Assembly (NCBI GenBank): GCA_035547915.1
Contig: DASZTS010000014.1
Location: 53,134-117,133, forward strand
From: Pirellulales bacterium
Lineage (GTDB): Bacteria; Planctomycetota; Planctomycetia; Pirellulales; JAICIG01
Direction: 5' to 3'
Length of the DNA: 64,000 nucleotides
Part shown: piece after piece, positions 1 through 64,000 of the stretch
Position numbering within the stretch: position 1 is the stretch's first letter
Layout: every line of letters starts with the position of its first letter
Notes under the pieces: model-generated
Databases searched by the model: none
Seen by the model: the letters and a program-made list of their open reading frames with translations, nothing else
What the model was told of the DNA's origin: nothing
Position numbers and translations under genes: made by a program

Positions 1-1
1 T

Positions 2-214
2 GGCCCGTTGGTGAGCCTGGTTTCGGCCGAACGGCTCGAAAAGATCCGGACCCATCAGGTTGAAATGCCGCAGATCGGCATCAGCAGCCGCGAGATTCGT
101 CGCCGCGTCGCGGCCGGGCTGAGCATCCGCTATCAGACGCCCCGCGCGGTCGAGAAGTATATCGAGGTGGCCGGTCTCTACGTGCCGATCCGTGCAAGCG
201 TGCCGCACGGATGA
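2..214 (+). CDS. nadD: Nicotinate-nucleotide adenylyltransferase, C-terminal fragment (5' end outside window)
   Basis: Translation (...HQVEMPQIGISSREIRRRVAAGLSIRYQTPRAVEKYIEVAGLY) resembles the conserved NadD C-terminus (ISST-IR motif). The ORF runs off the left edge. Confidence 0.45.
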   Translation, partial: GPLVSLVSAERLEKIRTHQVEMPQIGISSREIRRRVAAGLSIRYQTPRAVEKYIEVAGLYVPIRASVPHG

Positions 215-293
215 TAAGGTTGTTGTGGGCGTTCGGCCGCGCGTCGCGTGTGCGGCCGACACCCCGAGTTGCGTACGCAGAAGAGGTGAGATT

Positions 294-3200
294 TTGAAAT
301 CATACCGTGCTGGCTCGGCTCGCGCCGTCTTGGGTCTGTTGACGATCGGAGTCGTCGCCTCACCGGCGGCTGCACAACCGGCGGTGCCGACTCCCGGCGT
401 GTTCAGCGGACACAAACATGCCGTGAGCGCGGTGCAGTTCGCGCCGCACGGCAAGATCTTAGGCACCGGCAGCTTCGATTTCTCGTTGAAGTTGTGGAAT
501 GTCGCCACCAGTCGCGAACTGCGCACGCTGACCGGGCATCAGCACCAAGTGTTGGCGCTCGACATCAGTCGCGACGGCACGTTGTTGGCATCCAGTTCTC
601 GCGACAATACCGTGCGGCTGTGGGACATGATCGTGCCCGACCCGGTGGCCGTGCTGGCCGGTCATGCGGCCGACACAACGAGTGTGGCCATCAATGGTGA
701 CGGCAGCCTGATCGTTTCCGGCAGTCTCGATCGAACGCTGAAGATCTGGCAGCGGGCCGACGGCAAGTTGGTGCGCACGCTCGAAGGTCATGCCGCCGAG
801 GTGGCCCGCGTGGCCGTCCGCAGAGACAATCAACAGATCGCCGGCGGCGATCGCGCGGGGACCGTCCGTCTGTGGAACCTGGCCGACGGTTTGCCACAAG
901 GCGAATTCGACTCGCCCGGCGGCCCTATCGCGGGTCTGGCCTTCCATCCGAACAATCAGGCGCTGCTCACCGCCAGTGGCGACGGCACGCTCCGTTACTG
1001 GCAACTGCCGCTCGCTCCACGCCTCGCCGCGGACTTGCCCGTGGAACCGACAGCCCTGGCAGCATCGGCCGATGGCAAACTGCTCGTGACCGGCGCGGCC
1101 GATGGGCTGGCCCGCGTCCACCACGCCACGGCGAAGTTGGTGCGGAACCTCGAAGGCGCGTCGGCACCGATCACCTCGGTGGCACTCAGTCCCGATAACG
1201 GCACGGCCGCCGCCGGCACCAACGCAGGTGGCATCAAGCTTTGGAACGTGAACGACGGCATCGATCGTTTCGTCGTCGTCGGAGCGTCAAGTCCGGTCCA
1301 GGCGCTCGCCTTCCAGCCGCAGAACCAACTACTCGCCTCGGCCAGCGGCGACGGTATGTTGCGCGTATGGCAATTGCCGCTCCTCGCGCCGCGCGTGCTG
1401 GAAGGGCACGCACAGGCCGTGCGAGCCGTGGCCGTCAGCCCCAACGGGCAACTCGCGGCCACGGCCAGTGCCGACAATACCGTGCGGCTGTGGAACGTGG
1501 CTAATGGGCAGACGGCGGTGACGCTGATGGGTCACGCCGGTCCGGTGCAGGCCGTCGCTTGGTCGGCCGACGGAGGGCGGCTCGTCACCGGAAGCGCCGA
1601 CAAGACGGTGCGCCTGTGGAACGCGGGCGACGGCAAACAGATCGCGCAGCTCGATGGCCATGCGGCCGAAGTGCGCGCCGTGGTGTTCCGTCCCGACGGC
1701 GCCCAAGTGGCATCCGCAGCCGCCGACGGTGCGGTGAAGCAGTGGAACACGGCCGACAATAAAGAAGCCCGCACGCTGGCCGGCCCGGCCGCAGCGGTGG
1801 TCGGCGTGGCCTATCTGGCGGGCGGTGCGCAGTTCGCGGCTGCCTCGGCCGACGGCAAACTGTTCGTCTGGACTGCAGCCGACGGCACCGCGGTACGCAC
1901 GATCGAACACGGTGGCCCGATCACGGCCATGACAGCCAGCCCCGATGGAACGCTTGTCGCCACGGCGGGCGCCGACAACGGCGTCAAGTTGTGGAAGGTG
2001 GCCGACGGTGCGGCGGCGGGCGTGCTGCCGGTCCATCCGGCGGCGATCGCCGGGTTGAGCTTCTCGGCCGACAACGGGCGCGTTGCCACCGCCGCGGCCG
2101 ACGGTGTGGTGCGCGTGTGGGACCTGGCCGGTCTGCTCTGGCAATCGTTCCCCACGCCGAACGTCGCAGCGACGGCGGTTGCCTTCGCGCCCGACAAGAA
2201 GACACTCGTGGCCGGCGGCGCCGACAATCGGGTACGCATCCATCAGTTCGCCGCCGTGCAAGCCATCGCCGCGCACCCGGCGGGCGCGACGACGCTGGCT
2301 TGGCATCCGAACGGCGGGCAACTGCTCAGCGGTGGTGTCGACAAGGTCGTGCGGCTGTGGAACGTCGCCGATGGCAAACCTGCCCGCGATCTGGCTGGTC
2401 AGACCGAAGTCGTGCTGGCTGTGGCAATGTCGCGCGACGGTGGCCGGGCCGTGGCCGCCGGGGCCGACGGCGCGGTGCGTGCCTGGAACCTCAACGCCCA
2501 GCCCGGCACCAAAGAAGCCGAGCCGCTTGTCCTGGCGCACGGCAAGCCGGTGCGCGGCGTGGTCCTGAGCACCGATAACCTCAGGCTGGCGACCGCCTGC
2601 GACGACGGCCTCGTGCGCGTGTGGGATCTGGCTACCGGCCTGGCGCTCGAGCAATTCGCCGGGCACAAAGGGGCCGTCACCGCGATCAGCCTGGCGGTCG
2701 ACAACAAGACGCTCATTTCCTGTTCCGCGGACAAGAGCGTGCGCGTGTGGAGTCTGGCCGCGGCGAAGGTCGTGGCGGCGCACGCCGGTCCGGCGCGCGA
2801 TCTGTTCGTGACGCCCGACGGTTCGGCCGCCACGGTCGGCGACGACAAGATCGTGCGGCTGTGGGACGGCAATGGCAACAAGGCGCGGGAGTTCGCCGGC
2901 AGCCAGGGGCCGCTGCTGTGCGTCGCCGTGCGGCCCGACTCCGGCCAACTGGCCGCCGGCGGGGCCGATCAGAAGTTGTACGTGTGGACCTACGGCGACG
3001 CCAAGCTGCTACGGACGCTCGATACGCCGGCCGCGGTGCAGGCGGTTGCCTTCAGCGCCGACAACCAGTCGCTCGCCTGCGGCGGTGCCGACAATCACCT
3101 GCGCGTCTTCGCCACCCTGGACGGTAAGCTCGTCGAAGAGTTCGTCGGTGTGGCGCCGGTGACGGCGGTGGCGTGGACACCCGACGGCAAGCAGCTCGCC

Positions 3201-3884
3201 AGCGCCGGCGGCAACAACTCCGTCAAACTATGGAAGCACGCGGCGGTCGGCCCGGTGAAGACGCTCGGCGGGCACGGAGGTCCGGTGTACTCCGTGGCGG
3301 TCAGCCCCGACGGTCAATCCATCGCCTCGTCGAGCGCCGACCAGACGATCCGCGTGTGGAGCGTGGCGGGCGGCAACCAGCTTCGCCAACTCACCGGCCA
3401 TCAGGGTTCGGTCTATACGATCGCCTATAATCACGACGGCGCGCTGCTCGTCTCCGGCGGCGCCGATATGACGGTCCGCCTGTGGGACGCGCTCGGTGGG
3501 CGTGAGCTGAGCCGGCTGAGTGGCAAAGACTCGCCGGTCTATAGCGTGGCCTTCAGCCCCGACGGCCGCACGGTGGCCGCGGCGGGGCTCGACAAGCTCG
3601 TCCATCTGTGGGACGTCGGCAGCGCGTCGATCAAGCAAACGATCTCCGGCCACGTCGACCACATCTATCACGTGGCCTTCAATCCCGCGGGCACGAGGTT
3701 GCTGACGTCGGGTTACGCCGGCCACCTGTTCGTCTGGGACCTGGCCAGCGGCAAGCAGCTCTTCACGCACAAAATGCCTGGCGTGGCCTACTACGCCTCC
3801 TACGCCCCCGACGGCACGCGGATGGTGGTCGGCAGCGCCGACGGCAATGCCTATCTGATCGAACTGCCCGCGGCCGCCCGTTGA
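294..3884 (+). CDS. Secreted WD40/beta-propeller repeat protein (~1200 aa, ~28 WD repeats)
   Basis: Long ORF with reiterated WD motifs (GH..V.AVAFSPDG.LASGS.D.TV.LW). In-frame TTG at 294 preceded by AGGTGAG, followed by a signal-peptide-like segment (AVLGLLTIGVVASPAAAQP). The listed ORF starts at 192, but 294 is the likelier start. Confidence 0.85.
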   Translation: MKSYRAGSARAVLGLLTIGVVASPAAAQPAVPTPGVFSGHKHAVSAVQFAPHGKILGTGSFDFSLKLWNVATSRELRTLTGHQHQVLALDISRDGTLLASSSRDNTVRLWDMIVPDPVAVLAGHAADTTSVAINGDGSLIVSGSLDRTLKIWQRADGKLVRTLEGHAAEVARVAVRRDNQQIAGGDRAGTVRLWNLADGLPQGEFDSPGGPIAGLAFHPNNQALLTASGDGTLRYWQLPLAPRLAADLPVEPTALAASADGKLLVTGAADGLARVHHATAKLVRNLEGASAPITSVALSPDNGTAAAGTNAGGIKLWNVNDGIDRFVVVGASSPVQALAFQPQNQLLASASGDGMLRVWQLPLLAPRVLEGHAQAVRAVAVSPNGQLAATASADNTVRLWNVANGQTAVTLMGHAGPVQAVAWSADGGRLVTGSADKTVRLWNAGDGKQIAQLDGHAAEVRAVVFRPDGAQVASAAADGAVKQWNTADNKEARTLAGPAAAVVGVAYLAGGAQFAAASADGKLFVWTAADGTAVRTIEHGGPITAMTASPDGTLVATAGADNGVKLWKVADGAAAGVLPVHPAAIAGLSFSADNGRVATAAADGVVRVWDLAGLLWQSFPTPNVAATAVAFAPDKKTLVAGGADNRVRIHQFAAVQAIAAHPAGATTLAWHPNGGQLLSGGVDKVVRLWNVADGKPARDLAGQTEVVLAVAMSRDGGRAVAAGADGAVRAWNLNAQPGTKEAEPLVLAHGKPVRGVVLSTDNLRLATACDDGLVRVWDLATGLALEQFAGHKGAVTAISLAVDNKTLISCSADKSVRVWSLAAAKVVAAHAGPARDLFVTPDGSAATVGDDKIVRLWDGNGNKAREFAGSQGPLLCVAVRPDSGQLAAGGADQKLYVWTYGDAKLLRTLDTPAAVQAVAFSADNQSLACGGADNHLRVFATLDGKLVEEFVGVAPVTAVAWTPDGKQLASAGGNNSVKLWKHAAVGPVKTLGGHGGPVYSVAVSPDGQSIASSSADQTIRVWSVAGGNQLRQLTGHQGSVYTIAYNHDGALLVSGGADMTVRLWDALGGRELSRLSGKDSPVYSVAFSPDGRTVAAAGLDKLVHLWDVGSASIKQTISGHVDHIYHVAFNPAGTRLLTSGYAGHLFVWDLASGKQLFTHKMPGVAYYASYAPDGTRMVVGSADGNAYLIELPAAAR

Positions 3885-3894
3885 TGGCTGCCTC

Positions 3895-4686
3895 GTGCGG
3901 AAGCCCTGCAACGACCGACGGTCGATTATCGGATACGGACTGTTGCCAACCGAAGAGTTCCGCGCGTTGTATAAAACCATGCCCACGTGCTTCCTCGACC
4001 GCTTCGTGGTGATCCTGCTCGACCTGAACGGAACGTTCATGTTCGGACAGGACCGGTTCGGCGAGGGTGAAGATTTTGGGGCGACCTATCGAGATTTGGG
4101 CGGCGCGAGGCTGGATCCTATGGCAGTCGAACGCATCGTGCGGACGACCTACGATCGGATGGCCTTGGATTACGAGAATCCCGCCAAGTTCGACGACTTT
4201 CCGCGGGTGGCCGAGGTGCTGAGATCGCTTCATCCATCGCTGCCGGACGACGAATTGGAACGCCTCGAAGAGGTCGTTGCCGTGCACGAACTCGGGCATG
4301 TGCCGGACAGCTACGCGGCCGGTCTCAAAGGCCTGGCGAGGAACCACCGCCTGGGTTTGGTGGCGAACATCTGGTGTCGCAAGGAACGTTGGTTGCGAGA
4401 GTTGACGCGGGCCGGCGTGCTCGACCTGCTCGAGTTCCCGGTCTTCTCTTCCGATCACCGCAGCATGAAGCCGTCACCGCGCCTATTCGATCTGGCCTGG
4501 AGTCGCTTCGGTGTCGGCAAGGAACAGACGGTATTCATCGGAGATAGCCTGGTGAACGATATCGCGGGAGCTCAGGCATTCGGCCTCGCGAGCGTGTGGG
4601 TCAATCCGGGAGGGCCGCCAACATACAATCCGCTCTCAGCGGATCATGTTGTGTCCGATCTACACGATTTATGGAACGGTTCTTGA
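3895..4686 (+). CDS. HAD-superfamily hydrolase
   Basis: HAD motif I (LLDLNGTF) and motif IV (FIGDSLVNDIAGAQAFG). An alternative start is the Met at about 3979. Confidence 0.65.
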   Translation: MRKPCNDRRSIIGYGLLPTEEFRALYKTMPTCFLDRFVVILLDLNGTFMFGQDRFGEGEDFGATYRDLGGARLDPMAVERIVRTTYDRMALDYENPAKFDDFPRVAEVLRSLHPSLPDDELERLEEVVAVHELGHVPDSYAAGLKGLARNHRLGLVANIWCRKERWLRELTRAGVLDLLEFPVFSSDHRSMKPSPRLFDLAWSRFGVGKEQTVFIGDSLVNDIAGAQAFGLASVWVNPGGPPTYNPLSADHVVSDLHDLWNGS

Positions 4687-4714
4687 GTTCTCAGCAGTCA
4701 AAAGGCCGATACTC

Positions 4715-6118
4715 ATGAAATCTTTGATCGACGATGCGAGACGTCGTACCGGAGGTGTGTTACGCAGCGTGCGGCGACTCGAGGCGCTGGTCGTTCTCGC
4801 GTTGGCAATCGCCATCCAGCAACGGACTGAGGCCGCGCCACCGGAACTGCAAAAGATCGCGCCCGGTGGATACCAGTGCTTCTTCTTGGTCGGTGGCGAT
4901 GTGGTCGGCATCGGGTCGAATCGTTGCGGGCAATTGGGCTTCGGCATCGGCGCGCCTTATCCGCCCGCTCCACCGGTCGCCATCCAGGTGCCGCCGCATA
5001 CGAAATTCATCGACGTCGTGGCGGGCGGATACCACAGTCTGGCCGTCGATACCACCGGCCATGTCTGGACGTGGGGTAGCAACCGTTACGGACAACGGGG
5101 CGACGGTAGCCCGCTTGAACGCGACGGCATTCCCGTGCCGCCCGAATACGGCCTGCCCAACCGAATCGCCCACGACAACGAGGGCCACGACTTCGACGGC
5201 GTGATCCGCGTTTGCAGCGGATGGTGGATCAACGGCGCCCTGAAGAGCGACGGCAGCGTCTGGGTGTGGGGCAAGAACTCGGAGGAAACGAACGGGCTGG
5301 CCGGCAGCGCGGAGGTCACGTCGGCCACAGTGGACCGGCCGACGCAGGTGCCGTTCGAGCGTGGAGTCTCGATCGTGGAAGTCGCAACCAGCGGCGCGAT
5401 GATGGTGGCTCGCGACGCCGACGGACGGGTCTGGTCGTGGGGAGGAAGCGACAACTCGTCGGAGAATCGTGGCTCCGGCGAGGGCGATTTCACCAAGCCC
5501 AGCTTGCTGCCGAATCTGCCCAAGATTCAGGCGATCGCCGTCGGCGACGGCTTCAGCTATGCGTTGGACGGTGCCGGAAACCTGTGGGGCTGGGGACTCT
5601 CCGGCACCTATCTCGGCCTCGGTCCGGCACAGGGCGGCTGGTTTCCGCAACCAACGCCAGTCAAGCTCTCGTTCCCGGAGTTTGGCGGCACCCCGGTGGC
5701 CACTGTCGCCGTCAGCGGTCACAGCACGCACGTGATTCTGGCGGATGGAACCTTGTGGGGTTGGGGCGATAGCGCACTGGGAGAGGTGGGCAACGGCGAG
5801 ATGCTCGACTTCGCGCAGTGCAACTACTCGTGGGACTGGGGCAAGTTCGAGCGGCTGGTCTTCCGCCCCGTGCGCATCGCACCGGATGTGGAGAACTTCG
5901 CCGCCCTCTATTCGACGGCGATGTGCTTCTATACCTACGCGGTCACGCAAGACGGTCGGTTCTATTCCTGGGGTCGCAACAAGACGGGCATTCTCGGCGA
6001 CGGAGTCATCCCGACCGGAAACGTGGCCGAGCATCCCGATAGCTGGAACGTGCCAACCGCGACGCGCGTCTCGCCGTTCTCGCGGCAAGGGATCCGCGAA
6101 GTTCCTGCCAAGCGTTAG
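4715..6118 (+). CDS. RCC1/ATS1-repeat protein, secreted
   Basis: Repeated '[28 protein letters not shown]'-type RCC1 motifs. Signal-like N-terminus from the ATG at 4715 (MKSLIDD...[16 protein letters not shown]). Confidence 0.75.
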
Positions 6119-7461
6119 GCCCGCGAGAAGATCGGCCCGTCGAGCACGCCGGTACTGTCGGCGAACGAATCCTGCTCGATGCCGAGCGAGCGTAGGATGC
6201 TCAGAAAGACGTTCGACATCCGCGTCTCACCCTGCTGCCAGTAGACGCCGTGCCGCAGCCCCATGTTCGCACCGCCGGCGATCAACGTGGGCAGGTTCTT
6301 CGGGTAATGCGTGGTGCTGGCGCCGCTGCCGTAGAGCACGATGCTGTTGTCGAGCAGCGAGCCGCTACGGTCCTTATATTCCCGTAAGCGGCCGAAGAAA
6401 TAGGCCAACTGCTCGCTGAGGAACAGGTCGTAGCGGGCGAAGGCGAGTTGGCCCTCCTTGTCTTCGGCGTGCGACAGGCTGTGGTGCGTGCGTCCCAGGC
6501 CGAGCTTCAACGGGAACGTGTCGCTGATTCCCATGCCGTCTTCGCGGTTGAGCATGAAGGCCACGCTGCGCGTGATGTCGGCGTCGAAGGCCAAAGCGAT
6601 CAGATCGAACATGTTGCGGTAGTACTCGCGCGGCTCGCCCTCCGACGTGGCGTCGAGGTTGAGGTGCGAGTAGTCCTGCTCCTTGAGCGGGATATCGATC
6701 CATTTCTCGGCCGTGGTGAGCCGCGACTCGACTTCGTCCAGCGAGGTCAGATACTGGTCCATCTTCTCGCGGTCGGATTTGCCCAGCCGCTTGTCGAGCG
6801 CGCGGGCGTTGTCGAGTACCGCGTCGACGAGCCGCATGCGGCGTTGTAGCTGGTCATGCCGCGAGGCGAGCGAAGCCTGATCGCCGCGGAACAGCCGATC
6901 GAACACCCGCTGCGGATTGTTCTCGGCCGGGATCGGCTTGCCGTCCAAGCTGTAGGAGATCGTGCCGGTGCGCGACAAGAAGCCCGTGCCGGCGTCGATC
7001 GACAGCACGAGCGACGGCTGGCGACAGAATTGCTTGGTGTGCAGCGCGACGACCTGATCGAGCGCGACGGAGTTGTACGTGCCCGGCTTCGGGTTGTGGA
7101 GCGGAGCGCCGGTCAACCACATGTCGGAGCAGACATGCGGGTCGGCCTTGGCGCCGCTCGGATGGTGGAGCCCGCCCAGGAAGCTCAGTTGGTTGCGAAA
7201 CGGAACCAGCGGCTCAGTCGACTTGCCGAACACGAACTGGCCGTCCTGCTCGGCCCGCGGAAACCAACTCCATTCGTCGATCCCGTGTTGCGTCCTCGGG
7301 AGCGACATGCCGTTGGCCGTATACAGGGCGCAGAACCGCCGCGGAATCTGCTGCGCGACCTCGTCGCCCATCGCTTCCAAGACGGGCAACGCCAGCGAGA
7401 TGCCGGCCATTCCTTTGAGCACCGAACGACGATCGAGCTTCACGGCGGGGGCCAGAGGCAT
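6115..7461 (-). CDS. DUF1501 domain protein (sulfatase-like, Tat signal)
   Basis: Typical planctomycete DUF1501 sequence with an RRSVLKG twin-arginine N-terminus. Paired with the downstream PSD1/DUF1553 gene. Confidence 0.85.
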
Positions 7462-7500
7462 ATGTGTTCTCGCGGCGGGGCGTCGGCAAAGGGCGGGCGG

Positions 7501-10500
7501 CTACTTCTCCAGAAACAGCTCGCTCTTCACGACAAAGCGGAGGAGGTCTTGCAGGCGGTACTCGGTGGATTTCAATTCTAGCCCCCGCTCCTTGAGGAAC
7601 TCAAGTTCCGGGTAGCTGAGCGTGCGGCCCGTGGCATAACCGGCCAGATGCTTGAGGAACGAGAACGCGACCTGGTCGAGCCGTTCGTCGGCCAAATAGG
7701 CCTTCAAGCCGTTGGCGTCGTCGACCTGCCTTCCATCGGGCAGGGTCGAACGGGCATCGACCGCCGGATCGGACAGCCCTTTGAATCGGCCGCCGGCATC
7801 GAATTGTTCCAAGGGTAGCCCCCAGGGATCAATGCCGGCATGACACTTCACGCAGCCCGGCTGATTGCGATGTCGCTCGAGTTTTTCGCGGAGTGTGAGC
7901 TTCAGCCCGTCGTCGTTCGGCAACGCCGGCACGTTGGGCGGTGGATCGTCCGGCGGCTCCGCGATGATCTTGCGCGCCAGCCACGCGCCCCGCTTCACGG
8001 GATTCACTTCGCGGCCGTCCGACAGGCCGGCCAAGATTCCGGCCTGGGCCAACAGACCGCCGAGGTTGGCGTTGTCGTGTGAGATGGCGACGAATTCGAA
8101 GCCGGTCTCCGTACGATCGGCCAGATCGTAATAGTTCGCCACGACCTCGTTGGCCACGATGAAGTCGGAACGGACCAGGTTCCGCAGCGGCAGATTGTTC
8201 CGCAACAGGTGCAGAAGGAATTCGACCGGCTCGCCGCGCAACTGAGTTTTGGCGTGGCGGGTGAGTCGCGGATAGCGTCGGCGGTCCGTCTCGACGACGT
8301 CGAGCTTGTCGAGGTTCAACCACTGCGACGCGAATTCACGCGCGAACTGGCCGCAGCGTGGATCTGCCACCATGCGTTCGATCTCCGGATCGAGTGACGC
8401 GAGCAGTTGGCCAGAGGCAGCAAGTTGCAGCAGCCGCTCGTCGGGCGGAGCATTCCAGAGAAAGTACGACAATTTCGCGGCCAGCTCATAACCGTCGAGA
8501 GGCTCACCTTGCGGGCTCTCGCTCTGCTCGATCAAGAACAAGAACTGCGGCGACGTCAGCACCACGAGCAGCGCATCTTTGATGCTCTGCCGGAATTCTC
8601 CGCATCGGCCGAACGAGTCCTGCCAGACCGCCATCAGCGCCTCCTCTTCTTGGGCTGCCAGGGGCCGACGAAACGCGCGCGTGGCGAACGACCGCAACAC
8701 GTCGCGGGCGTACTCGGCCGATTCGGACGGATGGGGCGAGGCGATAAAGATGTTGCGATGCGTGGCCGGGGGCCAAGTGTCGTAGAACGGCCCCTCGAAT
8801 TCCACCGAACGGAGCAGGAGTCGCGGCATATCGCGGCCATCGGTGTATTCGCTGCGGACGCCGATCTCCCGCACGCCTGCCAGGTAGTTGACGTTGTCCT
8901 TTTCCACATCGGGGCTGGGGAAATTCCCGATCGCCCCCTCGAACACATAGTCCTGCGGCTCGCACGAGGTGACGACCCGTGCCGTGCCGACCTGCGTCAA
9001 TGTGCTGCCGCAGTCGCGCCTCAGTCCGAGGTGCACGCCGATCCGCGGCTGACGCTTTGCGAAAGTCGAAAAGCGCGTGGCCGCTTCGTGTGCCGGGTCG
9101 AGTGGCGTAAGCACCAGGCGGGCCGCCGCCGGCTGGCCGCCGTAGATGGCGGACACATTTAGCGGACCGGCAGGCAGATGCAACGCTAGAAAGGCCGGTT
9201 GCGAGAGGGTTCCCGAAAACCGCAGCTCGCCCAGCAGCAGCGTCAGGTTCTGCCGTTTCTCGTTGTTGGGCTGGGGCGGCGTGGCCGCATCGGCCGCCAA
9301 GTAGATGTCGGCCTGATAGATGCCCGCCGTCGGAATCGACACCGATTGCGGCTGGCCCAGGTTCTCGACCGTCAACGCTCCGGCCGATGAAGCATCCTGG
9401 CTCGCGGCGCCGGGGTCGAGGAGCAGGCCGTCGTCGTACTTCGCGGCCTTGACCGTTACGCGAAATCGTCCCTCGTCGGGCAGTTCACGTAGCGAGATTT
9501 TGAAATTGGCCTTCGGGCCGTAGGTGCTGTCGACCTGGAACTCTTCGTCACTGGGGATGGCCGGCCGCAACAGCAGGCCCTGGGGCACCGTCTCGTAGGC
9601 CAGCCCCTTGGGATAACCTTCCGAGCCACGCATGCAGGCAAACACCGCATGGTAGATGCTGTCGTATTCCCGCCAGCCACGCACCGTATCGTTCCCCTGA
9701 TACCCCTCGATGAAGCGATACTGCGTGCGCATGAAGAACGGCCGGTATTCGAACGGCTTCGTGGGACTGAGCTGCGTGACCACGAAGTCGTCGTTCTTGA
9801 GCAGATGGCTGAGCGCCCCCAGAATCAGATTGTCGGGGCATGGCGTCGGGTTGATATGCTCGCCCAGATCCATGCGAAAATTCTGGATGCTGGGCGGCGA
9901 TCGTTCGTCGACGATGCACCGGTCGAGCAACTTCTCCGCGATGCCGAAATACGCGTCGATCAGCAGGGGCGAGAGCAGCATCGACTGGCCGTTGTTCAAG
10001 AAGCCCTCCTTGGAGACGGTGTCGGGGGGCAACACATCGGTCAGATCGTCGTCGAGACCCAGCAGGTCGCGTAGTGTGTTGCGATATTGGGCGACCGTCA
10101 GCCGACGCACCGAACCGTTCTTGTCGGGCTTGCGTGACCGCGCCACGGCGATGGCCTGGTCGATCCAGTCGGTCAGCGATCGCCGTTCGTCGGCCGTCGG
10201 TTGCGGCTCGTCTTCGGGCGGCATCGCCTCGTCGGCCAGTTGGCGGCGGATCTCGGTCCAGAGGAACGGTTGTCTACCCGCGAGCGAGCCGTCGAGATGA
10301 TCGACGCGCACACCCGATTTCATCTCTTCGGGGTTGTGGCAGCGCACGCAGTATTTGGCGAGCAGTGGTTGCACCTGCTCGCGGAAACGCGTTTGAATGG
10401 CCGCCAGCGGAGCGGCAGTCGGCGGCTCTTCCCCTCGCACGGCCGAAACCAACCCCGGCCCGGCCAATAGCATCAGGCTGATGACGCGGAATCGCCACGG

Positions 10501-10566
10501 CGAACCAAATTGAGCGCCCAGGCCATGCGATCGACGTGGGCAGCATCTACCGCACATCATGTTCAT
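7501..10566 (-). CDS. PSD1 (planctomycete cytochrome c) / DUF1549 / DUF1553 protein
   Basis: CxxCH motif ([21 protein letters not shown]) near the N-terminus and DUF1553-like [12 protein letters not shown] near the C-terminus. Canonical partner of DUF1501. Confidence 0.85.
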
Positions 10567-11185
10567 TGCCTCTCTAACGATCCGCCGCTGATCGTGGGAA
10601 ACCCTCTTCTCCCCTTCCCACGGAAAACATCTCGCTTGATCGGATTGTAGTCTGCGGAGAACTTGTGCGGCAGTGCGGGACCGGCAATGCGCCGGGACCC
10701 CGCATCTGCATTATCCGCATTCCCCGCGTCGCGGCTGTCACGGCATCGACAGTCAGCCGACGGCAGCGACCACAATTAGTTTTGCAAAAATCGTGTGAAC
10801 CTTCTGAAACCTTTCACGTCTATCAGGGTATAAGCTGACGGACGCGGACGACGCTGGGGTCGATCTGTGCCGCTTCGCAGGATGGCCTCACCGGGCCAGC
10901 GAGATTTCCGATGATGACCAAAAGGCCAAGCATCACCAACGAACGCATAGGGACGTGCTCGTTTGCCGGCAAACCGGCGAATCGGCTCCCCGCGCATCCG
11001 TTGCGCTTGTGACGCTCGGCCATTTGGCAAGCAAGGCTCATCAAAGGCCCGGTGTCACGCGACGCCGGGCCTTTTTCGTTGGCACACAACAAACATGGGT
11101 CGGTAGCTGAGACGGTATAGCACTTGGCTGAAAACCAGGAGACGAGGATTCGAGCGCCTCCCGACCCACTCACAGAAAGACATAC

Positions 11186-11258
11186 GGCTCGTTCGTCTAG
11201 CGGCCAAGGATGCCGGTTTTTCAAGCCGGAGACCGGGGTTCAACTCCCCGACGGGCTA
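11186..11258 (+). tRNA. tRNA-Glu(TTC)
   Basis: Cloverleaf folded by hand: acceptor GGCTCGT/ACGGGCT, anticodon arm CCGGT-TTTTCAA-GCCGG, T-arm CGGGG-TTCAACT-CCCCG. Confidence 0.75.
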
Positions 11259-11276
11259 CTCGGAAACACAGAACAA

Positions 11277-11348
11277 CGGGATGTAGGGTAACGGCGGCCC
11301 GCGTGCCTTGGGAGCACGAGCGAGTGGGTTCAACTCCCACCATCCCGA
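11277..11348 (+). tRNA. tRNA-Pro(TGG)
   Basis: C1:G72 acceptor (CGGGATG/CATCCCG), anticodon arm CGTGC-CTTGGGA-GCACG, T-arm GTGGG-TTCAACT-CCCAC. Confidence 0.75.
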
Positions 11349-11409
11349 CTTGGCCATCGCTCGGCGAGCGATCGGCAAGGAAGGGTGAGAGAGGTCGTCA
11401 TCGGAACAC

Positions 11410-11481
11410 GGTCCGGTGTTGTAAGGGAAGCATGGCGATCTGATACGTCGCCGGAGGTTGGTTCAACTCCACCCCGGACTA
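11410..11481 (+). tRNA. tRNA-Ile(GAT)-like, degenerate D-arm (possible pseudo-tRNA)
   Basis: Good anticodon arm GCGAT-CTGATAC-GTCGC and acceptor GGTCCGG/CCGGACT. T-arm has one mismatch and no convincing D-stem. Confidence 0.35.
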
Positions 11482-11547
11482 CTTCAACAGGAGACAACGA
11501 ATGCGGCAGCCACAACGATTCAAACGCATACGCCAGACCGGCAACAC

Positions 11548-11619
11548 GGGGTCGTGGCGTAACGGCAGCGCATCCGCCTTTTAAGCGGAAGGGTGAGGGT
11601 TCGATTCCCTCCGGCCCCA
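11548..11619 (+). tRNA. tRNA-Lys(TTT)
   Basis: Acceptor GGGGTCG/CGGCCCC, anticodon arm TCCGC-CTTTTAA-GCGGA, T-arm GAGGG-TTCGATT-CCCTC. Confidence 0.8.
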
Positions 11620-11626
11620 CTGATCT

Positions 11627-11698
11627 CGGCACGTAGCTCAGTGGCAGAGCGGGACTCTTATAAGGCCCTGGTCGAAGGTCCGATTCCTTCCGTGCCGA
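11627..11698 (+). tRNA. tRNA with UAU anticodon (Ile2-like)
   Basis: Perfect acceptor CGGCACG/CGTGCCG, D-stem GCTC/GAGC, anticodon arm GGACT-CTTATAA-GGCCC (one A.C mismatch), T-arm GAAGG-TCCGATT-CCTTC. Confidence 0.55.
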
Positions 11699-11723
11699 CT
11701 GGCAGAGGCGAACGACACAACAC

Positions 11724-11796
11724 GGGATCAAGGTGTTAGCGGCAGCATACCTGGCTCTTAACCAGGCTGGTGACGGTTCGAGCCCGTCTGGTCCCA
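11724..11796 (+). tRNA. tRNA-Lys(CTT)
   Basis: Acceptor GGGATCA/TGGTCCC, anticodon arm CCTGG-CTCTTAA-CCAGG, T-arm GACGG-TTCGAGC-CCGTC. Confidence 0.75.
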
Positions 11797-11810
11797 CTTG
11801 TGACAAGCAC

Positions 11811-11882
11811 GCACTGGTCGTCTAGCGGCGAAGACTCCGCACCCGTAATGCGGCGACGTGGGTTCGACTCCCGCCCGGTGCT
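11811..11882 (+). tRNA. tRNA-Thr(CGT), C33 in anticodon loop
   Basis: All four stems pair well (D GTCT/AGAC, anticodon CCGCA/TGCGG, T GTGGG/CCCGC). The loop reads CCCGTAA, which puts C at position 33. Confidence 0.55.
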
Positions 11883-11958
11883 CTCGATCTTTGACAATTC
11901 GGTGATCGCAAAAAAGCGGCCGACAGACCCGCAAGCCGAAGCGGGCTTTGTCGGCAAT

Positions 11959-12030
11959 GCACCCATGATGTAGCGGATGCCTATCTGCTTGCCATGCAGA
12001 AAGTGCCGGTTCGACTCCGGCTGGGGTGCT
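11959..12030 (+). tRNA. tRNA-Gly(GCC)-like
   Basis: Anticodon arm TCTGC-TTGCCAT-GCAGA, T-arm GCCGG-TTCGACT-CCGGC, discriminator U as expected for Gly. The acceptor has a bulge or mismatch at its base. Confidence 0.45.
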
Positions 12031-12052
12031 TTTGGAGCCGGACGAACAACAA

Positions 12053-12212
12053 TTCCCTCTCCCTTTGGGAGAGGGTTAGGGTGAGGGCGGATCGCCCGCT
12101 CTTGCATCGTTGATTCTCTTCGGACGTGGCTGGCGTTTTCGCTGAGCAAGAGACGACCCTATTGGTACTTTCAGCCGCCCTCACCCCGTCCCTCTCCCGA
12201 AAGGGAGAGGGA
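12053..12212. repeat. ~160-bp palindromic element (CCCTCTCCC...GGGAGAGGG family), copy 1
   Basis: Terminal mini-hairpins CCCTCTCCC-TTTG-GGGAGAGGG and CCCTCTCCC-GAAA-GGGAGAGGG. Long-range inverted repeat GGGTGAGGGCGG / CCGCCCTCACCC. Near-identical copy at 54203-54356. Confidence 0.8.
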
Positions 12213-12247
12213 GTAGTACTGCCGATGTTTTTTTGTTCGTTCCTTAA

Positions 12248-12321
12248 CGGCGTGTAGGAAAGCCTGGGACTCCGCGTGCGTCGGGAGCACGAGATCGCCG
12301 GTTCAAATCCGGCCACGCCGA
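12248..12321 (+). tRNA. tRNA-Pro(CGG)
   Basis: C1:G72 acceptor CGGCGTG/CACGCCG, anticodon arm CGTGC-GTCGGGA-GCACG, T-arm GCCGG-TTCAAAT-CCGGC. A T-rich tract follows. The serine recombinase gene ends 18 bp downstream. Confidence 0.8.
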
Positions 12322-13793
12322 CTTTTTTCAGAGATGAGCCCTTCGGCGAGAACGTCGAAGGGCTTTCTCATTGTGGTGACGAGAGTTACGCCGTCGAGGC
12401 GGCAGTTCAAAAACACGATTTCGAGCAAACGACGCTTTGTCGCGTAGTCGGCGGTAAGCCATTGCTGCCGAAGCGTTTGCGAAAGTTCAAAAACTTTCGA
12501 CGCCAGCTCCGCCGTTTCGTCGTGCGACCGGTCGAGCGCGTCGAGTTGCAGCTTGATCGACGCCATTCGGTCACGCAACTCCGTGTGTTTGCGGGCGAAC
12601 GTCTCCTGGTCGATGTCATCCGACAGTCGCATGTTGAGCAACCGGTCCTGCTGCTGCACGAGCAACGTCTCCTGCCGCTGAAGCTCCGAACGCTGGGCCA
12701 TCGACTCGGTCTGCGCATCCCGCGTCTGTGAAGCAAGTACCAGCCGGAACCAATCGCGGACGCTCTCATCCTCGACCTGCATCTTGTCGAACACGGCCAG
12801 CACCTGCTGGTCGATGTCGGCTTCCGTGACACGCACGCGGGGATGCCCAGCCCTGTTGTAGTACGTGCAGCGGTAATAGATGTAGAAGCGGTCGCCGTTC
12901 TTCGACTTTTTCCTGACCTTCTCGCCGGTAATCGGATGGCCGCAATGGCCGCATTGGATGATGTCGCCGGCGTACGTGATCGCGTGCGACTGGTAAATGT
13001 GATCGCCAAGCAGCACCTGCACGCGGTCCCACGTCGCACGGTCGATCAGCGGCTCGTGTTTGCCGGGATACCACTCGCCCTTGTGGAGGATTTCGCCGAT
13101 GTAGGCCCGATCCTTCAGAACGTTGTGGACCATGCTGCGGGGAAACTTCGGCTGTGCATCCCGAAAGACCCGCCCATCAGCTTCGAGCCGCTCGACCAGG
13201 CCGTCGAGGGTCACGTTCTCGTAGGCATAGAGATGGAAGATGCGTTTGACGTTGGCGGCAGCCGGGGGATCAACCTCGATGATGCCCCGCCCATCCTTGC
13301 GGACGTTGCGATAGCCATACGGAGCCAGTCCGATAAACCAGCCTTCCCGCACGCGACGGGCCAGCCCCTCGCGGACATCCACTGATTGCTGCTCGGTGTA
13401 GAAGCTTGCCATGTTGGCAAGCGTCCGCCGCATCATGCGGCCGGCGGGCGTATTTTCCGTCGGCTGCGACACGGAGATGAACGGCAGGTCGTATTCCGAC
13501 TCCAGCCGTTCCAGCTCAACGTAATCGAAGAGATTGCGGGCAGCCCGGTCCACCTTGTAGAACAGCAAGCCGTCGAGGAACGGGGCGTTCTTCTTGGCGT
13601 ACGCGATCAACTCGCGGAAGGTTTTCCGCTCATCAGTCTTGCTCGCCGTCTCGGCGATCTTGAACAGCTTGGCGATTTCGCCACCGGCCTGCATGGCGTA
13701 TCGCTTGAGGGCTTCTTCCTGTACTTCGAGGCTGAATCCCTCGCGTTCCTGTTCCCGGCTGCTTACCCGTGCCAACGCGACAAACTGTTTCAT
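12303..13793 (-). CDS. Large serine recombinase (site-specific integrase)
   Basis: N-terminal resolvase catalytic domain (ALARVSSREQ...), recombinase domain and Zn-ribbon (CGHCGHP...YYRC), coiled-coil C-terminus. Lies immediately adjacent to the 3' end of tRNA-Pro(CGG). Confidence 0.9.
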   Translation of the reverse strand: MKQFVALARVSSREQEREGFSLEVQEEALKRYAMQAGGEIAKLFKIAETASKTDERKTFRELIAYAKKNAPFLDGLLFYKVDRAARNLFDYVELERLESEYDLPFISVSQPTENTPAGRMMRRTLANMASFYTEQQSVDVREGLARRVREGWFIGLAPYGYRNVRKDGRGIIEVDPPAAANVKRIFHLYAYENVTLDGLVERLEADGRVFRDAQPKFPRSMVHNVLKDRAYIGEILHKGEWYPGKHEPLIDRATWDRVQVLLGDHIYQSHAITYAGDIIQCGHCGHPITGEKVRKKSKNGDRFYIYYRCTYYNRAGHPRVRVTEADIDQQVLAVFDKMQVEDESVRDWFRLVLASQTRDAQTESMAQRSELQRQETLLVQQQDRLLNMRLSDDIDQETFARKHTELRDRMASIKLQLDALDRSHDETAELASKVFELSQTLRQQWLTADYATKRRLLEIVFLNCRLDGVTLVTTMRKPFDVLAEGLISEKSRRGRI

Positions 13794-14050
13794 GGCGGGG
13801 ACCCCGAAGAAAGAGCCTGATACAACCGACCCACAGTCTGGATCATTGTAACGGCATCTTCGGGCGAAAGAAGGTCCGCATAATACGGCTGCCAGACACG
13901 GATCGTCTTCTCGATCAGTTCAGCCGTGATCCAGTCCGGCGTCCCGGCCGGAACGACGCCGGGGCGGGCATCGTTGCCGGTAGTGTCAGCCTTCTTTCGA
14001 TTGCTGCGGGACATGACTGGACACCACCACGAAATGCGCGCACGGTCCAA
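13790..14050 (-). CDS. Hypothetical protein
   Basis: ORF translationally coupled (4-bp overlap) to the recombinase gene. No recognisable motif. Confidence 0.35.
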   Translation of the reverse strand: MDRARISWWCPVMSRSNRKKADTTGNDARPGVVPAGTPDWITAELIEKTIRVWQPYYADLLSPEDAVTMIQTVGRLYQALSSGSPP

Positions 14051-14098
14051 CTGGCACCGCCGCGCGGAATTGTCGAACGCGAGGATCGGCGTTGCCGG

Positions 14099-14356
14099 TC
14101 AGCGGCCCGGCAACAAACCCTCCCGCTGGTAACGCCGAAGTTCATCATGGCTTATTGACCACGAGGCAAAGCTGGCACGACCGCTGAGCTTCTTGCTGGC
14201 CTGGATGCGACCGCCACGTGCCCATCCACGCACTGTCAAACTGGCACGCCCCACGATCCGGGCGAATTCCTCGACCGAATACCACTCCTGCTGCCGCGTC
14301 TCGACCAGCACGGCCAGCATCGCCTCGATCTTCTCAAGCCGTTGTTCCAGCGTCAT
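14099..14356 (-). CDS. Excisionase/MerR-like HTH DNA-binding protein (putative recombination directionality factor)
   Basis: Motif 'YSVEEFARIVGRASLTVRGWARGG' is typical of excisionase-family HTH domains. Located next to the serine recombinase. Confidence 0.5.
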   Translation of the reverse strand: MTLEQRLEKIEAMLAVLVETRQQEWYSVEEFARIVGRASLTVRGWARGGRIQASKKLSGRASFASWSISHDELRRYQREGLLPGR

Positions 14357-14529
14357 GCTCCACCTCAGCTCGCGCCTGTGTCAAAGTCCGACTTGAAATT
14401 CCCGTCGCTCGCAGCAACGCTCACCACGAGCGCTTCGATCACTACCAACACGATGAATTCAAACATCGGTACTCCTTCAAAAAATCCGGGAAAGATGATT
14501 GCCAGATGGGCACTGCCAGGCCCATGCGG

Positions 14530-14811
14530 CTAGTTTTTACTGGCTGTGATGGCCGCTCGCGCCGCGGCGATACCGGCCACCACCGCCCCGATGTCGTCGA
14601 TCAGCCCGAACGGCCCCAGCAACGCTTCGGGCACGATGTCGATCGGCGAAATGCAGTAAATCCCGCAGAAGATTGCGACACTCCAGCCCACGATCGGCAT
14701 AAGGAATTCCCGTAGCTTGCTGTTGGGCATCGACAGCAGCACTCCAAAGGCCACCGCCAGGAGGGTGCCGCAAAACACCATCAACTGAATTGTTCCAAAG
14801 AAACTGCTCAT
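14530..14811 (-). CDS. DUF1232-like small membrane protein
   Basis: Two TM segments and a 'ISPIDIVPEALLGPFGLIDDIGAV' motif characteristic of DUF1232/YkvA. Confidence 0.5.
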   Translation of the reverse strand: MSSFFGTIQLMVFCGTLLAVAFGVLLSMPNSKLREFLMPIVGWSVAIFCGIYCISPIDIVPEALLGPFGLIDDIGAVVAGIAAARAAITASKN

Positions 14812-14860
14812 GATTACCTCCTCTCAAAAAATGCGACGGCTTTGTTGTGGCCGCCGGTGG

Positions 14861-15082
14861 CTACATTTCCATTCCCTGACTCTGCTCCTCGATCTGTTGC
14901 TGCGGCTCTGGCTGGGCAACCTCCGGGCCGCCCTCCCGGCTCGCGTCCGGCCACTGGCCGGGACCGTAGGGAACGAACGCACTGCCGTTGAAGATGGCGT
15001 TGGCCAGTTCCATTTGGCCCTGCGTGGCCATCCGGCTCATCTCTTCGCCCACTTCGTTAAGAATGTCGCCAAGAATTGACAT
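14861..15082 (-). CDS. Hypothetical small acidic protein
   Basis: ORF only. Confidence 0.3.
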   Translation of the reverse strand: MSILGDILNEVGEEMSRMATQGQMELANAIFNGSAFVPYGPGQWPDASREGGPEVAQPEPQQQIEEQSQGMEM

Positions 15083-15105
15083 GCTTCACCTCCAGTGATT
15101 GGGAA

Positions 15106-15972
15106 CTATTGCTTCGCCGCACGTAAGTTAGTGGCAGCCGGTGCGGCATCGGTTCGAGTATGGTTCCAAGACGTATCGTCACGTGTGCCGCCGATCGAAC
15201 GCTGCTCGACCGATCGCCGGGAAACACGCGGTCTGCTAGCCTGGTCGGGCAATGCGCGACCAGCTTCTTTCGGATTGCCGTCCCGGTCGAATTCATCCAT
15301 CGTGTAGCGGAGCGCCTCACGTGACATCATTCGACCTTGCAACACGGCCCGGCGATGCGATCCGCTGTACTGGTGCATGAGTGTCAGGGTGCCGAGCGAC
15401 ACCAGGATTGCCGCCGCCAGCACAGCCACACACCCCCGTTTGATTCTGGCCTGTGCCCGCCGCCGGTCGTCTGCACTCGGCGGACCGAAGGATTCTTCGT
15501 AATAGCGGACCGTCGTCGTCCACAGCGGGGGAATGCCGGGCGTGAATATGATCGCGGTTCGCGGTGACAGTCCCTCTATTTCTTCGGGCTTCAGCAGCTT
15601 GCGGACCTGCTGGCCCCAACCGCTATTCTGGTTCTCCGAATAGCTGCTGCTTCCTTGCCCCGCCCCCGATGGCGACTGCACAGATTTCCCGGTGCTGCTG
15701 CCGCCGTTGTCCACCACGACCGTTTCCTCGCCCAGCCGGGTACTGACATACTGCGAAGTCTGTGGGTCGTTGACGCCGACGAACACTTGCGACGTGTTCG
15801 ATAAAATAGTTTGATCCTGGCCGTCGGGGCCTAGCTTCTTGAGCTGACCCAGCGATTGCAGCAGGTAAATCAGATGCACGCCGTAGCCTCGATATTTATC
15901 CTGCGCGTCATCGAGGGCGTCCATGTGACCCAGGCTGCCCGCTTCATCAAGGACAAAATGGACCTTTTTCAT
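15106..15972 (-). CDS. Type IV coupling protein TraG/VirD4, C-terminal fragment (Walker B onward)
   Basis: Begins MKKVHFVLDEAGSLG (Walker B DEAG), then LIYLLQSLGQL and TAIIFTPG. Overlaps the upstream fragment by 4 nt (ATGA). Confidence 0.7.
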   Translation of the reverse strand: MKKVHFVLDEAGSLGHMDALDDAQDKYRGYGVHLIYLLQSLGQLKKLGPDGQDQTILSNTSQVFVGVNDPQTSQYVSTRLGEETVVVDNGGSSTGKSVQSPSGAGQGSSSYSENQNSGWGQQVRKLLKPEEIEGLSPRTAIIFTPGIPPLWTTTVRYYEESFGPPSADDRRRAQARIKRGCVAVLAAAILVSLGTLTLMHQYSGSHRRAVLQGRMMSREALRYTMDEFDRDGNPKEAGRALPDQASRPRVSRRSVEQRSIGGTRDDTSWNHTRTDAAPAATNLRAAKQ

Positions 15973-17240
15973 TGCTGGAGTCCTCCTTCAACCACCGCCC
16001 GGAGCATCGCGCCAATCCACATCCGCATCAGGGCTGCTTGTGCCCGCAAATGCTCCGGCGGCAGGACCAGGTACACCGTCATCTTTCCGTTTCGTAGTCT
16101 GGCGGGATCGAAGCTGCTGGTCCGCGTATTCTCCGCGACGGCGATTGTGTCGAGGAATCGCAGGAAGCGGTTGGTTGTCGTGAGGACTGAGCTAAGTTCC
16201 TTGTCCTTGAAATGTGCGAGTTGGCCGCCTATTCGCCGAAGCATTCCGCCCCAGGCATCCGAGCCTTGCATCAATGCGATTGCGGCTTCCAGCTTTTTCG
16301 GATTTGAAAGAAGCGTGCGGACCGCCTGCAACGACCGGTCATCGCCGGGTTCTGCAAACTGCACGACCATCGAGCACAGCCCCGCTATAAGTGCTTCCGC
16401 ACTGTCTGGAAAATGCGGGTCTCTCTCTTGTCCAGTCCGAATCACAAATGCGTTGGCGAGATCAAAACATGCGTCGATCGCCAGCGGTGATTCCCTCTTG
16501 ATGAAATCCAGCGGATTGAAGGTGTCCGGCGTCTGCGTCACCACTTTGTAGGGATCGAGGATTCGCACCTCGTGCCCAAACACTTTCTCTCTGTGCGTCC
16601 CCGTTAAGGACGCTAATTCCCCTTTGACATCGACCACGACGCATGAATCGGGGCAAGTTTGCAGGAAGGGGATGACAAACGAAACGCCTTTGCCCACACC
16701 CGTGGGAGCGAACACCGCCGTATGTACGGCGTTTGGCAGCCTTACCAGCTTCTGTTCGGGCTGCCTGAACATTGCCAGAAACTCCTTGCACGCGGTTTCA
16801 TCATCAATCTGCCGGTCAAACAGGGCTTTGATTGCCGGACCGGCTCTCTGAGGGGAATCGGTGACTCGCCCAAGGATTAAGCCACTGTCGGCATCAAGCA
16901 TTCCGGCTCGCCTCAAATCCTCAGAGCCGGCCCAGCGGGCCGACCCCAACGTGGTCAACCGGTTTTTCTTCTTCCTGCAATGGACCACGATGACGACGGC
17001 CACGACCGTGAGCACGAAGTAGGGGTACATCCAAGCCGCGAGGCCACAAGGCAAAGCAATTGCCACGACGGCCACGACCAGCATTTGGCGATAGAAACTC
17101 ATTCCGCACCTCACTTCAAACTCGGATAAGCGGCCACATGCGGCGCTGCCTTCGGGTCCAGACCGTCCACGCTTGATTCTGCCGTGTCCTTCAGATGCTC
17201 TCGCATTGCAGACAGCCATGTCTCGGCCGCATTTCGCCAA
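15969..17240 (-). CDS. Type IV coupling protein TraG/VirD4, N-terminal fragment (TM + Walker A)
   Basis: N-terminal TM helices, Walker A APTGVGKGVSFVIP and TraG/VirD4-like all-alpha domain. Stops immediately before the Walker B encoded by the next ORF, so the gene is split (frameshift). Confidence 0.75.
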   Translation of the reverse strand: MAKCGRDMAVCNARASEGHGRIKRGRSGPEGSAACGRLSEFEVRCGMSFYRQMLVVAVVAIALPCGLAAWMYPYFVLTVVAVVIVVHCRKKKNRLTTLGSARWAGSEDLRRAGMLDADSGLILGRVTDSPQRAGPAIKALFDRQIDDETACKEFLAMFRQPEQKLVRLPNAVHTAVFAPTGVGKGVSFVIPFLQTCPDSCVVVDVKGELASLTGTHREKVFGHEVRILDPYKVVTQTPDTFNPLDFIKRESPLAIDACFDLANAFVIRTGQERDPHFPDSAEALIAGLCSMVVQFAEPGDDRSLQAVRTLLSNPKKLEAAIALMQGSDAWGGMLRRIGGQLAHFKDKELSSVLTTTNRFLRFLDTIAVAENTRTSSFDPARLRNGKMTVYLVLPPEHLRAQAALMRMWIGAMLRAVVEGGLQQ

Positions 17241-17273
17241 TGCTCGACCATCGCGATTTCCTCAATGGGCGTG

Positions 17274-18089
17274 TCAGTCGTTTGCATGACTAACCCTCTT
17301 GGCTCTGTCCCGCATCGCTGATTGCCATTTCTTCACGTCATACCGCTTCGCCGCTTTACGAGCCTCCTGAAGCGTCTCGGCAAGTAGCTGTACTATTTCC
17401 GACATTCCGAGTTCCTTGCCGGTAATCACGACCGTGGCTTGCGACATCGGTATCTTCACTCGCGACAGGTGGACCGCCTGAGCCTGGCCCTGCCGGGCCT
17501 TGCGGCTTTGCCGCTCAACTTCATCGCGCGAGCTTCCCGACCGAATCGCGGCCAGCATCCGCCGTTGCTCCTCCTCCTCACCGGCTTTCTTGATCGCATA
17601 AGCTTTTGAGAAGCCGAACTCGCCGTTCAAGAAGGCTTCCTTCGCTTCCGGGATCAGGTCGTCCACCGAGAGAATCCGCGGCATCATCGACGGGTCGAAA
17701 CGCATGTCCGCCGCCAGTTCCTTCTTTGACCGGTCAGGGCTCTCCGCCGCAATTTCCTTGCAGGCCCGGTACACCTCTGCGTCGGTCAACCCTTCCCGCA
17801 GCAGGTTTTCGATCAATTGCAGCCTCTTGATCTCGCCGGGGCTCACCTCGCCATCGAGCACTTTCACGTCAGCGTGCGTAATTCCGGCGAGCTTCATAGC
17901 CCGCAGCGACCGTTCCCCGGCCACCAGCGTCCGGTCACGCAGCACGACCAGCGGGCGAAGCTGCCCGTCGCGTTTCAGGCTTTCGGCGTGCCGCCGAAGT
18001 CCCTCTTCGTCAAACTGCTTGCGGACGTTTTCCTTGACGATGATGTCTTCCACCGCCCATCGCTCGTAGGTTCCGATTGTGGTCTTCAT
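17274..18089 (-). CDS. ParB-like nuclease / partition-domain protein
   Basis: ParB/Srx N-terminal motif (VAGERSLRAMKLAG) and HTH middle domain. Confidence 0.75.
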   Translation of the reverse strand: MKTTIGTYERWAVEDIIVKENVRKQFDEEGLRRHAESLKRDGQLRPLVVLRDRTLVAGERSLRAMKLAGITHADVKVLDGEVSPGEIKRLQLIENLLREGLTDAEVYRACKEIAAESPDRSKKELAADMRFDPSMMPRILSVDDLIPEAKEAFLNGEFGFSKAYAIKKAGEEEEQRRMLAAIRSGSSRDEVERQSRKARQGQAQAVHLSRVKIPMSQATVVITGKELGMSEIVQLLAETLQEARKAAKRYDVKKWQSAMRDRAKRVSHAND

Positions 18090-18484
18090 TGCGACCTCCT
18101 TTCATCTCTCAAAGGTTCACTCAACTTGCCCTGCTTCGATTTCCCCCGATCCGCCTCCCACTGCTTCAACTCCGTGAAGAGTTCGACCGCCCTGATCGCG
18201 TCTTGCAGATTCCCCTGACTCTCCTTCCACCTGACGAACTCAAGAAACCGGTCGAAGAATCTGGCCCGCCATGCCGATTCCGTTTCCGTTTTTGATGCCC
18301 ACCACACCAGTGCCAGGCTGAAAATCGTCGCTGCCGGAAACAGCGGCATGTACACTCGCGGATCGTGAAGGCCATCCCTGTCCCAAAGCTCTGGATGCGT
18401 CAGGTCATCGTGAATGACCCAGCCGTACCAGACCGGTCCCACGGTTAAGAAAAGCAGGAGAATGGCGGCCTGAATGTTTTTCAT
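18086..18484 (-). CDS. Hypothetical membrane protein
   Basis: ORF with TM segments, coupled to parB-like gene. Confidence 0.4.
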   Translation of the reverse strand: MKNIQAAILLLFLTVGPVWYGWVIHDDLTHPELWDRDGLHDPRVYMPLFPAATIFSLALVWWASKTETESAWRARFFDRFLEFVRWKESQGNLQDAIRAVELFTELKQWEADRGKSKQGKLSEPLRDERRSQ

Positions 18485-18551
18485 GATCCGTTTCCTTCAT
18501 GCGGGTTGCCTGCTGCGGGCAAAGGGCGCTTTGCGCCCCTTATCCTGCTGG

Positions 18552-18767
18552 CTAGGCGTAGAGGCACTTCACCGTTTCGATGACCCACTTCAACTGATGG
18601 GATGACAGCTCCTGAAGCGCCGTGTTGTAAAACTTCCTTGCGTACTCGGCGGCGGCACGATCCGCCTGTTCCTGTTCCTCCTTGCTGAGCCTGTAGTACC
18701 ACCACAGCGTGAAAATTCCGGCTGCGGCTGCCACGGCGGCGAGAATTCCAGTGATTGGGTATGCCAC
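18552..18767 (-). CDS. Small single-TM protein (paralog A)
   Basis: 71 aa with an N-terminal TM helix followed by a WWYYRLSKEEQEQAD motif. Paralogous to the adjacent ORF. Confidence 0.4.
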   Translation of the reverse strand: MAYPITGILAAVAAAAGIFTLWWYYRLSKEEQEQADRAAAEYARKFYNTALQELSSHQLKWVIETVKCLYA

Positions 18768-18824
18768 GACGATCCTCCTCTCTCTTCAGTCCGAATTGCT
18801 TTCCACATGCCTTCGCCGCCCGGC

Positions 18825-19052
18825 CTACTGGCCGCCGTCAAAGTGCCTACGCTTCACGTGAGCGTACACGTCGTTCAACTCCTGCTTGCTGAGCTGGTCG
18901 ATTCCCTTGCGGAACAGGCTGATCGCATATCGCTTTGCCAGTTCGTCAACCTTTGCCCGCTCTTCCTTGCTCAGCGTCCAATACCAAACAGAGTGCATGA
19001 GGCCCAATCCCGCGAGAATCCCGGCTCCAATTGGGATGAGTGGAAAAAACAT
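18825..19052 (-). CDS. Small single-TM protein (paralog B)
   Basis: 75 aa with the same architecture (TM helix, then VWYWTLSKEERAKVDEL). Tandem duplicate of 18552-18767. Confidence 0.4.
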   Translation of the reverse strand: MFFPLIPIGAGILAGLGLMHSVWYWTLSKEERAKVDELAKRYAISLFRKGIDQLSKQELNDVYAHVKRRHFDGGQ

Positions 19053-19078
19053 GCTTCAAGCTCCTTTCGATTCTGTGC

Positions 19079-19798
19079 TTAAACCTTGACTAATGATTCC
19101 GTCGCCCCGTCCAAACCAGCAACAACCATCCTCGCTGTTTGCTCGTGCGGAGAGTTGGCCTCGAACACCGCCCTGCTGAACCCAATGGGCGTGGCCGAAC
19201 GCAGGTTGGCCCGTTCCTCGGATGGCGGCAGCAAGTGCATCTTGCTGCCCAGCGTCGGTTCAACCCGCCTGGGTTCCGGCAGGCGAAACCCGCCGCCAAC
19301 CCAGAGGCACGTTCGCTTCGTGTACGCCTCTGGGCTGGGATCATCCAGATAGCCGGCGTAGTCGCAGGGATCGAACGAGTAATCCGGCTTCCGCCAGTAC
19401 GTCGAGAGTGTGCTGACCGGGTTCTCAATGAGAAACGGGGCGTTGCTTGCTTCACATATCGCATTGCACGCAGCGACGACGCGGAGAGAATCTGCCAGTG
19501 CGTCCAACCCCTTGTCCTTGAACCACCTCGCCCCGGAAACAGCCAGATGGGTGCAGGGTGGGAAGGCGAATACAAATGCCACCGGACGCCCGAGCGGCGG
19601 GCAGAACCGTGTCACGTCGGCTCCTACCTTGCGGATACCATTGAGCAGCGGACCGGTGCCGGACGGATGCTGTAAATCGACCGTCCAGCATTCGTACCCA
19701 ACTGCGGCCCACGGCGCGACCGCGTGGCCGGTTAGGTCGCAGAGCGACAGAACGAGCGGAGGGCATTCCAAACACGATGTTTTCGATTTCTGATTCAT
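19079..19798 (-). CDS. Short C5-cytosine DNA methyltransferase-like protein
   Basis: Motif IV-like FPPCTHLAVSG (compare GPPCQGFS) and motif VI-like FLIENPVSTL (ENV). Only 239 aa, with no obvious target-recognition domain. Confidence 0.4.
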   Translation of the reverse strand: MNQKSKTSCLECPPLVLSLCDLTGHAVAPWAAVGYECWTVDLQHPSGTGPLLNGIRKVGADVTRFCPPLGRPVAFVFAFPPCTHLAVSGARWFKDKGLDALADSLRVVAACNAICEASNAPFLIENPVSTLSTYWRKPDYSFDPCDYAGYLDDPSPEAYTKRTCLWVGGGFRLPEPRRVEPTLGSKMHLLPPSEERANLRSATPIGFSRAVFEANSPHEQTARMVVAGLDGATESLVKV

Positions 19799-20986
19799 GG
19801 CGTTACTTGAGTGTTTCCCGCACTCACTTCCGATAACCTTTGTCTCTGGTCTGAATCGCGATGCTGTCGATCAGCGTCGCCAGGGGCTCCGCAAGCGGCG
19901 GCCCTGGATGCGTCCTTGCGAAGCCCCGCTGATCCACGTTCCTTTCCAGCGGCGGCTTTCATCGGCCACTGCCGTTCTCGTTGTCTGTTAAACTCTACGA
20001 ACGGTGCCTCCTGGCCTCCAAACCGCAAGCTGCCGCATTCGGGCTAGAGCAAGCCATTCACCCAGTAAATGAGCGGCAAATGACTAACATCACCGGCGAA
20101 GTGGCCTCGTTCTAAACCGCAGCGATCATTTCAATGGGGGTCGCGATGATCTCTCCGCTGGCCGCTTCGCCGTTCGCTCCACAGAGGCTGGCTTGTTGTC
20201 GCCCGCCTCGGCGGGCGTCTGAGGATTCTTCGTTTGATGGTGTTCAAGCAGGCATTTGTTTCGCCTGTCGCGAACTGGTCGTGTGGCCGATCACAGCCGC
20301 AACGTGCGGCAGAATAGCCATTTGCGCCTTGCGGACTACTGTTTAGGCAGGGGAATCACGACTTTCCCAACGTGGATCGACCGATCGACGCAGCCGTGAA
20401 CGTGCGCTGGATACGGGCTAGGATTTGTGTATGCCCGTGATCTTGTCCGTCTGATCGCGCCACAGTTCCATGAATTCGTTGTCCTCCGCAGCCTGCGGTA
20501 TTCCGGCTCGTTGGTACCGCCAAGAGGCATTCTCCCGTATCTGCCCGCGATTCCCCGATTAAGTCGATCATTTCGCGGTTCGCAACGTTCAAGTCGCCGC
20601 CACAATGAAAACGGTTGCTCTACCTTCGACGTGCCCAGGCAATAACCCTGTCGATTAAAGTTTGCTGCGACTGCCCTGACGTGACCTGCCGTTCTTATCC
20701 CGGAGTTGCAGGTAAAGCGGTTCGGCCGCTTCTCGTGCCGCGTGTAGGCATTCACGTAATCGCTGCACTGTGCCGGTCACCGGCCGGCGGGCTCAAGATA
20801 CGTGCGGAATCGCCACCGTGGCACTTGGGCTCGCTTCGACCCGCGTACTGGCGCGTATAGCGGAATGACTGCACAGCCACTCAGGCGGGCAAACCCTCGT
20901 AAACCGGCTCTCAGAGCCACTTTCCGCGGGACATTGCTCACAAACTGTGATATTCTGAGCTTGTTGGAATTGAGAGGGGCGGCAAC

Positions 20987-21190
20987 ATGCTAGATATTCC
21001 AGAAACCGGCTTTCTACGACTACCGCAGGTGTTGAGCGTCATTCCTGTTGGCAAAACCAGTTGGTGGAAAGGCGTCAAATCGGGACGCTTCCCAAAGCCA
21101 GTGAAGTTGTCGGAGCGCTGCACAGCTTGGCGCGCTGAGGATATTCGCCAGTTAATCACACAGTTATCTCAAGCCGAGCCCAACGCATAG
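20987..21190 (+). CDS. alpA: AlpA-family phage/island transcriptional regulator
   Basis: Canonical AlpA sequence (TGFLRLPQVLSVIPVGKTSWWKGVKSGRFPKPVKLSERCTAWRAEDI). Confidence 0.8.
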   Translation: MLDIPETGFLRLPQVLSVIPVGKTSWWKGVKSGRFPKPVKLSERCTAWRAEDIRQLITQLSQAEPNA

Positions 21191-21454
21191 CATTGTTGAT
21201 TGCCAAAGACTTCAAGTACTGGTAATACAACTGCGCGACTGGCATTACTCGCATTTGTGCTAGGGGTACAAATCTGGGGTATCTATCTTCGCAGCACCGG
21301 ACAATCTTCATTTAATCCAGTCACTTGCTTTCGCAATGTGATTCCGACCCGGGGCACCATCTATTTGGACCATGACGTTCCCAGGTGTCCGCGCAATAGA
21401 GGATGAGAGCCGATCTCCGAGTGACCGGCTCTCATAGTGGTCCAACGAGAATCG

Positions 21455-21500
21455 TTGACATGTAGCTACGAAGTGGGGTATATTTGTATACATATACCCC
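21455..21500 (+). promoter_or_regulatory. Sigma70-like promoter (TTGACA-17-GTATAT) overlapping a 26-bp GC-clamped palindrome, upstream of int
   Basis: TTGACA at 21455. Palindrome GGGGTATAT-TTGTATAC-ATATACCCC at 21475-21500. The int ATG is at 21525. Confidence 0.4.
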
Positions 21501-21524
21501 GGTTAAACGTAAAATGTACCCCAG

Positions 21525-22715
21525 ATGCCTACGTGTCTTTCAGATGCCAAAGCCCGCAATGCCAAGCCGAGACCTAAGCCATACAAGATAGCGGACGGCG
21601 ATGGGTTATTCCTCGTAATCATGCCGTCGGGCAGTAAATACTGGCGGCTCAGGTATTTCTTCGGTGGCAAGGAAAAGCTCCTGGCGTTGGGGGTCTACCC
21701 TGACATCAATCTCGCCGATGCTCGTGAACGGCGTGCGGCGGCCCGAAAGGTTCTTGCAACTGGGAGCGATCCCGCTGAAGTAAAGAAAGAGGCCAAGCGG
21801 GTCGCGACGCTCAAAACGGCCAACGCCTTTGAGGTTGTAGCCAGGGAATGGTTTGCGAAACGCAAGCACGAATGGGCGGCCATCACCGCCGACCGAGCGC
21901 TTGGTCGTCTTGAGGCATATATTCTTCCCAAGCTGGGACAGAGACCGATTGCGGACATTACGCCACCTGAAGTCCTTGCTATGCTTCGAGCAGTTGAGGA
22001 CAGAGGCACGTTGGAGACTGCACATCGCCTCATGAACATTTGCAGCCAAATCTTCATGTATGCAATCGCCACCGGTCGAGCTGAACGTAACCCTGTTCCT
22101 GATCTGCGCGGTGCGTTAAAAACTCCTGTTGTGAAACATCGTTCATACCTAAAGGAAGCCGAACTACCAGAATACCTGAAGAAGCTCGGTGTCTACGATG
22201 GTAGTCCGCAAACGAAGCTGGCGCTGCGATTGCTCTTGCTGAGCTTCGTTCGCACGACCGAGTTGCGAGCAGCACAATGGAGCGAGATTGATTGGGACAA
22301 GGCGGAGTGGCGAGTTCCGGCCGAGCGAATGAAGATGAAGGAGTTGCATATCGTTCCATTGTCGAAGCAAGCACTCGCTGTTCTCAGGGAATTGCAGAAG
22401 CTGTCTGGCGATCGGATGTATGTTTTTCCGAATGAACATACCCCCAGCACCTTCATGAGCGAAAACACGATGCTGTACGCGCTTTATCGCATGGGTTATC
22501 ATTCCCGTGCTACCGGACACGGTTTTCGCAGCACGGCCAGTACGATCCTGAATGAACACGGGTTTCGGCCGGATGTAATCGAACGGCAGCTTGCCCATAG
22601 TGAGCAGAACTCCGTGCGGGCTGCCTACAATCATGCTCAATACCTGCCGGAACGCCGAAAGATGATGCAATGGTGGGCCGACTATCTTGATAAAGCTGCC
22701 AAGAAGAAGAAATAG
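21525..22715 (+). CDS. int: Tyrosine integrase (P4-type, DUF4102 arm-binding N-terminal domain)
   Basis: N-terminus KPYKIADGDGLFLVIMPSGSKYWRLRYFFGGKEKLLALGVYP. C-terminal catalytic R...HxxR...Y (HGFRSTASTILNE...AAYNHAQY). Confidence 0.9.
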   Translation: MPTCLSDAKARNAKPRPKPYKIADGDGLFLVIMPSGSKYWRLRYFFGGKEKLLALGVYPDINLADARERRAAARKVLATGSDPAEVKKEAKRVATLKTANAFEVVAREWFAKRKHEWAAITADRALGRLEAYILPKLGQRPIADITPPEVLAMLRAVEDRGTLETAHRLMNICSQIFMYAIATGRAERNPVPDLRGALKTPVVKHRSYLKEAELPEYLKKLGVYDGSPQTKLALRLLLLSFVRTTELRAAQWSEIDWDKAEWRVPAERMKMKELHIVPLSKQALAVLRELQKLSGDRMYVFPNEHTPSTFMSENTMLYALYRMGYHSRATGHGFRSTASTILNEHGFRPDVIERQLAHSEQNSVRAAYNHAQYLPERRKMMQWWADYLDKAAKKKK

Positions 22716-22745
22716 CTGTCGATGCGGGGACCGTCCTGTTCCCGA

Positions 22746-22979
22746 TCAGTGAGGCCGCCAACGGGTAGATGCCCGTGGATCGTGGAATTCCTCCACCGCC
22801 ATCTCCGCCCAGGCACTGTAGAGTGTCCGGATGCCGGCATCGCTCTGATCGACTTGCCGTGCGAGGCAGCAGACCAGGTGCTGCACAATAGTGGCGTGCG
22901 CCTTGATCCGCCTTTCCAGTTCGTCAGGGCTCTTGCACTTCGCCAGCATCCATGCCATTACGACATCAGCCTCGTCCAT
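22746..22979 (-). CDS. Hypothetical protein
   Basis: ORF downstream of 22966-23529. The 5' end of the listed ORF overlaps its neighbour, so a shorter version starting at an internal Met is likelier. Confidence 0.3.
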   Translation of the reverse strand: MDEADVVMAWMLAKCKSPDELERRIKAHATIVQHLVCCLARQVDQSDAGIRTLYSAWAEMAVEEFHDPRASTRWRPH

Positions 22980-23529
22980 GACCATCCTCCATTCCGACTG
23001 TTCCCCGCAAGAACCCCGGAGCCTTCTTGCTAAGCCACTCCCTGATTGCCTGATGTGACTCAAATTCCGCGACTTCAATGCTGTCGATCGTCGGGCCGTT
23101 TTCGCCCACCCTGCTGATTTCGTCGTCACTCATTTCACGGATGAACAGCACTCGGTGACGCTGTAACCCGGCGTGCGTCAGGTTGATCGCTCCTTCGTTC
23201 AGTGGCTTGGCGAGGTTGCTGCCTCTGATGAGGACGACATACACGACGGCCGAATTGAACGTGAGCAGCAAGCCCTCCGAGGGATCGTATTTCCACGGCC
23301 CCATGATGGAGTATGGAAACCACATGCTCCCGCCGTTCCTGAAACGAAGCTCCAGCGCCGCCGACTGGTCCCGCAATCCCCGCAGGTAGCCAAATGCCAA
23401 CGACGACGCTTCTCCTTCGTCGGTGTCCGCGTCTTTCGACTGCAATATCCCACTCAGGCCCGGCGGGGCTCCCCCGCGTTTAAGGCGATCCTGTATGAGA
23501 CGATCCTGATGTGTGGTGTCATCCGGCAT
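22966..23529 (-). CDS. Hypothetical protein
   Basis: 187-aa ORF coupled (overlap) to the relaxase gene stop. No recognised motif. Confidence 0.45.
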   Translation of the reverse strand: MPDDTTHQDRLIQDRLKRGGAPPGLSGILQSKDADTDEGEASSLAFGYLRGLRDQSAALELRFRNGGSMWFPYSIMGPWKYDPSEGLLLTFNSAVVYVVLIRGSNLAKPLNEGAINLTHAGLQRHRVLFIREMSDDEISRVGENGPTIDSIEVAEFESHQAIREWLSKKAPGFLRGTVGMEDGHGRG

Positions 23530-26185
23530 GGTCCAATCCTCGATCCGGGGTTAAATCCTTCCCCGCTCCGAATACCGACAGTCCGCGTTCAATCGCCAGC
23601 CGCTTCAGCCGGTCTCGCAGATTCGCCTGCCGGGGTGCGGTTTCTGCAAGTTCGGTCGCCGACATCGGCTGGTCGGTCCGGCTGATTGCCTTGAGCAGCC
23701 CGAGATGGTCATCGGTGTACACCACCGCCTGCTCTTTGCCGCGTGTGAGCGCCACATAGGCGGTTCGCTGGTTGGTCGCGGGCAGCGATTCGCTGCCGAT
23801 GGCGACGAACACCTTATCCACCGTCGCCCCCTGACTGGCATGGCTCGTCGTGCAGTAGCCGTGCGTCAAATGCCCGAAATCCTTATCAATGATCCAGCCG
23901 TGATCGACGATGATGTCGCCACGTTTCGTAAAACCGTGGACGCTGAACAACGAGCCGTTGCTCAGGCGGTGCTTGCCGTCTCTGGTTTTGCCACCCGCCG
24001 TAATGCGGATACGGTCGCCTGCCGCCAGCGGCAACGCGACTGGCCGGTACACCTCGAACCGATCGGCAAGTTTCGTCGGTATTTCAGCCCCTTCGCTCAC
24101 CATCAGCCGCGATCCTTTGGTGTAGCCCGGTGAATTCTGCTGGAACTGGAGCAGGTAACCGGGCTCGTATTCGGTGGCGTCGGCTTTCTGTGCGTCGGTC
24201 AGGTGCGCCGGCACCCAGGCACCGACCATCCGCTCCTTGCCTAGCCGACCTTGACCGGCCAGCCCGGCACGGACTGCCGCCGTAACGCGGTCGCCTTCGA
24301 CGTGCGTTGGCGAAACGACCAGTGCCGACTTGTAATCTCCGTTCTTCTTCTTTTCGGAAGCGGCCGACAGGTACGCATCGGCAAGTGTCTGGTAGCGGTC
24401 TTTATCCGCTACCTGCCTGATCCAGCCGAGCTTATCGAGTTCATCGAATGCTTCCACGGCCCGGCCTTCGCTCAATAGTTTTGCAGCCTTTTTGTAATCG
24501 CCCTGCTGCCGCAGGATTTCAGTCATCTCAGCCACACGCAGGCCCGCATTGTCTTCGAGCAGCCGCAACGGTTCGCCTGCCGTCACACTCCGGTGCTGCC
24601 GGCGGTCGCCGACCAGCACCACGCGGGCCTTCAAGTCTTCGGCCACGTCAAACAGCTTGAGCATTTCCTTTGTCCCAAGCTGGCTGGCTTCATCCACCAG
24701 CAGCACGCCGCCCCGCGCAGATTCCTGCATCTCCTTGTCCTTGAGGAAGCGGGCCACGGTGTCGGCATCCTTGAACCCGGCTTCGTTTCGCAGCACTTCG
24801 CGGCTGGCTTTCACGGACTGCGCCATCGCCACCACCGGCTTGCCGGCTTCGGCCAGTGCCTCGCCGATTTCCTGTTCGAGCGTCGTCTTTCCGGTTCCGG
24901 CGACGCCGCGAATCAGAGTTACGCGGTCGCGGGAGCCCAGCACATGCCGCACCGCTGCTTTCTGGTCGTCGTTCAGCCATTCGCGGGAGAATGGACGCTC
25001 CGGGTTGCCAAGCGGCCGGAAGCGGCCGCGTCCATCGCGGGCGAATGCGATCAATTGCGATTCCATGTCCCGCATGAGCTTCGTGGTCGCCATCTTGCGG
25101 CCATCGACATCCTTGCGAATGAGCGGCCGGCTGGCGACTTCACGGGTTACGTCTTCCACGGTCACGCCGCCCAGGCCCCGCTTCAGGGCTTCTGTCACCA
25201 GCGCGCGTTCCGGCACCACCGCCTCACGCACGTAACTGTGCTCGATCGCATGGTCCACCGCTCCCGCTTCGCCATGCACCAGCCGGACATCGACACGCTC
25301 ACGGCGATGGACCGATGCCAGTACCTGCCGTTCCGGCTCCGTGAGTCGCCCGTTCCATTCCTTGCGAAGCTCTTCCCAGCCAAGCGGCTTGCCTTTCTTT
25401 TCACGGGTTTCGGCCCCAAGCTCGGCCTTGCGGTCAGGATTAGTGATCCCTTTTTCCGCTGCCACCTTCTCGATGAGCGTCGTTCGCCGCGAATAGCGTT
25501 GCAGCACATCCTTCGGGATTCCCGCGATCTCAAAGTCGTCGCGTTTCCGCTCGACGCCGAAGCCCAAATCCTGAAGCTTGTTGGCCAGCCGCACGCGGAA
25601 TGCCGCCTGAAAATACGGGGCATCCCGCTTCAGTTCGCGGAACTGGCCGGCTTTCCACCGTTCTTCCCGCTGGTCCCACGTGGTATTGAAGGCGAATACG
25701 TGGGCGTGCAACTGCGGATCGGGCACGCCATCGACCGGCCGCGTTGTCGTGTGGATGAATTCGGCCCACACCATGTTGCCGGTCGTGCGGTCCTTATCCT
25801 GCCCGGCCCTGCGGACGCGGGTTTTCATTTCGCTTTCAATCTCGGTCATCGTGTCATTGACCGCACCACGAAAGGCATCCATGATTCCCTGATCGCCGCT
25901 CATGGCGTAAAGCACCGACACCGACTTGGGCACGGAGAAGGTGAAGTCGTACCCGACCGTCCGATCCGTGCGCGTCCTGACCGTGAGTTGCTTACCGGTC
26001 CTTGGATCGAGATTGTCGCAGAGCCGCTCGAAGGAGAATTTGTCTACGGTGCCTTCCAGTCCCAGACGCGACGCGGCTTTTCCACCCCAGGAGCCGACAA
26101 TCTCCTGCCCTTCGCTGTAGTAATCTGCCGTGGTGTAGTATTGCTTGGCAGCCCCGGCACTATCCTGTTGCGTGATGCGGATCAT
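23519..26185 (-). CDS. MobF-family relaxase / TrwC-TraI-like relaxase-helicase
   Basis: N-terminal TrwC relaxase motifs (MIRITQQDSAGAAKQYYTTADYY, HAHVFAFN). C-terminal P-loop helicase (LIRGVAGTGKTT, VLVDEASQL, VGDRRQ). Confidence 0.9.
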   Translation of the reverse strand: MIRITQQDSAGAAKQYYTTADYYSEGQEIVGSWGGKAASRLGLEGTVDKFSFERLCDNLDPRTGKQLTVRTRTDRTVGYDFTFSVPKSVSVLYAMSGDQGIMDAFRGAVNDTMTEIESEMKTRVRRAGQDKDRTTGNMVWAEFIHTTTRPVDGVPDPQLHAHVFAFNTTWDQREERWKAGQFRELKRDAPYFQAAFRVRLANKLQDLGFGVERKRDDFEIAGIPKDVLQRYSRRTTLIEKVAAEKGITNPDRKAELGAETREKKGKPLGWEELRKEWNGRLTEPERQVLASVHRRERVDVRLVHGEAGAVDHAIEHSYVREAVVPERALVTEALKRGLGGVTVEDVTREVASRPLIRKDVDGRKMATTKLMRDMESQLIAFARDGRGRFRPLGNPERPFSREWLNDDQKAAVRHVLGSRDRVTLIRGVAGTGKTTLEQEIGEALAEAGKPVVAMAQSVKASREVLRNEAGFKDADTVARFLKDKEMQESARGGVLLVDEASQLGTKEMLKLFDVAEDLKARVVLVGDRRQHRSVTAGEPLRLLEDNAGLRVAEMTEILRQQGDYKKAAKLLSEGRAVEAFDELDKLGWIRQVADKDRYQTLADAYLSAASEKKKNGDYKSALVVSPTHVEGDRVTAAVRAGLAGQGRLGKERMVGAWVPAHLTDAQKADATEYEPGYLLQFQQNSPGYTKGSRLMVSEGAEIPTKLADRFEVYRPVALPLAAGDRIRITAGGKTRDGKHRLSNGSLFSVHGFTKRGDIIVDHGWIIDKDFGHLTHGYCTTSHASQGATVDKVFVAIGSESLPATNQRTAYVALTRGKEQAVVYTDDHLGLLKAISRTDQPMSATELAETAPRQANLRDRLKRLAIERGLSVFGAGKDLTPDRGLDHAG

Positions 26186-26260
26186 GCCTCATTTTACCGT
26201 ATCACATTAACGTTAACGAAATGTTAACGCTTTTGTGCTCCACCGCAGTTTTCCTTGCTT
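26186..26260. other. Candidate oriT (AT-rich region with reiterated TTAACG/GTTAAC palindromes immediately upstream of relaxase gene)
   Basis: Sequence ATTAACGTTAACGAAATGTTAACGC at 26206-26230 in an otherwise GC-rich context. Confidence 0.35.
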
Positions 26261-26320
26261 TGCGAGGATTCGATTTCCTAAATATCACCGGCGCGCCACC
26301 GCAACGTCACACCTACGCCG

Positions 26321-26405
26321 CGCGTCCGGTTACACAGCGTGCCGCTTACTTCAACGGCCTTTTGCGTCGCCGCTGGACACTTAGGTACGCCCACGTTCGC
26401 CTTTC
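26321..26405 (+). repeat. 85-bp direct repeat, copy 1 (flanks oxygenase-like cassette)
   Basis: GCGTCCGGTTACACAGCGTGCCGCTTACTTCAACGGCCTTTTGCGTCGCCGCTGGACACTTAGGTACGCCCACGTTCGC is ~92% identical to 27341-27425. Confidence 0.8.
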
Positions 26406-26583
26406 ACTGGATCACTCACTCCATCAGCACCATTACCCTTCTTACAGCACATACCATCCAGTTGAGATTCGTTCGCAACTCCGTCCATACACCGTGTCTT
26501 GCCGCTTTACTCTTTGCTGGCCCTCTGCTATAGCACCTTCGTTTGTCAATAATCCGTGCCACCTCATGCAAGCACACACGACT

Positions 26584-27330
26584 ATGGATCACATGAACTT
26601 TGCTCATGCTCGTTTCGATTACGAGCCTTATCCTATCTGCTATATCCCTGACTTTCTCAGCCCTGCGGACTACGAAGCGTTGGCCGACACCTATCCGTCG
26701 CTCGACAGCTTCAACCATAAGCCGATGCTTGGAGACAAGTATTCCCTCGCTGAGGGGAACAACGCCGACTTTTACTTCCGTTTCCTCCACGACAATCCAT
26801 GCTGGCTGGAATTCTATAACCGCATAAAAAGCAAGGCGTTTGTCGAAGAAGTCCTCACCCTATTGAAGAACAATTACATCGACTTGGGAATCGGTGACTT
26901 TAGACTTACACGCAGTACCAGTGGGGGTTGGAGTGATTTGTTGGCCCGTGCTTTTACAACGAATACCCTACGCACGCGATTTGAGTTTTCAATCATGTCG
27001 GCCGACGGCGGCCACATCCTGCCGCATACCGACGCTGAAGCAAAGCTTGTGACCATCGTTGTATCGTTCATCAGGGGTGGAGAATGGCAAAGCGAATGGG
27101 GAGGGGGCACGGACGTCTTGACACCCGCGGACCCGACCAGCGTGTTTGCCAGAGCGAATCGTCGTTTGCCTTTTGACAAAATGCGGGTTTCTAGGACATT
27201 ACCGTTCGCCCCAAATCAGGCCGTGCTCTTTGTCAAGACATACAACTCCTGGCATGCTGTTTCGCCAATGCACGGCCCGCCTAATGCGGTCAGAAAGACC
27301 GTCACGATCAACATCGAACGCCTGATGTGA
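26584..27330 (+). CDS. Putative 2OG-Fe(II) oxygenase-fold protein
   Basis: HxD...H-like arrangement (ILPHTDAEAK ... SWHAVSP). Lower GC than its surroundings. The upstream part of the listed ORF 26221-27330 covers the repeat and is probably not coding. Confidence 0.45.
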   Translation: MDHMNFAHARFDYEPYPICYIPDFLSPADYEALADTYPSLDSFNHKPMLGDKYSLAEGNNADFYFRFLHDNPCWLEFYNRIKSKAFVEEVLTLLKNNYIDLGIGDFRLTRSTSGGWSDLLARAFTTNTLRTRFEFSIMSADGGHILPHTDAEAKLVTIVVSFIRGGEWQSEWGGGTDVLTPADPTSVFARANRRLPFDKMRVSRTLPFAPNQAVLFVKTYNSWHAVSPMHGPPNAVRKTVTINIERLM

Positions 27331-27340
27331 CGCCTACCAG

Positions 27341-27425
27341 CGCACTGTCGATGTCCGCCATGCGTCCGGTTACAAATCGTGCCGCTTTCTTCAACGGCCT
27401 TTTGCGTCGCCGCTGGACACTTTGG
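27341..27425 (+). repeat. 85-bp direct repeat, copy 2
   Basis: See copy 1. Confidence 0.8.
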
Positions 27426-27698
27426 TACGTCCACGTTCGCTTCGGATCGAACCACTGTCAGCGTTTCATCGCGTGAGCAGTTTCTTCCACGCCCATGAAT
27501 TCCTGCTGGCTGCATGTAATGTAAACGATGACGCTTTCTGCGTTGCCGACGCCTTTCCGGTTTCCCATTGTCGTTACTGAGCTTGCAGGACTGGATTTCA
27601 CCATGCTGGTCACATGGCGTCATGCCTTCTTCGGGCTTTAAGCCGTCCGGGACACACGCGGCCTCACTTCGGGACTCTTAAAGCCGCCGCCGGTCCGC

Positions 27699-27749
27699 GC
27701 AAGCAGAAAATCGGTTCCCCCTGAAGGTCTCCCCCAATTTTCCGCTTGC
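27699..27749 (+). promoter_or_regulatory. Conserved hairpin element, copy A (12-bp stem, 27-nt loop TCGGTTCCCCCTGAAGGTCTCCCCCAA)
   Basis: Stem GCAAGCAGAAAA / TTTTCCGCTTGC. Lies ~100 bp upstream of the ATG at 27848. Second copy at 31693-31743 has compensatory stem changes. Confidence 0.6.
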
Positions 27750-27847
27750 CCGGTACGCATGCGCCCCGGACTCAAGCGGCTTTTTCTGTGCAGTCCCGTA
27801 AGGCCGCGATGGTCGCGGCCGGAAACTTAAATCAGAAGGAGAACACC

Positions 27848-28108
27848 ATGTCACAACCAGCACACAAAATCCGTACCGGCGTCCTGCAAGTCACGATCTG
27901 GAGAAACCACGGCGAAAGAGGCAACTGGTACAGCGTCATACCGAGCCGCAGCTACAAGCAGGAGGACGCATGGAAGGAAACCGACAGTCTCGGTTTCGAT
28001 GACCTGCTGACAATGGCCAAACTATTTGACCTCGCTCACACGTGGATCATGCACCAGCAGCAGGCCGACGCCAAGGGCCGTAAGGAAGCGGCGAAGGCTG
28101 CCGCCTGA
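27848..28108 (+). CDS. Hypothetical protein
   Basis: RBS AAGGAGA then ATG. 86 aa. Confidence 0.45.
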   Translation: MSQPAHKIRTGVLQVTIWRNHGERGNWYSVIPSRSYKQEDAWKETDSLGFDDLLTMAKLFDLAHTWIMHQQQADAKGRKEAAKAAA

Positions 28109-28176
28109 GCCGGACGCCGGCGGGCTACGGCCCGCCGGTTCCATTTTAAATCAACCATTCAGAAAGGAATGTCAAA

Positions 28177-28590
28177 ATGAACACGTTCAACGATCGTTTA
28201 CCCGCCCGCTTTGATGATTATGAAATCCAGCCGTGCCGCCGCTACATCGACGCGGACGAGCCTGAGCTGTCCTTCGTCGAACCGTGCGAAGCCGTCGAGG
28301 CGGATTTCTGGACGCTTTACGGCCACGTCAACGGCGAGGGCGCTCACGCCATCGGCGATTTCCACGACCGCAAGCACGCCGAGGAAGTCTACGCCCGGAT
28401 TACCGGGCTGGAGTTCACCGGCTCCGGAAAGGCCGACGCTCACCTTCGCGTCATGCACGCCGGGCCGAAATTGCTGGAAACCCTGATCGCGGCATCCGAC
28501 TGGATCAATGCCCAGCTTGGAAAACGCCGCACTGACATACAGGCAATGGTGCAGCAGGCCATCGCCGAAGCGACCGGGAGGGCAGCATGA
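28177..28590 (+). CDS. Hypothetical protein
   Basis: RBS AAAGGAA then ATG. 137 aa. Coupled to the next ORF. Confidence 0.5.
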   Translation: MNTFNDRLPARFDDYEIQPCRRYIDADEPELSFVEPCEAVEADFWTLYGHVNGEGAHAIGDFHDRKHAEEVYARITGLEFTGSGKADAHLRVMHAGPKLLETLIAASDWINAQLGKRRTDIQAMVQQAIAEATGRAA

Positions 28591-29018
28591 CGAACGCAAA
28601 CTGCCTCGAAGGCATCCGCTGCCCGGCGTGCGGGCAGCAGGATCGTTTCAAAATCACTGCCCTCATCACCTGCCTTGTCACTGACAATGGCAGTGAGCCG
28701 GTTGGCGATCACGAATGGGACGACGACAGCAGCACCCATTGCCCGGAGTGTGGGTTCGATGGGAAGCTGAAATGCTTTCGCAAACGAAACCGATTGCCGC
28801 CCGACCCGGAGAACATGAACGGCAGCCGCGCCGCATGGGCGGCAGTTGCCCTGCGGGCTTTCATGGAAGTGACCAGAACCGACGAGGAAGACGCCCTCGG
28901 CGACCTGCTGGCCGACCTGATGCACTGGGCCGACCGAAACAACTTTGACTTCGAGTTGGCATTTGACCGTGCCCGCTGGCATTATGAGGCCGAGACCGGT
29001 GGACCACAGCCCGCCTAA
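28587..29018 (+). CDS. Hypothetical Zn-ribbon protein
   Basis: CPACGQQ...CPECGF cysteine pairs. ATGA overlap with the upstream ORF. Confidence 0.5.
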   Translation: MTNANCLEGIRCPACGQQDRFKITALITCLVTDNGSEPVGDHEWDDDSSTHCPECGFDGKLKCFRKRNRLPPDPENMNGSRAAWAAVALRAFMEVTRTDEEDALGDLLADLMHWADRNNFDFELAFDRARWHYEAETGGPQPA

Positions 29019-29149
29019 TTCACGGCCTTGCCGGGGCCTGCCGCGCAGGCCCCGGCGACCGCGACAAGTTTGATTGACTCGCTCCGGCCTTGGGTCTATA
29101 TCCATCGAGAGTGCCACGTCCGCCACCCGACGTGTGCCGACTGCCAAGG

Positions 29150-29377
29150 ATGCCGTACAGAATCAACATCGGCGACATGATCGCCTACACCGACACGTTC
29201 CTCGACCGCCAAAGCCGATACCACCCTGACATGCTCTCCGCACAGGGGAAAGTAACGGCGCTGCACCACCTCAATAGCGGCCAAATCCTGGCTGACATCG
29301 AATGGGACAAGCCCGGCCTCCCAAAGCGGGTCAACATCAAGTTTCTCATCAAAAAGAACGCTGCCTACGGAACATGA
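29150..29377 (+). CDS. Hypothetical protein
   Basis: ORF only. Confidence 0.3.
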   Translation: MPYRINIGDMIAYTDTFLDRQSRYHPDMLSAQGKVTALHHLNSGQILADIEWDKPGLPKRVNIKFLIKKNAAYGT

Positions 29378-30172
29378 CCGTTTATCCCTGCCAGTGGTTC
29401 CTTTTGTTCCAATCCAACCACCCTTCGTCCAACTGACCGAGCCTATGGGCACATCGCCATCCCGGCGACCACGTGCTCACGGGCTGCGCTCCGCTCCGGT
29501 CCTCTGCGAGGGACGGCTGTTGCCCCCTTACGCCCGTTTGTGCTGCGGCCGGCCGGCCTGATGCGGACACCTACGGTGCCGACGTTTTTTGACGGATGAC
29601 AGGGGAGCATCCCCAGCCCGTCAAGGACCGGGGCAAGCGACCGTTCGCGGCCCCCTCCCAACCTTCCGCGCTCGTGCCTCGCTTGTGCAGGTCGGTGCCC
29701 TCCGCTCCGGTCGTCCTATGACTGGCTCCCCCCTTTCACATCACGGGCTTTCGCCCCCCTTCCGCCGAAAAACGCTGTTCGCGTTTGCGTAAGGGGCCAT
29801 TCCAATCAAAGGCCCCGGAACATGCCGCCGCTCGTTGGCGGCTCCAGATACCAGCCCCGAACTGGCCCCCAGCCGATCGGCTGCATTATCACGCTATCCC
29901 CACGCGACCGCCGTAGCTGGCGGACGGCGGTTGGCCCGACCGGAGGCCACTGCATCCGGGAGGGATCGCGTCCTCCGCCACCCCATGCCTCACCGGCCTG
30001 TTTGCACCCTAATTCCATCACAACAGACGTGAGGTTCCTTCACAGGTTTTTGGTATGTTCCTAAAAAGTTTTTCCATCAGGCGTCTTCCCTATGCACAGC
30101 ATAGGCCCACTGGAACGGTTCCAGCCGGGAAGACGCCTTCATGCACGGCATTATTTGCCGGGCTCCGTGTGC

Positions 30173-30376
30173 TTAAGCGGGGCCTGCGAATATCCGCTTC
30201 CAGGCCCAGCACGCAAGAGCGCCGACAACGATGCCGACCACCATCCCGCCATTCAGAACGCCCCAGGCGTTGCCCAGCGGCGGGAAGAACGCCCAGCCGT
30301 AGTTGAGCGCCCCCAGCACTGCCAGGATAATCACCAGGCCGGCATCCCCTGCCTTCACACTGCCGATGCCCCTCAT
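30173..30376 (-). CDS. Small membrane protein
   Basis: 67 aa with two TM helices. ATGA-coupled to 30376-30576. Confidence 0.3.
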   Translation of the reverse strand: MRGIGSVKAGDAGLVIILAVLGALNYGWAFFPPLGNAWGVLNGGMVVGIVVGALACWAWKRIFAGPA

Positions 30377-30576
30377 CAGTGAAGTTTCCCCTGCTTCGCG
30401 TGCTGAAGGTCGTCAATGGCCGCACCAACGGACAGCCATACGGCAGCCCCTTTAACGTCGTCCCTTTGCCTAAGCTCGTTCATCTTCTGCCAGGCAAAGT
30501 CTGCGGCCTCAGTCCCAAACACCTGTATGAGCAGGTTTGCGGCACCGTACCTGTTTATGCGTCTGTAGCTATCCAT
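30376..30576 (-). CDS. Hypothetical small protein
   Basis: 66-aa ORF coupled to the downstream membrane protein. Confidence 0.3.
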   Translation of the reverse strand: MDSYRRINRYGAANLLIQVFGTEAADFAWQKMNELRQRDDVKGAAVWLSVGAAIDDLQHAKQGKLH

Positions 30577-31270
30577 AGGGCGGCATCATACGCCCTTTTA
30601 TCTGGCCCGGAAGTGATATTTCATCCGCTGGCGTTCGGCGTGGTTTTTCGTTGTCCTTGCCCGATAAACGGCCGCCGGCTCACCCTCGCAAGATGCCAAT
30701 TCTCGACAGCCGGAAACACCAGTGTTTCTGCGCTTCTCCACGCGCTGACACGCGGAGATGCCTTATTTTCTGCGGCTCTTGACGTGTTAATCCTCGCAAA
30801 CCAGCGGCCTGCCTATTGCGCAGCGATTTGAACAGTGGTACAATTTGCCTATGTCCATGCCTCCGACATATCACCTCAACGAGCTGGGTCCACAGGCCCA
30901 GATGATGTCGAAATCGTGCGGTAACGAGCGAATGGCGATGATCCTCCAATACGTCGCCCTTGGGTCCATGATCGTCATGGCCGGAGTTGCCGCAAGCCAG
31001 GTTCTGCGGGATGCGTTCGGTTCGTCCGATCATCGCGGAGGCCGCGGCTGGTCGAGGTGACCATGCCGCAGCATCCCATCCCGGACCTACGCCAGCTTCC
31101 ACGCCCTGACCAACGCCGGGCGCTCCCCATCACGCAGCGGACGGAGGCATACCCTTGACGTATGCCGAAGAAGCCGCCGTCGTGGGACCAGCCCACACTC
31201 TTTCCGCTTCACCCTGACGATTCACATGAACCGACAAATGATGTAACATCACCACCTAAAGGAGATGACG

Positions 31271-31585
31271 ATGCAGTACAAGACCATAGTTCACGAACTC
31301 CTGCAACAACAGACGGAGTTGCACGAGAGGCTGCGGCTGACACGCCGGCTCCTGCCGACGATCGAAACCTACGCCAAGGAACTGAAGGCCAGCCACGAGG
31401 AGTGGAAGGAAACGCTCTCGGAGGCGCGGCCGGACAGCGACCCGATCCAGATCAGCAGCGAAGCAATGGAGATGGCCGTTCAGGAAATGGAAGATCGTTT
31501 GCAGAACGAATCGCAAACGAACGACGAGGCGCTCTCCCTCGACGCGGCAATGGCGTTTCTCCGCAATCCTACGTCGCGCGGCTGA
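31271..31585 (+). CDS. Hypothetical alpha-helical protein
   Basis: RBS AAAGGAG 8 nt before the ATG at 31271. 104 aa with no low-complexity sequence. Overlaps, in another frame, the unlikely N-terminal extension of the large downstream ORF. Confidence 0.45.
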   Translation: MQYKTIVHELLQQQTELHERLRLTRRLLPTIETYAKELKASHEEWKETLSEARPDSDPIQISSEAMEMAVQEMEDRLQNESQTNDEALSLDAAMAFLRNPTSRG

Positions 31586-31692
31586 AGGCACAGCGATCGC
31601 TGTTTGATTCCTTCCCCGACGCACACTCTTCCGCCACGGCTGCCCCGCCTGGGGCTTTCAATGACGGCACGCTAATCAGCCCGCCGGGCCGT

Positions 31693-31743
31693 GCAAGCGG
31701 AATTCCGGTTCCCCCTGAAGGTCTCCCCCAAAATTCCGCTGGC
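31693..31743 (+). promoter_or_regulatory. Conserved hairpin element, copy B
   Basis: Stem GCAAGCGGAATT / AATTCCGCTGGC with the same 27-nt loop as copy A. Lies 97 bp upstream of the GTG at 31840. Confidence 0.6.
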
Positions 31744-31839
31744 ACGGTCGCTGCGCGAGCGGAGCCCCGGACCGGGGCTGATTCTTCCGCGAGCCGTCAG
31801 GCCCCAGTTGCGGGGCCGGTAACTAGAGGAGACCGCGAC

Positions 31840-34800
31840 GTGCAAGGAACACAGCTCAGCTTTCAATTAGACGTACCACCCATCCGTTTTGCCGCCCCGC
31901 CACCGGAGCAGACGACACCACGAAAACTTTTCACAGATCAACCACGGCCCGCACCAGCACCGGCGACGATTGCAAGCGGTGAGAAATCCAAGGCACGCGA
32001 CATCATCACCGCCATCCGCACGCTGAAGGCCATCGAGCAGGAGCAGCGGCCGGCCACCACCGACGAACGGCAAATGCTCGCCCGCTTCGGCGGTTTCGGT
32101 GCAGTGGCCCTGTCCATCTTTCCCGACCCGGTGACCGGCAAATACAAGGACGCCGGCTGGCAATCTCTCGGCGAAGAATTGCAATCGTTGCTCTCGCCCC
32201 AGGAATACGACAGCGCCAAACGCACCACCTTCAACGCCTTCTACACGTCACCCACCGTCATCGCCGGCATCCACGAGGCGATCAGCCAACTGGGCGTGCC
32301 CAACACGGCGACGATCCTGGAGCCAGGCTGCGGCACCGGCAATTTCATGAGCCAGGGCAAACCCGGCAACCACTTCATCGGCGTCGAACTCGATTCTATC
32401 TCCGGCCGCATCGCCCGTGCGTTGCATCCCGAACACGACATCCGCATCGAAAGTTTCCGCGACACGACGCTGCCCGAAAACCGCATCGACGCCGTGATCG
32501 GCAACGTGCCGTTTGCCGACGTGAAGCTCGACCACCACGGCCAGAAATTCTCCCTGCACGATTATTTCTTCGCCAAGTCGGTTGACGCACTGAAGCCCGG
32601 CGGGGTGCTGGCACTGGTCACGTCGCATTACACGCTCGACAAGCAGAATGCCGCGATCCGTGAATATCTTGCCGCCAAAGCCGATTTCGTGGGAGCGATC
32701 CGCCTGCCATCGGATGCGTTCAAGCGGGAAGGAACCGCCGTAGTGACCGACATCGTGTTTCTTCGCAAGCGGGCACCAGGGGAGCCGGCCAACCATGCAG
32801 ACAAGGATTGGCTGGGCATTGCCCCGCTGGCGATAGATGGCGCAGAGGTTCCGGTCAACCGCTACTTCCTGAACCATCCCGAAATGGTGCTGGGCACCTG
32901 GAGCCGCAAGGACACGCTCTACGGAGGCGAGGGATTCAGCGTCGCCGGCAACGGCGACCTTGAGGGCAATCTCAGGAAAGCCGTTGATCGGCTTCCGAAA
33001 TTCGAGCCGCTTCAATCCTCACCAGCCGAGGCCGAAGCCGTTCCGGCATTCACGCCGCCCCCGCAGCAGCGCCACATCAACGAAGGCAGTTTCTTCGTCG
33101 GCGACGACCGGATCATTTACCAGACCGACGGCGGCCAGGGTGTGCCCGTCGTCTATGGCGGCAGCACGCTGAGGGCTGACGGCAACCTGACCGGCAGGCG
33201 CATGGCCGCACTGATCGAGCTGCGTGACAAGGCCCGCCGGGTGCTGCAATCGCAGAATGAAGGCTGGCCCCAGTCGCACCGCGACGATGCACGCCGCGAA
33301 CTGAACCGGGCTTACGACCGCTTCGTCATGGCCTACGGCCCGATCAACAAGGCTTCCTTAAGTGAAACCAAAGACGGCAGCGTCATCCGCCGCACGCCCA
33401 ACCTTGTGAAATTCAAGGAAGACCCCGACGCCATGCTGGTCATGTCGCTGGAGAATTACGAGGACGAATCCGGCAAGGCGACCAAGGCCGCCATCATGTC
33501 GAGGGACGTGGTTGGCAAGAACCCGCCCATCACGCAGGTACGAAGCGCCGAGGAAGGATTGCTGGTGTCGCTCAATCAACGCGGCACGGTGGACCTGCCT
33601 TACATCGCATCACTCTACGGCAAGCCTGAACCGCAGGTTATCGACGAGCTGGGCGACCTGATTTTCCAGAACCCGCAATCGAAGGAATGGGAAACCGCCG
33701 ACGATTATTTATCCGGCAACGTGCGGTCGAAACTGGCCGCCGCCGACGCGGCAGGCCCGCAATACCAACGCAACGTCAGTGCTTTGCAACACGTGCAGCC
33801 CGAAGACGTGCTGCCCGGCGACATCGACGCCGGGCTGGGTGCCCCGTGGATACCGGCCGGCGACATCCAGGCATTTGCGGCCGAACTGTTCCACGTCGAT
33901 CCGGGCGCAGTCCCGGTCGCCCACCTGAAGAAAGATGCCGTCTGGAGCCTCGATGCCGGCTACGCCGCAAAGGCATCCGTCGCCGCTACGTCAGAATTCG
34001 GCACTCCACGGGCCAACGGCACCTGGCTGCTGGAAATGGCCCTCAACATGAAGTCGCCGACGATCTACGACACCATCCAGAATGGCGACCGCGAGGAGCG
34101 CGTCGTCAACCAGGAAGATACGATGGCCGCCCGCGAGAAACAGAAGCTCATCAAGGAACGCTTCCGGTCGTGGGTGTTCAGCGATCCCGAACGTACCGAA
34201 CGGCTGGTCCGCCTCTACAACGACACCTACAACAACCTGCGGCCCAGGCTGTTCGATGGATCGCACCTCGATTTCCACGGGATGAACCAGGCCCTCGCAC
34301 TCCGGCCGCACCAGAAGGATGCGGTCTGGCGTGGCATGAGCAGCGGCAATACGCTGCTGGCCCACCTCGTCGGTGCCGGCAAGACGTTCACGATGGCCGC
34401 GACCGGCATGAAGATGAAGCAGGCCGGGCTCATCAAGAAGCCGATGTACGTCGTGCCCAACCACCTGCTGGAGCAATTCGCCCGCGAATTCATGCAGTTG
34501 TACCCGAACGCCAAGCTGCTGGTCGCCGCCAAGGAAGACCTGACACGCGACCGCCGCAAGTTTCTGACGGCCAAGATTGCCAGCGGCGAATGGGACGGCA
34601 TCATCGTGACGCACAGTTCCTTCGAGCGGATCGGCATGTCGCGGGATTATCAGGAGAAATTCCTGCTGGAGCAGATCGCCGAATACGACGAGTTGCTCCG
34701 CGAACACGCCGCCGACAAGGGCAGCAACCGCAACCTCATCAAGCAGATCGAGAAGCAGAAGGCGGCACGGGCCGAGCGGCTCAAAAACCTGCTGGCCGAG

Positions 34801-37011
34801 GATAAGAAAGACGACGGGCTGGTGTTCGACGAACTGGGCGTCGATCACGTTTTCATCGACGAGGCCCATTACTTCAAGAACCTGGAGACGCCAACCAAGA
34901 TGGAGCGTGTGGCCGGCATCCAGACCGGCGGCTCCGAACGGGCGTTCGACGTGTACATGAAGGCCCGCTACCTCGACGAGCAGCACGCCGGCCACGGGGT
35001 CACCTTTGCCACAGGAACGCCGATAAGCAACACGATGGTGGAGATGTACACCATGCAGCGTTTCCTCGATCCAGAGGGCCTGAGAAGCCGGGGAATCGAG
35101 CATTTCGACGCATGGGCAGCCACCTTCGGCGAAGTGGTCGACACGATGGAGATTTCCCCGGACGGTGCCGGACTGCGGCCCCGCAGCCGGTTTGCCCGGT
35201 TCACCAACCTGCCGGAACTCCAGCAGATGTTTCGGGCATTTTCCGACGTGCAGACGGCCGACATGCTGAACCTGCCGCGGCCGACCCTGAAAGGCGGCAA
35301 ACCGATTGTGGTTGCCTGCCCGATGTCCGATGAGCAGCGGGAGCTGCAAGACGAGCTTGTCAGACGCTACGAACGGCTGCGGTCGGAGAAGATAGACCCG
35401 CGTGTCGATAACGCCCTGGCCATCACCACGGACGGCCGCAAACTGGCCACCGACGCCCGGATGCTGTCGGAGACCGCCCAGGACTTCACGGAATCAAAGG
35501 TTAACCGGCTGGTCGAAAACGTCTTTTCGATCTGGCAGCGGACCGCCCCGACGCGCGGCACGCAGATGATTTTCGCCGATATGGGCGTCAATCCGACCGC
35601 GTGGGGCTATTCGCCCTACGACGAGATCATCCGTAAGCTGGTCGCCCACGGCATCCCGCGTGAGCAGATCGCCACCATCGGCGACGCCGAATCCGACGCC
35701 AAGAAACAGGCATTGTTCGAGAAGGTCCGGCAAGGCTCGGTGCGCGTCCTGATCGGCAGCACGCAGAAAATGGGCACCGGCACCAACGTCCAGAAACGGC
35801 TGGCCGCCCTGCATCACCTCGATGCACCGTGGAAGCCGGCGGAAGTCGAACAGCGTGACGGCCGCATACTCCGGCAGGGCAACGAGAATAAGGAAGTCGA
35901 GATTTACCGTTACGTTACCGAAGGTTCCTTCGACGCCTACATGTGGCAGGCCCTCGAAACCAAGGCCCGCTTCATTGGTCAGGTCATCACCGGCGACAAC
36001 GCCGCCCGCCGCGCCGACGACATCGGTGGGCAGGAACTCTCCTACGCCGAGGTTAAGGCGATTGCCTCCGGCAACCCGGCCGTGCTCACGCTGGCCGAGG
36101 CCGACGCCGAGCTACAGCGGCTTAACCTCCTGAAAAAGAACCATCTCGACGAGCAATACGTTGCCCGCCGCAACGTGCGGGATTTACCGGCGACCATCAC
36201 CAGGCTGACCGACCGGCTCACGAAACTCACGGCCGACGAGGCGACCGCCACGGCCCACGCCGCCGAGCCGATAAGGATCGGCAGCCATTCTTATTCACGG
36301 GAGGACGCACCGGCCGTGCTTGCCAACCGGCTGGATGCAATGCCCGGCAACGTCCGCGACACCACCCGCGTGCCGGTGGGCACCTACCGGGGCCTGCAAT
36401 TCGGTCTGCTGCTGCATCCGCAGTTTCCGCCCGACGTTTACCTCGAAGGGGCGATCATCCGCCATACCGGGCTCTCCCGTGAGCACCAGGGACCGCGTGC
36501 AGTCCTGAACGCACTGGAACGCATCGCCGGTGCCTACGGCTCGGAATGTGTCGGAACCCGGCAGGAACTGGCGATTGCCGAATCGCAGCTACGCGACTAC
36601 CAGGCCCGGCTGGGCAAGCCGTTCCCGCACGACGCATATCTCTTGGAAATGACCGGACTCCGTGACCAGCTCAAGGCCGGCTTATCCGCCACGCCGCACG
36701 AAGCTGCCGAATCAGGGCCGACCGTTTCCGAACTGGCCGACCGGATCAAGGCGATCAAGGCCGCCAACACCATCGACGCCACGCCACAGCGCGTGCAGCG
36801 GAAACATGCAACTGCCGAAGAGCCAATCACCGCCCGCATCCGCCGGCGGCAGGAGGCCATGCCTACGCCCGACCAGGCGATTGAGCATGAGGAAGCACCG
36901 GAAGCAGTGGCAGCCACGACGCCGGAGCCGAATTCATCCGCAAGGCCGATGACCTTCCGGGAACGCATCCTGCGTGAACGGGGTCAGGCTGACGAGCACA
37001 CTCCGCAGTGA
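31840..37011 (+). CDS. DarB-like antirestriction N6-adenine DNA methyltransferase - SNF2/DEAH helicase fusion (~1720 aa)
   Basis: MTase motifs (ILEPGCGTGNFMS and GNVPFADVK, i.e. motif I and an NPPF-like motif IV). Helicase motifs (LVGAGKTFTMAATGMK, IDEAHYFKN, helicase-C QRDGRILRQGN). The listed ORF starts at 31162 but its first ~225 codons are low-complexity and cover the hairpin repeat. GTG at 31840 with RBS AGAGGAGA is the likelier start. Confidence 0.85.
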   Translation: MQGTQLSFQLDVPPIRFAAPPPEQTTPRKLFTDQPRPAPAPATIASGEKSKARDIITAIRTLKAIEQEQRPATTDERQMLARFGGFGAVALSIFPDPVTGKYKDAGWQSLGEELQSLLSPQEYDSAKRTTFNAFYTSPTVIAGIHEAISQLGVPNTATILEPGCGTGNFMSQGKPGNHFIGVELDSISGRIARALHPEHDIRIESFRDTTLPENRIDAVIGNVPFADVKLDHHGQKFSLHDYFFAKSVDALKPGGVLALVTSHYTLDKQNAAIREYLAAKADFVGAIRLPSDAFKREGTAVVTDIVFLRKRAPGEPANHADKDWLGIAPLAIDGAEVPVNRYFLNHPEMVLGTWSRKDTLYGGEGFSVAGNGDLEGNLRKAVDRLPKFEPLQSSPAEAEAVPAFTPPPQQRHINEGSFFVGDDRIIYQTDGGQGVPVVYGGSTLRADGNLTGRRMAALIELRDKARRVLQSQNEGWPQSHRDDARRELNRAYDRFVMAYGPINKASLSETKDGSVIRRTPNLVKFKEDPDAMLVMSLENYEDESGKATKAAIMSRDVVGKNPPITQVRSAEEGLLVSLNQRGTVDLPYIASLYGKPEPQVIDELGDLIFQNPQSKEWETADDYLSGNVRSKLAAADAAGPQYQRNVSALQHVQPEDVLPGDIDAGLGAPWIPAGDIQAFAAELFHVDPGAVPVAHLKKDAVWSLDAGYAAKASVAATSEFGTPRANGTWLLEMALNMKSPTIYDTIQNGDREERVVNQEDTMAAREKQKLIKERFRSWVFSDPERTERLVRLYNDTYNNLRPRLFDGSHLDFHGMNQALALRPHQKDAVWRGMSSGNTLLAHLVGAGKTFTMAATGMKMKQAGLIKKPMYVVPNHLLEQFAREFMQLYPNAKLLVAAKEDLTRDRRKFLTAKIASGEWDGIIVTHSSFERIGMSRDYQEKFLLEQIAEYDELLREHAADKGSNRNLIKQIEKQKAARAERLKNLLAEDKKDDGLVFDELGVDHVFIDEAHYFKNLETPTKMERVAGIQTGGSERAFDVYMKARYLDEQHAGHGVTFATGTPISNTMVEMYTMQRFLDPEGLRSRGIEHFDAWAATFGEVVDTMEISPDGAGLRPRSRFARFTNLPELQQMFRAFSDVQTADMLNLPRPTLKGGKPIVVACPMSDEQRELQDELVRRYERLRSEKIDPRVDNALAITTDGRKLATDARMLSETAQDFTESKVNRLVENVFSIWQRTAPTRGTQMIFADMGVNPTAWGYSPYDEIIRKLVAHGIPREQIATIGDAESDAKKQALFEKVRQGSVRVLIGSTQKMGTGTNVQKRLAALHHLDAPWKPAEVEQRDGRILRQGNENKEVEIYRYVTEGSFDAYMWQALETKARFIGQVITGDNAARRADDIGGQELSYAEVKAIASGNPAVLTLAEADAELQRLNLLKKNHLDEQYVARRNVRDLPATITRLTDRLTKLTADEATATAHAAEPIRIGSHSYSREDAPAVLANRLDAMPGNVRDTTRVPVGTYRGLQFGLLLHPQFPPDVYLEGAIIRHTGLSREHQGPRAVLNALERIAGAYGSECVGTRQELAIAESQLRDYQARLGKPFPHDAYLLEMTGLRDQLKAGLSATPHEAAESGPTVSELADRIKAIKAANTIDATPQRVQRKHATAEEPITARIRRRQEAMPTPDQAIEHEEAPEAVAATTPEPNSSARPMTFRERILRERGQADEHTPQ

Positions 37012-37154
37012 GCCCGCCGCAGGCACTGGCAGATGAAATCCTACCTGCCCCGGAGCAAATCTGGGGCGGGACCATCAGGCCCCATTTCCCGCCCCAGGCC
37101 CCACCCTTTTCCCCACTTCTCTGTTCCGGTGAAAAACTCAGAAGAAAGAGCCGC

Positions 37155-37183
37155 TTGACAACTCTATCACCGACCGATAGACC
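37155..37183 (+). promoter_or_regulatory. Sigma70-like promoter (TTGACA-17-TAGACC) with embedded 17-bp palindrome CTATCACCGACCGATAG (putative operator)
   Basis: Read directly from the sequence upstream of the HTH regulator gene (RBS AAAGGAG, ATG 37211). Confidence 0.45.
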
Positions 37184-37210
37184 CTACCTCAAGCGAAAGG
37201 AGAATCCGAA

Positions 37211-37470
37211 ATGCCATTTGAGCGTTCCCTAGAAATCGAACAGCGGTTGGATAACGTTCTCCACCTGATCCGTACCGGCCGTTATTCTACGCCAGCGTTG
37301 GCCGAAGAGGTCGGGGTTTCAGTTCCGACGATTTCACGGATCGTCGCCGCCCTTCGAGGGAGAGGGCACGAAATCCAGGCGGAGAGAACAGAAAAGGGCT
37401 GGCGCTACTTTCTTGTCCGACAGACCAAGATGCCCGCCCACGCCGACTCACGGCAACATCATGCGCGTTC

Positions 37471-37474
<4 letters not shown>
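37211..37474 (+). CDS. Small HTH transcriptional regulator (possible controller protein of the Type I R-M operon)
   Basis: Winged-helix/HTH segment [22 protein letters not shown]. Stop overlaps the hsdM start. Confidence 0.55.
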
Positions 37475-39061
<1,587 letters not shown>

Positions 39062-39072
<11 letters not shown>

Positions 39073-40396
39073 CTGGCGCACGTGCAAAATCGGAGATGTC
39101 TTCACACTGACTCCAGGCTTTGCCTTCAAAAGCAGCGATTTCATCGACCATGGCACGCCGGTATTGAAAATCAAAAATGTAAAGGCAGGCGAAGTCGTAT
39201 TCAATGACTTGAGCTACGTGGCTGACAGTTTTGTGCAGAGTCGCAGCAACTTCCTTGTTCAACATGGCGATATTCTGATTTCCTTGTCAGGGAACCGTAT
39301 CGACGGCTCAAAAGATACTTGGGTAGGAAAAGTTGCCCAGTTTCGACGAAATGGCAACTACCTTCTCAATCAGCGCGTTGGTATCCTGCGGCCGAAAACT
39401 GATGTAACGATTGACACGCGTTGCAGCGCGTACTTGCTGGGTTCAGAACAATACCAACAACTCTTCATCTCAATAGCAACGAGTTCAGGTGGTCAAGCCA
39501 ATCTGTCATCAGCACAGGTGCTGAATGCAGAAATTAGGCTGCCACCGTTCGCTGAGCAGCAGGCTATCGCATGTATTCTTGGGGCATTGGACGACAAGAT
39601 CGCGTTAAACCATCGGCGGAACAGCGGGCTCGAAGCAATCGCGCGCGCGATATTTCAGAGTTGGTTCGTGGACTTCGCTCCAGTGCAAGCGAAAGCAGAA
39701 GGCCGCAAGCCTGCCGGATTGCCGCCGGAACTCATGGCACTGTTTCCCACCTCGTTTGAGGAAAGCGAACTCGGAGAAATTCCGAAGGGATGGCATATCG
39801 GGACGGTTGGGGATGTCGTTGAGATCAACGGTTGGACATTGGGAAAACGGGATGAACTCGACGAGATCAACTACATCGAAATCAGTGAAGTCATGCGAGG
39901 AGAGGTTGCCAATATCACTCGCTATGTTCGTGGAGAAGAGCCCGGACGAGCGAGAAGACGATTGCGACATGGCGACACGGCAATTTCGACCGTCCGACCA
40001 GATCGAGGCGCATATTTTCTGTGTCTTGAGCCCCCGACAAGCCTGATAGCCTCAACCGGCTTCGCGGTTCTCACTGCGAGGGGTGGGCATTGGGCTTTCG
40101 TGCATGTACTCACGACAAGGAACGAATTCGGCCAAGAACTCGGTCGGCTGGCGGATGGTGGCGCGTACCCTGCCGTTCGTCCAGAATTAATCTCGGCTCG
40201 GCCAGTCGTGATCCCCGCAAATGGTAGTGTTTTATCTGCGTTTGAAAAACTCACTCAGCCACTTTTCTTGAAGGTCGAAGCTGAAAGAAAGGAATCCCGC
40301 ACCCTCGCAGCCCTGCGAGATACGCTCTTGCCGAAGCTGATTAGCGGAGAGCTACGTGTGCCGGACGCCGAGCGGATCGTTGGGATGGTGGTATGA
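39062..40396 (+). CDS. hsdS: Type I R-M specificity subunit HsdS (two TRDs)
   Basis: Duplicated TRD and conserved-region architecture. Overlaps hsdM. Confidence 0.88.
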
Positions 40397-41043
40397 GCAC
40401 ACCGCTCAAGCCCTGGACCAGGGGACCATTTGAACTGTTGGTCCATGCCGAGTTGCACCGCCTTGACGGTGACGACTTTGATCGCCGTATGGCGATGATT
40501 AGCTTCGACAACGCAATCGAAGTTGCGATCACAACCTACCTCAACCTAAATCCAATTCAACGCAACAAACGACAGTATCCGAAAGCGGATGTGGAGAAGT
40601 GGCTGACGAATTTTCACACCAAAATCGACTTTTTCATGATCGAACTTGACACCCGTGGCCTTGCAGTTCTGCACGAGCAGGCGGACATCGTTTGGTATCA
40701 CGATTCCAGGAACGAGCAGTATCACGGTGGAAAGCCATCGGTCCCATTGATCGCCGAGCTGGAGACTATTCGTGGGATTGCAATCTGGGTATTTAGCGTG
40801 CTGTTTGAGATACCAGATACGGAGCCAAGGATTGGCGAGGCCATCGCGTTGAGACGCCCACAAACGATGGAAGGGAGAACGCCGGAATATGATGGCTTGA
40901 TCGACGATACGTATGGTACTTGCTCGGTCGCAGGCGACCAATACAAGACGAGCGATGTGCTTCATGCTCTTGATGCAGCGGCTTATGCAGAACTCGGTGA
41001 GGCTCTCAAGCAGCAGCTTGGGCAGGAAGGAAATCCGTCATGA
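40393..41043 (+). CDS. Hypothetical protein embedded between hsdS and hsdR
   Basis: 216-aa ORF with ATGA overlaps at both ends (40393-40396 and 41040-41043). Locally lower GC. No motif recognised. Confidence 0.55.
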
Positions 41044-44000
41044 ACCTGAATAACTTTACCGAATCCGTTGTTGAGGAAGCAACACTCGCGTGGTTGGAAT
41101 CTCTTGGTTACTCCATCGCCCACGGCCCGGACCTGATCGAAACCGAGCGCGGCGGCGAATATGGCCGAGTCGTCCTCGAAGATCGCTTGCGCCAGGCGCT
41201 CCAGCGTCTTAACCCGAAACTGCCCGCAAGCGCTCTCGATGAAGCGTTCCGCAATCTGACGCGGCCTGACTCGCCCTCGCTAGTTGGCGGCAATCATGCC
41301 ATGCACCGGCTGCTGGTCGAGGGTGTGCCGGTGGAAGTGCAGCGCCCTGATGGCACCCTTGGCGGCGACATCGTGCGGGTTTTCGATTATGAGAATCCCA
41401 ACAACAACGACTTTCTTGCGGTGAACCAATTCACGATTGTGGAAAACAAGATTGAACGTCGGCCAGACGTTCTGCTGTTCATTAACGGCTTGCCGCTTGC
41501 TGTGATCGAATTGAAAAACGCTGCTGACGAGAACGCCACCCTTTGGAACGCCTTCAACCAGCTACAGACCTACAAGCAGCAAATCCCGTCCCTGTTCACC
41601 TGGAACGCAGCTCTGCTGGTCTCAGACGGCGTGCAAGCTCGCATCGGCACGCTGACGGCAGACCGCGAGCGGTTTATGCCGTGGAGGACTATCGCTGGCG
41701 AAGACTTGGCCCCGGCGTCGATGCCCGAACTGCAAGTGGTGTTGGAAGGCGTGTTCGAGAAGACGCGGTTTCTGCAACTGCTGCGGCACTTCATTGTGTT
41801 TGAGGACGAAGGCGGCGGTAAGCTCACCAAGAAAATGGCCGGCTATCACCAGTTCCATGCAGTGAACCTCGCCCTGGTAGCGACCATCAAAGCCACCGGT
41901 ATGGGCGGCGACCGTCGCGTCGGGGTGGTCTGGCATACTCAAGGTTCGGGCAAGAGCCTGACGATGGCGTTCTACGCCGGGCGGGTGGTTCTCGAACCGG
42001 CGATGAAGAATCCCACCATCGTCGTCATCACCGACCGCAACGACCTGGACGACCAGCTCTTCGGCACGTTCGCCCGTTGCAACGAACTCCTCCGGCAAAA
42101 GCCTGTGCAGGCCGAGAGCCGCGAGCAACTCCGCACTCTGCTGAAGACCGATTCGGGCGGCGTGATTTTCACCACCGTTCACAAGTTTTTTCCAACCGTT
42201 GAGGAAGCGAAGTTCCCGCTGCTGTCTGAACGGCGAAACATCGTCGTGATGGCGGATGAGGCTCATCGCAGCCAGTACGACTTCGTGGACGGTTTCGCGG
42301 CCCACATGCGGAACGCCTTGCCGGGAGCATCGTTTATCGGATTCACCGGAACGCCCATCGAACAGGCCGACGCCAACACGCGGGCCGTCTTTGGGAATTA
42401 TGTCAGCGTTTACGACATCGAGCGTGCCGTGAAAGACGGCGCAACGGTGCCGATCTACTACGAAAGCCGGCTTGCGAAGCTCAAACTCGACGAGTCGAAA
42501 AAGCCCAAGCTCGACGAGGAATTCGAGGAGGCGACCGAGGGTGAGGAAGAAAGCGCCAAAGCCAAACTGAAAACAAAATGGGCCGCCCTGGAATCCCTTG
42601 TCGGGGCGAAGGAACGCATCAAGCTGGTGGCAGCCGATATCGTGGCTCACTGGGAGAAACGGCTGGAGGCAATGGATGGAAAGGCGATGATCGTCTGCAT
42701 GAGCCGACGCATCTGCATTGATCTTTACAACGAGTTGGTCGCACTCCGCCCGGACTGGCACCACGGCGACGACGATAAGGGCGTGTTGAAGATCATCATG
42801 ACCGGCTCGGCGTCCGATCCTACCGAGTGGCAACCGCATATCCGCTCGAAGTCCCGCCGCGAGGAATTGGCAAAGCGGTTCAAGACCCCGCAAGACCCAT
42901 TCAAAGTGGTGATCGTCCGCGATATGTGGCTCACAGGCTTCGACGCTCCGTGCCTGCATACGATGTACGCCGATAAGCCAATGCGCGGACACGGTCTGAT
43001 GCAGGCCATCGCCCGCGTCAACCGCGTGTTCAAGGACAAGCCCGGCGGCCTGATCGTCGATTACCTCGGCCTTGCCCATGAACTGAAACAGGCGCTCGCC
43101 ACCTACACCGAAAGTGGCGGCCACGGGCAGACAGCGATTGACCAGGAGGAAGCCGTTGCGCTGATGCGCGAGAAACACGAAGTCTGTGCAGCCTTCTTCC
43201 ACGGTTTCGACTACTCAGGCTTTGCGGCCGGCAACGCCATGCAGAAACTCGGCATTCTGCCCGCAGCACAGGAACACATCCTGAAGCAGGAGGACGGCAA
43301 GAACCGTTTCGTTAAGGCGGTAGTCGAGTTATCCAAGGCATTCGCACTGGCGGTACCCGCCGACGACGCGATGGCCGTCGTGGACGACGTGGCGTTTTTC
43401 CAAGCGGTCAAATCCGTGTTGTCCAAGTCCATCGGCGACCAAATGCGCGACCCGGGCGACGTTGACCACGCGATCCGCCAGATCGTGTCGCGGGCCGTGT
43501 CGTCTGACGAAGTGATCGACATTTTCGCCGCAGCCGGGCTGAAGAAGCCGGACATTTCCGTCTTATCCGATGACTTCCTCGCCGAGGTGCGCGGGATGCC
43601 GCAACGGAATCTAGCCGTCGAAATGTTGCGAAAGCTGCTCCAAGGCGAGATCAAGCAGCGGTCGAAGAGAAACGTTGTTCAGGCCCGGTCGTTCCTAGAG
43701 ATGCTAGAGAAGTCCATCACCCGCTACCAGAACCGAGCCATCGAGACGGCGGCAGTGATCGAGGAATTGATCGGGCTGGCGAAGGACATGCGCGAGGCCC
43801 AGCAGCGCGGTGAACAACTCGGCCTAACCGACGACGAGATTGCGTTCTACGACGCCCTGGAAGTCAACGACAGTGCCGTGAAGGTACTCGGCGACGATGT
43901 GTTGAAACTGATCGCCCAGGATTTGGTGAAAGCGGTGCGGAACAACCTTACCATCGACTGGACTGTTCGGGAGAACGTGCGGGCTAACCTGCGTGTCATC

Positions 44001-44111
44001 ATCAAGCGGATTCTCCGCAAGCACGGCTACCCGCCGGACAAGCAGGAGAAAGCGACCAATACCGTGCTGGAGCAAGCCGAGGCCCTGTCGCGGGCCTGGG
44101 TCGATGTGTAA
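41040..44111 (+). CDS. hsdR: Type I restriction endonuclease subunit HsdR
   Basis: N-terminal nuclease domain, SF2 helicase motifs ([25 protein letters not shown]) and a C-terminal helical domain. Confidence 0.92.
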
Positions 44112-44190
44112 AGCAACAGATGTTGAATCAGGAATGAGGGCTTTATGAAAGAAGGAACGATCTGGGGCAACCGAGCATGAGGTACAAGTT

Positions 44191-44574
44191 GTGAGAATCA
44201 TTGGACATGGAATCGACATAGTTGAAATTGCCCGCATTCAACGCCTGCTCGATATGCCAAACAGCGAATGGACACGGGCTGCATTCACTTCAAAAGAACG
44301 CGAACTTGCCGACGCACCACCGGCAGACACCCGATATTTCGCAGCACGCTACGCCGCCAAAGAAGCAGTAGGTAAGGCACTCGGAACAGGAATAAGCGGG
44401 GAGATCGCATGGATGGACATCGAAATCCTGCGCCAAGCGACAGGTGAACCGGCGGTGTCCCTGACGCATGCCGCACTGGAGTCCGCCAATGAGCTTGGGG
44501 TAACCCGCTGGATCATCAGCATCAGCCATAGCGGCACGTATGCCGTGGCCAGCGCTATTGCCGTCAGTGAATGA
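44191..44574 (+). CDS. acpS: Holo-[acyl-carrier-protein] synthase (4'-phosphopantetheinyl transferase, AcpS type)
   Basis: MRIIGHGIDIVEIARI...AAKEAVGKALGTG matches AcpS throughout. Confidence 0.8.
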   Translation: MRIIGHGIDIVEIARIQRLLDMPNSEWTRAAFTSKERELADAPPADTRYFAARYAAKEAVGKALGTGISGEIAWMDIEILRQATGEPAVSLTHAALESANELGVTRWIISISHSGTYAVASAIAVSE

Positions 44575-44590
44575 CCAATCTTACTCGCTT

Positions 44591-46555
44591 CTATTGAGTC
44601 TCCTTCATCGTGATCGAGTGCGCATCCAGGTCAACGATGAGACTGCCCGCACCGCGCCGTTTGATTTCCCTCCAAACAGCAAATCCCTCGATGATCGCCT
44701 GTTCCCACTCGCCTGGTGTACAGCAGGATACCTCCAGATGTGACGTCATGTTTTTAATCATCCGGAGGAGTTCGGCGCTCACGCTCGCCTTTCCCTCAAG
44801 CCAGTTGTAATCCTTGGCGTAGGCGAAAATCATGGCAGAAAGCCCTTCCTCCGTCGCGATGGCCCTGCCTCCATCCTCGACTTGATCCACAATTGGATTG
44901 CTCTTCCGTTTCTTCTTCAACATCCTCCGGGTCAGTGGAGACCAGCCAAGCACGGCGGCAAAGGAAAGATGCAGCACGTCATGGAAACCATAGCCATCTT
45001 TCTCGTAGGCGTTATCCGTGAGCGGGTCGCCAAATGGCTCGCCCTTGTAGAAGACCCGGACAACTTCCTTCTCGTCCTTGTCGTGGGTGGTTGCGAAGTC
45101 GATCACAAACCGACGCGGGAATCGTTCCCCCTCTGGGAAGCCTGCATCCAGCGGCTTGCGTTTCGGCAAAGCCCCCCAGCGCTGTTCGCACTTTGCGAGG
45201 TTCCGTTCGGCGACCTCTGCCAGATCAAGGCCGAACTTCGTAGCCAGATTTGACAAATACCAGAGCAGGTCGCCGAGTTCCTCCACAAAGCGATCTTGAA
45301 ACAATGTGTGGGATTCGCCATCGCGCAAGAACTTCTTGTACTCGGTGAGCAATTCACCTGCCTCGCCGGCAAGGCCAAGGAGCGGAATCATGACGCCCTT
45401 TTGATCGGAACCTGGATTCCGGTCGGTCTTCGCCGCTCGCTGTTGATATGCACGCAGGTCCATTTTTGTTCCTCCTGAAGTTGTGATCGTTGTAGCGTCA
45501 AGGCAGTGCGCTGCTACTGCCGCATTGAGGCCCCACTTCGGCGGATACCAATACGAGATCGGTTCAGGATTCGGCCTGAATCGTTGCTTGATGCGGGTTC
45601 GCCCGTTCTGGCCACTAAATTCGGGATGCCGGACGCGGGCGTATTTATCCACCTCACAGAAGAGGTTCTGGCAGTCAATAAGCTGGAGCCTTCGCCCCCA
45701 TAAACTTTGGAATTCAAGGCCCAAGCGAGCAAACTCAGCCTCCTGCCGATCCGCCATGAACCGGATGACTTCAGCATCGTTCAATCCTGCTGTGTCATGA
45801 AAGCACTTGCGAATGCCGTCCATAGCACCAGGCCCAGGAACGACAAACTCCATCTCTGAGAAGCTCGTAAGCGGGCTATAGTTCACATCCGTTGCGTACT
45901 GATATGCCAAGAAATCGCCGATGGTCGCATATCCGCGCAACAGGTCGAATGCGCGCTGCATATTTGGCGCGTCCTTCAAGCGGCGAGGCAAGCCATCGCT
46001 CAACATTGTCTCGATTAGGACAAGGTGATTGCGATGCTTCTTCACGTGACCGAAGGATTGTCCCGACGGCATGATGTAGGCAGCGGAGTATACTTTCGCA
46101 CCGCGAGACATGGCGCGCGTGAGAATCTGGTCGTAGCGCTTGAATGAGTAGTCCTCGTAAGTGACCTGCCCAAGGGATTGCTCCAAAAGCTCCCACGTCT
46201 CAATCCGATTGAACACCTTGAAAAGGATAAGACGGAAGAACACTTCCTGTGGGTCGCTCGGCAAGTCGTCACGATAGATGACTCGCCGGATAAGGTATTG
46301 GCTAACGCGATCCGAAGCGCGGTAAGCGTTCGTGAATTTGTGGGCAAGCAATACAGCGTCATCTGTCCAGGGTGGCAGTTCTTGCGCTAGGCGTTTGAAG
46401 AATATCCGCTGCCGTTCGGCGGCGAGCCGCCAGTACGTGTCAAAGACAGCCGTCGGCTTCAGCGGTGCAATACACGGCGGTGCATATTCGCCCTGTGGCG
46501 CTTGCTTCTGGGCGAAGAGTCCCGCCCCTGACCTACGTGCTGACTTCATGGGCAA
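44591..46555 (-). CDS. Multidomain protein: N-terminal ~370-aa domain of unknown function + MazG-like NTP pyrophosphohydrolase domain + C-terminal domain
   Basis: MazG all-alpha NTP-PPase signature (MIPLLGLAGEAGELLTEYKKF...EELGDLLWYLSNLATKFGLDLAEVAERNLAKCEQRW). The N-terminal region (FKRLAQELPPWTDDAVLLAHKFTNAYRASDRVSQYL) was not recognised. Overlaps the TS-like gene by 10 nt. Confidence 0.7.
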   Translation of the reverse strand: MPMKSARRSGAGLFAQKQAPQGEYAPPCIAPLKPTAVFDTYWRLAAERQRIFFKRLAQELPPWTDDAVLLAHKFTNAYRASDRVSQYLIRRVIYRDDLPSDPQEVFFRLILFKVFNRIETWELLEQSLGQVTYEDYSFKRYDQILTRAMSRGAKVYSAAYIMPSGQSFGHVKKHRNHLVLIETMLSDGLPRRLKDAPNMQRAFDLLRGYATIGDFLAYQYATDVNYSPLTSFSEMEFVVPGPGAMDGIRKCFHDTAGLNDAEVIRFMADRQEAEFARLGLEFQSLWGRRLQLIDCQNLFCEVDKYARVRHPEFSGQNGRTRIKQRFRPNPEPISYWYPPKWGLNAAVAAHCLDATTITTSGGTKMDLRAYQQRAAKTDRNPGSDQKGVMIPLLGLAGEAGELLTEYKKFLRDGESHTLFQDRFVEELGDLLWYLSNLATKFGLDLAEVAERNLAKCEQRWGALPKRKPLDAGFPEGERFPRRFVIDFATTHDKDEKEVVRVFYKGEPFGDPLTDNAYEKDGYGFHDVLHLSFAAVLGWSPLTRRMLKKKRKSNPIVDQVEDGGRAIATEEGLSAMIFAYAKDYNWLEGKASVSAELLRMIKNMTSHLEVSCCTPGEWEQAIIEGFAVWREIKRRGAGSLIVDLDAHSITMKETQ

Positions 46556-47412
46556 CCCTTCGCGCCGACGAGCGAGTCAACGTTTTCGGTCTCGATGCAC
46601 GCCCGCGACAGTGCCATCAGCCGGTCGAGGAGAACACCACGCTTCGGGCGCATCGCAGAGTCCATTTTCTGAATGCCCGTGTAACAACAGAGCTGACTGA
46701 AACGCAGGCCAGTTTGACTGGCGACGAACTCGCCAAGCCGGCACAATCCCAGCCAGTTTCCATATGCCTTCACGAACAACTGCTGAGTTGCATAGAAGGC
46801 GTTGAGTGCCAACGTCCCGTCGGTGAAATCGGGCACGAAAGTGATGTGCTGGAGGCACGGGAATCCTTGCTGCGCCGCGCCAGTCAGGTCGCGCACTGGG
46901 TCATAGACCGCAGCTTGAAGCATTGCTCGCCTTTTTCCCTTTTGGCAGTGCTCAATGATGAACTCGATTTGATTGCCGTCGCTGCTCCATGCAGTCGCGG
47001 GCAGGTGCTTTACACGCTGCCCTGTTCTTGGATCAGTCCCGAATGCGATCAACCGGGCGAAATACATCCCGTGTCCATTCTTGGATGGCTCCATCGTCAC
47101 GTAGTCGGGGAGGTAAGTGAGATAGTCCTTGTACAGTTTGTAGCGGTCGCCATTGGCACGCCGCCACAATGCCTGCGGGAAGATCGACTTCGCCACCTTC
47201 TCGACAAGCTGATGCCCGGCTTCGTCAAGGCAAGCGTCGAGCGCGGCACGCACGTCCTTATCCTCTGTGACAACGCCATCGGCGAAGCCGGTGACACTGA
47301 CCAGACATGGCGTCAGCTCGTGACCGCGCCGTGAAAGCGCTTCGAGGAAGCACCGTGACCAGGCCATTGAGAGACTCGGATCGCTGCTCGCGTACAGACC
47401 ATTCTTACTCAT
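46546..47412 (-). CDS. Divergent thymidylate synthase-fold protein (ThyA / dNMP hydroxymethylase family)
   Basis: GFPCLQHITFVPD...GTLALNAFYATQQLFVKAYGNWLGL aligns with the TS catalytic-Cys region (LPPCH..[33 protein letters not shown]). Confidence 0.5.
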   Translation of the reverse strand: MSKNGLYASSDPSLSMAWSRCFLEALSRRGHELTPCLVSVTGFADGVVTEDKDVRAALDACLDEAGHQLVEKVAKSIFPQALWRRANGDRYKLYKDYLTYLPDYVTMEPSKNGHGMYFARLIAFGTDPRTGQRVKHLPATAWSSDGNQIEFIIEHCQKGKRRAMLQAAVYDPVRDLTGAAQQGFPCLQHITFVPDFTDGTLALNAFYATQQLFVKAYGNWLGLCRLGEFVASQTGLRFSQLCCYTGIQKMDSAMRPKRGVLLDRLMALSRACIETENVDSLVGAKGCP

Positions 47413-48286
47413 CGTCGCCTTCCTCTCGTGCCAGGTGCCGATATTGACTCCAACCGGCGTACTGGTACGGCGATATCCGAACCACCACGGCCCATTGACC
47501 AGGGGCCTCGACTCGGCTCAAGCCAGCCCTTTCAGCTCTAAACAGTCGGCCTGCGGACAGATCGCCGATCGGTGTAAGGCAAGTGCGATACTCAGGTTCG
47601 CTGCCCGCAGGCAGCAACAGAAACGTGCCGACTTCGGCGTCAACTTGCGCCAAAGCATAATGTTGGTCGGCGACGATCAATCGTTCCGCCGCATCTGAAC
47701 CGAGTAGCGCACGGCGGATGGCGGGCAGCTTCGCGCGCCGCAGCTTTTCCGCCTGCCTTGTACCGATCTCGCCCAGACCATAAGCCAAGTGGCTCACTAT
47801 GGTCTCATATCCAACGCCGAAGTGGCACGCGACCACGTAAAGCTGCTCTGGCGAGGCCGCATTTAGAGACCACTTTCGGGCCGTAAACGCGCGCCGAACC
47901 CCGAGCTTCGGCATCAGGAGAAAGCCGGCGAACGCATTGACTAAAAACTCATTCGGGTCGGTGCGTGGATTGGCATGGCTGTCCTCTTGAAGCTCGTCGA
48001 TTGTGGAGCCGTGGCCGAACACATGATGCCCAAGTTCATGTGCACAGTTAAAGACCCGACGCGGTAGTGGGCGCAATGCCGAGACTTGGATCAAGGGGCG
48101 ACTTGACCGAAGGTAGCACCCTTCCATGTTGTAATCGACGAACAGCACACGTACCTTCGGTGAAAGCCGGTCGCATAGGTCGAAGACGTTCAAGGGCGTG
48201 CCGAAGTCGATTCCTGCACGCTCGCGGACCTCCAGCGCCATCTGCAATGCGTCCTGGGCCAGTGCGGTTCGGTCCACCACGGTCAC
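47405..48286 (-). CDS. ImmA/IrrE-family metallopeptidase (DUF955)
   Basis: HEXXH motif (CAHELGHHVFGH) in the ImmA-like context, directly downstream of the XRE repressor gene. Confidence 0.8.
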   Translation of the reverse strand: MTVVDRTALAQDALQMALEVRERAGIDFGTPLNVFDLCDRLSPKVRVLFVDYNMEGCYLRSSRPLIQVSALRPLPRRVFNCAHELGHHVFGHGSTIDELQEDSHANPRTDPNEFLVNAFAGFLLMPKLGVRRAFTARKWSLNAASPEQLYVVACHFGVGYETIVSHLAYGLGEIGTRQAEKLRRAKLPAIRRALLGSDAAERLIVADQHYALAQVDAEVGTFLLLPAGSEPEYRTCLTPIGDLSAGRLFRAERAGLSRVEAPGQWAVVVRISPYQYAGWSQYRHLAREEGDDE

Positions 48287-48633
48287 TCTCCTTCACGTGG
48301 GCCGCGGAGCGCCGCCAACGCGCGCATTAGTTTGTCCAAGTCATCTGGTTTTAGTTTTTGCAATTCGCGAAACGCAAGTTGCAGTCGCTCGTCTTGGGGC
48401 TGGAGCTGATCCCCTCCCTCGCCCGATAGCCAAGCGACACTGACATCGTATATTTCCGCGAAGCGGGTCAGCTCCGTTACGGTCACGTTCCGGTTACCCG
48501 CCTCAATCTCCGAAATCGTCGGGCGGTGCAGGTCCATCATTTTTGCCACCTGCCCCTGTGACAGGCCCGCCAGCTTGCGCGCTTCCCGGAGCCTTCGGGC
48601 GATGAGCTGCTTCTTGTCCAATGTGTCGCTCAT
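48283..48633 (-). CDS. XRE-family HTH transcriptional repressor (ImmR-like)
   Basis: LREARKLAGLSQGQVAKMMDLHRPTISEIEAGNRNVTVTELTRFAEIY helix-turn-helix. Confidence 0.8.
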   Translation of the reverse strand: MSDTLDKKQLIARRLREARKLAGLSQGQVAKMMDLHRPTISEIEAGNRNVTVTELTRFAEIYDVSVAWLSGEGGDQLQPQDERLQLAFRELQKLKPDDLDKLMRALAALRGPREGE

Positions 48634-48935
48634 GTCTTGGCCTCCTGTCCAGCGTAGGCTTCAATGAAGCGGTGCGCGATCTCCTCGATGGACAGCTTGC
48701 GCTTGCCGTCTTGAGATACGTAAATGTTCTTCACCCGCGTTCCCTCTGGCAGTGGGTTGCCCAAATCCCGGGCAAGCCTGCGGACGATTTCGGGAATGAA
48801 GTCACTCTCAAAGCCCTTTAGACCATCCAACGGGCAAATTGACGGACGAATTTTGTCTTCGTCGTCGTAGCCTCCGCCGCGCTGGTAATCGCGATGGATT
48901 TCGACGAGCTTGGCGACCACATCGTCTTTTTTCAT
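48630..48935 (-). CDS. Hypothetical protein
   Basis: RBS AAAGGAGA then ATG (MKKDD...). First gene of the XRE-ImmA-TS-like-MazG operon. Confidence 0.45.
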   Translation of the reverse strand: MKKDDVVAKLVEIHRDYQRGGGYDDEDKIRPSICPLDGLKGFESDFIPEIVRRLARDLGNPLPEGTRVKNIYVSQDGKRKLSIEEIAHRFIEAYAGQEAKT

Positions 48936-49233
48936 CGGTAAATCTCCTTTATGTAAGATAATCTTACCAACCGGTAAGGAGGCTGTCAAGGAGAATTTCG
49001 TCATGCACCTTCTGCCTGACGCACGTGACCGCTTCCGCCGCCTTGCGGCACACCTTGCGATGCGAACTACTTTGCGGCCCCTGCCATTTCATGTCTGAAC
49101 GCCGCCCCAGCCAGACGTCAAGCGGGACTAAGCCCATCGAAAAAGACGTGACAATCGGGCGTGGAGTGGTTTGCTCTCAGGCAAATCGCCCAGAACCAGG
49201 GTCAAGACTGGCTGAAGACAGTGCAAGCAATCA

Positions 49234-50436
49234 TTACGCCTTCGCCGCAGCTTCAAGCTGCTTCTCGTTGGCGACGACATCGACATGCCACACTCCCGCC
49301 TCCGCAAGGAACTTAGCCGCACGCTTCGCGAGGTTCAGCAGTCGTGTGTCGTGTGTGAGAAAGATGTTCATCGTGCTCAACATTGCGGCATGCTCGCAGT
49401 CGAACGACAGCCCACCCGTCGGAATCTCCCCCTTGGCCAGGCACATTTCCAACTCTCCCAACACTACCTCGTCAGGCACGCGGGCGTATAAAAGGCACGT
49501 GCGCGACAGATTGCGGAATAGTATTTGGAGCGCCTTGGCCAGGAGCTGAGCGTCGGACGCGCACTGCGCCGGGGCCGCCTCCGCGAGAAACTTCGGCGGC
49601 GCCATCGCCTTGTTTCCGTGGATGACACCCCAGTAATCCCGGATCGCAGCCGTGTCAAACGTCATGAGCAGGAACGAATTGCGGTGGAACACGCTGGCCA
49701 TACACTGCCCTAATTCCGCCGCGCTATACGCCTCCGCAACCTGCTTTTTGTTCTTTTGAAGGCGTCCACGCGTGGCGTCGTCCATCGGCGTTGCCTGCGC
49801 CACATTCTGGTCGATCTCGTCGCGCAGGTCCTGGAGTGGCCGTGCATCGAATTCGGCCCAAATGTCGTCGGTCGTTACCAGAAATTCTTTGGCGCATTTG
49901 ACCATCTCGTCCACGAACGCCGCCGGGGCACGGGCGAATCGCGAGTGAAGCAATCGGCTGGTGATCTTCGACCGTAAAAGATCATCAATCGCCTCTGGGC
50001 GGTTGAGCGTCCGGAGCGCCGCAAGCATGGCGAGCAGGCCCGCATATACCTGTTGGCTGGTAGTCTGCGCGAACTCGAAATAATCCAAGCACCGGATGGC
50101 CGCCGGGGCCGCAGCGTCAATGACCTGGAGCAAATTCCGCACAAGCAGAAACTCGAATCCGGGTGCCATCCGGCGGCAATTGGTCAGTTCGACAAGTGCC
50201 TGGGCGAGGCGCACGCGAAGGTCCAGCTTCGGCGTGTCCCTCAAGCAACTCTGCTCATCGAAATCAGCGCATAGGAAAATCTCCAGCACATTGACCGGGC
50301 TGGTCCACACTTCGACCGCTCCTTCAGCCGCCAGATTGGCGATCATGCCGCCGAGTTTCGTCTCACTCCACGGTGTCGCAGCATCCTCGCACATGGTAGA
50401 AAGGCAACACTGGTCGATGTATAGCTTCTTTGGCAT
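49234..50436 (-). CDS. Hypothetical protein
   Basis: 400-aa ORF with no recognised motif. Last gene of the element before the tRNA array resumes. Confidence 0.5.
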   Translation of the reverse strand: MPKKLYIDQCCLSTMCEDAATPWSETKLGGMIANLAAEGAVEVWTSPVNVLEIFLCADFDEQSCLRDTPKLDLRVRLAQALVELTNCRRMAPGFEFLLVRNLLQVIDAAAPAAIRCLDYFEFAQTTSQQVYAGLLAMLAALRTLNRPEAIDDLLRSKITSRLLHSRFARAPAAFVDEMVKCAKEFLVTTDDIWAEFDARPLQDLRDEIDQNVAQATPMDDATRGRLQKNKKQVAEAYSAAELGQCMASVFHRNSFLLMTFDTAAIRDYWGVIHGNKAMAPPKFLAEAAPAQCASDAQLLAKALQILFRNLSRTCLLYARVPDEVVLGELEMCLAKGEIPTGGLSFDCEHAAMLSTMNIFLTHDTRLLNLAKRAAKFLAEAGVWHVDVVANEKQLEAAAKA

Positions 50437-50690
50437 TCAGATCAGGCTCCGCATTTACGCATCCGCGTGTCGCACCGGCGCGCAGTTCCTCTCCGCCTCC
50501 CCAAGTTACGACGCTGGTACGTGGCCAAGGTTCGCGCCTACCTAGCTAGGGTAAATTCGCTCATTTCTGCAAGCGGTCTCCGAAGCCGGGTATCGCCGCA
50601 AGTGCTTGCCCTGCAAGCGGTAGCTGCGAACAAAGTGATTTGACGCCGGCGATAAAAAGTTCAATAGCCGTCTTGTCGCCCCGACTCGAT

Positions 50691-50765
50691 TGCGGTGGGA
50701 CCCGTGTTGGTACGGGTAGGCGGCTGTTAACCGCCCGGACGCAGGTTCGATTCCTGCCACCGCAG
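50691..50765 (+). tRNA. tRNA-Asn(GTT)
   Basis: U1:A72 acceptor TGCGGTG/CACCGCA, G73, anticodon arm GGCGG-CTGTTAA-CCGCC, T-arm GCAGG-TTCGATT-CCTGC. Confidence 0.8.
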
Positions 50766-50805
50766 CTTTTTTAAGCCTAATCTGGTTTTGTCGGTTGCTC
50801 TAAAT

Positions 50806-50877
50806 GTGCCCTTGGCCGAGCGGCAAAGGCTCCAGCCTTCCAAGCTGGCGAGGCGAGTTCGACTCTCGCAGGGCACT
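50806..50877 (+). tRNA. tRNA-Gly(TCC)
   Basis: Acceptor GTGCCCT/AGGGCAC, U73, anticodon arm CCAGC-CTTCCAA-GCTGG, T-arm GCGAG-TTCGACT-CTCGC. Confidence 0.8.
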
Positions 50878-50891
50878 CTGCATCGGATTGA

Positions 50892-50962
50892 TCGGGGATC
50901 GGCTAACGGTAGGCTGCCTGGCTTTGACCCAGGTGATGGAGGTTCAAGTCCTTCTCCCCGAA
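50892..50962 (+). tRNA. tRNA-Gln(TTG)
   Basis: U1:A72 acceptor TCGGGGA/TCCCCGA, anticodon arm CCTGG-CTTTGAC-CCAGG, T-arm GGAGG-TTCAAGT-CCTTC. Short D-arm. Confidence 0.65.
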
Positions 50963-50998
50963 CTTTGCTCGCGATGGTGTGTCTCAAGTAATACCCGA

Positions 50999-51072
50999 TC
51001 CGGGGCAGTCGCTGCTGGTAGCGATGCCTGGCTCTGAACCAGGAGGCGTTGGTTCGATTCCAACCCCCGGAA
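50999..51072 (+). tRNA. tRNA-Gln(CTG)
   Basis: Acceptor TCCGGGG/CCCCGGA, D-stem GTCGC/GCGAT, anticodon arm CCTGG-CTCTGAA-CCAGG, T-arm GTTGG-TTCGATT-CCAAC. Confidence 0.75.
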
Positions 51073-51121
51073 TTTTTATGGTCGAAAGAGATCTGCAACA
51101 AGTCGTGAACAACAGATAGAT

Positions 51122-51209
51122 GCGGAGGTCATCCGGCTGGATGAGGAACTTGTCTCGAAAACAAGTAGCGGCCCTGCCGCTTGTGAGTTCGAGTCTCACG
51201 GCCTCCGCC
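51122..51209 (+). tRNA. tRNA-Ser(CGA) (class II)
   Basis: Acceptor GCGGAGG/CCTCCGC, anticodon arm CTTGT-CTCGAAA-ACAAG, long variable arm GCGGCCCTGCCGC, T-arm GTGAG-TTCGAGT-CTCAC. Confidence 0.75.
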
Positions 51210-51322
51210 TTGAGTAAGAGCGGCTGATAGAAACCAAAAGCCCGAGCGCCATGGCAAAAATTGGCTGTGAAACGCCAATTTTTCGGCAGCTCGATCCAAT
51301 TTTGTCGGCTGCAATAAAACAC

Positions 51323-51395
51323 GGTCCCGTGGCCTAGCAGCGAAGGCAGCACCCTTACAAGGTGACGATCGACAGTGCGAGTCTGTCCGGGACTA
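51323..51395 (+). tRNA. tRNA-Val(TAC)
   Basis: Acceptor GGTCCCG/CGGGACT, anticodon arm GCACC-CTTACAA-GGTGA, T-arm GACAG-TGCGAGT-CTGTC (G55 in place of U). Confidence 0.65.
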
Positions 51396-51410
51396 CTTCA
51401 AACGCGAATC

Positions 51411-51484
51411 GCCTAGGTACGCCAACAGGCAGAGCGGCTTGGCTTAAACCCAAGTGTTTGCGGGTTCAACTCCCGCCCTGGGCA
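51411..51484 (+). tRNA. Class-I (short variable arm) tRNA with UAA anticodon (Leu anticodon, atypical)
   Basis: Acceptor GCCTAGG/CCTGGGC, anticodon arm CTTGG-CTTAAAC-CCAAG, T-arm GCGGG-TTCAACT-CCCGC. 74 nt with only a 5-nt variable loop. Confidence 0.55.
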
Positions 51485-51546
51485 CTCGTGAAGACAGCTT
51501 AGAGCAACCGGCAAGATCGGACGCCGGTCTTGTCAGCCGCTCTTAC

Positions 51547-51619
51547 GGCTCGGTAGGCAACGGCAGACCACCTTGGCTTAGAACCAGGGATGCTGTGGGT
51601 TCGAGTCCCACCTGAGCCA
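51547..51619 (+). tRNA. Class-I tRNA with UAG anticodon (Leu anticodon, atypical)
   Basis: Acceptor GGCTCGG/CTGAGCC, anticodon arm CTTGG-CTTAGAA-CCAGG, T-arm GTGGG-TTCGAGT-CCCAC. 6-nt variable loop. Confidence 0.55.
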
Positions 51620-51624
51620 TTCGC

Positions 51625-51742
51625 ATAAGAACGGCTGACGAAACCTGGAAGCCGGAGCGCGGCGGGCGAAAAATCGGTCGTGAAACGCCGAGTTTTTGAA
51701 ACATCGAGTCGGTTTCGTCAGTTGCTCGAAGAATTTCGTCCT
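51625..51742. repeat. Palindromic ~110-bp spacer element (TAGAGCGGCTGACAAAACCGG ... CCGGTTTTGTCGGTTGCTCTA family)
   Basis: Inverted terminal arms and internal hairpin ATCGGCCGTGAAACGCCGAT. Further copies at 52014-52108, 52352-52473, 52553-52660 and 55491-55600. Partial copies at 51497-51545, 52905-52950, 53290-53350 and 56451-56512. Confidence 0.75.
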
Positions 51743-51747
51743 CGTGG

Positions 51748-51822
51748 AGCAGCCTGGAGTGCTCGCCACCCTGTCAAGGTGGAGGTCGTGGGTTCAAATC
51801 CCATCGGGGACGCCTTTGAAAG
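51748..51822 (+). tRNA. tRNA-Asp(GTC)
   Basis: Acceptor GTCCTCG/CGGGGAC, G73, D-stem GAGC/GCTC, anticodon arm CCACC-CTGTCAA-GGTGG, T-arm GTGGG-TTCAAAT-CCCAT. Confidence 0.8.
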
Positions 51823-51835
51823 CACGGCGCGGTAC

Positions 51836-51913
51836 GCAAACGGGAAAAGCGGCCAAGCTCAAACCTTGGTGATTCTTTGTCGGTTCGACTCCGACCCGCG
51901 CCACTCGAACACG
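51836..51913 (+). tRNA. tRNA with CAA anticodon (Leu anticodon), 9-nt variable loop, atypical
   Basis: Acceptor GGCGCGG/CCGCGCC, anticodon arm CCAAG-CTCAAAC-CTTGG, T-arm GTCGG-TTCGACT-CCGAC. 78 nt, without the long class-II variable arm. Confidence 0.55.
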
Positions 51914-51931
51914 AACAACATGCGTCGGTTG

Positions 51932-52013
51932 GGCATTGGCAAGCTCCAGTGGCCGTAACCCACCCGCCTTCGGGCTCTGCAGGTTCGACTCCTGCCCGGC
52001 GCACTAAGAGCGG
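51932..52013 (+). tRNA. tRNA-Tyr(GTA) (class II), C33
   Basis: Acceptor GCGTCGG/CCGGCGC, A73, anticodon loop CCGTAAC, variable arm CCGCCTTCGGGCT, T-arm GCAGG-TTCGACT-CCTGC. Confidence 0.55.
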
Positions 52014-52117
52014 CTGACAAAATCGGGAAGCCGGAGTGCCGCGGGCGAAAAAATCGGCCGTGAAACGCCGGTTTTTGTGGCTCGATCCGGTTCTGTCGGT
52101 TGCTCTAGATACAACTT

Positions 52118-52188
52118 GGCCCGTTCGTCTATCGGTAGGACACGAGCCCCTCAAGCTCGGAAGGCGGGTTCGATTCCCGTGCGGGTCA
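52118..52188 (+). tRNA. tRNA-Glu(CTC), C33
   Basis: Acceptor GGCCCGT/GCGGGTC, D-arm of Glu type (TCGTCTATCGGTAGGAC), anticodon arm CGAGC-CCCTCAA-GCTCG, T-arm GCGGG-TTCGATT-CCCGT. Confidence 0.6.
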
Positions 52189-52192
52189 CTTC

Positions 52193-52276
52193 GGCCAAGT
52201 GGTGCAATTGGAAGACACACGACGCTCAGAACGTCGGCCCCTCGCGGGCGTGGGAGTTCGAGTCTCCCCTTGGTCA
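52193..52276 (+). tRNA. tRNA-Leu(CAG) (canonical class II)
   Basis: Acceptor GGCCAAG/CTTGGTC, anticodon arm CGACG-CTCAGAA-CGTCG, long variable arm GCCCCTCGCGGGCGT, T-arm GGGAG-TTCGAGT-CTCCC. Confidence 0.8.
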
Positions 52277-52282
52277 TTTCGA

Positions 52283-52351
52283 CGCAGGTGGGCCAGTGTC
52301 CAGCGAAGCCTCATAAGCTTCGCGCGCCGGGTGCGACTCCCGGACCTGCAA
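52283..52351 (+). tRNA. tRNA-Met(CAT), short (69 nt), initiator-like C1.A72 mismatch
   Basis: Anticodon arm (GC)GAAGC-CTCATAA-GCTTC(GC), T-arm CCGGG-TGCGACT-CCCGG, acceptor CGCAGGT/ACCTGCA with unpaired C1.A72 and A73. Reduced D-arm. Confidence 0.5.
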
Positions 52352-52476
52352 CTTTGGAGTTGCTCTTAGAGCGGCTGACAAAACCCGGAAGCCGGAGCGC
52401 CCGTGGGCGAAAAATCGGCCGTGAAACGCCGATTTTTGTGGAGCGAAGTCCGGTTTTGTCGGTTGCTCTTAGATGC

Positions 52477-52552
52477 GGCCGGGTACGCAAACCGGAAAAG
52501 CGGCGAGGTCGAGAGCCTCGTGACTCTGTGGGTTCGACCCCCACCTCGGCTA
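52477..52552 (+). tRNA. tRNA with GAG anticodon (Leu anticodon), 7-nt variable loop, C33, atypical
   Basis: Paralog of the CAA tRNA (same TA-CGC-AAACCGGAAAA-GCG D-arm). Anticodon arm CGAGG-TCGAGAG-CCTCG, T-arm GTGGG-TTCGACC-CCCAC. Confidence 0.5.
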
Positions 52553-52660
52553 CTAAGAGCGGTTGACAAAAGCTAGACGCCGGCGCGCCGCGGGCGAGAA
52601 ATCGGCCGCGAAACGCCGATCTTTGTGGAGCGCGATCTGGTTTTGTCGATTGCTCTAAAC

Positions 52661-52732
52661 GATCTCGTGGTCCAACGGCGACGACGCTTGGCTGACGTCC
52701 GGGAAACGATGGTTCAACTCCATCCGGGATCA
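52661..52732 (+). tRNA. tRNA-Val(GAC)
   Basis: Acceptor GATCTCG/CGGGATC, anticodon arm CTTGG-CTGACGT-CCGGG (two G.U pairs), T-arm GATGG-TTCAACT-CCATC. Confidence 0.55.
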
Positions 52733-52737
52733 CTCAT

Positions 52738-52808
52738 GGTCTGTAGGTGTTTCGGCAGCACACCGCCGTGGTAAGGCGGAAGACCCGGTTCAATTCCGGG
52801 ACGGACCT
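52738..52808 (+). tRNA. tRNA-Thr(GGT)
   Basis: Acceptor GGTCTGT/ACGGACC, anticodon arm CCGCC-GTGGTAA-GGCGG, T-arm CCCGG-TTCAATT-CCGGG. Confidence 0.75.
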
Positions 52809-52829
52809 CTGACACGACAAACACAACAC

Positions 52830-52901
52830 GGGCCTGCATGTCCCCGGAGGCGACTGACCCTTGCAAGGTCGGTGTGATGGGTTCGACCCCCATCAGGTCC
52901 A
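52830..52901 (+). tRNA. tRNA-Ala(TGC)
   Basis: G3.U70 identity pair, acceptor GGGCCTG/CAGGTCC, anticodon arm TGACC-CTTGCAA-GGTCG, T-arm ATGGG-TTCGACC-CCCAT. Confidence 0.8.
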
Positions 52902-52955
52902 CTTGTTAGAGGAACCGACAGAACCGGATCGAGCTTTCCTCGGATCGACTGATAT

Positions 52956-53026
52956 GGGCTGCTGGTCCAACGGGACGACGCCGGCTCCGCAGGCCGGAAA
53001 TCGGAGTTCGACTCTCCGGCGGTCCA
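52956..53026 (+). tRNA. tRNA-Ala(CGC), C33
   Basis: G3.U70 present. Anticodon arm CCGGC-TCCGCAG-GCCGG, T-arm CGGAG-TTCGACT-CTCCG. Confidence 0.6.
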
Positions 53027-53036
53027 CTGACAACGA

Positions 53037-53107
53037 GGGCTCATCGTCAAAAGGGAAGACGCCAGTCCGGCAGGCTGGAGATCTGGGTTCGATTCCCAGT
53101 GGGTCCA
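53037..53107 (+). tRNA. tRNA-Ala(GGC), C33
   Basis: G3.U70 present. Anticodon arm CCAGT-CCGGCAG-GCTGG, T-arm CTGGG-TTCGATT-CCCAG. Confidence 0.6.
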
Positions 53108-53124
53108 CTCAACCGAGGAGAAAG

Positions 53125-53211
53125 GGAAGGTAGGCGGATACGGCTTGCCGCGCCGCTTTGCTAAAGCGGTTCCCGGGACACGGGATGAGGGTTCGACTCC
53201 CTTGCCTTCCG
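53125..53211 (+). tRNA. tRNA-Ser(GCT) (class II)
   Basis: Acceptor GGAAGGT/GCCTTCC, G73, anticodon arm CCGCT-TTGCTAA-AGCGG, variable arm TCCCG-GGACA-CGGGA, T-arm GAGGG-TTCGACT-CCCTT. Confidence 0.75.
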
Positions 53212-53217
53212 CTCGTT

Positions 53218-53289
53218 GCCCCGATGGTGAAACGGACATCATCCCCTGCTTCTAACTGGGTGTTCCGGGTTCGAGTCCTGGTCGGGGTA
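53218..53289 (+). tRNA. tRNA-Arg(TCT)
   Basis: Acceptor GCCCCGA/TCGGGGT, anticodon arm CCCTG-CTTCTAA-CTGGG (one U.U mismatch), T-arm CCGGG-TTCGAGT-CCTGG. Confidence 0.5.
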
Positions 53290-53366
53290 CTGATAAGAGC
53301 AACCGAAAAGACCGGATTGCGCTCTCGGCTTCCGGTTCTTGCCGGCCACTGTAAGGAGGACCGTTT

Positions 53367-54170
53367 ATGACAACCGACATCGAGAGGCAATTCGCCAAGA
53401 TGGGTGCGCGGATCAAGCTGCACGAGCGCGAGCAGATCGGCAGCATGGCCGGCGTCTCGATCGACATCGGTCGCGACCGGTTGGGCGAGTTTTATGACGT
53501 CTCTGTGGACAACCGCGACGACAAGAACTTGTCGGTGCTCGACGTGCGACCCCGCATCCGGCACTTGCTGTTGTCGTACCATCGGCCGGCGGTGAACACC
53601 AACAGCCGGTTCCTGTGCGGTCACGACGAGCGGCATTGGTTCGTCGCGGCGATCCCCGAAACATCGGCGTCGTCGTCGGTGCGGACCGCCATGGAGTCGC
53701 TCAAGCCGATGGCCGTTCGCCGCCTGCAGGAGAGACTTCGCGTCAAGCCACAGAAGCGGAACCGCCGGCGCAACGCAGCGTTCGTCCGACAGGGCGAGTG
53801 GTTCTTCATCCGTATTGCTCCATCCGTCCGCATCGACGAGTGGATGGTTCTGCGGAACGAGCCATTGCGGCGTGGCAACGGCAAGCCGCATTTCGTCGAG
53901 GAGCTGATTCGCGTCGGCGGAGAAGCGGTCTATGTCAGCAACCAATACCCGCAGGGTCTCACGTTCCGCGAGTATCAGAAGCTGATCGGCCGCAAGCCGG
54001 AGCTACGGCACTTGCAATGGGTTGTGCAGCGGCGCAACCCGCAGGTTTTTGTACGGGGTAGGGTTCGCCATGCCGATCACAAGACGATTTTCTTGGACGG
54101 CTGGCACCAGGTACTGATGAACACCGAGACGCAGTCGCTCGCGATGCGTCATGTGGCGTTCATCGACTGA
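53367..54170 (+). CDS. Hypothetical protein (inside tRNA array)
   Basis: RBS AAGGAGG then ATG. 267-aa basic protein with no recognised motif. Confidence 0.5.
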   Translation: MTTDIERQFAKMGARIKLHEREQIGSMAGVSIDIGRDRLGEFYDVSVDNRDDKNLSVLDVRPRIRHLLLSYHRPAVNTNSRFLCGHDERHWFVAAIPETSASSSVRTAMESLKPMAVRRLQERLRVKPQKRNRRRNAAFVRQGEWFFIRIAPSVRIDEWMVLRNEPLRRGNGKPHFVEELIRVGGEAVYVSNQYPQGLTFREYQKLIGRKPELRHLQWVVQRRNPQVFVRGRVRHADHKTIFLDGWHQVLMNTETQSLAMRHVAFID

Positions 54171-54202
54171 GAGTCGGACGATAAAGAGAGCCGGACGATA
54201 AA

Positions 54203-54356
54203 TTCCCTCTCCCTCCGGGAGAGGGTTAGGGTGAGGGCCGATCGCGCGCTCCTGTGTTGTCGACTCTCTTCGGACGTGGCTGAGTTTTCGCTGAACAGGG
54301 GACCGACCCCATTAGTACTCTCAGCCGCCCTCACCCAACCCTCTCCCCGAGGAGAG
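54203..54356. repeat. ~160-bp palindromic element (CCCTCTCCC...GGGAGAGGG family), copy 2
   Basis: Near-identical to 12053-12212. Partial copies at 55112-55170 and 55320-55345. Confidence 0.8.
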
Positions 54357-54414
54357 GACGGAAGACTGCGGAAGTTATTCGATCGCGGGTTGGCGGAACC
54401 GTCGACCCGCATAC

Positions 54415-54490
54415 GGTGTCTGTGGTGTAGCGGTATTCTGCACGCCCGGCTGTGAACCGGATGGTATGGGTTCGACTCCCGTCAGACACC
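54415..54490 (+). tRNA. tRNA-His(GTG) with encoded G-1
   Basis: G-1 pairs with C73. Acceptor GTGTCTG/CAGACAC, anticodon arm CCCGG-CTGTGAA-CCGGA, T-arm ATGGG-TTCGACT-CCCGT. Followed by a CTTTTTTTG tract. Confidence 0.8.
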
Positions 54491-54517
54491 CTTTTTTTGA
54501 CAAGGAGGAATTTGGTC

Positions 54518-55111
54518 GTGGTTGCAAAGATGTTGAACAGACCGGCGCTGGTGCTCAACCGTAACTGGCAGCCGGTGAACGTCGCTACCGTCGCTCGCGC
54601 GCTGGTCATGCTCTTCAACGAGGCGGCCCGCGTCGTCGACCCGCACGACTACCAGCTCTACACCTGGACTGACTGGTCGCGGCTGGCTCCGCGCGACGGC
54701 GAGCCGTTCATCCGGGCGGTGAGCCTGCGGCTGCGCGTGCCGGAGGTGATCGTGCTGGCGGGTTACGATCGGCTGCCCGAGGCGGCCGTCTCGTTCAGCC
54801 GGCGCAACATCTTCAAGCGTGACCACTACACGTGCCAGTATTGCGGCGTGCAACCCGGCCTCGCGGAGTTGTCGATCGACCACGTCGTCCCGCGGTCGCA
54901 GGGCGGCACCTCGACCTGGGACAACTGCGTGCTGGCATGCGTGGACTGCAACAAGACGAAGGCCGACCGCACGCCCGCCGAGGCCGGCATGAAACTGCGC
55001 AAGCAGCCTTGCCGGCCACAATGGAAGCCACTCTACGCCGCGCACAACGTGCGCATCGAGAGCTGGTCGAAGTTCATCAGCGAAGCCTACTGGAGTGTCG
55101 AACTCCGCTAG
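54518..55111 (+). CDS. HNH endonuclease
   Basis: C-terminal HNH motif (DHVVPRSQGGTSTWDNCVLACVDCNKTKADRTP) and Cys-rich CQYCG. RBS AAGGAGG, then a GTG at 54518 or an ATG at 54530. Confidence 0.75.
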   Translation: MVAKMLNRPALVLNRNWQPVNVATVARALVMLFNEAARVVDPHDYQLYTWTDWSRLAPRDGEPFIRAVSLRLRVPEVIVLAGYDRLPEAAVSFSRRNIFKRDHYTCQYCGVQPGLAELSIDHVVPRSQGGTSTWDNCVLACVDCNKTKADRTPAEAGMKLRKQPCRPQWKPLYAAHNVRIESWSKFISEAYWSVELR

Positions 55112-55245
55112 ATCCCCTCTCCCTCTGGGAGAGGGTTAGGGTGAGGGCGGCTTGCATTACAAGCCGCGTCCAACCTGCCTCTCGCTGACAATAGTTTCTT
55201 CGTTCGTTTCCCGATCCAAGCTGGGGCAGCTTGGATCGGCCTTAT

Positions 55246-55315
55246 AGGATCGTGCTCCTGGGAGAGCACGCGGTCTCCAAAGCCGCTTCACGGGGTTCGA
55301 CTCCTCGCGATCCTG
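55246..55315 (+). tRNA. tRNA-Trp(CCA)
   Basis: A1:U72 acceptor AGGATCG/CGATCCT, G73, D-stem GCTC/GAGC, anticodon arm GCGGT-CTCCAAA-GCCGC, T-arm CGGGG-TTCGACT-CCTCG. Confidence 0.8.
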
Positions 55316-55414
55316 CTCGATCCCCTCTCCCTCCGGGAGAGGGCAAACAGGTCGATACCCGTGCCCAGTGACAACTACATAACACGCGAGTCATCGGCCT
55401 TACATGAACAACCT

Positions 55415-55486
55415 GTCCTGATGGTGTAACGGAACGCATTCGACCCTCCGAAGGTCGTGGTCCTGGTTCGAGTCCAGGTCGGGACA
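55415..55486 (+). tRNA. tRNA-Arg(CCG)
   Basis: Acceptor GTCCTGA/TCGGGAC, anticodon arm CGACC-CTCCGAA-GGTCG, T-arm CCTGG-TTCGAGT-CCAGG. T-tract follows. Confidence 0.8.
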
Positions 55487-55613
55487 TTTTTTAGATTACA
55501 GAGCAACCGACAAAACCGGATGCAGCTCCGACAAATCGGCGTTTCACGGCCGATTTTTCGCCCACCGCGCTCCTGCTTCCGAGTCTTGTCAGCCGCTCTG
55601 GCGATCCAACCTT

Positions 55614-55684
55614 GCCCTGCGAGTGTGATGGAAGCACGGCAGTCTTCGGAACTGCAAGACGGGGTCCGATTCCTCGGCGGGGTA
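55614..55684 (+). tRNA. tRNA-Arg(TCG)
   Basis: Acceptor GCCCTGC/GCGGGGT, anticodon arm GCAGT-CTTCGGA-ACTGC, T-arm CGGGG-TCCGATT-CCTCG. Confidence 0.7.
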
Positions 55685-55703
55685 CTGCTGCTCGAAAAAA
55701 CTT

Positions 55704-55777
55704 GTCCTCGGAGTGTGCCGGATTTCGCACGCGAGCCCGCGAAGCTCGTAGACCAGGTTCGATTCCTGGCGAGGACG
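55704..55777 (+). tRNA. tRNA-Arg(GCG), C33
   Basis: Perfect acceptor GTCCTCG/CGAGGAC, anticodon arm CGAGC-CCGCGAA-GCTCG, T-arm CCAGG-TTCGATT-CCTGG. Confidence 0.55.
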
Positions 55778-55788
55778 CTTGAACGATT

Positions 55789-55860
55789 GACGCTGGAGCC
55801 AGACGGCACGGCAACCGCCTGCAAAGCGGTTCGAAGCGGGTTCGACTCCCGCCGGCGTCT
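55789..55860 (+). tRNA. tRNA-Cys(GCA)
   Basis: Acceptor GACGCTG/CGGCGTC, U73, anticodon arm ACCGC-CTGCAAA-GCGGT, T-arm GCGGG-TTCGACT-CCCGC. Confidence 0.8.
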
Positions 55861-55868
55861 CTTGAAGA

Positions 55869-56033
55869 CAGGCATTGGGATGCCGACCAGGCCAGCGGCA
55901 CACCGACCCCGCGTAATGCGGTCGGCCGAGTGTGTTCCGTGCATGGGTTCTGACAACGGTCGGCATCACGTGGTAGCTCAAAGGTGAAAAACCCGAGAGT
56001 TGCGGGTTCGACTCCCGTCGAATGCACCACAGT
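55869..56033 (+). ncRNA. tRNA-like element: canonical T-arm + acceptor 3' strand with encoded CCA, but ~80 nt too long for a tRNA
   Basis: 3' end GCGGG-TTCGACT-CCCGT-CGAATGC-A-CCA (55995-56033). A possible 5' acceptor partner GCATTGG sits at 55870-55876. No canonical anticodon arm could be folded in between. Confidence 0.3.
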
Positions 56034-56528
56034 CGGCTCATAACCGACCGGGTGGAAAACACCCTCGCGAAAGCCCGAGGGAGGCGGACGTTTCGGCCGG
56101 TCAGCCCTAAACCGTACGGCGGGCGTTCGACGTGATGCGCTTCGGCACCGGACCGAAAGGTCGGTGTCCGGGGCCGTCGCCAGAACGGCGTTGACGGTTT
56201 TCGGCAGCATCACCAACTGCCATGTAGTGCGTGGATACCGCTTCTCGCGGGCGGTCGGCTACGGCGGCGAAGGCAGGCGAGCCGTGAAGGGCGTTGCCCG
56301 ACATGACAAGCCGATCCTTGCCGGCCAACGCCAGCAGTCCGTGGTTGCTCAAGCAGCACTCCGCGGACGGTGGTGTGACCGACGTTGCGTTCCGCCGCCC
56401 GACGGCGTTTTTTATTGCATACAATCCGGCCGCATGAGCGCGCCGGCGATCGTTAGAGCAAACGACAAGACCGGATCGAGCTCCGACTTCGCAGTCTTGT
56501 CCGCCGCTCTCAGGAAGGAAGGTGCAGC

Positions 56529-57629
56529 ATGTTGAAGACCGTGAAGATTGCCAGCTACGAAATGGGCCTCTACTTCCGCAACGGCGAATTCAAGGGCCTG
56601 CTCGCGCCGGGTCGGCACTGGTTCGTCGACCCGACGTTGAAGGCTCAGGTGCAGGTCGCGTCGCAGCGCGATCCGTGGATCGTCCACGACAAGCTCGACG
56701 TGATCGTCAAGTCGGGCGTGCTCAAGGACCGCGCCGTGGTGATCGACCTGAAGGACCATCAGCGGGCACTGGTCTGGATCGACGGCCGCTTCAGCCACGT
56801 GCTGCCGCCCGGCCTGTACGCCTACTGGACCGGCTTCCGCGACGTGAAGGTGGAGACCGTCGATGCGCGGCGCGTGCGCTTCGTGCACAAGGATCTGCAC
56901 GTCATCACTCGCTCGGCCCTGGCCGACCGGGTGCTGGAGGTTTTGGCGGTCGAGCAGGGCCACGTGGGCGTGCTCTACGTGGACGGTACTTACGTCGAGA
57001 CGTTGCCTGCGGGCCGCCACGCCTTCTGGAAGAACGTGGCCAAGGTCACGCTCGTGCCGGTGGACCTGCGCGAGGCGATGTACGACGTCGCCGGCCAGGA
57101 GATCATGACGGCCGACAAGGTGACGCTGCGCCTCAACGCCGTGGTAACCTACCGGGTGACCGACGCGTTGAAGGTCGTCAGCATCACCGACGACGCTCGG
57201 CAGGCCCTGTACCGCGAGGCGCAGTTGGCCCTGCGGGCGGTGATCGGTGCCCGCGAGCTCGACAGCTTCTTGACCGCCAAGGATGGCGTGGCCGGCGAGC
57301 TGGAAGAGTTGCTGCGCCCCCGGGCGATCACGCTCGGCTTCGAGTTGATCGCCGTGGGCGTCCGCGACGTGATCCTGCCGGGCGAGATGAAGACGCTGCT
57401 CAACCGGGTGACCGAGGCCAAGAAGGCCGCCGAGGCCAACCTGATCGTGCGGCGTGAAGAGACGGCGGCCATGCGCAGCCAGGCGAACACCGCCAAGCTG
57501 CTCGAGGATAACCCCACCCTCATGCGCCTGCGTGAGCTGGAGATCCTCGAAAAGGTCGCCGCCGGCAGCAAGCTGAACGTCGTGCTCGGCGAGAAGGGAT
57601 TGGCCGAGCGGATTGTGAATCTGCTGTAG
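56529..57629 (+). CDS. SPFH/band-7 domain protein
   Basis: SPFH core (…LRLNAVVTYRVTDALKVV…) and coiled-coil C-terminus (EAKKAAEANLIVRREETAAMRSQANTAKLL). Confidence 0.75.
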   Translation: MLKTVKIASYEMGLYFRNGEFKGLLAPGRHWFVDPTLKAQVQVASQRDPWIVHDKLDVIVKSGVLKDRAVVIDLKDHQRALVWIDGRFSHVLPPGLYAYWTGFRDVKVETVDARRVRFVHKDLHVITRSALADRVLEVLAVEQGHVGVLYVDGTYVETLPAGRHAFWKNVAKVTLVPVDLREAMYDVAGQEIMTADKVTLRLNAVVTYRVTDALKVVSITDDARQALYREAQLALRAVIGARELDSFLTAKDGVAGELEELLRPRAITLGFELIAVGVRDVILPGEMKTLLNRVTEAKKAAEANLIVRREETAAMRSQANTAKLLEDNPTLMRLRELEILEKVAAGSKLNVVLGEKGLAERIVNLL

Positions 57630-57794
57630 TGAATCAACGCCCCTGGTTGCCTTTAGGCGCCAGGGGCGTTTTTGTTTTCGTGTTTGGAATCGTACTTCCG
57701 AACCGTACGACGTCCCACGAACACTTTATGCCAACGTCGAACGCCGGTACGATGTGCGATATTCTCAGCCGTGAATCAGAGCCGTTTTCAACGT

Positions 57795-58868
57795 ATGAGC
57801 TCGATCTTTCGTGTGGCGCTCACGGGCGATTTTCTCGATGAATCGGGACAACCTGGATATGGAGATCTGGGGCTGCCGTTGTGGGCCGACATGCCGTCGA
57901 TCCGCTATCACTTTCTGCGCGACCAGGCGCCGCGCGATGATGCGGCCTATTGGCGGAATTTCTATTCAATGGAGGTCGAATCGCGGCACATCTCCGACGT
58001 CGATGGGTTGGTTGTGCTGCGGCCATGGGTCAAGAGGACAACCTTCGCCGAAGGCGCTGAGACCTTGGTCGTCATCGGTCGCTCGGGAGCCGGCTACGAC
58101 AAGATCGATGTCGAGGCCTGCACCGAGAATGACGTGGCGCTCTTCAATGCTCCGCACGGCCTGCACCATGCCACGGCGTCGTCGGCGCTGCTGTTCATGC
58201 TCGCGCTCGCGAAGCGGCTGCCGGAGCAAGAACGAGTGGCCCGCACGGGCGACTGGCGGCAGCAGCCGCGGATCATGGGAGGCGAACTGCTCGGTCGCAC
58301 ACTGGGTATCGTCGGCCTTGGTAATAGTGGCCGCGAACTGGCCCGTCTCGTCGCACCTTTCGAGATGACGGTGCTGGCCTACTCGGAGCATACCGAGCCT
58401 TCGCAGGCCGCCGAATTGGGCGTCCGTCTCGTACCACTCGACGAGTTATTACGCTCGGCTGATGTCGTGAGCTTGCACAGCCGCCTCACACCGGCCAGCC
58501 GAGGCATGATCGGCGCCGCGCAGCTCGCCCTTTTGAAGCCGACGGCGTTCTTTGTGAACGTGGCGCGGGGGGAGCTGGTCGATCAGGCGGCACTGGTGAC
58601 GTTGCTGCGCGAGCGGCGCATCGCCGGCGCGGCACTCGATGTCTTCGAGCATGAGCCACTCCCGGCCGATGATCCTCTCACGTCTCTCGACAACGTGATT
58701 CTCACACCGCACTGGAACGCTTCGACAAGCGACGTGTGGCGGGCCACCGGCCGTGCCATGGCGCTGGGCATCCTGCGCGCCGCCCGCGGCGAACTGCCCG
58801 AAAACATCGTTAATCGCGACGTGCTCGGACGGCAAGGGTTCATCGACAAGCTGAAGCGATTTGCCTAA
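57795..58868 (+). CDS. D-isomer-specific 2-hydroxyacid dehydrogenase (NAD-binding)
   Basis: GIVGLGNSGRELA Rossmann motif and catalytic-domain layout. ATG at 57795 (MSSIFRVALTGDFL). Confidence 0.8.
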   Translation: MSSIFRVALTGDFLDESGQPGYGDLGLPLWADMPSIRYHFLRDQAPRDDAAYWRNFYSMEVESRHISDVDGLVVLRPWVKRTTFAEGAETLVVIGRSGAGYDKIDVEACTENDVALFNAPHGLHHATASSALLFMLALAKRLPEQERVARTGDWRQQPRIMGGELLGRTLGIVGLGNSGRELARLVAPFEMTVLAYSEHTEPSQAAELGVRLVPLDELLRSADVVSLHSRLTPASRGMIGAAQLALLKPTAFFVNVARGELVDQAALVTLLRERRIAGAALDVFEHEPLPADDPLTSLDNVILTPHWNASTSDVWRATGRAMALGILRAARGELPENIVNRDVLGRQGFIDKLKRFA

Positions 58869-59280
58869 GAAGTCTTCTTGCCCGGCGCCTTGATGTATTC
58901 AACGCGCCGGAACCGCAAGGCCGACCAATCGTCGTCGATGGAGATTTGGCGAACGGAATCGAAGCCCGCCGCGCGGACTGCGTCCCAGCCCGTATCGCGG
59001 TTGAAGTCGCACTGATATTGCTTGGAAGAGCCTTTGGGATAGGCGAACCAGAGCAACGCATCGCCCGCGGCTTTGCGGCACAGGGCTTTGGCCAACCGAT
59101 CGACCTCCGCCTGTTTGACGGCGAACGCCAAGGCGAAGTGAAATGCCTTGGTTGACTTGGGATCGCGTAGAATCGTGACGTCTTGCAATCGGGCCAACCC
59201 GGCTCGAAACTGGCGGGCGCATTGACGACGAGGATCTCGGTTTGATCCTTCAGATTGAGCTTCTCGAAGACGGAAGCCAT
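58865..59280 (-). pseudogene. DUF3052-like gene interrupted by a frameshift at a short G/C run
   Basis: N-terminus (MASVFEKLNLKDQTEILVVNAPASFEP) runs from 59280 in one frame. The conserved remainder (…ILRDPKSTKAFHFALAF…LLWFAYPKG…) continues in the +1 frame down to 58865. The switch is at the CCGGG run near 59196-59202. Confidence 0.4.
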
Positions 59281-59353
59281 GCTCGCTCACCAGCACTGAG
59301 AAGTCTCGATCAAGGTCGCGTCGCGTTCGGCCGGCCATGCATTATAATCCGGC

Positions 59354-59878
59354 ATGGCTCTCGTCGATGTGACCGTGTATTACCTCGAAATGCTGCAAAA
59401 ACCCCCGCAGCAGATCGTGTCGGCACCGCGGACCAGCCTGACCGTGGTCCGGGCCGTGCAGCCGACCGTCGGATTCTACCGCTTTCTCTACACGACGGTG
59501 GGTCAGGACTACAACTGGCGTAGTCGCGGGAGGCGTTCTGACGCTGAACTCGGCGCCCTGATCCAAGACCCGCTCAACGAGCTCCATGTGCTCTATGCGG
59601 ACGGCACGCCGGCCGGTTTCGCCGAGTTCGATCGGCGCGTCGTGGGCGAAATCGAGTTGATCCAATTCGGCTTGATTCCCGAATTCATCGGGCAGGGTTT
59701 GGGGAAATGGTTCCTGCAATGGACGATCGAACAAGCGTGGAGCTATCAACCCCGCCGTTATTGGCTGCACACGTGCACCCTCGACCATCCGTCCGCTCTG
59801 AACAACTATCTGCGGCGCGGCTTCACGCTTTATAGGCAAGAGACGAAACCGCAGACTGTACAGCCCGACCCGGTTTAG
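59354..59878 (+). CDS. GNAT-family N-acetyltransferase
   Basis: Acetyl-CoA-binding motif (QGLGKWFLQWTIEQAW) and GNAT fold length. Confidence 0.7.
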   Translation: MALVDVTVYYLEMLQKPPQQIVSAPRTSLTVVRAVQPTVGFYRFLYTTVGQDYNWRSRGRRSDAELGALIQDPLNELHVLYADGTPAGFAEFDRRVVGEIELIQFGLIPEFIGQGLGKWFLQWTIEQAWSYQPRRYWLHTCTLDHPSALNNYLRRGFTLYRQETKPQTVQPDPV

Positions 59879-59923
59879 CCGCGCCGAACGGTCGAAGATG
59901 ATCGCCGCAATCCTTGCGTTGCG

Positions 59924-61141
59924 TCATTGAGTGCCGGGTGTCCGTTCGTCGGGCTTGCGAGGCCTCGGCGCCGCTTCGTGTTTGACTCCGTGCAACAGTA
60001 TACTGCCGCGTTTCAAGGCGTCGGCCCCGAATCGCTCCTTGAGCGTGTCGGCCGTCTTGTCCAATCGGCTTTGACGCTCATCGACGGGATCTTCGAAAAG
60101 AGATCGCTGCGTCTGCTCCGGGTTCTCGAAGTGACTAACGCCGATGCCCAACAGGCGGATGAGCAGGCGGCGGGTGGGAAGTCGATCGACGAGCAGGCGA
60201 GCCGCCGTCTGCCAGATCACTTCGGTCACGTCGGTGGGGGCTGCCAGCGTTTCGGCACGCGTGATCGTGTGAAAATCGGCGTACCGGACCTTGATTTGCA
60301 CGGTGCGTCCACGCAGTCGGTGTCGCCGCAATCGCCACCCCACCTGCTCGGTCAATTCGGCTGCCCAGGCGCGTAGCGTCTCCATATCGTCGACATCGGA
60401 CGCAAACGTCGTTTCGTGCGAGATCGACTTCGCGTCGCGATCCGGAACGACCCGCCGCTCGTCGATGCCGTGGGCCAGTTGCCATAGGTGGTCTCCGGTC
60501 TGACCGAAATGCTTTCGCAGCAGCTCACGCGGTGTTCGCCTCACCTCTCCGATCGTCTTGATACCGAGTTCGTCGAAAACCTGGCCGGTGACGCGGCCGA
60601 CGCCCCACAATCGGCCGACCGGCAACGGGTCGAGAAACTCATGAACTCTCTCCCCATCGACCATGACCAGGCCATCGGGTTTTTTCAGGTCGCTGGCGAT
60701 CTTGGCCAGAAACTTATTGGGGGCTACGCCGACCGAGGCCGTTAGCCGCAATCGCTGGCGTATCGTCCGCTTGATCTCGCGGCCGATGTCGACGGAAGAC
60801 CCGAACAGTTGTTCGCTCCCCGTCGCATCGAGAAAGGCTTCGTCGAGCGACAGCGGTTCGACGAGCGGGGTGTATTGATCGAATATCTCGCGAATCTGCT
60901 CCGAGATCGCGGTATAGAAGGCCATGCGCGGGCGAACGACGATGGCGTGGGGACAGAGACGCAGGGCGGTCGCCGTCGGCATGGCACTATGGACGCCATA
61001 CTTGCGCACTTCGTAATTGGCCGCTGCCACCACTCCGCGCCCCTCGGGCGTGCCACCGACGATCAGCGGCTTGCCGACCAACTCGGGCTGCTCGCGCTCT
61101 TCGACCGAGGCGTAGAAGGCATCCATGTCGACATGGAGAAT
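59924..61141 (-). CDS. dinB: DNA polymerase IV (Y-family)
   Basis: MILHVDMDAFYASVEEREQPELVGKPLIVGG plus thumb and little-finger regions. The listed ORF extends upstream to 61393, but the conserved start is the Met at 61141. Confidence 0.88.
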   Translation of the reverse strand: MLHVDMDAFYASVEEREQPELVGKPLIVGGTPEGRGVVAAANYEVRKYGVHSAMPTATALRLCPHAIVVRPRMAFYTAISEQIREIFDQYTPLVEPLSLDEAFLDATGSEQLFGSSVDIGREIKRTIRQRLRLTASVGVAPNKFLAKIASDLKKPDGLVMVDGERVHEFLDPLPVGRLWGVGRVTGQVFDELGIKTIGEVRRTPRELLRKHFGQTGDHLWQLAHGIDERRVVPDRDAKSISHETTFASDVDDMETLRAWAAELTEQVGWRLRRHRLRGRTVQIKVRYADFHTITRAETLAAPTDVTEVIWQTAARLLVDRLPTRRLLIRLLGIGVSHFENPEQTQRSLFEDPVDERQSRLDKTADTLKERFGADALKRGSILLHGVKHEAAPRPRKPDERTPGTQ

Positions 61142-61398
61142 CATCCTTGCCACACCCCCGTGAGACGCAACGATGGCGCGCGGACACCGGCACGAGTGTA
61201 CTCGCGGAAACGGTCCCTTCCTCGTGGAAACTGGCAGAGTTGCCGTCGGAGACGCAGCAGTGGAGTGGACGTGAGGTTCATGCCGGTCAGTCCGAGCTGG
61301 GCGCACCGCGGTGGATGGTCTGACCGCGTTCGCGGGCGCCGCTGCGAGGCTTGTGAGGCGTTCCGATACCAGGGACAGTCTGGCGTCGCCCATGGTTC

Positions 61399-62682
61399 GT
61401 GTCCAGATTGCCTTGGGCCCTGCCGTCCTCTCGTCACGCGCGAGCAGGGGACTATCGAACGCGGCGGCGGAATCCTACCATTGCAGGCACGAAGCCGGTC
61501 GGGTGGGCCGACCTCATGCTCTGCACGGAGATGCTCATGCACTTTCTGTCCGGTGTAACGGGTCTCATCCTGATCGGGGTCGTGCTCGTCGACGCCTTCG
61601 AGGCCATGGTGCTGCCGCGCCGCGTGACGCGACCCTATCGTCTCGCGCGGGCCTTTTATCGGGTGGCCTGGGGCTTCTGGCGTGGCGTGGCTTGCCGATT
61701 GCCCAGAGGGAAACGTCGCGAGAATTTCTTGAGCGTCTTCGGCCCCTTTTCATTGATCGTGCTGTTCGTCTTGTGGGCTTGCGGTTTGATCATCGGTTTC
61801 ACGCTGATCCACTGGTCGCTCGGCACGCCGGTCTATCGCACGGTGCAGTCCGATCCCGTGACCATTGTCGACTATTTGTACTTGAGCGGCGTGACCTTTT
61901 TCACGCTCGGCTACGGCGACGTCGCGCCCACGGCGCCGCTGGGCCGACTGCTGACCGTCATCGAGGCAGGCATGGGTTTCGGCTTCTTGGGAGTTGTCGT
62001 GGGGTACTTGCCCGGCCTGTCGCAATCGTCGTCGCAGCGCGAGCTGACGATCTCGCTGCTCGACGCGCGGGCCGGTTCGCCGCCGACGGCCGCCGAAGGG
62101 ATCACGCGGGCCGCGAAGCTCGGTTACCTGTCGACCAACGCGGCTTTCTTCTCCGAGTGGGAGCACTGGGCGGCCCAGGTCCTGGAAAGCCATCTCTCCT
62201 ACCCCGTGCTGATGTATTATCGGTCCCAGCACGAGAACCAGTCGTGGTTGGCCGCGTTAACTTCCGTACTCGATTCCAGCGCGTTGATCTTGTCGGGCGT
62301 CACGAAACTGGATTCGTACCAGGCGCAACTGACCTTCGCCATGGCGCGGCACGTGCTCGTCGATCTCTCGCTCATCATCAAGGCTCAGCCGCTCGAACCC
62401 CCACCCGACCGATTGCCGCCGGAGGAGTTCGCGCGGTTGCGTACGATGTTGCACGAGGCGGGTCTCGAAATGGCCGACCCTGAGCGGGTCGAACAGCGGT
62501 TGACGGAATTGCGGGCGATGTACGAGCCGTTCGCCGGCGGGTTGGCCAAGCGGTTGCTGTTCGAGATCCCGCCGATCGTTCCGAAGGCGAAGCCGGTCGA
62601 CAACTGGCAGACCAGCGCTTGGACCCGCCGCACACCCGGCATCGGCGATCTGCCCGGCAGTCAAATCGAGGAGCATTTTTGA
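61399..62682 (+). CDS. Potassium channel family protein (pore-loop TLGYGD)
   Basis: TM helices flanking the selectivity filter FFTLGYGDVAP, with a C-terminal cytoplasmic domain. The start may be a downstream Met. Confidence 0.65.
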   Translation: MSRLPWALPSSRHARAGDYRTRRRNPTIAGTKPVGWADLMLCTEMLMHFLSGVTGLILIGVVLVDAFEAMVLPRRVTRPYRLARAFYRVAWGFWRGVACRLPRGKRRENFLSVFGPFSLIVLFVLWACGLIIGFTLIHWSLGTPVYRTVQSDPVTIVDYLYLSGVTFFTLGYGDVAPTAPLGRLLTVIEAGMGFGFLGVVVGYLPGLSQSSSQRELTISLLDARAGSPPTAAEGITRAAKLGYLSTNAAFFSEWEHWAAQVLESHLSYPVLMYYRSQHENQSWLAALTSVLDSSALILSGVTKLDSYQAQLTFAMARHVLVDLSLIIKAQPLEPPPDRLPPEEFARLRTMLHEAGLEMADPERVEQRLTELRAMYEPFAGGLAKRLLFEIPPIVPKAKPVDNWQTSAWTRRTPGIGDLPGSQIEEHF

Positions 62683-62741
62683 CCGCCGGTGGCCGAGCGT
62701 CTGCGACAATCGCCGGGTCAAGACTGTCGGTCGAACCTCAA

Positions 62742-63998
62742 TTAGCGACTGCGGTTCCAGGCGAGCGCCAGCGGGGCGGCGGCAAGGGGGGCGAGCGCCA
62801 AGGCACCGATCCCCACGAGCGCGACATACAACACGGGGCGCTGCCAGACATGCCACACGTCGGCGATCCCCATGAGCGCTGCGAGCGCCACCCAGAGGCT
62901 GGCCGCCACATAGATGGTGATCCACTCGATGAGTCGCCGGCGACGAGCCGCCACGAACATCCAAGTAGTCGCCAACATGGCGGCGACCGCGGTGGCGGAT
63001 GCCACACACTGCACGAATAACTCCTGCCCCGACCGCGAGAGGGCGAATTTTGAAAACAGCGCGAGACCGATGTACAGGGCGGGTAGGCCGCACAGCAAAA
63101 CCATCACCCACTGCGAGCGTCCCGCTAGCCCGAGGGAAGTGAGCAGCCCCATCACGGTCCAGGCGGCGATCAGGGTGGCCGGGACATAGGCCCAGTCCAA
63201 TCCCCTGGGAAACGGGCACATGGGGGAGGCGACGACCAGCACAATGAAATAGACGGCGAAGAAGGCCGCCGCCCAAATCAGCCAGCTCAGGAGCACGCTC
63301 TTGGCCGCCGCCCTGAGCGTCGCGCGCGACATCTCGACGGTCGTCAACGGGCGACTGGCCAGAAAGGTTCCGATCTCGTACGTCGTGTCGGTCGCCCCGC
63401 AGTTACCCATGATCAGTCCGCAGATCATCGCCACGGCCGAGAGCAACCCGCCGCCAACGAGCACGCTCTCGGTCAGGCCCTGCGCGGTGCGATTGAAGAG
63501 CAACCAGCCACACAGACCGAGCATCAGTCCAAGAATCACCGAGGCCGGCATCGCCGACCCCTTCTTCCTCCATTCGAACCAGGCATGTGCTTGGAAAGCC
63601 GAGCGGAAGGGCGGCCCGGCGTACGGCGCCAGCTTGAACAGTTGGTCGAGCGCGGCGACGACGCCCAGCGACGGCAAGGGCTCGCTCCGGCGATGGCGCG
63701 ATATTCCGATCACCCCCACACCGTAGGCGACGACCGCGAATGCGAGCATCGTCACGACCTCCGTGAACGTCACGTTCTGCCACATCTGCGTGGGCTGTGA
63801 AAAAGCTTCGCCGTACCGAGTCTTGAACCACAGTCCGAGCGACCCCGAGACGACCGCTAAGCCGAGCAGTATCCAGGCCGAGTCTTCGGTGAGCCAAAAG
63901 AGAGCCGTCACGGCGGCGATCGCGACTGCGGCGAACAGGGCCGGCCCCCAGAGCGGCCAGCCCAGATCGAACAGCGCATTGAGCACCGCGGTGCTCAA
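62742..63998 (-). CDS. Hypothetical polytopic membrane protein (5' end near or at window edge)
   Basis: ~418-aa ORF with at least 10 predicted hydrophobic helices. The Met at 63998 is 2 bp from the window end. Confidence 0.5.
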   Translation of the reverse strand: MSTAVLNALFDLGWPLWGPALFAAVAIAAVTALFWLTEDSAWILLGLAVVSGSLGLWFKTRYGEAFSQPTQMWQNVTFTEVVTMLAFAVVAYGVGVIGISRHRRSEPLPSLGVVAALDQLFKLAPYAGPPFRSAFQAHAWFEWRKKGSAMPASVILGLMLGLCGWLLFNRTAQGLTESVLVGGGLLSAVAMICGLIMGNCGATDTTYEIGTFLASRPLTTVEMSRATLRAAAKSVLLSWLIWAAAFFAVYFIVLVVASPMCPFPRGLDWAYVPATLIAAWTVMGLLTSLGLAGRSQWVMVLLCGLPALYIGLALFSKFALSRSGQELFVQCVASATAVAAMLATTWMFVAARRRRLIEWITIYVAASLWVALAALMGIADVWHVWQRPVLYVALVGIGALALAPLAAAPLALAWNRSR

Positions 63999-64000
63999 TG

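Follow-up and report, generated by a model that had tools for sequence, protein, structure and literature searches.

A conserved planctomycete tRNA array, split by a 38-kb integrative mobilizable element and preceded by a candidate attenuation leader

The two groups of tRNA genes in the window (the whole stretch of 64,000 nucleotides that was analysed) were formerly a single array, which has been cut between tRNA-Pro(CGG) and tRNA-Asn by an inserted element. The reading that best accommodates the evidence, to which we give a probability of about 0.78, is that of a conserved chromosomal operon of supernumerary tRNA genes, split by the element and serving as a leader-gated reserve pool. The operon consists of a leader small ORF, a candidate antiterminator box, a terminator, 38 non-redundant tRNA genes, an embedded gene for a 267 amino acid protein and an HNH gene. 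The parts of the array are:

11097..12322, + strand: left part, 10 tRNA genes in the order Phe-GAA, Glu-TTC, Pro-TGG, Ile-GAT, Lys-TTT, Ile-TAT, Lys-CTT, Thr-CGT, Gly-GCC, Pro-CGG (ARAGORN; Rfam 10/10)
50691..55861, + strand: right part, 28 tRNA genes, Asn-GTT to Cys-GCA (ARAGORN)
53367..54170, + strand: embedded 267-aa protein of unknown function, inside the array in array-bearing loci
54518..55111, + strand: HNH endonuclease, between tRNA-His and tRNA-Trp (Pfam HNH, 1e-14; PHROG 16726, 6.8e-34)
55932..56029, + strand: degenerate tRNA-like remnant with T-arm and encoded CCA end, 3' of tRNA-Cys (ARAGORN at relaxed threshold only; no Rfam match)

ARAGORN identified 38 tRNA genes in the whole window, all on the + strand, and none in the 38 kb between the halves or elsewhere. 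They carry 38 different anticodons and cover all 20 amino acids. All 37 anticodon calls of an earlier note on this DNA were reproduced; it had described 9 + 28 genes starting at 11186 and lacking Phe. The 28 genes on the right are as described, but the left part has 10 and starts at 11097, the note having overlooked tRNA-Phe(GAA) (11097-11169). A few isoacceptors are indeed absent: relative to the fullest array, that of L018 with 42 genes, these are Pro-GGG, Ser-TGA, Ser-GGA, Thr-TGT and Arg-ACG. The proposed check by automated detection returned no duplicates between the halves, in agreement with the claim that they share no anticodon; had 10 and 28 anticodons been picked independently and at random from about 45, zero overlap would have a probability of ~6e-6. 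Rfam confirmed 29 of the 38 genes at the gathering threshold. With sensitive filters all 10 left-half genes and 25 of the 28 on the right gave tRNA-type matches, 20 of these 25 to RF00005; the two Ser, the Tyr and the Trp genes matched only the tRNA-Sec model, below its threshold, and the Met gene only Tymo_tRNA-like. Leu-GAG (52477), Ala-TGC (52830) and Arg-GCG (55704) had no Rfam match, sensitive filters included.

That the halves belong together is shown by relatives with an uninterrupted array. In seven reference genome loci (L017, L018, L024, L032, L034, L056 and L057) and 14 metagenome contigs, tRNA-Pro(CGG) and tRNA-Asn lie 6–15 nt apart, with no 38-kb insert at this junction. The uninterrupted arrays keep the gene order of the window: the left-part order is common to the window and L017, L018, L032, L034, L056 and L057, the right-part order agrees with that of relatives, and the alignment with L018 is nearly identical position by position. 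The exact empty-site allele of the window strain was not found among the metagenome contigs compared. The adjacency of Pro(CGG) and Asn in relatives, together with a recombinase at the edge of the insert, upholds the earlier proposal of one ancestral non-redundant array interrupted by an insertion. The insert and its genes are:

12323..50685, no strand assigned: inserted element, 38,363 bp, integrative mobilizable, probably composite (junction comparison, GC3, gene content)
12248..12322, + strand: tRNA-Pro(CGG), integration target; its 3' end is the left junction (attL), acceptor stem intact
12303..13793, - strand: large serine recombinase, 496 aa, probable integrase (Pfam Resolvase, Recombinase, Zn_ribbon_recom)
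14099..14356, - strand: HTH_17/excisionase-like small protein, candidate directionality factor (Pfam HTH_17, E = 8e-6; 26.5 bits, just under the curated cut-off of 27)
15106..17240, - strand: type IV coupling protein (VirD4/TraG) in two overlapping ORFs (Pfam T4SS-DNA_transf)
17274..18089, - strand: ParB-like protein (Pfam ParB_N)
20987..22715, + strand: AlpA regulator (20987-21190; Phage_AlpA) and P4-type tyrosine integrase (21525-22715; Arm-DNA-bind_3, Phage_int_M, Phage_integrase) (Pfam)
23519..26185, - strand: TrwC-type relaxase-helicase (Pfam TrwC 4.6e-72, AAA_30)
31162..44111, + strand: defence/modification cargo (Pfam; PADLOC mad2/DrmD-like matches), including a 1949-aa methyltransferase/SNF2-helicase protein (Pfam) and a type I restriction-modification system, HsdM 37471-39072, HsdS 39062-40396, HsdR 41040-44111 (Pfam)
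44591..46555, - strand: 5-hmdU DNA kinase/MazG fusion (Pfam HMUDK_hel 1.5e-110, MazG_C)
46546..47412, - strand: thymidylate-synthase-like protein (weak NCBIfam/PHROG matches)
50676..50690, + strand: right junction (attR), TCGCCCCGAC then the original 5-nt spacer TCGAT (read from the sequence)

The serine recombinase possesses the full large-serine-recombinase domain set, and its ORF overlaps the last 20 nt of tRNA-Pro, which supplies its final codons. Identity of the 120 homologues listed is 76–100%, most being 496 aa long, and those situated on tRNA-Pro genes in other genomes are 77–93% identical; the family is spread across Planctomycetota. The recombinase adjoins tRNA-Pro in three of four related elements examined, the fourth having a tRNA-Pro-like remnant. 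In L083, L084 and L087 its 3' end overlaps tRNA-Pro(CGG/TGG) exactly as in the window, and the modules follow the same order (ParB, coupling protein, HTH_17, recombinase); upstream of the recombinase there is an HTH_17 gene in L083 and L084 too, and the ParB-like gene has an equivalent position in L084, L086 and L087. Across these junctions the tRNA side varies by host and an element-side hairpin is conserved. At the right junction TCGCCCCGAC is a 10-nt copy of the canonical tRNA-Pro 3' end, identical to that end in L083 and L084; in place of TCGAT, relatives carry TTTGAT, TGTGAT or TGACCCGAT, among others. The predicted attP is ..GTCGCCCCGAC followed by TTTTTTCAG.., its partner being the tRNA-Pro 3' end. 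The attachment site was the array's own tRNA-Pro(CGG), with crossover immediately before the final T of ...CCGACT, so that this tRNA was left intact.

The junctions and gene content show an element that is integrative and mobilizable, and a split of the operon between Pro(CGG) and Asn. The coupling protein, unbroken at 571–596 aa in related elements, is here divided between ORFs 15969-17240 and 15106-15972, with T4SS-DNA_transf positions 37–289 and 302–451 in separate ORFs. A GC3 of 0.70 in the element against 0.81 in flanking host genes answers the suggestion in the earlier note that codon usage be compared. Like tRNA-targeting integrative mobilizable and conjugative elements, this one has an edge recombinase beside an intact tRNA 3' end, a relaxase, a coupling protein, restriction-modification/defence cargo and atypical codon usage. 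It differs from the usual ones in having a large serine recombinase rather than a tyrosine integrase at the junction, a CCGACT core instead of a long direct repeat, no type IV secretion genes and, as target, a supernumerary tRNA within an array.

Tyrosine integrases are the usual tRNA-targeting enzymes, and the insert holds a complete AlpA and P4-type integrase module in a low-GC patch (a GC dip at 20–23 kb). This is a second recombination module within the insert, for which reason the history of the element may involve two events. That this enzyme made the insertion, or that the 38 kb represent two separately arrived elements, is nevertheless very unlikely: its gene is set back 9 kb and 28 kb from the two ends, the tRNA-Pro 3' end does not recur within the insert, no long direct repeats bound the latter (only the CCGACT core is common to both ends), and the serine recombinase/tRNA-Pro junction recurs in independent genomes. 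A nested second element is quite possible and would leave the assignment of the outer junctions to the serine recombinase unaffected. Another reading makes the entire array recently acquired mobile-element or prophage cargo, with the 38-kb element part of the same island. Long tRNA arrays elsewhere have been reported to spread horizontally and to have HNH neighbours (PMC8421152; PMC4758250), an HNH gene lies inside this array, and its 267-aa protein has homologues in phage tRNA clusters. Such an origin is most improbable and already contradicted, since about 45 of 81 chromosomal loci of Pirellulales and Planctomycetales, spanning several families and free of the element, have an array that agrees in order, leader and embedded gene; moreover, kindred recombinase elements occupy ordinary tRNA-Pro genes with no array near, and the outer sides of the array have no bounding recombinase or repeat.

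Conserved in Pirellulales and Planctomycetales, the array belongs to the chromosome and is not mobile cargo. Its flanks are of housekeeping type (planctomycete-specific PSD/PSCyt and DUF1552 proteins, DinB, SPFH), and the SPFH gene lies 3' of the locus in L082 too. Gene content differs among genomes and entire arrays are often lost; judged by the order common to families, the array looks vertically inherited within Planctomycetia. The recommended search of related genomes did find arrays, but as a feature of planctomycete chromosomes, against the earlier opinion that arrays of this kind typify mobile elements and phages instead. In a weaker form that idea survives: homologues of the 267-aa protein sit in tRNA clusters of large phage contigs, so that the module may derive from a phage or mobile element of long ago.

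Ahead of the array lies a conserved leader, which is new, with the following parts:

10911..11012, + strand: leader small ORF, 33 aa, MMTKRPSITNERIGTCSFAGKPANRLPAHPLRL then stop (open in 20/20 loci with the box located)
11009..11021, + strand: box GUGAC(A/G)CUCGG.., candidate antiterminator, complementary to the terminator 5' arm (19 aligned leaders)
11046..11076, + strand: intrinsic terminator, 11-bp G+C-rich stem, ACGC loop, U run (pairing across 19 loci)

The ORF is 31–40 aa long across arrays, and its UGA stop (11010-11012 in the window), the same in 20/20 loci, lies inside the box. The peptide has the conserved motif F(A/G)xQP(A/L)N..P.Y.LR(L/M)-stop. The share of synonymous codon changes is 29% in this frame and 14% and 19% in the two alternative frames, with four synonymous codons used at one proline position. 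The terminator, 20 nt upstream of tRNA-Phe in the window, is predicted at -27.4 kcal/mol (z = -7.2); 99.5% of its stem cells pair, with compensatory changes in 5 of 11 pairs (19 loci). The box is nearly invariant among the 19 aligned leaders, and 89.9% of cells pair between it and the terminator 5' arm, against 23–45% with the partner slid. A leader cut before the terminator 3' arm folds into the box helix (window and L012), a conserved helix that covariation cannot prove because it is nearly invariant. The motif occurs once per array, 4–79 nt 5' of tRNA-Phe in 18 of 19 matching fetched loci and, in the cut-down array of L041, 102 nt before tRNA-Arg; it was found nowhere else in the fetched loci, including ahead of the right half in the window.

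A sigma-70-like promoter was found neither ahead of the leader nor ahead of the right half. Transcription of the array would start upstream of the leader, where ribosome-dependent attenuation would decide whether it continues. While a ribosome sat on the leader UGA, it would mask the box and let the terminator form, keeping the array off; with the ribosome stalled or absent, the box would be free to pair with the terminator 5' arm and the array would be on. Under such gating, impaired translation would switch on the array, which would serve as a reserve pool of tRNAs, and a stress-inducible reserve set is the function that we infer; the reserve role under translational stress is borrowed from Anabaena L-arrays. 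In the window, leader and terminator now precede only the left 10 genes, and the right 28 are cut off from the leader; these would have lost its control and be silent unless another promoter drives them. The small upstream ORF, intrinsic terminator and competing helix recall the trpL, hisL and pheL attenuators, TnaC and ErmCL, in which ribosome position sets the availability of the competing helix, as proposed here. The array leader differs in being a candidate control of tRNA genes rather than of biosynthetic or resistance genes and, unlike classical attenuators, it contains no run of cognate codons; its conserved C-terminal peptide and the stop within the competing helix place it nearer to arrest peptides.

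The missing run of regulatory codons, and two conserved hairpins in the ORF region, one with a C-G to G-U change, would also suit a riboswitch or protein-binding attenuator in which the small ORF is incidental. We consider this doubtful, given a frame that is open throughout and always stops at this one UGA within the box, the varied proline codons, the synonymous fraction above that of both other frames and the lack of an Rfam family match for the leader. A decaying, non-functional pseudogene cluster, split without consequence, would explain the low covariance-model scores, the three genes without Rfam match, the variable content and the frequent loss of arrays, and corresponds to the published view ("degenerate, partially degraded, dispensable"; PMC4807772). 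It is unlikely, since compensatory substitution has kept every stem in the four ortholog groups tested, including the two worst-scoring (compensatory pairs: Ile-UAU 8/20, Leu-UAA 12/22, Met 14/21, Arg-GCG 12/21), the anticodon loops are invariant, and different families share gene order, leader ORF and terminator. The Arg-GCG cloverleaf, for example, is kept by compensatory changes in orthologues from 21 other arrays; such maintenance of array tRNAs is new. The same purifying selection, and the non-redundant coverage of all 20 amino acids, might suggest the organism's main, housekeeping tRNA set, but this is hardly credible. No array tRNA reads Ser UCU/UCC/UCA or Thr ACA, only one has a CAT anticodon, the long variable arm is missing from four of the five Leu tRNAs (in L002 a canonical 85-nt tRNA-Leu(CAA) lies outside the array), and Rfam scores are low, 51 bits against 64–66 for canonical tRNA-Pro. 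The array would be gated by a terminator and is not present in the close relatives L003, L004 and L082; array-bearing strains have 96–101 tRNA genes against 43–88 in relatives, or ~2x as many, and all anticodons except UAU are found outside the clusters too (PMC4807772). For the window, the supernumerary nature of the array would follow from these other strains.

Arrays of this type were published in 2016 as planctomycete "degenerate tRNA gene clusters" (Kim et al. 2016, PLoS One, PMC4807772, S2 Text), that is, from the same phylum. Both sets consist of low-scoring tRNA genes additional to the canonical set, and both hold a single well-formed tRNA-Ile(UAU) that is confined to the cluster (here 11627-11699, 60.5 bits). 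Those clusters were described as having 2–28 genes, weak similarity, disrupted synteny and a probable horizontal origin, and as being dispensable. The arrays compared here, by contrast, have up to 42 genes in an order that is preserved from family to family, their stems are maintained by compensatory change, and they come with a conserved leader ORF/terminator and a conserved embedded protein gene, all of them features on which Kim et al. are silent. L-arrays (2021, NAR, PMC8421152) and tRNA array units (Tran et al. 2016, PMC4758250) resemble the window array in having >20 same-strand tRNA genes at >2 per kb, a non-periodic, supernumerary set and an HNH endonuclease neighbour. L-arrays have been described as occurring sporadically and spreading horizontally, and in Anabaena direct repeats in a promoter regulate them (PMC8421152), whereas the window array looks vertically inherited in Planctomycetia and has a leader-peptide/terminator element ahead of it.

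The tRNA clusters of large (jumbo) phages (survey PMC6409571) are likewise dense and same-strand and include a homologue of the 267-aa protein; they differ in gene order, have no leader motif, and the protein identity is only 24–49%. This protein has about 6,150 homologues, some of them inside tRNA clusters of large phage contigs, and an AF2 model with pLDDT 92.7, for which no family or fold match was found; a protein without detectable fold relative that is common to the array and to large-phage tRNA clusters is new. The HNH gene is present in some relatives (L005, L006, L012, L082) and missing from others.

In the window ARAGORN located 38 tRNA genes, in two groups; every gene is on the + strand and no two share an anticodon:

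11097–12322, + strand: left half, 10 tRNA genes
50691–55861, + strand: right half, 28 tRNA genes

No tRNA gene was called by ARAGORN between 12322 and 50691. An earlier note, made from the sequence alone, had listed 37 anticodons with none common to both halves; every one was recovered and no duplicate between the halves was found. The note had considered Phe to be absent, and this is the one gene that it overlooked: tRNA-Phe(GAA) lies at 11097–11169, so that the array starts 89 nt earlier than had been proposed.

The arrangement of the array was compared with that in relatives, using as bait the homologues of a protein encoded within the right half:

53367–54170, + strand: ORF of 267 aa, embedded among the tRNA genes

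Eighty loci (L-numbers) were fetched from reference genomes, and in approximately 45 of these a tRNA array surrounds the 267-aa gene. In the Pirellulales and Planctomycetales the order matches that of the window, beginning with Phe, Glu, (Pro-GGG), Pro-TGG, Ile-GAT, Lys, Ile-UAU, Lys and Thr, continuing through Gly, Pro-CGG, Asn ... Arg-TCT, the 267-aa ORF, His and Trp, and ending in ... Arg, Arg and Cys. The gap between tRNA-Pro(CGG) and tRNA-Asn, where the window array is parted, is 6–15 nt in L017, L018, L024, L032, L034, L056 and L057. A metagenome scan for this junction produced 14 further contigs, all 14 uninterrupted, with spacers of 6–9 nt (e.g. TTTGAT, TGTGAT); the exact empty-site allele of this strain was absent from these 14 arrays. 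In the window, tRNA-Asn is directly preceded by ...TCGCCCCGAC-TCGAT. Together with the spacers of the relatives this indicates that the original spacer was most likely TCGAT, and that the insert occupies 12323–50685 (38,363 bp). The left flank encodes planctomycete-specific PSD/PSCyt and DUF1552 proteins, and the right flank SPFH, a dehydrogenase and DinB. In L082, the closest relative (267-aa protein 82% identical), what remains of the array is likewise followed by an SPFH gene; since most of its array is lost, L082 cannot be used as an empty-site reference.

The array is chromosomal, and its split is secondary. Two independent arrays were rejected as an explanation, because the halves share no anticodon (p ~6e-6 that sets of 10 and 28, picked independently out of about 45 anticodons, would have none in common) and because tRNA-Pro(CGG) and tRNA-Asn are adjacent in the relatives. 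An array carried as cargo by the element was likewise rejected, since Pirellulales and Planctomycetales loci hold the same-order array with the Pro(CGG)–Asn junction unbroken. The proposal of a single array cut by an insertion is upheld, as the same order runs without a break in seven genome loci and the 14 metagenome contigs. The view of the array as a mobile-element or phage feature is incorrect for this genome, given the planctomycete flanks and an order common across families. The array module may nevertheless have a distant phage connection. On the chromosome of strain SH139 two whole arrays (L028, L030) lie about 200 kb apart, each accompanied by a leader and a 267-aa gene of its own; a segmental duplication of like kind was described in another strain by Kim et al. 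(PMC4807772).

The main features located in the insert are:

12303–13793, − strand: large serine recombinase (496 aa) at the left edge of the insert; its final 20 nt lie within the 3′ end of tRNA-Pro(CGG)
15106–17240, − strand: coupling protein, split into two ORFs overlapping by 4 nt
26316–26400 and 27356–27440: pair of direct repeats, 85 nt, 92% identity
27687–27754 and 31681–31748: pair of direct repeats, 68 nt, 85% identity
44191–44574: 4′-phosphopantetheinyl transferase, between the restriction system and the hmdU-kinase gene
44591–47412, − strand: 5-hmdU DNA kinase/MazG fusion with a thymidylate-synthase-like neighbour

The insert further encodes a TrwC relaxase, an AlpA and tyrosine-integrase module, a 1949-aa methyltransferase-helicase, a type I restriction-modification system and an IrrE/HTH pair. 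The recombinase contains PF00239 (Resolvase), PF07508 (Recombinase) and PF13408 (zinc ribbon) domains, the combination and approximate length (~500 aa) expected of a large serine recombinase. Its ORF extends into the 3′ end of tRNA-Pro, and the two junctions have only CCGACT in common; neither a further copy of the tRNA-Pro 3′ end nor long direct repeats flanking the insert or a nested element turned up when these were looked for. The 120 homologues listed are 76–100% identical, mostly 496 aa in length, and originate from Pirellulales, Planctomyces, Gemmataceae (Zavarzinella) and Phycisphaerae. Four of their genomic contexts were examined. In L083, L084 and L087 the 3′ end of the recombinase gene overlaps a canonical tRNA-Pro(CGG/TGG) in the same register, and in L086 it abuts a tRNA-Pro-like remnant. 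Over the four contexts the tRNA-side sequence varies by host, matching the tRNA of each, while a hairpin on the element side is conserved, which places the crossover at the very end of the tRNA (...CCGAC/T, the slash marking the point of exchange). The predicted sites are:

attP: ..CCGTCTTGTCGCCCCGAC/TTTTTTCAGAGATGAGCCC..
attB: 3′ end of tRNA-Pro, TCGAT, 5′ end of tRNA-Asn

The insert carries at its right end TCGCCCCGAC, the same sequence with which the canonical tRNA-Pro genes of L083 and L084 end; an attP arm imitating the usual target would be expected to look like this. The canonical tRNA-Pro at the other sites scores 64–66 bits vs 51 bits for tRNA-Pro(CGG) of the array; here the element has used a divergent and probably spare copy of its target.

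Related elements share an upstream order of ParB, type IV coupling protein, small ORFs, an HTH_17/excisionase-like protein and recombinase. Their coupling protein is intact (571–596 aa), and its split in the window is due to decay of the element or else to an indel in the assembly. Pfam scans covered 29 ORFs of the insert, 19 with 116 aa or more and the others with 67–150 aa, and detected no secretion-system component. With a relaxase, a split coupling protein and no type IV secretion genes among these ORFs, the insert falls outside the self-transmissible elements (ICEs) and is classed here as an integrative mobilizable element, probably composite. Its GC3 is 0.70 vs 0.81 in the flanks. Thymidine-hypermodification modules of the hmdU-kinase kind are usually phage-borne; the hmdU-kinase/MazG module of the window rides on an integrative element with a relaxase. 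The 85-nt repeats lie at the 5′ end of, and just past, a 2OG-Fe(II) oxygenase gene. Beside the related recombinase element of Zavarzinella formosa (L086), genes for an RtcB RNA ligase and HEPN/AbiU2 occupy 8878–10098; RtcB of Anabaena is co-regulated with the tRNA array. Taken alone, the split is an ordinary event, the entry of a mobile element into a tRNA gene. It does document a widespread planctomycete family of serine-recombinase elements aimed at the 3′ end of tRNA-Pro, and a landing site provided by a probably spare array tRNA, which would leave the housekeeping gene untouched.

Two published definitions bear on the class of the array. A tRNA array unit (Tran et al. 2016, PMC4758250) needs 20 or more tRNA genes, packed at 2 or more per kb; the right half (28 genes in 5,171 nt) and the rejoined array (38 genes in ~6.4 kb) both qualify, and the left half alone, with 10 genes, does not. 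An L-array (Santamaria-Gomez et al. 2021, PMC8421152) is long, non-periodic, in one orientation and spaced for co-transcription. All 38 genes are on the + strand without periodic order, and spacers in uninterrupted relatives are mostly 5–100 nt; in the window, co-transcription is broken by the insert. L-arrays are also described as supernumerary genes added to a complete dispersed set (PMC8421152). Published gene counts of other array-bearing strains fit this role: Novipirellula strain SH528 (L013) has 101 tRNA genes vs 44–88 in relatives, and strain SH139, with its two array copies, 96 vs 43–67. In L002 a canonical 85-nt tRNA-Leu(CAA) lies 6.5 kb from an array containing a 76-nt Leu(CAA). The remaining L-array character, a sporadic phylogenetic distribution indicating horizontal spread (PMC8421152), does not seem to apply, as the same order, leader and embedded gene were found in loci of the Lacipirellulaceae, Pirellulaceae and Planctomycetaceae. 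Losses of the array are frequent among the fetched loci. Planctomycetes are among the phyla with long arrays in both surveys (PMC4758250, PMC8421152), where such arrays are read as horizontally spread.

Kim et al. 2016 (PMC4807772, S2 Text) described "degenerate tRNA gene clusters" of 2–28 low-scoring tRNAs in many Planctomycetes, which they presume to be horizontally acquired and dispensable, and to which a well-formed tRNA-Ile(UAU) is confined. Like these clusters, the window array combines low-scoring tRNAs with a single canonical tRNA-Ile(UAU), the latter scoring 60.5 bits in the window, 74.1 in L002 and 66.2 in L018. Many of the array tRNAs are divergent: Rfam scores span 32–72 bits, only 29 of the 38 reach the gathering score, nine falling below threshold, and some tRNA-type match is obtained for 35 of the 38 with sensitive filters. 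Leu-UAA, UAG, CAA and GAG, four of the five tRNA-Leu, are 73–79 nt in length and lack the long variable arm:

51411–51485, + strand: short-arm tRNA-Leu
51547–51619, + strand: short-arm tRNA-Leu
51826–51904, + strand: short-arm tRNA-Leu
52477–52553, + strand: short-arm tRNA-Leu

They retain A73, and their shape is kept in every array examined (orthologues in L007–L057). The sole CAT tRNA (52283–52352) has a very small D-loop and a C1xA72 mismatch, a trait of bacterial initiators; its odd shape, with a 4-bp D-stem closing a 4-nt loop and a 6-bp anticodon stem, is also conserved.

Unlike the clusters of Kim et al., for which weak similarity, disrupted synteny and rapid decay were reported, arrays of the window type keep their order across families and maintain their stems by compensatory changes. 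Alignment of orthologues revealed compensatory changes at 8 of 20 pairs in Ile-UAU, 12 of 22 in Leu-UAA, 14 of 21 in Met and 12 of 21 in Arg-GCG. In all four groups tested the cloverleaf is kept in this way and the anticodon loop is invariant. Judged from these alignments, the array tRNAs are divergent but constrained, at odds with a "degraded" picture. The array is a known kind of object; new are its conserved organisation, its leader, its protein partner and the serine-recombinase element that targets tRNA-Pro. Beyond tRNA-Cys is a tRNA-like stretch (55932–56029) whose T-arm is good and whose CCA end is encoded, a feature that all 38 array tRNAs lack. It may be the decayed relic of an earlier array member; no tRNA identity could be assigned to it, and it does not align with the tRNA-Arg(ACG) of L018.

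Every array has the same leader arrangement 5′ of tRNA-Phe, which in the window consists of:

10911–11012: small ORF of 33 aa, its UGA stop inside the box
11009–11021: box GUGAC(A/G)C..., nearly invariant, followed by a variable linker
11046–11076: strong intrinsic terminator; tRNA-Phe starts 20 nt further on

A pattern of box plus terminator gave 20 matches, in the window and 19 fetched loci, once per array. Of the 19 loci, 18 have it 4–79 nt ahead of tRNA-Phe; in the remaining one, the cut-down array of L041, it is 102 nt ahead of tRNA-Arg. It matched nowhere else, including before the right half of the window and in the phage loci.

The leader was compared with ribosome-dependent transcription attenuators. 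The small ORF is open in all 20 loci with a located box, with a common UGA stop, and specifies a conserved peptide, ...F(A/G)xQP(A/L)N..P.Y.LR(L/M), ending at the stop. One proline position uses four synonymous codons, and synonymous changes make up 29% of codon differences in the ORF frame vs 14% and 19% in the other two; a conserved, translated upstream ORF is predicted from these patterns. Between it and the tRNA genes lies the predicted terminator, in which 99.5% of cells in the alignment pair and compensatory changes occur at 5 of 11 pairs. The box is complementary to the 5′ arm of the terminator (89.9% of cells pair, vs 23–45% in slid controls); both sides being almost invariant, little covariation is seen here. 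When truncated ahead of the 3′ arm of the terminator, the transcript folds into the box–arm helix (window and L012), and the full leader folds into the terminator. None of the 20 leader peptides contains a run of codons for one sensed amino acid. A T-box was rejected, there being no match to an Rfam covariance model; over 10911–11096 nothing besides noise was obtained with E <= 1. A full-text search found no literature linking tRNA arrays with leader peptides or attenuators.

We infer from this arrangement a ribosome-gated leader. A ribosome at the leader stop codon would cover the box, and the terminator would form; were the ribosome stalled or missing, the box would be free, the antiterminator could form and the array would be transcribed. 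An array so controlled would respond to impaired translation, which induces the array of Anabaena by a different mechanism (PMC8421152).

The 267-aa protein belongs to a family of about 6,150 members, with thousands of planctomycete homologues. It has no match in Pfam, NCBIfam, PHROGs, PADLOC or PDB sequences, and a look-up of the exact protein returned only a 1.5-kb contig. The family has a confidently predicted structure, without a fold match, and its invariant residues include D87, E88, an RQGEWFF motif (141–147), H175, H238, E254 and the C-terminal D267. The gene also occurs inside differently ordered arrays (L064, and L079 of Phycisphaera), and it persists without an array within 10 kb in Gemmataceae and Isosphaeraceae. 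In IMG/VR, homologues of 24–49% identity were present on 77 viral contigs, many of them 100–500 kb (viral loci include L089, L093–L095, L104, L106, L113, L122, L123, L127–L130 and L149). At least five same-strand tRNA genes lie within 10 kb in 31 of the 77 viral loci, and in 29 of the best 45; the homologue often sits within the tRNA cluster. At one such locus a UvsX-like recombinase and a weak match to a virion protein lie nearby. As host arrays and viral clusters both hold homologues, the family is associated with tRNA clusters in hosts and phages.

In the window only the ten tRNAs of the left half still stand behind the leader, and the 28 of the right half do not, which makes this locus a natural experiment. 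tRNA-Pro(CGG) is followed by the conserved hairpin of the element (12338–12363), a T-rich stretch and 38 kb of DNA, and the last gene of the insert, adjoining tRNA-Asn, is oriented away from the right half. No promoter turned up ahead of the leader or of the right half when both were scanned for a sigma-70 consensus, and a pattern search revealed no copy of the leader ahead of tRNA-Asn. ARAGORN still recognises each of the 28 right-half genes as a tRNA. The insertion may be recent, or else the right half is still expressed from an unrecognised promoter.

A tentative reading, to which we give a probability of about 0.3, is that the array is a regulated reserve translation kit of three parts (leader/attenuator, complete alternative tRNA set and 267-aa protein), forming a module shared by hosts and phages. 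The ribosome-sensing leader would turn the array on as translation falters; the alternative set would include the short-arm tRNA-Leu and a tRNA-Ile(UAU) needing no lysidine; and the 267-aa protein may act on, or protect, the array tRNAs. If this is true, hosts and phages share an unrecognised module that sustains translation when tRNAs are depleted or attacked. Independently of that reading, the planctomycete clusters called "degenerate" have a conserved order, a constrained structure and a conserved leader of ORF, candidate antiterminator and terminator. The leader offers a concrete, testable model for the switching on of a putatively supernumerary tRNA operon, and an abundant uncharacterised family is tied to the tRNA clusters of bacteria and large phages.

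The spacers of the array contain two families of repeats. The first, a palindrome of ~105 nt (TAAGAGCGGCTGACAAAAC ... GTTTTGTCGGTTGCTCT), occurs in both orientations in many of the right-half spacers (region 51215–56512), with copies at approximately:

51215–51319
51501–51546
51626–51732
52005–52110
52366–52473
52554–52660
55500–55601
56456–56512

Nine matches to its end motif were counted in the window, every one within the right half or immediately beyond it; the left half and the rest of the window have none. One copy folds at −54.5 kcal/mol (z = −6). The second family (CCCTCTCCC..GGGAGAGGGTTAGGGTGAGGGC) has four copies:

12051–12232
54201–54352
55106–55155
55315–55343

Each of the four falls in a spacer of the array, to the left or the right of the insert, and the copies at 12051–12132 and 54201–54282 are 88% identical.

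Follow-up and report, generated by a model that had tools for sequence, protein, structure and literature searches.

The window, a 64-kb stretch of a Pirellulales genome, contains two elements of ~190 nt (copies A and B), one solo motif and one bare hairpin, all located within a tRNA array (Table 1). Consistent with the first-pass annotation, two long copies described as ~90% alike are present, each upstream of a tRNA gene. They share 88% identity over 82 nt (repeat family D20), or 86% when 137 nt are compared, and end 36 nt (copy A) ahead of tRNA-Pro(CGG) at 12248 and about 59 nt (copy B) ahead of tRNA-His at 54416. Isolated hairpins were likewise confirmed on either side of tRNA-Trp. The terminal mini-hairpins themselves are real, but the four-nucleotide loop ascribed to them is found only at 12190-12211, the other four of the five hairpins having an N3 loop. 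A third block had also been overlooked: the unit comprises a C-arm, a loop, GGGAGAGGG, 3 nt and GGGTGAGGG, that is, three 9-nt blocks of which the first is C-rich, and it is complete at the left end in three cases and at the right end in one. Past the hairpins, homology between the two copies continues for ~20-30 nt, as does the insertion when a related contig is compared, and the elements were delimited accordingly.

Table 1. Repeat features of the 64-kb window, with positions counted from its first nucleotide.
Feature	Position	Strand	Basis
Copy A, whole element	about 12034..12227		homology to copy B past the hairpins
Left flank of copy A, common to copy B, GGAGCCGGACGAACAACAATT	12034..12054	+	pairwise alignments; begins 4 nt after tRNA-Gly(GCC)
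TMECO/BoxC type A (loop 2 = TTA), CCCTCTCCC-TTT-GGGAGAGGG-TTA-GGGTGAGGG	12055..12087	+	exact pattern match
Copy A core, ~90 nt, imperfect palindrome, lineage-specific	12088..12177	+	aligns with copy B core
Inverted TMECO/BoxC, non-TTA loop 2 (ACG), CCCTCTCCC-TTTC-GGGAGAGGG-ACG-GGGTGAGGG	12178..12211	-	exact pattern match
Right flank of copy A, partly common to copy B, AGTAGTACTGCCGATG	12212..12227	+	pairwise alignments
Copy B as ~204-nt insertion	about 54171..54374	+	absent from orthologous sites of L122 and L123
TMECO/BoxC type A, copy B left end	54205..54237	+	exact pattern match
Copy B core	54238..54326	+	aligns with copy A core
Degenerate inverted TMECO, copy B right end	54327..54358	-	read from sequence; sub-threshold Rfam alignment
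83-nt insertion, 3' end of HNH ORF	55106..55188	+	alignment with L122
Solo type A TMECO motif inside the 83-nt insertion	55115..55147	+	exact pattern match
Bare hairpin CCCTCTCCC-TCC-GGGAGAGGG, without third G block	55323..55343	+	repeat family D19, 93%

The 22-mer GGGAGAGGGTTAGGGTGAGGGC occurs four times in the window against 0.01 expected, and the published motif pattern gives four exact matches against 0.00 expected and zero in 100 shuffles; the copies are not chance occurrences. Two degenerate motif copies accompany the exact ones in the 64 kb. Within the left flank, GAGCCGGACGA is kept in both long copies. Copy B lies right after the stop codon (54168-54170) of a conserved gene of 267 aa, and its insertion ends 42 nt before tRNA-His; its right end, which forms a 7-bp hairpin with a 2-nt loop 2, was missed by the exact pattern. 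The 83-nt insertion provides the HNH ORF with its present stop codon (TAG, 55109-55111), with the solo motif beginning 3 nt later, and comparison of the sequence to the right of this motif with copies A and B revealed no similarity. The bare hairpin is found a few nucleotides past tRNA-Trp and has 8 nt of left flank in common with the solo copy.

The motif to which these units belong has been known since the 1990s, for about 30 years. Accordingly, what had been annotated as a second palindromic repeat family is not new, as its terminal units correspond exactly to the published BoxC/PIT/TMECO motif, whose intrastrand-triplex pattern reads CCCTCNCCC-N3-6-GGGNGAGGG-N3-GGGNGAGGG (Holder et al. 2015, PMC4666352). 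Judged by this match, the mini-hairpins are copies of a widespread bacterial motif, and the 160-bp palindrome is best described as the known inverted pair of a type A motif (loop TTA) with a non-TTA motif. Table 1 of PMC4666352 lists the same 34-36-mers for E. coli K-12, and in E. coli inverted pairs join type A with type B (loop CCG-like). This rule is kept in the window, with TTA + ACG in copy A and TTA + a degenerate partner in copy B; the ACG loop is non-TTA, yet it is not among the E. coli type B loops (CCG, CTG or TCG). Among ~25 nearest-neighbour convergent pairs drawn from many phyla (spacers of 20-171 nt), all but one or two likewise combine type A with non-A, and the same holds for 14 pairs on viral contigs. 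The 21-mer that forms the G-part of the left motif of copy A was found in at least 120 genome contigs from very diverse phyla. Identical 33-36-mers are present in Planctomycetota, Chloroflexota, Nitrospirota, cyanobacteria and Proteobacteria, and even in viral contigs, which adds to earlier knowledge of the motif. As in the published family, the window copies are strictly intergenic, lying between tRNA genes or ORFs, the G-blocks of the pairs face inward, and presence or absence varies among relatives. The differences are a spacer consisting of a conserved ~90-nt hairpin core, compared with 16-27 nt in four convergent E. coli K-12 pairs; the host, a Pirellulales planctomycete as opposed to 262 proteobacterial genomes plus cyanobacteria (PMC4666352); and the position inside a tRNA array.

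The three blocks should be able to adopt any of three structures, namely a hairpin, an intrastrand triplex of the purine motif and, by way of a G3-N3-G3-N3-G3-N3-G3 tract, a G-quadruplex, given that oligonucleotides of identical sequence adopt the triplex (PMC4666352) and the G4 and hairpin forms (PMC5100583) in vitro. The HPG1/HPG2 G-quadruplex/hairpin switch (Kaplan et al. 2016, PMC5100583) is BoxC/PIT/TMECO by a different name. The window carries the identical tract, read as GGG-AGA-GGG-TTA-GGG-TGA-GGG after CCCTCTCCC, which is the complementary C-rich 5' flank, and its motifs likewise lie between ORFs and, as with HPG1 and HPG2, are paired on opposite strands. Folding confirmed that the dispersed repeat is strongly hairpin-forming, with z-scores of -8.75 and -6.67. 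All 47 consensus pairs (47/47) are kept in both copies, the structure having been derived from these same two sequences only. The internal 15-bp core helix is kept through two compensatory and three wobble changes between A and B, and the 30-nt arms of the element are 83% complementary (inverted pair I13). The ~90-nt core was found in none of 120 motif-selected genome loci among the matches listed.

Two related planctomycete contigs, L122 and L123, were used for comparison. From the 267-aa gene to tRNA-His, the spacer measures 245 nt in the window versus 45 nt (L122) and 36 nt (L123), and from tRNA-Gly to tRNA-Pro 217 nt versus 5 nt (L123). When L122 is aligned, the solo copy corresponds to a gap of 83 nt, between GAACTC and CAATAG/CAATAA. 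A search for the motif pattern in L122 and L123 returned zero matches. As the orthologous tRNA spacers are empty, the window copies are insertions. With sites filled in the window but empty in close relatives, the comparison shows gain of the motif by insertion, an addition to what was known of it. No convincing target-site duplication was seen at the three filled-versus-empty comparisons, and the weak candidates differ by site: GACTG for copy B, a T-run for copy A and CTC(C)GCT(A)GA for the solo copy. That both long copies instead arose through segmental duplication of a piece of the tRNA array is very improbable. They do lie in one array, and their similarity continues for ~20 nt past the hairpins; however, it is lost no more than ~20-30 nt from the motifs, each site has its own flanking genes (tRNA-Gly/tRNA-Pro versus a protein gene/tRNA-His), and a relative with the same gene order has both sites empty.

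The insertions also bear on whether the motif is a host-selected DNA switch, in which triplex, G-quadruplex or hairpin would regulate neighbours or give useful local instability. The structures formed in vitro by the identical sequence, the extreme cross-phylum sequence conservation and the higher rearrangement rates at E. coli motif loci (PMC4666352) are in line with such a role. Nevertheless, we regard it as rather unlikely, as the window sites are lineage-specific insertions at unrelated spacers, published work reports neither a rule of neighbour functional class, distance or operon nor a stable triplex in vivo (PMC4666352), and the range of 1-30 copies across E. coli strains suits a parasite better than a regulator.

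Regarding the tRNA genes, an association of the repeat with tRNA 5' flanks, as envisaged in the first-pass annotation, did not hold: in 120 motif-selected loci from other genomes (among the matches listed; 0.88 Mb with 9 tRNAs), only 2 sites within 100 nt of a tRNA were found among 211 motif copies. There is no general motif-tRNA association, and the link is incidental. Every window copy lies about 2-35 nt past the end of the preceding gene; for copies just past gene ends inside a tRNA array, being upstream of a tRNA amounts to mere intergenic position. The proximity of copy A to the insertion point of a mobile element proved equally uninformative, as a tRNA-Pro gene lies between them and a pattern search of the window detected no motif inside the 38-kb island.

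Type A motifs are co-oriented with the tRNAs in four of four cases, and all copies lie within the array, which is also what a role at the RNA level would predict. Under that explanation, the elements would be transcribed with the pre-tRNAs, and the long hairpin, or a GGGAGAGGGUUAGGGUGAGGG RNA G-quadruplex, would serve as processing site, as 3' stabiliser of the upstream RNA or as attenuator. The placement of the G-rich type A motifs on the tRNA-coding strand, the short distance to upstream 3' ends and the compensatory and G-U-preserving changes in the core helix speak for it, as does a sub-threshold likeness to the candidate sRNA whalefall-1 (RF01762; Weinberg et al. 2010, PMC2864571), with which the hairpins share a CUCUCC/GGAGAG stem followed by GGGUGAGG. 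Membership in this family was rejected, as the Rfam scores of 18.9-24.8 bits fall well under the 37-bit gathering score; the window hairpins also lack the 24-nt segment in the middle of the model. An intrinsic terminator was also rejected, as no T-run (U-run) follows the hairpin on the transcribed strand; terminator-like calls at the hairpins were obtained on the minus strand only, opposite to the tRNAs. Moreover, according to work cited in PMC4666352, E. coli PIT elements have neither promoter nor terminator activity. Together with the absence of the elements from the orthologous spacers of two relatives with otherwise conserved tRNA arrays, and the occurrence of the motif elsewhere without tRNA association, this makes an RNA-level function unlikely.

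The minus-strand ORFs 11981-12316 and 54149-54412 had been dismissed as translation artefacts of the repeat, and we reach the same conclusion. The frames do exist, with 111 and 87 codons, which is what would be expected if they encoded real small proteins. However, they share part of their DNA with tRNA genes of the opposite strand, consist mostly of translated repeat, which yields low-complexity peptides, and rest on DNA that is missing from the orthologous sites of relatives, so that coding function is barely credible.

Taken together, the window copies are best explained, with a probability of roughly three in four, as BoxC/PIT/TMECO inverted pairs with a lineage-specific core that were inserted into a conserved tRNA array, without tRNA-specific function. 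Each pair encloses the ~90-nt hairpin core to give a non-autonomous, MITE- or REPIN-like unit of ~190 nt, and at least three or four units or fragments entered intergenic spacers of an array conserved among planctomycetes, just past gene ends, where they are tolerated. The units probably spread as selfish or neutral DNA, with a hairpin intermediate that would be single-stranded or cruciform, and mobilisation may occur in trans. The preferred candidate mobiliser would be the DUF559 endonuclease from full-length motif-flanked cassettes, a link seen in other genomes only. Published work reports no demonstrated mobility mechanism for the motif (PMC4666352), and its origin, mobility and function have so far gone unexplained despite biophysical work. 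On its own, the window finding is ordinary, a long-known repeat in another phylum that by chance lies in a tRNA array; for annotation, it removes two spurious ORFs and explains odd spacers.

In comparison with known mobile repeats, the elements resemble REP/BIME and REPIN-RAYT systems in being short GC-rich palindromes, in forming inverted doublets that make long hairpins, in their sites just past gene ends, in tandem arrays (motif arrays in L050 and L051) and in that most copies lie far from a mobilising gene. They differ in their unrelated sequence, in the third (triplex/G4) block and in the candidate partner, a PD-(D/E)XK DUF559 nuclease; to our knowledge, no RAYT (Y1 transposase) is associated with the motif. 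Among ORFs within 2.5 kb of motifs at the 120 loci (among the matches listed), no recurrent transposase-like family was found. With MITEs, they share a length below 300 nt, ~33-nt terminal inverted repeats, lack of coding sequence, hairpin formation and insertion polymorphism between relatives; unlike MITEs, they gave no convincing target-site duplication in the comparisons above, and we know of no transposase-encoding parent.

DUF559 (YcjD), a Vsr-like PD-(D/E)XK endonuclease family (PF04480; PDB 3HRL), was encountered as an ORF bracketed or preceded by the motif at 4 of the 120 motif-selected genome loci (among the matches listed). A sample of 80 metagenome loci was fetched by DUF559 protein similarity alone. 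There, motif density was 1.78 per kb within 150 nt of DUF559 ORF ends versus 0.118 elsewhere (15-fold), and the motifs faced inward, with 20 on the plus and 4 on the minus strand upstream, and 19 on the minus and 5 on the plus strand downstream. The motif-DUF559 units were seen in no fewer than 12 independent flank contexts. Of 29 units, 11 have an ORF that extends across both motifs, with GGGAGAGGG providing a Shine-Dalgarno-like site and a GTG within GGGTGAGGG being in frame. Short pairs on the same contig carry the lineage-specific left and right motif variants of the cassette. This oriented enrichment suggests that short pairs may be non-autonomous relatives of the cassettes. Tentatively, and at less than even odds, BoxC/TMECO motifs could be the terminal inverted repeats, two in number and not identical, of a small selfish DUF559 cassette, with solo motifs as decayed halves; the abundant short type A + type B pairs, among them the ~190-nt window elements and the 'palindromic TMs' of E. 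coli, would then be its non-autonomous relatives. The DUF559 genes of other genomes are bracketed by the same inward-facing type A + non-A motifs, whereas the window elements carry no DUF559 coding sequence: neither a motif-DUF559 unit in the 64 kb nor a DUF559 remnant in the core was detectable. The larger value of the analysis lies in this by-product, as the specific, recurrent and oriented association yields a concrete hypothesis, open to testing in E. coli, that would, if true, assign a role to the very large DUF559 family, whose function is unknown. In E. coli phylogroups A, B1 and C, the eef operon is replaced by ycjD, and strains of these groups carry 19-30 motifs versus 1-2 in B2, a comparison confounded by phylogeny. 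The E. coli ycjD gene has a degenerate right motif at its end, and TMECO #9 lies 168 nt downstream.

The analysis confirmed the repeat, the units of which fall into a known family, with the long form as a new, local member. All 38 tRNA genes of the window lie on the + strand and form two blocks (11097–12322 and 50691–55861), and the two long copies that the first-pass annotation had reported as about 90% identical, copy A (~12034–12227) and copy B, are both present, with 88% identity over 82 nt and 86% over 137 nt. Both start with CCCTCTCCC-N3-GGGAGAGGG-TTA-GGGTGAGGGC, and each closes with a similar unit in reverse-complement orientation, perfect in copy A (12178–12211) and degenerate in copy B. 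The hairpin loop, annotated as N4, has that length in one hairpin only, and the third G block of the unit had been overlooked. A 22-mer of the motif had four matches in the window against 0.01 expected, which excludes chance. The left flank of copy B (54171–54202) contains a tandem duplication, GAGTCGGACGATAAA followed by GAGAGCCGGACGATAAA, the second of which is shared with copy A. A reading of the solo motif and of the bare hairpin as truncated long elements was rejected, as their right-hand sequences matched copies A and B no better than shuffled sequence (p = 0.18–0.95).

Positions of the repeat copies in the window and of DUF559 genes bracketed by inward-facing TMECO motifs in loci fetched from elsewhere (L numbers)
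Feature	Locus	Position	Basis
Copy B insertion	window	54171–54374	alignment to relatives
Solo insertion	window	55106–55188	alignment; between GAACTC and CAATAG
Third complete TMECO unit	window	55115–55147	pattern match
Bare hairpin	window	55323–55343	
Bracketed DUF559 gene	L095	3824–4306	
Bracketed DUF559 gene	L103	1398–1806	
Bracketed DUF559 gene	L118	7032–7502	
Bracketed DUF559 genes	L153, L156, L163, L168, L180, L191, L193 and others		

The family was identified from the motif published as BoxC, PIT or TMECO and defined by the pattern CCCTCNCCC-N3-6-GGGNGAGGG-N3-GGGNGAGGG (Holder et al. 2015, PMC4666352). This pattern is matched exactly four times in the window, with none expected, so that what had been taken for a second palindromic family is the known inverted pair. 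According to the same study, type A motifs have the loop TTA and type B motifs a CCG-like loop, and each of the five inverted pairs in E. coli K-12 combines one of each type. The motif is described there as confined to intergenic sites, able to form a triplex in vitro, linked to local genomic instability and without a known function. The sequence is also that of the G-quadruplex/hairpin/duplex switch of Kaplan et al. 2016 (PMC5100583). When one genome per species was scanned for the 21-mer GGGAGAGGGTTAGGGTGAGGG, at least 120 stretches were returned, among which the carriers included Planctomycetota, Chloroflexota, Nitrospirota, cyanobacteria, Alpha-, Beta-, Gamma- and Deltaproteobacteria, Verrucomicrobiota, candidate phyla and one archaeon; the complementary C-arm lay upstream in almost all of the stretches listed. 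Some 25 convergent pairs with spacers of 20–171 nt were found in the motif-selected loci of other genomes, nearly all combining a TTA with a non-TTA loop, and 14 more in viral contigs. Tandem arrays of type A + type B pairs, reminiscent of BIME clusters, were observed in a Dehalococcoidia MAG (L050, 1391–1997, period ~143 nt) and in Leclercia adecarboxylata (L051, 6222–6561, period ~164 nt). More than 120 viral or proviral contigs (IMG/VR, L205–L324) carry the exact 21-mer too, either in phage or in flanking host DNA; no phage or plasmid association of the motif was reported in the earlier literature.

The long form is set apart by a spacer of ~90 nt, the core, which can be aligned between copies A and B and is itself a hairpin. 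Folding yielded strong hairpins (z-scores −8.75 and −6.67) and a consensus structure in which 47 of 47 pairs are retained in both copies. Of the changes in the 15-bp core helix, two are compensatory and three are wobble changes, a covariation that is only suggestive of structural support because just two sequences are available. A BLAST search with the 88-nt core gave no match in the 120 motif-containing loci, and the core is lineage-specific and local to this genome. At gathering thresholds, Rfam returned only tRNAs in the window; relaxed thresholds brought up a sub-threshold resemblance to whalefall-1 (18.9–24.8 bits, where the gathering score is 37), for which membership was rejected, and otherwise only spurious miRNA models. 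By these searches, the element falls outside every Rfam family. Since a reading frame in copy B looked suggestive, the core was also assessed as an internally deleted DUF559 gene; this was not supported, as a profile of the between-motif peptides had no significant match in any frame.

Domains specific to planctomycetes (PSD and PSCyt families, DUF1552) assign the window to a Pirellulales MAG, as does the source's naming of a 267-aa protein, by way of which related planctomycete contigs were retrieved. Its gene (53367–54170), which lies inside the tRNA array and lacks a Pfam domain, has more than 6000 homologues with 60–80% identity across Planctomycetota. In the two contigs retrieved, L122 (82% protein identity) and L123, the gene occupies the same place before tRNA-His, and L123 has the same tRNA array, uninterrupted. 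The spacer between tRNA-Gly(GCC) and tRNA-Pro measures 5 nt in L123 versus 217 nt in the window, and that between the 267-aa gene and tRNA-His 36 nt in L123 and 45 nt in L122 versus 245 nt. Neither contig contains the motif, and the window copies are therefore lineage-specific insertions. No consistent target-site duplication was found at the three filled/empty junctions. The solo insertion lies at the extreme end of an ORF for an HNH endonuclease (PF01844; 54530–55111, between tRNA-His and tRNA-Trp) and provides its present stop codon. This ORF is present in L122 and missing from L123, where tRNA-His and tRNA-Trp are 9 nt apart, and so looks like another selfish insertion in the tRNA array.

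An association of the copies with tRNA 5′ flanks, as first annotated, did not extend to loci from other genomes, where 2 of 211 motif copies lay within 100 nt of a tRNA, and a general association was rejected on this count; the 0.88 Mb of motif-selected loci contained nine tRNAs. Every copy in the window sits ~2–35 nt downstream of the preceding gene, and a link to tRNAs is thus expected of any intergenic insertion in a tRNA array. The position beside tRNAs is incidental. A reading of the hairpins as intrinsic terminators was likewise rejected, as no T-run follows them on the sense strand. We agree with the earlier assignment of the minus-strand ORFs over the two long copies as artefacts. Most likely, the element is a non-autonomous hairpin-forming insertion with no dedicated role in tRNA expression.

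A lead on a mechanism for the motif came from clustering ORFs within 2.5 kb of motifs in 120 genome loci, which revealed one small ORF family directly abutting the motif in four unrelated taxa. This family is DUF559 (PF04480, 120–140 bits; PDB 3HRL), a Vsr-like PD-(D/E)XK nuclease, and inward-facing motifs bracketed the gene in three of the four loci. For an independent test, 80 metagenome loci were collected by DUF559 protein alignment without motif-encoded residues. Allowing up to three mismatches, 40 of these had an upstream motif, 41 a downstream motif and 32 both. With at most one mismatch, motifs reached a density of 1.78 per kb at up to 150 nt from the ORF ends, compared with 0.118 per kb in the remaining sequence and none after shuffling. 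Orientation was biased, with 20 upstream motifs in + against 4 in − orientation, and 19 downstream motifs in − against 5 in + orientation. The flanks of the motif–DUF559 units represent at least 12 different contexts. Of 29 units, 11 keep the ORF open across both motifs; in these, GGGAGAGGG occupies the position of a ribosome-binding site, and the conserved N-terminus shares its frame with a GTG within GGGTGAGGG. Where short pairs lie in the same contig as such a cassette, they use its lineage-specific variants of the left and the right motif. Motifs that adjoin a DUF559 gene are a small minority: none was found in 120 viral loci, and the window contains neither the gene nor a remnant. The association, which may point to a mechanism, alone goes beyond what is published in the literature searched, where no link between BoxC/TMECO and DUF559 was found; one may have been published elsewhere.

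Supporting detail comes from E. coli K-12, where the 3′ end of ycjD (L124, NC_000913.3 1351204–1351760) is a degenerate right motif: the gene ends in ...CGGTCACCCTCTCCCTGA (RSPSP*), and a degenerate G-arm follows. Some 60 nt downstream, ~40 nt of the 3′ coding end are present a second time, followed by the intact TMECO #9. The gene is found at the site of the missing eef operon in phylogroups A, B1 and C, whose strains have 19–30 motifs compared with 1–2 in B2 strains (Holder's tables, PMC4666352). This correspondence is consistent with the DUF559 lead and confounded by phylogeny. DUF559 is among the gene families listed as enriched at predicted inversions.

Other features of the window were recorded as well. 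The ~38.4-kb stretch of lower G+C (0.54–0.62) between tRNA-Pro(CGG) and tRNA-Asn (12323–50690), which are 8 nt apart in L123, resembles an integrated element. The 3′ end of a large serine recombinase gene (12303–13793, − strand; Resolvase, Recombinase and Zn_ribbon_recom domains) overlaps tRNA-Pro, and inside the stretch an 85-nt direct repeat (family D16; 26316–26400 and 27356–27440) is 92% identical over copies 1040 nt apart. Several tRNA spacers (51215–52660, 52905–53324, 55497–55599 and 56452–56482) harbour a different repeat family (D3, D5, D10 and D17; pairs I1–I10), composed of an ~85-nt unit (TAAGAGCGGCTGACAAAA...GAAGCCGGAGCGCC...AAAAATCGGCCGTGAAACGCCGATTTTT) and a 45-nt unit (GGTTTTGTCGGTTGCTCTAAAT), with inverted copies at 55533–55599 and hairpins that resemble bidirectional terminators. 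Finally, a 1230-aa ORF (192–3884) comprises ~12 WD40-like repeats of 126 nt (families D1, D2, D4 and D9).

Follow-up and report, generated by a model that had tools for sequence, protein, structure and literature searches.

Within the window (the whole 64,000-nt stretch of a Pirellulales chromosome that we analysed), positions 12324–50686 are an insertion of 38,363 bp that splits an array of 38 tRNA genes. We consider it probable that this insertion is an integrative element of the mobilizable type, driven by a large serine recombinase (LSR) into the position immediately 3′ of tRNA-Pro(CGG).

A 38-kb insertion splits a tRNA array

All 38 tRNA genes identified by ARAGORN lie on the + strand, in two blocks (11097–12322 and 50691–55861), and 29 of them were also confirmed by Rfam. 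The split leaves tRNA-Pro(CGG) intact (12248–12322, +; Rfam 51.1 bits), with perfect pairing of its acceptor stem (CGGCGTG/CACGCCG); on the far side, the host spacer CGAT (50687–50690) and an intact tRNA-Asn(GTT) (50691–50766, +) together make up the B′ side of attR. Using the Band-7 gene 3′ of the array as an anchor, we searched 80 related genomes for the empty site and found the same ordered array (at least 15 genes) in 27 of them. In L009, L012, L032, L034, L038, and L045, tRNA-Asn(GTT) is the next gene after tRNA-Pro(CGG), 6–38 nt away, while in L010 and L016 tRNA-Pro(CGG) is followed after 4–5 nt by Pro(GGG) and then directly by Asn(GTT); the relatives' spacer between tRNA-Pro and tRNA-Asn reads CTTTGAT. 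The largest gap in any related array is at most 2.5 kb, so the 38.4-kb split is not a chance pattern, and no element protein was found in the relatives' empty array loci. Since the array is uninterrupted in relatives and element proteins are missing there, the 12.3–50.7 kb interval is an insertion.

This continuity of the array in insertion-free Pirellulales bears out the preliminary description of the locus, which had proposed a ~38-kb element just after tRNA-Pro(CGG) in a tRNA array. That description had carried the element to 50690; the insertion stands but the right end does not, as the element stops at 50686 (where homology between L162 and the window ceases exactly) and CGAT is host spacer. 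The boundaries are thereby placed to within a few bases. GC fraction is lower inside the element, and cumulative GC skew drops over its left two-thirds (about 12–38 kb). Neither a circular form nor a same-species empty site was found, and the window's own proteins are absent from the contig index.

Architecture of the element ends

No long tRNA duplication was found at the two ends: comparison of attL (...CACGCCGACT|TTTTTC) with attR (...GCCCCGACT|CGAT) leaves CCGACT (6 bp) as the sole common core. At attL, the CT dinucleotide of this core lies at 12322–12323, and the discriminator base is followed by CT in 75 of the 77 junctions read in relatives; we infer a crossover at or within CCGACT, and likewise its exact dinucleotide. 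On the host side, the T-arm and acceptor 3′ strand of tRNA-Pro(CGG) would serve as the attL half-site (B arm).

The left end of the element (P′ arm, 12324–12375) is a T-rich stretch followed by a palindrome (12337–12364, 12-bp stem, fold z = −6.7) that lies within LSR codons 476–485. This end is nearly invariant among 72 distinct relatives, with a synonymous-site entropy of 0 in the stem codons of the palindrome and 1.8 in its loop codon. Two exact copies of AGTTCAAAAAC (12404–12414 and 12484–12494, +; within LSR codons 461–463 and 435–437) both resemble the T-loop motif GTTCAAA, and third-codon-position entropy is zero at these copies across 41 distinct relatives.

At the right end (P arm plus CT, 50654–50686; AAAAAGTTCAATAGCCGTCTTGTCGCCCCGACT), 33 nt imitate the 3′ end of tRNA-Pro. 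The P arm is identical to the tRNA-Pro consensus over its proximal 11 nt and carries a T-loop-like motif 5 nt further out, the spacing from GTTCAA to CT being 26 nt in the mimic vs 21 nt in the tRNA. An offset between attP and attB half-sites is known for serine integrases, and the shifted motif fits it. L139 and L156 have this 33-nt mimic fused to the P′ arm on the LSR side, as expected of attP. In L141 ordinary chromosomal DNA lies on the far side of the tRNA-like fragment; some of the mimics may thus be left over from a host and not be P arms.

The LSR reads into the tRNA

The LSR gene (12303–13793, −; 496 aa) encodes Resolvase, Recombinase, and Zn_ribbon_recom domains (Pfam PF00239, PF07508, and PF13408, all above cut-off). 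It had been described as ending 18 bp past tRNA-Pro; in fact its stop codon (12303–12305) sits in the T-loop of tRNA-Pro(CGG), with the last 6 codons and the stop antisense to the tRNA 3′ end, such that reading frame and tRNA overlap by about 20 nt. The junction could be read in the loci of 77 metagenomic relatives. In 48 of these the LSR frame ends 20 nt within an antisense tRNA, in identical geometry (40 Pro, 8 Ser), and in a further 24 the LSR end abuts, in the same register, a fragment resembling a tRNA 3′ end, with no full tRNA. The tRNA-Ser-using LSRs form a near-monophyletic clade in the LSR tree, and conservation of the nucleotide block 12240–14375 extends to as many as 82 alignments. 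Against insertion by a serine integrase counts the B′ side of attB, which differs among hosts; such variability is unusual for these enzymes.

A second recombinase inside the element

The presence of a second, intact integrase also counts against a model of insertion by the LSR only. This P4-type tyrosine integrase (21525–22715, +; Pfam) follows an AlpA regulator (20987–21190, +; Pfam) and has a sigma-70-like promoter 5′ of it (21455–21484, 11/12 match in a promoter scan). The 3′ ends of tRNA genes are the usual target of P4-type integrases that carry an Arm-DNA-bind_3 domain, which, together with the intact gene and its strong promoter-like site, speaks for this enzyme, and not the LSR, having made the insertion through the short stretch of identity, CCGACT, where tRNA-Pro ends. 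We hold this to be highly improbable: the gene lies at least 9 kb from either end, the ends have just 6 bp in common, the attP-type junctions adjoin the LSR gene, and in 79 of the 81 loci from relatives the tyrosine integrase is missing within 10 kb of the junction, whose geometry nonetheless stays constant.

The two recombinases had earlier suggested a composite or nested element. An LSR element (LSR–HTH–T4CP–ParB, about 12.3–20 kb) and an independent P4-like island (AlpA–Int–TrwC–cargo, about 20.9–50.7 kb) would then have used the same tRNA, and the tRNA-like sequence at the right end would be the island's own repeat. The recombinases are indeed intact and of different families, AlpA–Int lies on the strand opposite to the surrounding backbone and is preceded by 1.2 kb of low GC that lack good ORFs, and L154 carries TrwC...ParB...LSR without AlpA–Int; tRNA-like ends, such as the element has on its right, are also typical of tyrosine-integrase islands. 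We nonetheless think this unlikely. Neither an att-like repeat nor a tRNA fragment flanks the tyrosine integrase internally, and about 14–23 kb contains no P arm, tRNA fragment, or direct repeat. AlpA–Int adjoins the ParB–T4CP–LSR module at the same place, beside ParB, in L088 and L095, and TrwC and the methylase–helicase are directly linked to the LSR in four relatives that all lack a tyrosine integrase (L099, L111, L154, L160). The 33 nt of the right end are joined straight to the end of the LSR in both L139 and L156, and their spacing is shifted by 5 nt relative to the host tRNA, which is unlike the direct repeat of a tyrosine integrase. The composite claim is hence unsupported, although AlpA–Int may be a small two-gene acquisition, because the TrwC...ParB...LSR backbone of L154 lacks it.

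Mobilization genes and element class

Leftmost in the backbone after the LSR are an 86-aa ORF and an 85-aa HTH_17/excisionase-like protein (13790–14356, −; Pfam and relatives). The latter (14099–14356, −; 26.5 bits, narrowly short of the 27-bit cut-off) lies directly upstream of the LSR in 26 relatives and is a candidate recombination directionality factor (RDF). A DUF1232 membrane protein (14530–14811, −; Pfam) and a 73-aa ORF (14861–15082, −), both with tblastn matches to relatives, precede the TraG/VirD4 coupling protein (T4CP; 15106–17240, −; PF02534, PF12696, PF10412). A coupling protein is present, as first described, but is encoded by two overlapping ORFs and not one gene: the N half (15969–17240) holds Walker A and the C half (15106–15972) Walker B, with an ATGA overlap and a frame switch at CAATGAAAAAG. 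The T4CP is likewise split in L108, and is a single ORF in L164 and in seven metagenomic relatives, Zavarzinella L081 among them; the split makes transfer ability uncertain. Beyond it lie a ParB_N protein (17274–18089, −; PF02195 33.9 bits, TIGR00180 domain match), which 24 relatives keep in synteny with T4CP and LSR, and a group of ORFs without Pfam or NCBIfam match (18086–19798, −), namely three small predicted membrane proteins (132, 71, and 75 aa) and a 239-aa protein that looks methyltransferase-like by eye (FPPC...ENP motifs). ParB–T4CP–HTH–LSR, TrwC...LSR, and methylase–helicase...TrwC–LSR are each contiguous in relatives.

The relaxase-helicase is a MOBF TrwC protein (23519–26185, −; PF08751 243 bits; NF041492 (MobF) 195 bits, cut-off 100) with intact motifs (YY...DYY and HxxxR...DPQLHAH), followed downstream by a 187-aa ORF (22966–23529, −) that also follows TrwC in L114, L154, and L160. 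Just 5′ of the trwC start, a hairpin (CGTTAACGAAATGTTAACG, 26211–26229) and a GTGATA motif mark a site (26190–26232) that we tentatively, and with low confidence, propose as an oriT or a promoter-operator; GTTAAC...GTGATAG also occurs upstream of trwC in L099 and L154.

Neither a VirB4-size gene nor any other mating-pair formation (MPF) gene was found in the element (ORF list, Pfam). Judged by gene content, with relaxase and T4CP but no VirB4/MPF, the element is IME-like and not an ICE, in agreement with the preliminary view that an IME was the likelier class. It also agrees with surveyed Planctomycete chromosomes, in which MOBF and T4CP occur but MPF is never complete (bioRxiv 10.1101/2024.01.22.576637). 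That the element is a self-transmissible ICE with mating-pore genes too divergent for recognition seems to us scarcely credible: several small membrane ORFs do adjoin T4CP and ParB, and planctomycetes have unusual envelopes and no described conjugation system, but there is no VirB4-like ATPase, all ORFs above 300 aa are otherwise assigned (except a 400-aa ORF, 49234–50436, below VirB4 size), and the unassigned ORFs are few, short, and unconserved across relatives.

A fixed, immobile relic that now serves just as a defence island, its frameshifted T4CP and missing mating pore precluding transfer, is possible but doubtful. The T4CP frame is broken by an apparent 1-nt loss vs intact homologues, MPF genes are absent, and no circular junction was recovered for this element. 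IMEs borrow a pore by definition, however, and the LSR, HTH_17 protein, TrwC, ParB, and both att arms are intact. The divergent L108 has the same split at the same linker, with the start codon overlapping the stop, and both T4CP halves are still open at only 46–50% identity, which speaks for a T4CP in two pieces being tolerated or functional.

Cargo genes

The cargo appears to be mostly defence or anti-defence (a methylase–helicase, a Type I R-M system, and a TS-like plus MazG-type module under HTH/M78 control). All genes listed in the preliminary description are present (Pfam, NCBIfam, PADLOC), and several can be added. The first is a 2OG-Fe(II) oxygenase (26221–27330, +; Pfam), bracketed by 85-nt direct repeats (26316–26400 and 27356–27440, 92% identical) that are absent in L099 and L154. 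Two copies of a 68-nt hairpin (27687–27754 and 31681–31748, +; repeat family D19) bracket small ORFs on the + strand of 120, 137, 143 (zinc-ribbon-like), 95, 67, 66, 71, and 106 aa; the hairpin is conserved in L099 and L111 (copy 2 fold z = −3.6), and the 120-aa ORF has a homologue in 14 relatives. The N6-methylase/SNF2-type helicase (31162–37011, +; 1949 aa; Pfam) probably starts 3′ of the hairpin, at about 31.75 kb, and is about 40% identical, across 90% of its length, to genes on 1011 plasmids.

The Type I R-M system (37471–44111, +; Pfam, PADLOC) comprises hsdM, hsdS, a 216-aa ORF, and hsdR (MTase_I 751, Specificity_I 307, and REase_I 1151 bits), and is followed by a further addition, a 4′-phosphopantetheinyl transferase (PPTase; 44191–44574, +; PF01648 64.7 bits). 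A five-gene operon (44591–49004, −; weak TIGR03283 match in NCBIfam) contains a 124-aa ORF, an HTH_3 regulator and M78 (ImmA/CapP-like) peptidase (47405–48633, −; Pfam, capP match in PADLOC), and two genes not listed before, one thymidylate-synthase-like and one HMUDK_hel–MazG–MazG_C (44591–47412, −), which may form a nucleotide-modifying module; the domain types of the operon are predicted to be defensive (PMC13092281). The right-end module encodes the 400-aa protein (49234–50436, −), with PIN-like termini by eye and no family match in Pfam, PADLOC, or NCBIfam. It has only 13 homologues, of which that in L162 (89% identical) retains the same right end.

A model for integration and transfer

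In the LSR-driven model, the element would have inserted into the 6–7-nt spacer between tRNA-Pro(CGG) and tRNA-Asn(GTT), leaving both tRNA genes intact, with its own LSR as the catalyst. The attP of the circular form would consist of the 33-nt tRNA-Pro-end mimic, CT, and the T-rich stretch, palindrome, and LSR 3′ end, and attB of the tRNA-Pro T-arm/acceptor end, CT, and whatever comes 3′ of the tRNA; strand exchange at or beside CT would yield attL (tRNA-Pro|LSR end) and attR (mimic|CGAT|tRNA-Asn). The LSR frame would cross attL in the integrated state and be closed by a TGA antisense to the T-loop TTCAAAT, giving 496 aa, and would extend to 515–531 aa in the attP state. Excision presumably requires the adjacent HTH_17 protein in the role of RDF. 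Processing of the DNA and its delivery through a mating pore encoded outside the element would then fall to TrwC (MOBF) and the two-piece T4CP, and ParB may help to retain the circle. We infer both transfer and present-day activity of the element. The LSR has relatives in more than 120 clusters (76–93% identity, nearly all 496 aa) and defines a large, apparently undescribed, Planctomycetota-wide family of elements that have a single serine integrase and tRNA-end target in common.

The element interrupts a tRNA array that is continuous in relatives

The window carries 38 tRNA genes (ARAGORN), all on the + strand and arranged in two blocks: ten genes at 11097–12322 (+), ending with tRNA-Pro(CGG), and 28 genes at 50691–55861 (+), beginning with tRNA-Asn(GTT). 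The array supplies tRNAs for all 20 amino acids, tRNA-Ile(TAT) included, with a single CAT-anticodon tRNA; 29 of the 38 genes were confirmed by Rfam at gathering score, and no other RNA family was found by Rfam in the window. The 38.4 kb separating the blocks is protein-coding, and the genes on either flank (encoding PSCyt/PSD-domain, DUF1552, WD40 and Band-7 proteins) are the ordinary planctomycete genes that the preliminary description had taken them to be.

That description had proposed that the intervening DNA is an insertion, to be judged against related genomes, and the comparison was made with 80 loci fetched using as anchor the Band-7 gene directly downstream of the array. Upstream of Band-7, 27 of these 80 related Planctomycetia loci have 15 or more + strand tRNA genes arrayed in matching order, the largest gap within any of the 27 arrays being 2.5 kb. 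In six loci (L009, L012, L032, L034, L038 and L045) the gene next to tRNA-Pro(CGG) is tRNA-Asn(GTT), 6–38 nt on, and in two (L010, L016) it is Pro(GGG), 4–5 nt on, with Asn(GTT) directly next; the empty site in relatives reads ...CCTGA-CTTTGAT-TGCGGTGGG. No tblastn match to element proteins was obtained in the 80 loci. Since the arrays of relatives are uninterrupted and lack these proteins, the 38 kb is an insertion, as proposed, and the test that the description had named as able to refute this speaks in its favour. The closest Band-7 relatives (L001, L002) show no empty site, being rearranged or too short, and exact-protein look-ups of window genes for same-species genomes with or without the element found none on record; nor was a circular form of this particular element found. 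The G+C content of the element lies a few percent below that of its flanks, and cumulative GC skew drops over its left two-thirds (~12 kb to ~38 kb).

Scans for sigma-70 promoters at the array and at the right end of the element found none by which to gauge a polar effect on the downstream tRNAs. Within the array, between tRNA-His and tRNA-Trp, lies an HNH endonuclease gene (54452–55111) that is kept at the same position in ~30 related arrays (62–78% amino acid identity), a stable passenger of the tRNA operon. The array also contains two families of intergenic repeats (at 51215–52660 and also at 12046–12204, 54196–54356, 55106–55155 and 55315–55343), one a ~85-nt unit between tRNA genes (TAAGAGCGGCTGACAAAA...) and the other REP-like hairpins (CCCTCTCCC...GGGAGAGGGTTAGGGTGAGGGC). 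A tRNA-like fragment with a GCACCA end (~55967–56027), ~140 nt past tRNA-Cys and with a T-arm 95% identical to that of tRNA-Cys, may be a mini-tRNA or the scar of another integration.

Boundaries and attachment sites

The left junction (attL), at which tRNA-Pro meets the end of a large serine recombinase (LSR) gene, reads ...GGTTCAAATCCGGCCACGCCGA-CT-TTTTTCAGAG..., and the right junction (attR) reads ...AAAAAGTTCAATAGCCGTCTTGTCGCCCCGA-CT-CGAT-[tRNA-Asn]; the two element ends share only CCGACT. A search for copies of the tRNA-Pro 3′ end that allowed as many as 3 mismatches over 22 nt found none, and the lack of such a long direct repeat rules out the tRNA duplication classically left by a tyrosine integrase.

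The right end is placed by two independent lines of evidence. The last 33 nt of the element (50654–50686, AAAAAGTTCAATAGCCGTC(T/C)TGTCGCCCCGACT), which mimic a tRNA-Pro end and are referred to hereafter as the P arm, are fused straight to LSR-side sequence in two loci with LSR relatives (L139, L156), the arrangement that would be expected for attP. Independently, a metagenomic contig (L162, JGI Ga0374575_0124) matches the window at 82% identity over a stretch that starts at 49211 and stops exactly at 50686, with no relationship past ...CCCGACT, its copy of the 400-aa gene being 89% identical to that of the window. The element therefore spans 12324–50686, 38,363 bp counting one CT, with junctions placed to within a few bases. 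The right end suggested earlier, 50690, needs correction: the last four bases before tRNA-Asn are host spacer (CGAT).

Comparison of the P arm with the host-side consensus (gAGgtCGcagGTTCaAATCctgtC..CCCGA|CT) demonstrates that the 11 proximal nucleotides of the mimic (TGTCGCCCCGA) are those of the host, whereas the distance from GTTCAA to CT is 26 nt in the mimic and 21 nt in the host. The motif for the zinc-ribbon domain of serine integrases is located ~5 bp further out in attP than in attB half-sites, and the offset of the mimic, by analogy, is suggestive of this difference. Excision would restore an attB of sequence …CACGCCGACTCGATTGCGG…; the crossover dinucleotide, exact pair included, is one that we infer.

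A scan of IMG/VR with the P arm gave no match. The locus L141 was considered as a second attP and rejected, as its far side consists of ordinary planctomycete chromosomal genes; the palindrome described below was likewise rejected as the crossover centre, attL holding all of it and attR none. On the plasmid-like contig L162, the right-end module of the window (400-aa gene, noncoding DNA and P arm) recurs in the company of T4CP-like, ParA and Replic_Relax genes, and the 10 kb around it contain no LSR.

The large serine recombinase and its family

The LSR gene (12303–13793, − strand) lies at the left edge of the element and encodes Resolvase catalytic, Recombinase and zinc-ribbon domains (PF00239, 78 bits; PF07508, 50 bits; PF13408, 38 bits; all above cut-off), with weak full-length similarity to CcrB and XisF and an N-terminal ARVSSREQ motif containing the candidate catalytic serine. 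The gene had been described as ending 18 bp past the tRNA; its stop codon is instead found in the T-loop of tRNA-Pro, giving a ~20-nt antisense overlap.

Relatives of this LSR form more than 120 protein clusters (76–93% identity, nearly all exactly 496 aa) from Pirellulales, Planctomycetales, Planctomyces, Zavarzinella and Phycisphaerae. We surveyed the LSR junction in 80 metagenomic loci plus Zavarzinella, 77 of which contain it; flanks of 10 kb were taken, a reach at which a second complete element was not delimited. The exact geometry of the window, with the LSR frame ending 20 nt inside an antisense tRNA, is seen in 48/77 (40 at tRNA-Pro of four anticodons and 8 at tRNA-Ser). A further 24 of the 77 abut a fragment resembling the tRNA-Pro 3′ end, with T-loop GTTCRAAT exactly 21 nt before CT; two have the window-type mimic, and three have other sequence. 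Another integrated copy (L164) is found at a solitary tRNA-Pro(CGG). In a neighbour-joining LSR tree, seven of the eight tRNA-Ser users fall into one clade nested among tRNA-Pro users, and the eighth into the adjacent sister clade, a distribution that suggests one switch of target from tRNA-Pro to tRNA-Ser.

The constant length of 496 aa is explained by the T-loop sequence TTCAAAT, the antisense of which supplies a TGA in frame. When joined as in attP, the ORF extends to 515–531 aa. The LSR reading frame spans the crossover site, so that both C-terminal tail and stop codon vary with integration state. A conserved C-terminal extension in the attP state was rejected: eleven mimic-encoded residues are common and the remainder diverge.

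In every relative the enzyme linked to the junction is the LSR, and the attP-type junctions adjoin it; taken with the 6-bp core, these are the signatures of a serine integrase, and the LSR is the probable catalyst of integration.

Two unusual junction types were also noted. In seven loci (L081, Zavarzinella formosa JH636442; L084, L088, L108, L124, L155 and L160) the LSR abuts the 3′ half of tRNA-Pro only, from the anticodon stem onward, which suggests tandem islands at one tRNA or elements with a longer tRNA fragment. In L151 (~11470), two convergent LSR genes abut by their 3′ ends and their P′ arms (the LSR side of attP) meet at a perfect palindrome, AGTCGACT; no tRNA-like arm separates them.

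Constrained DNA within the LSR gene

From 13 nt past CT, LSR codons 476–485 contain a palindrome (AGCCCTTCGGCGAGnACGTCGAAGGGCT, 12337–12364) with hairpin potential (fold z = −6.7). Across 41 distinct full-length relatives, third-position entropy is 0.00 in stem codons AGA AAG CCC TTC GAC and GCC GAA, 0.17 in the GGG stem codon and 1.80 in the loop codon; at nearby conserved residues it is mostly 0.7–1.8, with several well below. The 12 core pairs are kept in 68–72 of 72 distinct sequences. One position is G-T in 57/72 on the tRNA-sense strand, corresponding to a C-A mismatch on the other strand, and double changes that preserve pairing occur in single sequences only among the 72. The near-absence of synonymous variation, together with the kept pairing, indicates that the palindrome is selected as nucleic acid; it is possibly a protein-binding palindrome or a terminator-like hairpin for read-through from the tRNA. 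Two exact, invariant AGTTCAAAAAC motifs (12404–12414 and 12484–12494) lie further into the gene, within LSR codons of zero synonymous variation. These look like the tRNA T-loop motif found 21 nt from the crossover.

A tyrosine integrase within the element

Profile searches identified an AlpA gene (20987–21190) and an intact P4-type tyrosine integrase gene with a strong promoter-like site (21525–22715), and the presence of two integrases had led to the suggestion that the element is composite or nested. The tyrosine integrase lies 9 kb away from either element end. Exact repeats shared by 19.8–21.5 kb with other parts of the sequence are no more than chance would give, no T-arm motif was found in the noncoding DNA around the gene (the only two interior matches, at 16559 with 1 mismatch and at 38223 exactly, are both inside coding genes), and the element interior contains no P-arm-like site; nested att sites for this enzyme were therefore rejected. 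The integrase is missing from most relatives, is found at the same place beside ParB in L088 and L095, and is absent together with AlpA from L154, in which the backbone (TrwC, 187-aa ORF, ParB, T4CP and LSR) lies all on one strand. Lacking flanking repeats or tRNA fragments, and with this distribution in relatives, the AlpA–integrase pair looks like a small optional module rather than the mark of a second full element, and the composite reading is improbable. Nor does the element have the layout of a P4-type island, in which the integrase adjoins the tRNA junction and the tRNA 3′ end is repeated distally: the junction is 9 kb away from the integrase, no repeat matches at least 19/22 nt of the tRNA end, and there is no internal T-arm.

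The LSR gene has as neighbour a gene for an HTH_17/excisionase-like protein (14099–14356; Pfam score 26.5 bits, cut-off 27), which is a candidate recombination directionality factor (RDF).

Transfer functions

The relaxase-helicase gene trwC (23519–26185) matches the MobF equivalog NF041492 at 195 bits (cut-off 100) and TrwC at 243 bits. Its product has the paired tyrosines and three-histidine motif of a relaxase (YY...DYY, HTTTR...DPQLHAH) followed by AAA_30 and UvrD_C_2 helicase domains, the N-terminal relaxase plus SF1B helicase organization of the MOBF (TrwC/TraI) type. Just upstream of the trwC start, a hairpin (26211–26229) stands beside a GTGATA motif, and GTTAAC...GTGATAG recurs in L099 and L154; this is the best candidate for an oriT or promoter, held at low confidence.

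A ParB gene (17274–18089, profile search) lies near the TraG/VirD4 coupling protein (T4CP) noted in the preliminary description, which is indeed present (15106–17240), not as a single gene but as two ORFs with an ATGA overlap. The domains are split between Walker A and Walker B by an apparent one-base loss. L108 is split in the same linker of 2–3 residues (~6090), its ATG overlapping the stop (ATGGCTAA overlap); its halves are 46–50% identical to those of the window, and both halves are open and intact in both elements. Because the halves have stayed open at this divergence, we consider a tolerated two-piece T4CP as likely as decay. The T4CP is one ORF in seven other metagenomic relatives (Zavarzinella L081 included) and in L164.

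Profile searches of the scanned element ORFs found no VirB4 or other mating-pair-formation (MPF) family, and every ORF of more than 300 aa is assigned except that of 400 aa (49234–50436), far below VirB4 size. The earlier statement that channel genes are absent thus stands, as does its reading of the element as an integrative mobilizable element (IME) rather than a self-transmissible ICE, which would carry a VirB4-family ATPase and mating pore. The element occupies a definable site with attL and attR (empty in relatives), encodes its own integration/excision recombinase (the LSR, with the tyrosine integrase also present), has a MobF/TrwC relaxase with a candidate oriT, and lacks a complete MPF system. 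The attP-type junctions in L139 and L156 are an indirect hint that the element may excise and be mobilised in trans. Its missing MPF agrees with a plasmidome survey, which describes MOBF relaxases and T4CPs without complete MPF on planctomycete chromosomes and states that the phylum has no report of conjugation (bioRxiv 10.1101/2024.01.22.576637).

Two more speculative ideas, weighed together, seem to us improbable. The LSR would be 496 aa when integrated, closed by the tRNA T-loop, and 515–531 aa when excised; this length switch, together with the invariant palindrome and the GTTCAAA motifs in the last 60 codons, could sense integration state, and such a sensor would set the direction of recombination or integrase expression. 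Separately, the phylum-wide occurrence of relaxase and T4CP, the latter sometimes in two pieces, with no mating pore anywhere could indicate an undescribed Planctomycetota route of DNA transfer.

Cargo and internal repeats

Profile searches placed a 2OG-Fe(II) oxygenase, a 1949-aa methylase–SNF2 helicase and a phosphopantetheinyl transferase within the element. On 1011 plasmids there are genes homologous to the methylase-helicase over its full length (~40% identity); the earlier label "DarB-like" is apt as a resemblance and goes no further. The Type I R-M system reported earlier is complete, with hsdM, hsdS and hsdR in one operon within the element (PADLOC MTase_I 751, Specificity_I 307 and REase_I 1151 bits). 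An operon at 44591–49004 (− strand) encodes a 124-aa ORF, HTH_3, an M78 peptidase, a thymidylate-synthase-like (TS-like) protein and an HMUDK_hel–MazG–MazG_C fusion. The HTH_3/M78 pair (CapP match in PADLOC) corresponds to the ImmR/ImmA-like module of the preliminary description; sharing this operon, it may govern the TS-like/MazG-type module rather than excision. Such domains have recently been predicted as defensive, without validation (PMC13092281), and the operon is a candidate defence module that would modify or deplete nucleotides; PADLOC has no model for it, and neither the MazG-type protein nor the 400-aa protein matched in PADLOC or NCBIfam. In L139, the DNA beyond the attP-type junction holds a different defence cargo (AddAB-like nuclease and HerA-SIR2).

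Two direct repeats of 85 nt (26316–26400 and 27356–27440, 92% identical) flank the oxygenase gene just upstream of trwC, as if a cassette had been gained there; relatives L099 and L154 lack them, and on this lack of conservation they were rejected as an oriT. Two copies of a 68-nt hairpin (16-nt arms, C-rich loop CCCCCTGAAGGTCTCCCCC) are present, both directly 5′ of a gene (27687–27754 and 31681–31748), and the hairpin is kept in L099 (6227–6440) and L111 (4779–4846); a regulatory role is conceivable, as is that of a single-strand promoter in the leading region.

Relationship to known elements and significance

Serine-recombinase IMEs are known mostly from Firmicutes, where they typically integrate within genes (PMC5704250). 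Like Tn4451/Tn4453 and the streptococcal IMEs, the element described here has an LSR at one edge, very short end repeats, its own relaxase and no mating pore (PMC5704250). Those elements enter protein-coding genes or show low specificity, and use other relaxase families; the present one targets a tRNA 3′ end that is left undisrupted, carries a MOBF relaxase-helicase with T4CP, and belongs to Planctomycetota.

The 3′ ends of tRNA genes are the classic target of tyrosine integrases. With P4-type tRNA islands and ICEs the element shares 3′-end insertion, an intact tRNA, a distal tRNA-end-like sequence and even AlpA with a P4-type integrase inside it. It differs in that the junction recombinase is a serine integrase, the ends share 6 bp rather than 15–50 bp, and the distal sequence does not copy the end of the host tRNA but is a mimic with shifted spacing that different elements have in common. 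The three-domain LSR, attP beside int and short sites recall the phage integrases phiC31, Bxb1 and A118/LI; phage serine integrases have a longer attP than attB half-site and use a separate small protein for excision. Unlike those phages, the element has no capsid or terminase genes, targets a tRNA 3′ end, and has an LSR frame that crosses the crossover, so that its tail and stop depend on integration state. The filamentous Ralstonia phage phiRSM reportedly uses a small resolvase-type serine recombinase with a tRNA 3′ end (tRNA-Ser) as attB; the likeness lies in a serine recombinase using such an attB, the difference in a large enzyme on a conjugative-type element.

The element is very probably one of the chromosomal loci with MOBF relaxase and T4CP but no complete MPF counted in the plasmidome survey, which in its accessible part reports gene counts and gives no boundaries, integrase or target site, all defined here (bioRxiv 10.1101/2024.01.22.576637). 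Literature searches linking Planctomycetes with serine integrases found none. We rate the element as a member of an LSR-driven, MOBF/T4CP mobilizable family in Planctomycetota with tRNA-Pro/Ser 3′ ends as its target, and rate as a family trait that the integrase gene overlaps its own attachment site and the tRNA.

A mobile element is thus delimited to within a few bases in a phylum without demonstrated conjugation, where, within the literature searchable here, chromosomal relaxase/T4CP loci had only been counted. Two oddities, the split of the T4CP, which recurs, and the constraint on sequences within the integrase gene, are open to test, and the compact attP/attB with a single integrase could yield site-specific integration vectors for genetically intractable Planctomycetes. 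Defence genes are carried as cargo by the family (Type I R-M and the predicted TS-like/MazG-type module in the window, SIR2-HerA and AddAB-like nuclease in L139). Its serine integrases can use tRNA-gene 3′ ends (those of tRNA-Pro and, after an apparent switch in one clade, of tRNA-Ser), a niche normally held by tyrosine integrases, and in the window both tRNAs are left intact though a near-complete tRNA operon is split.
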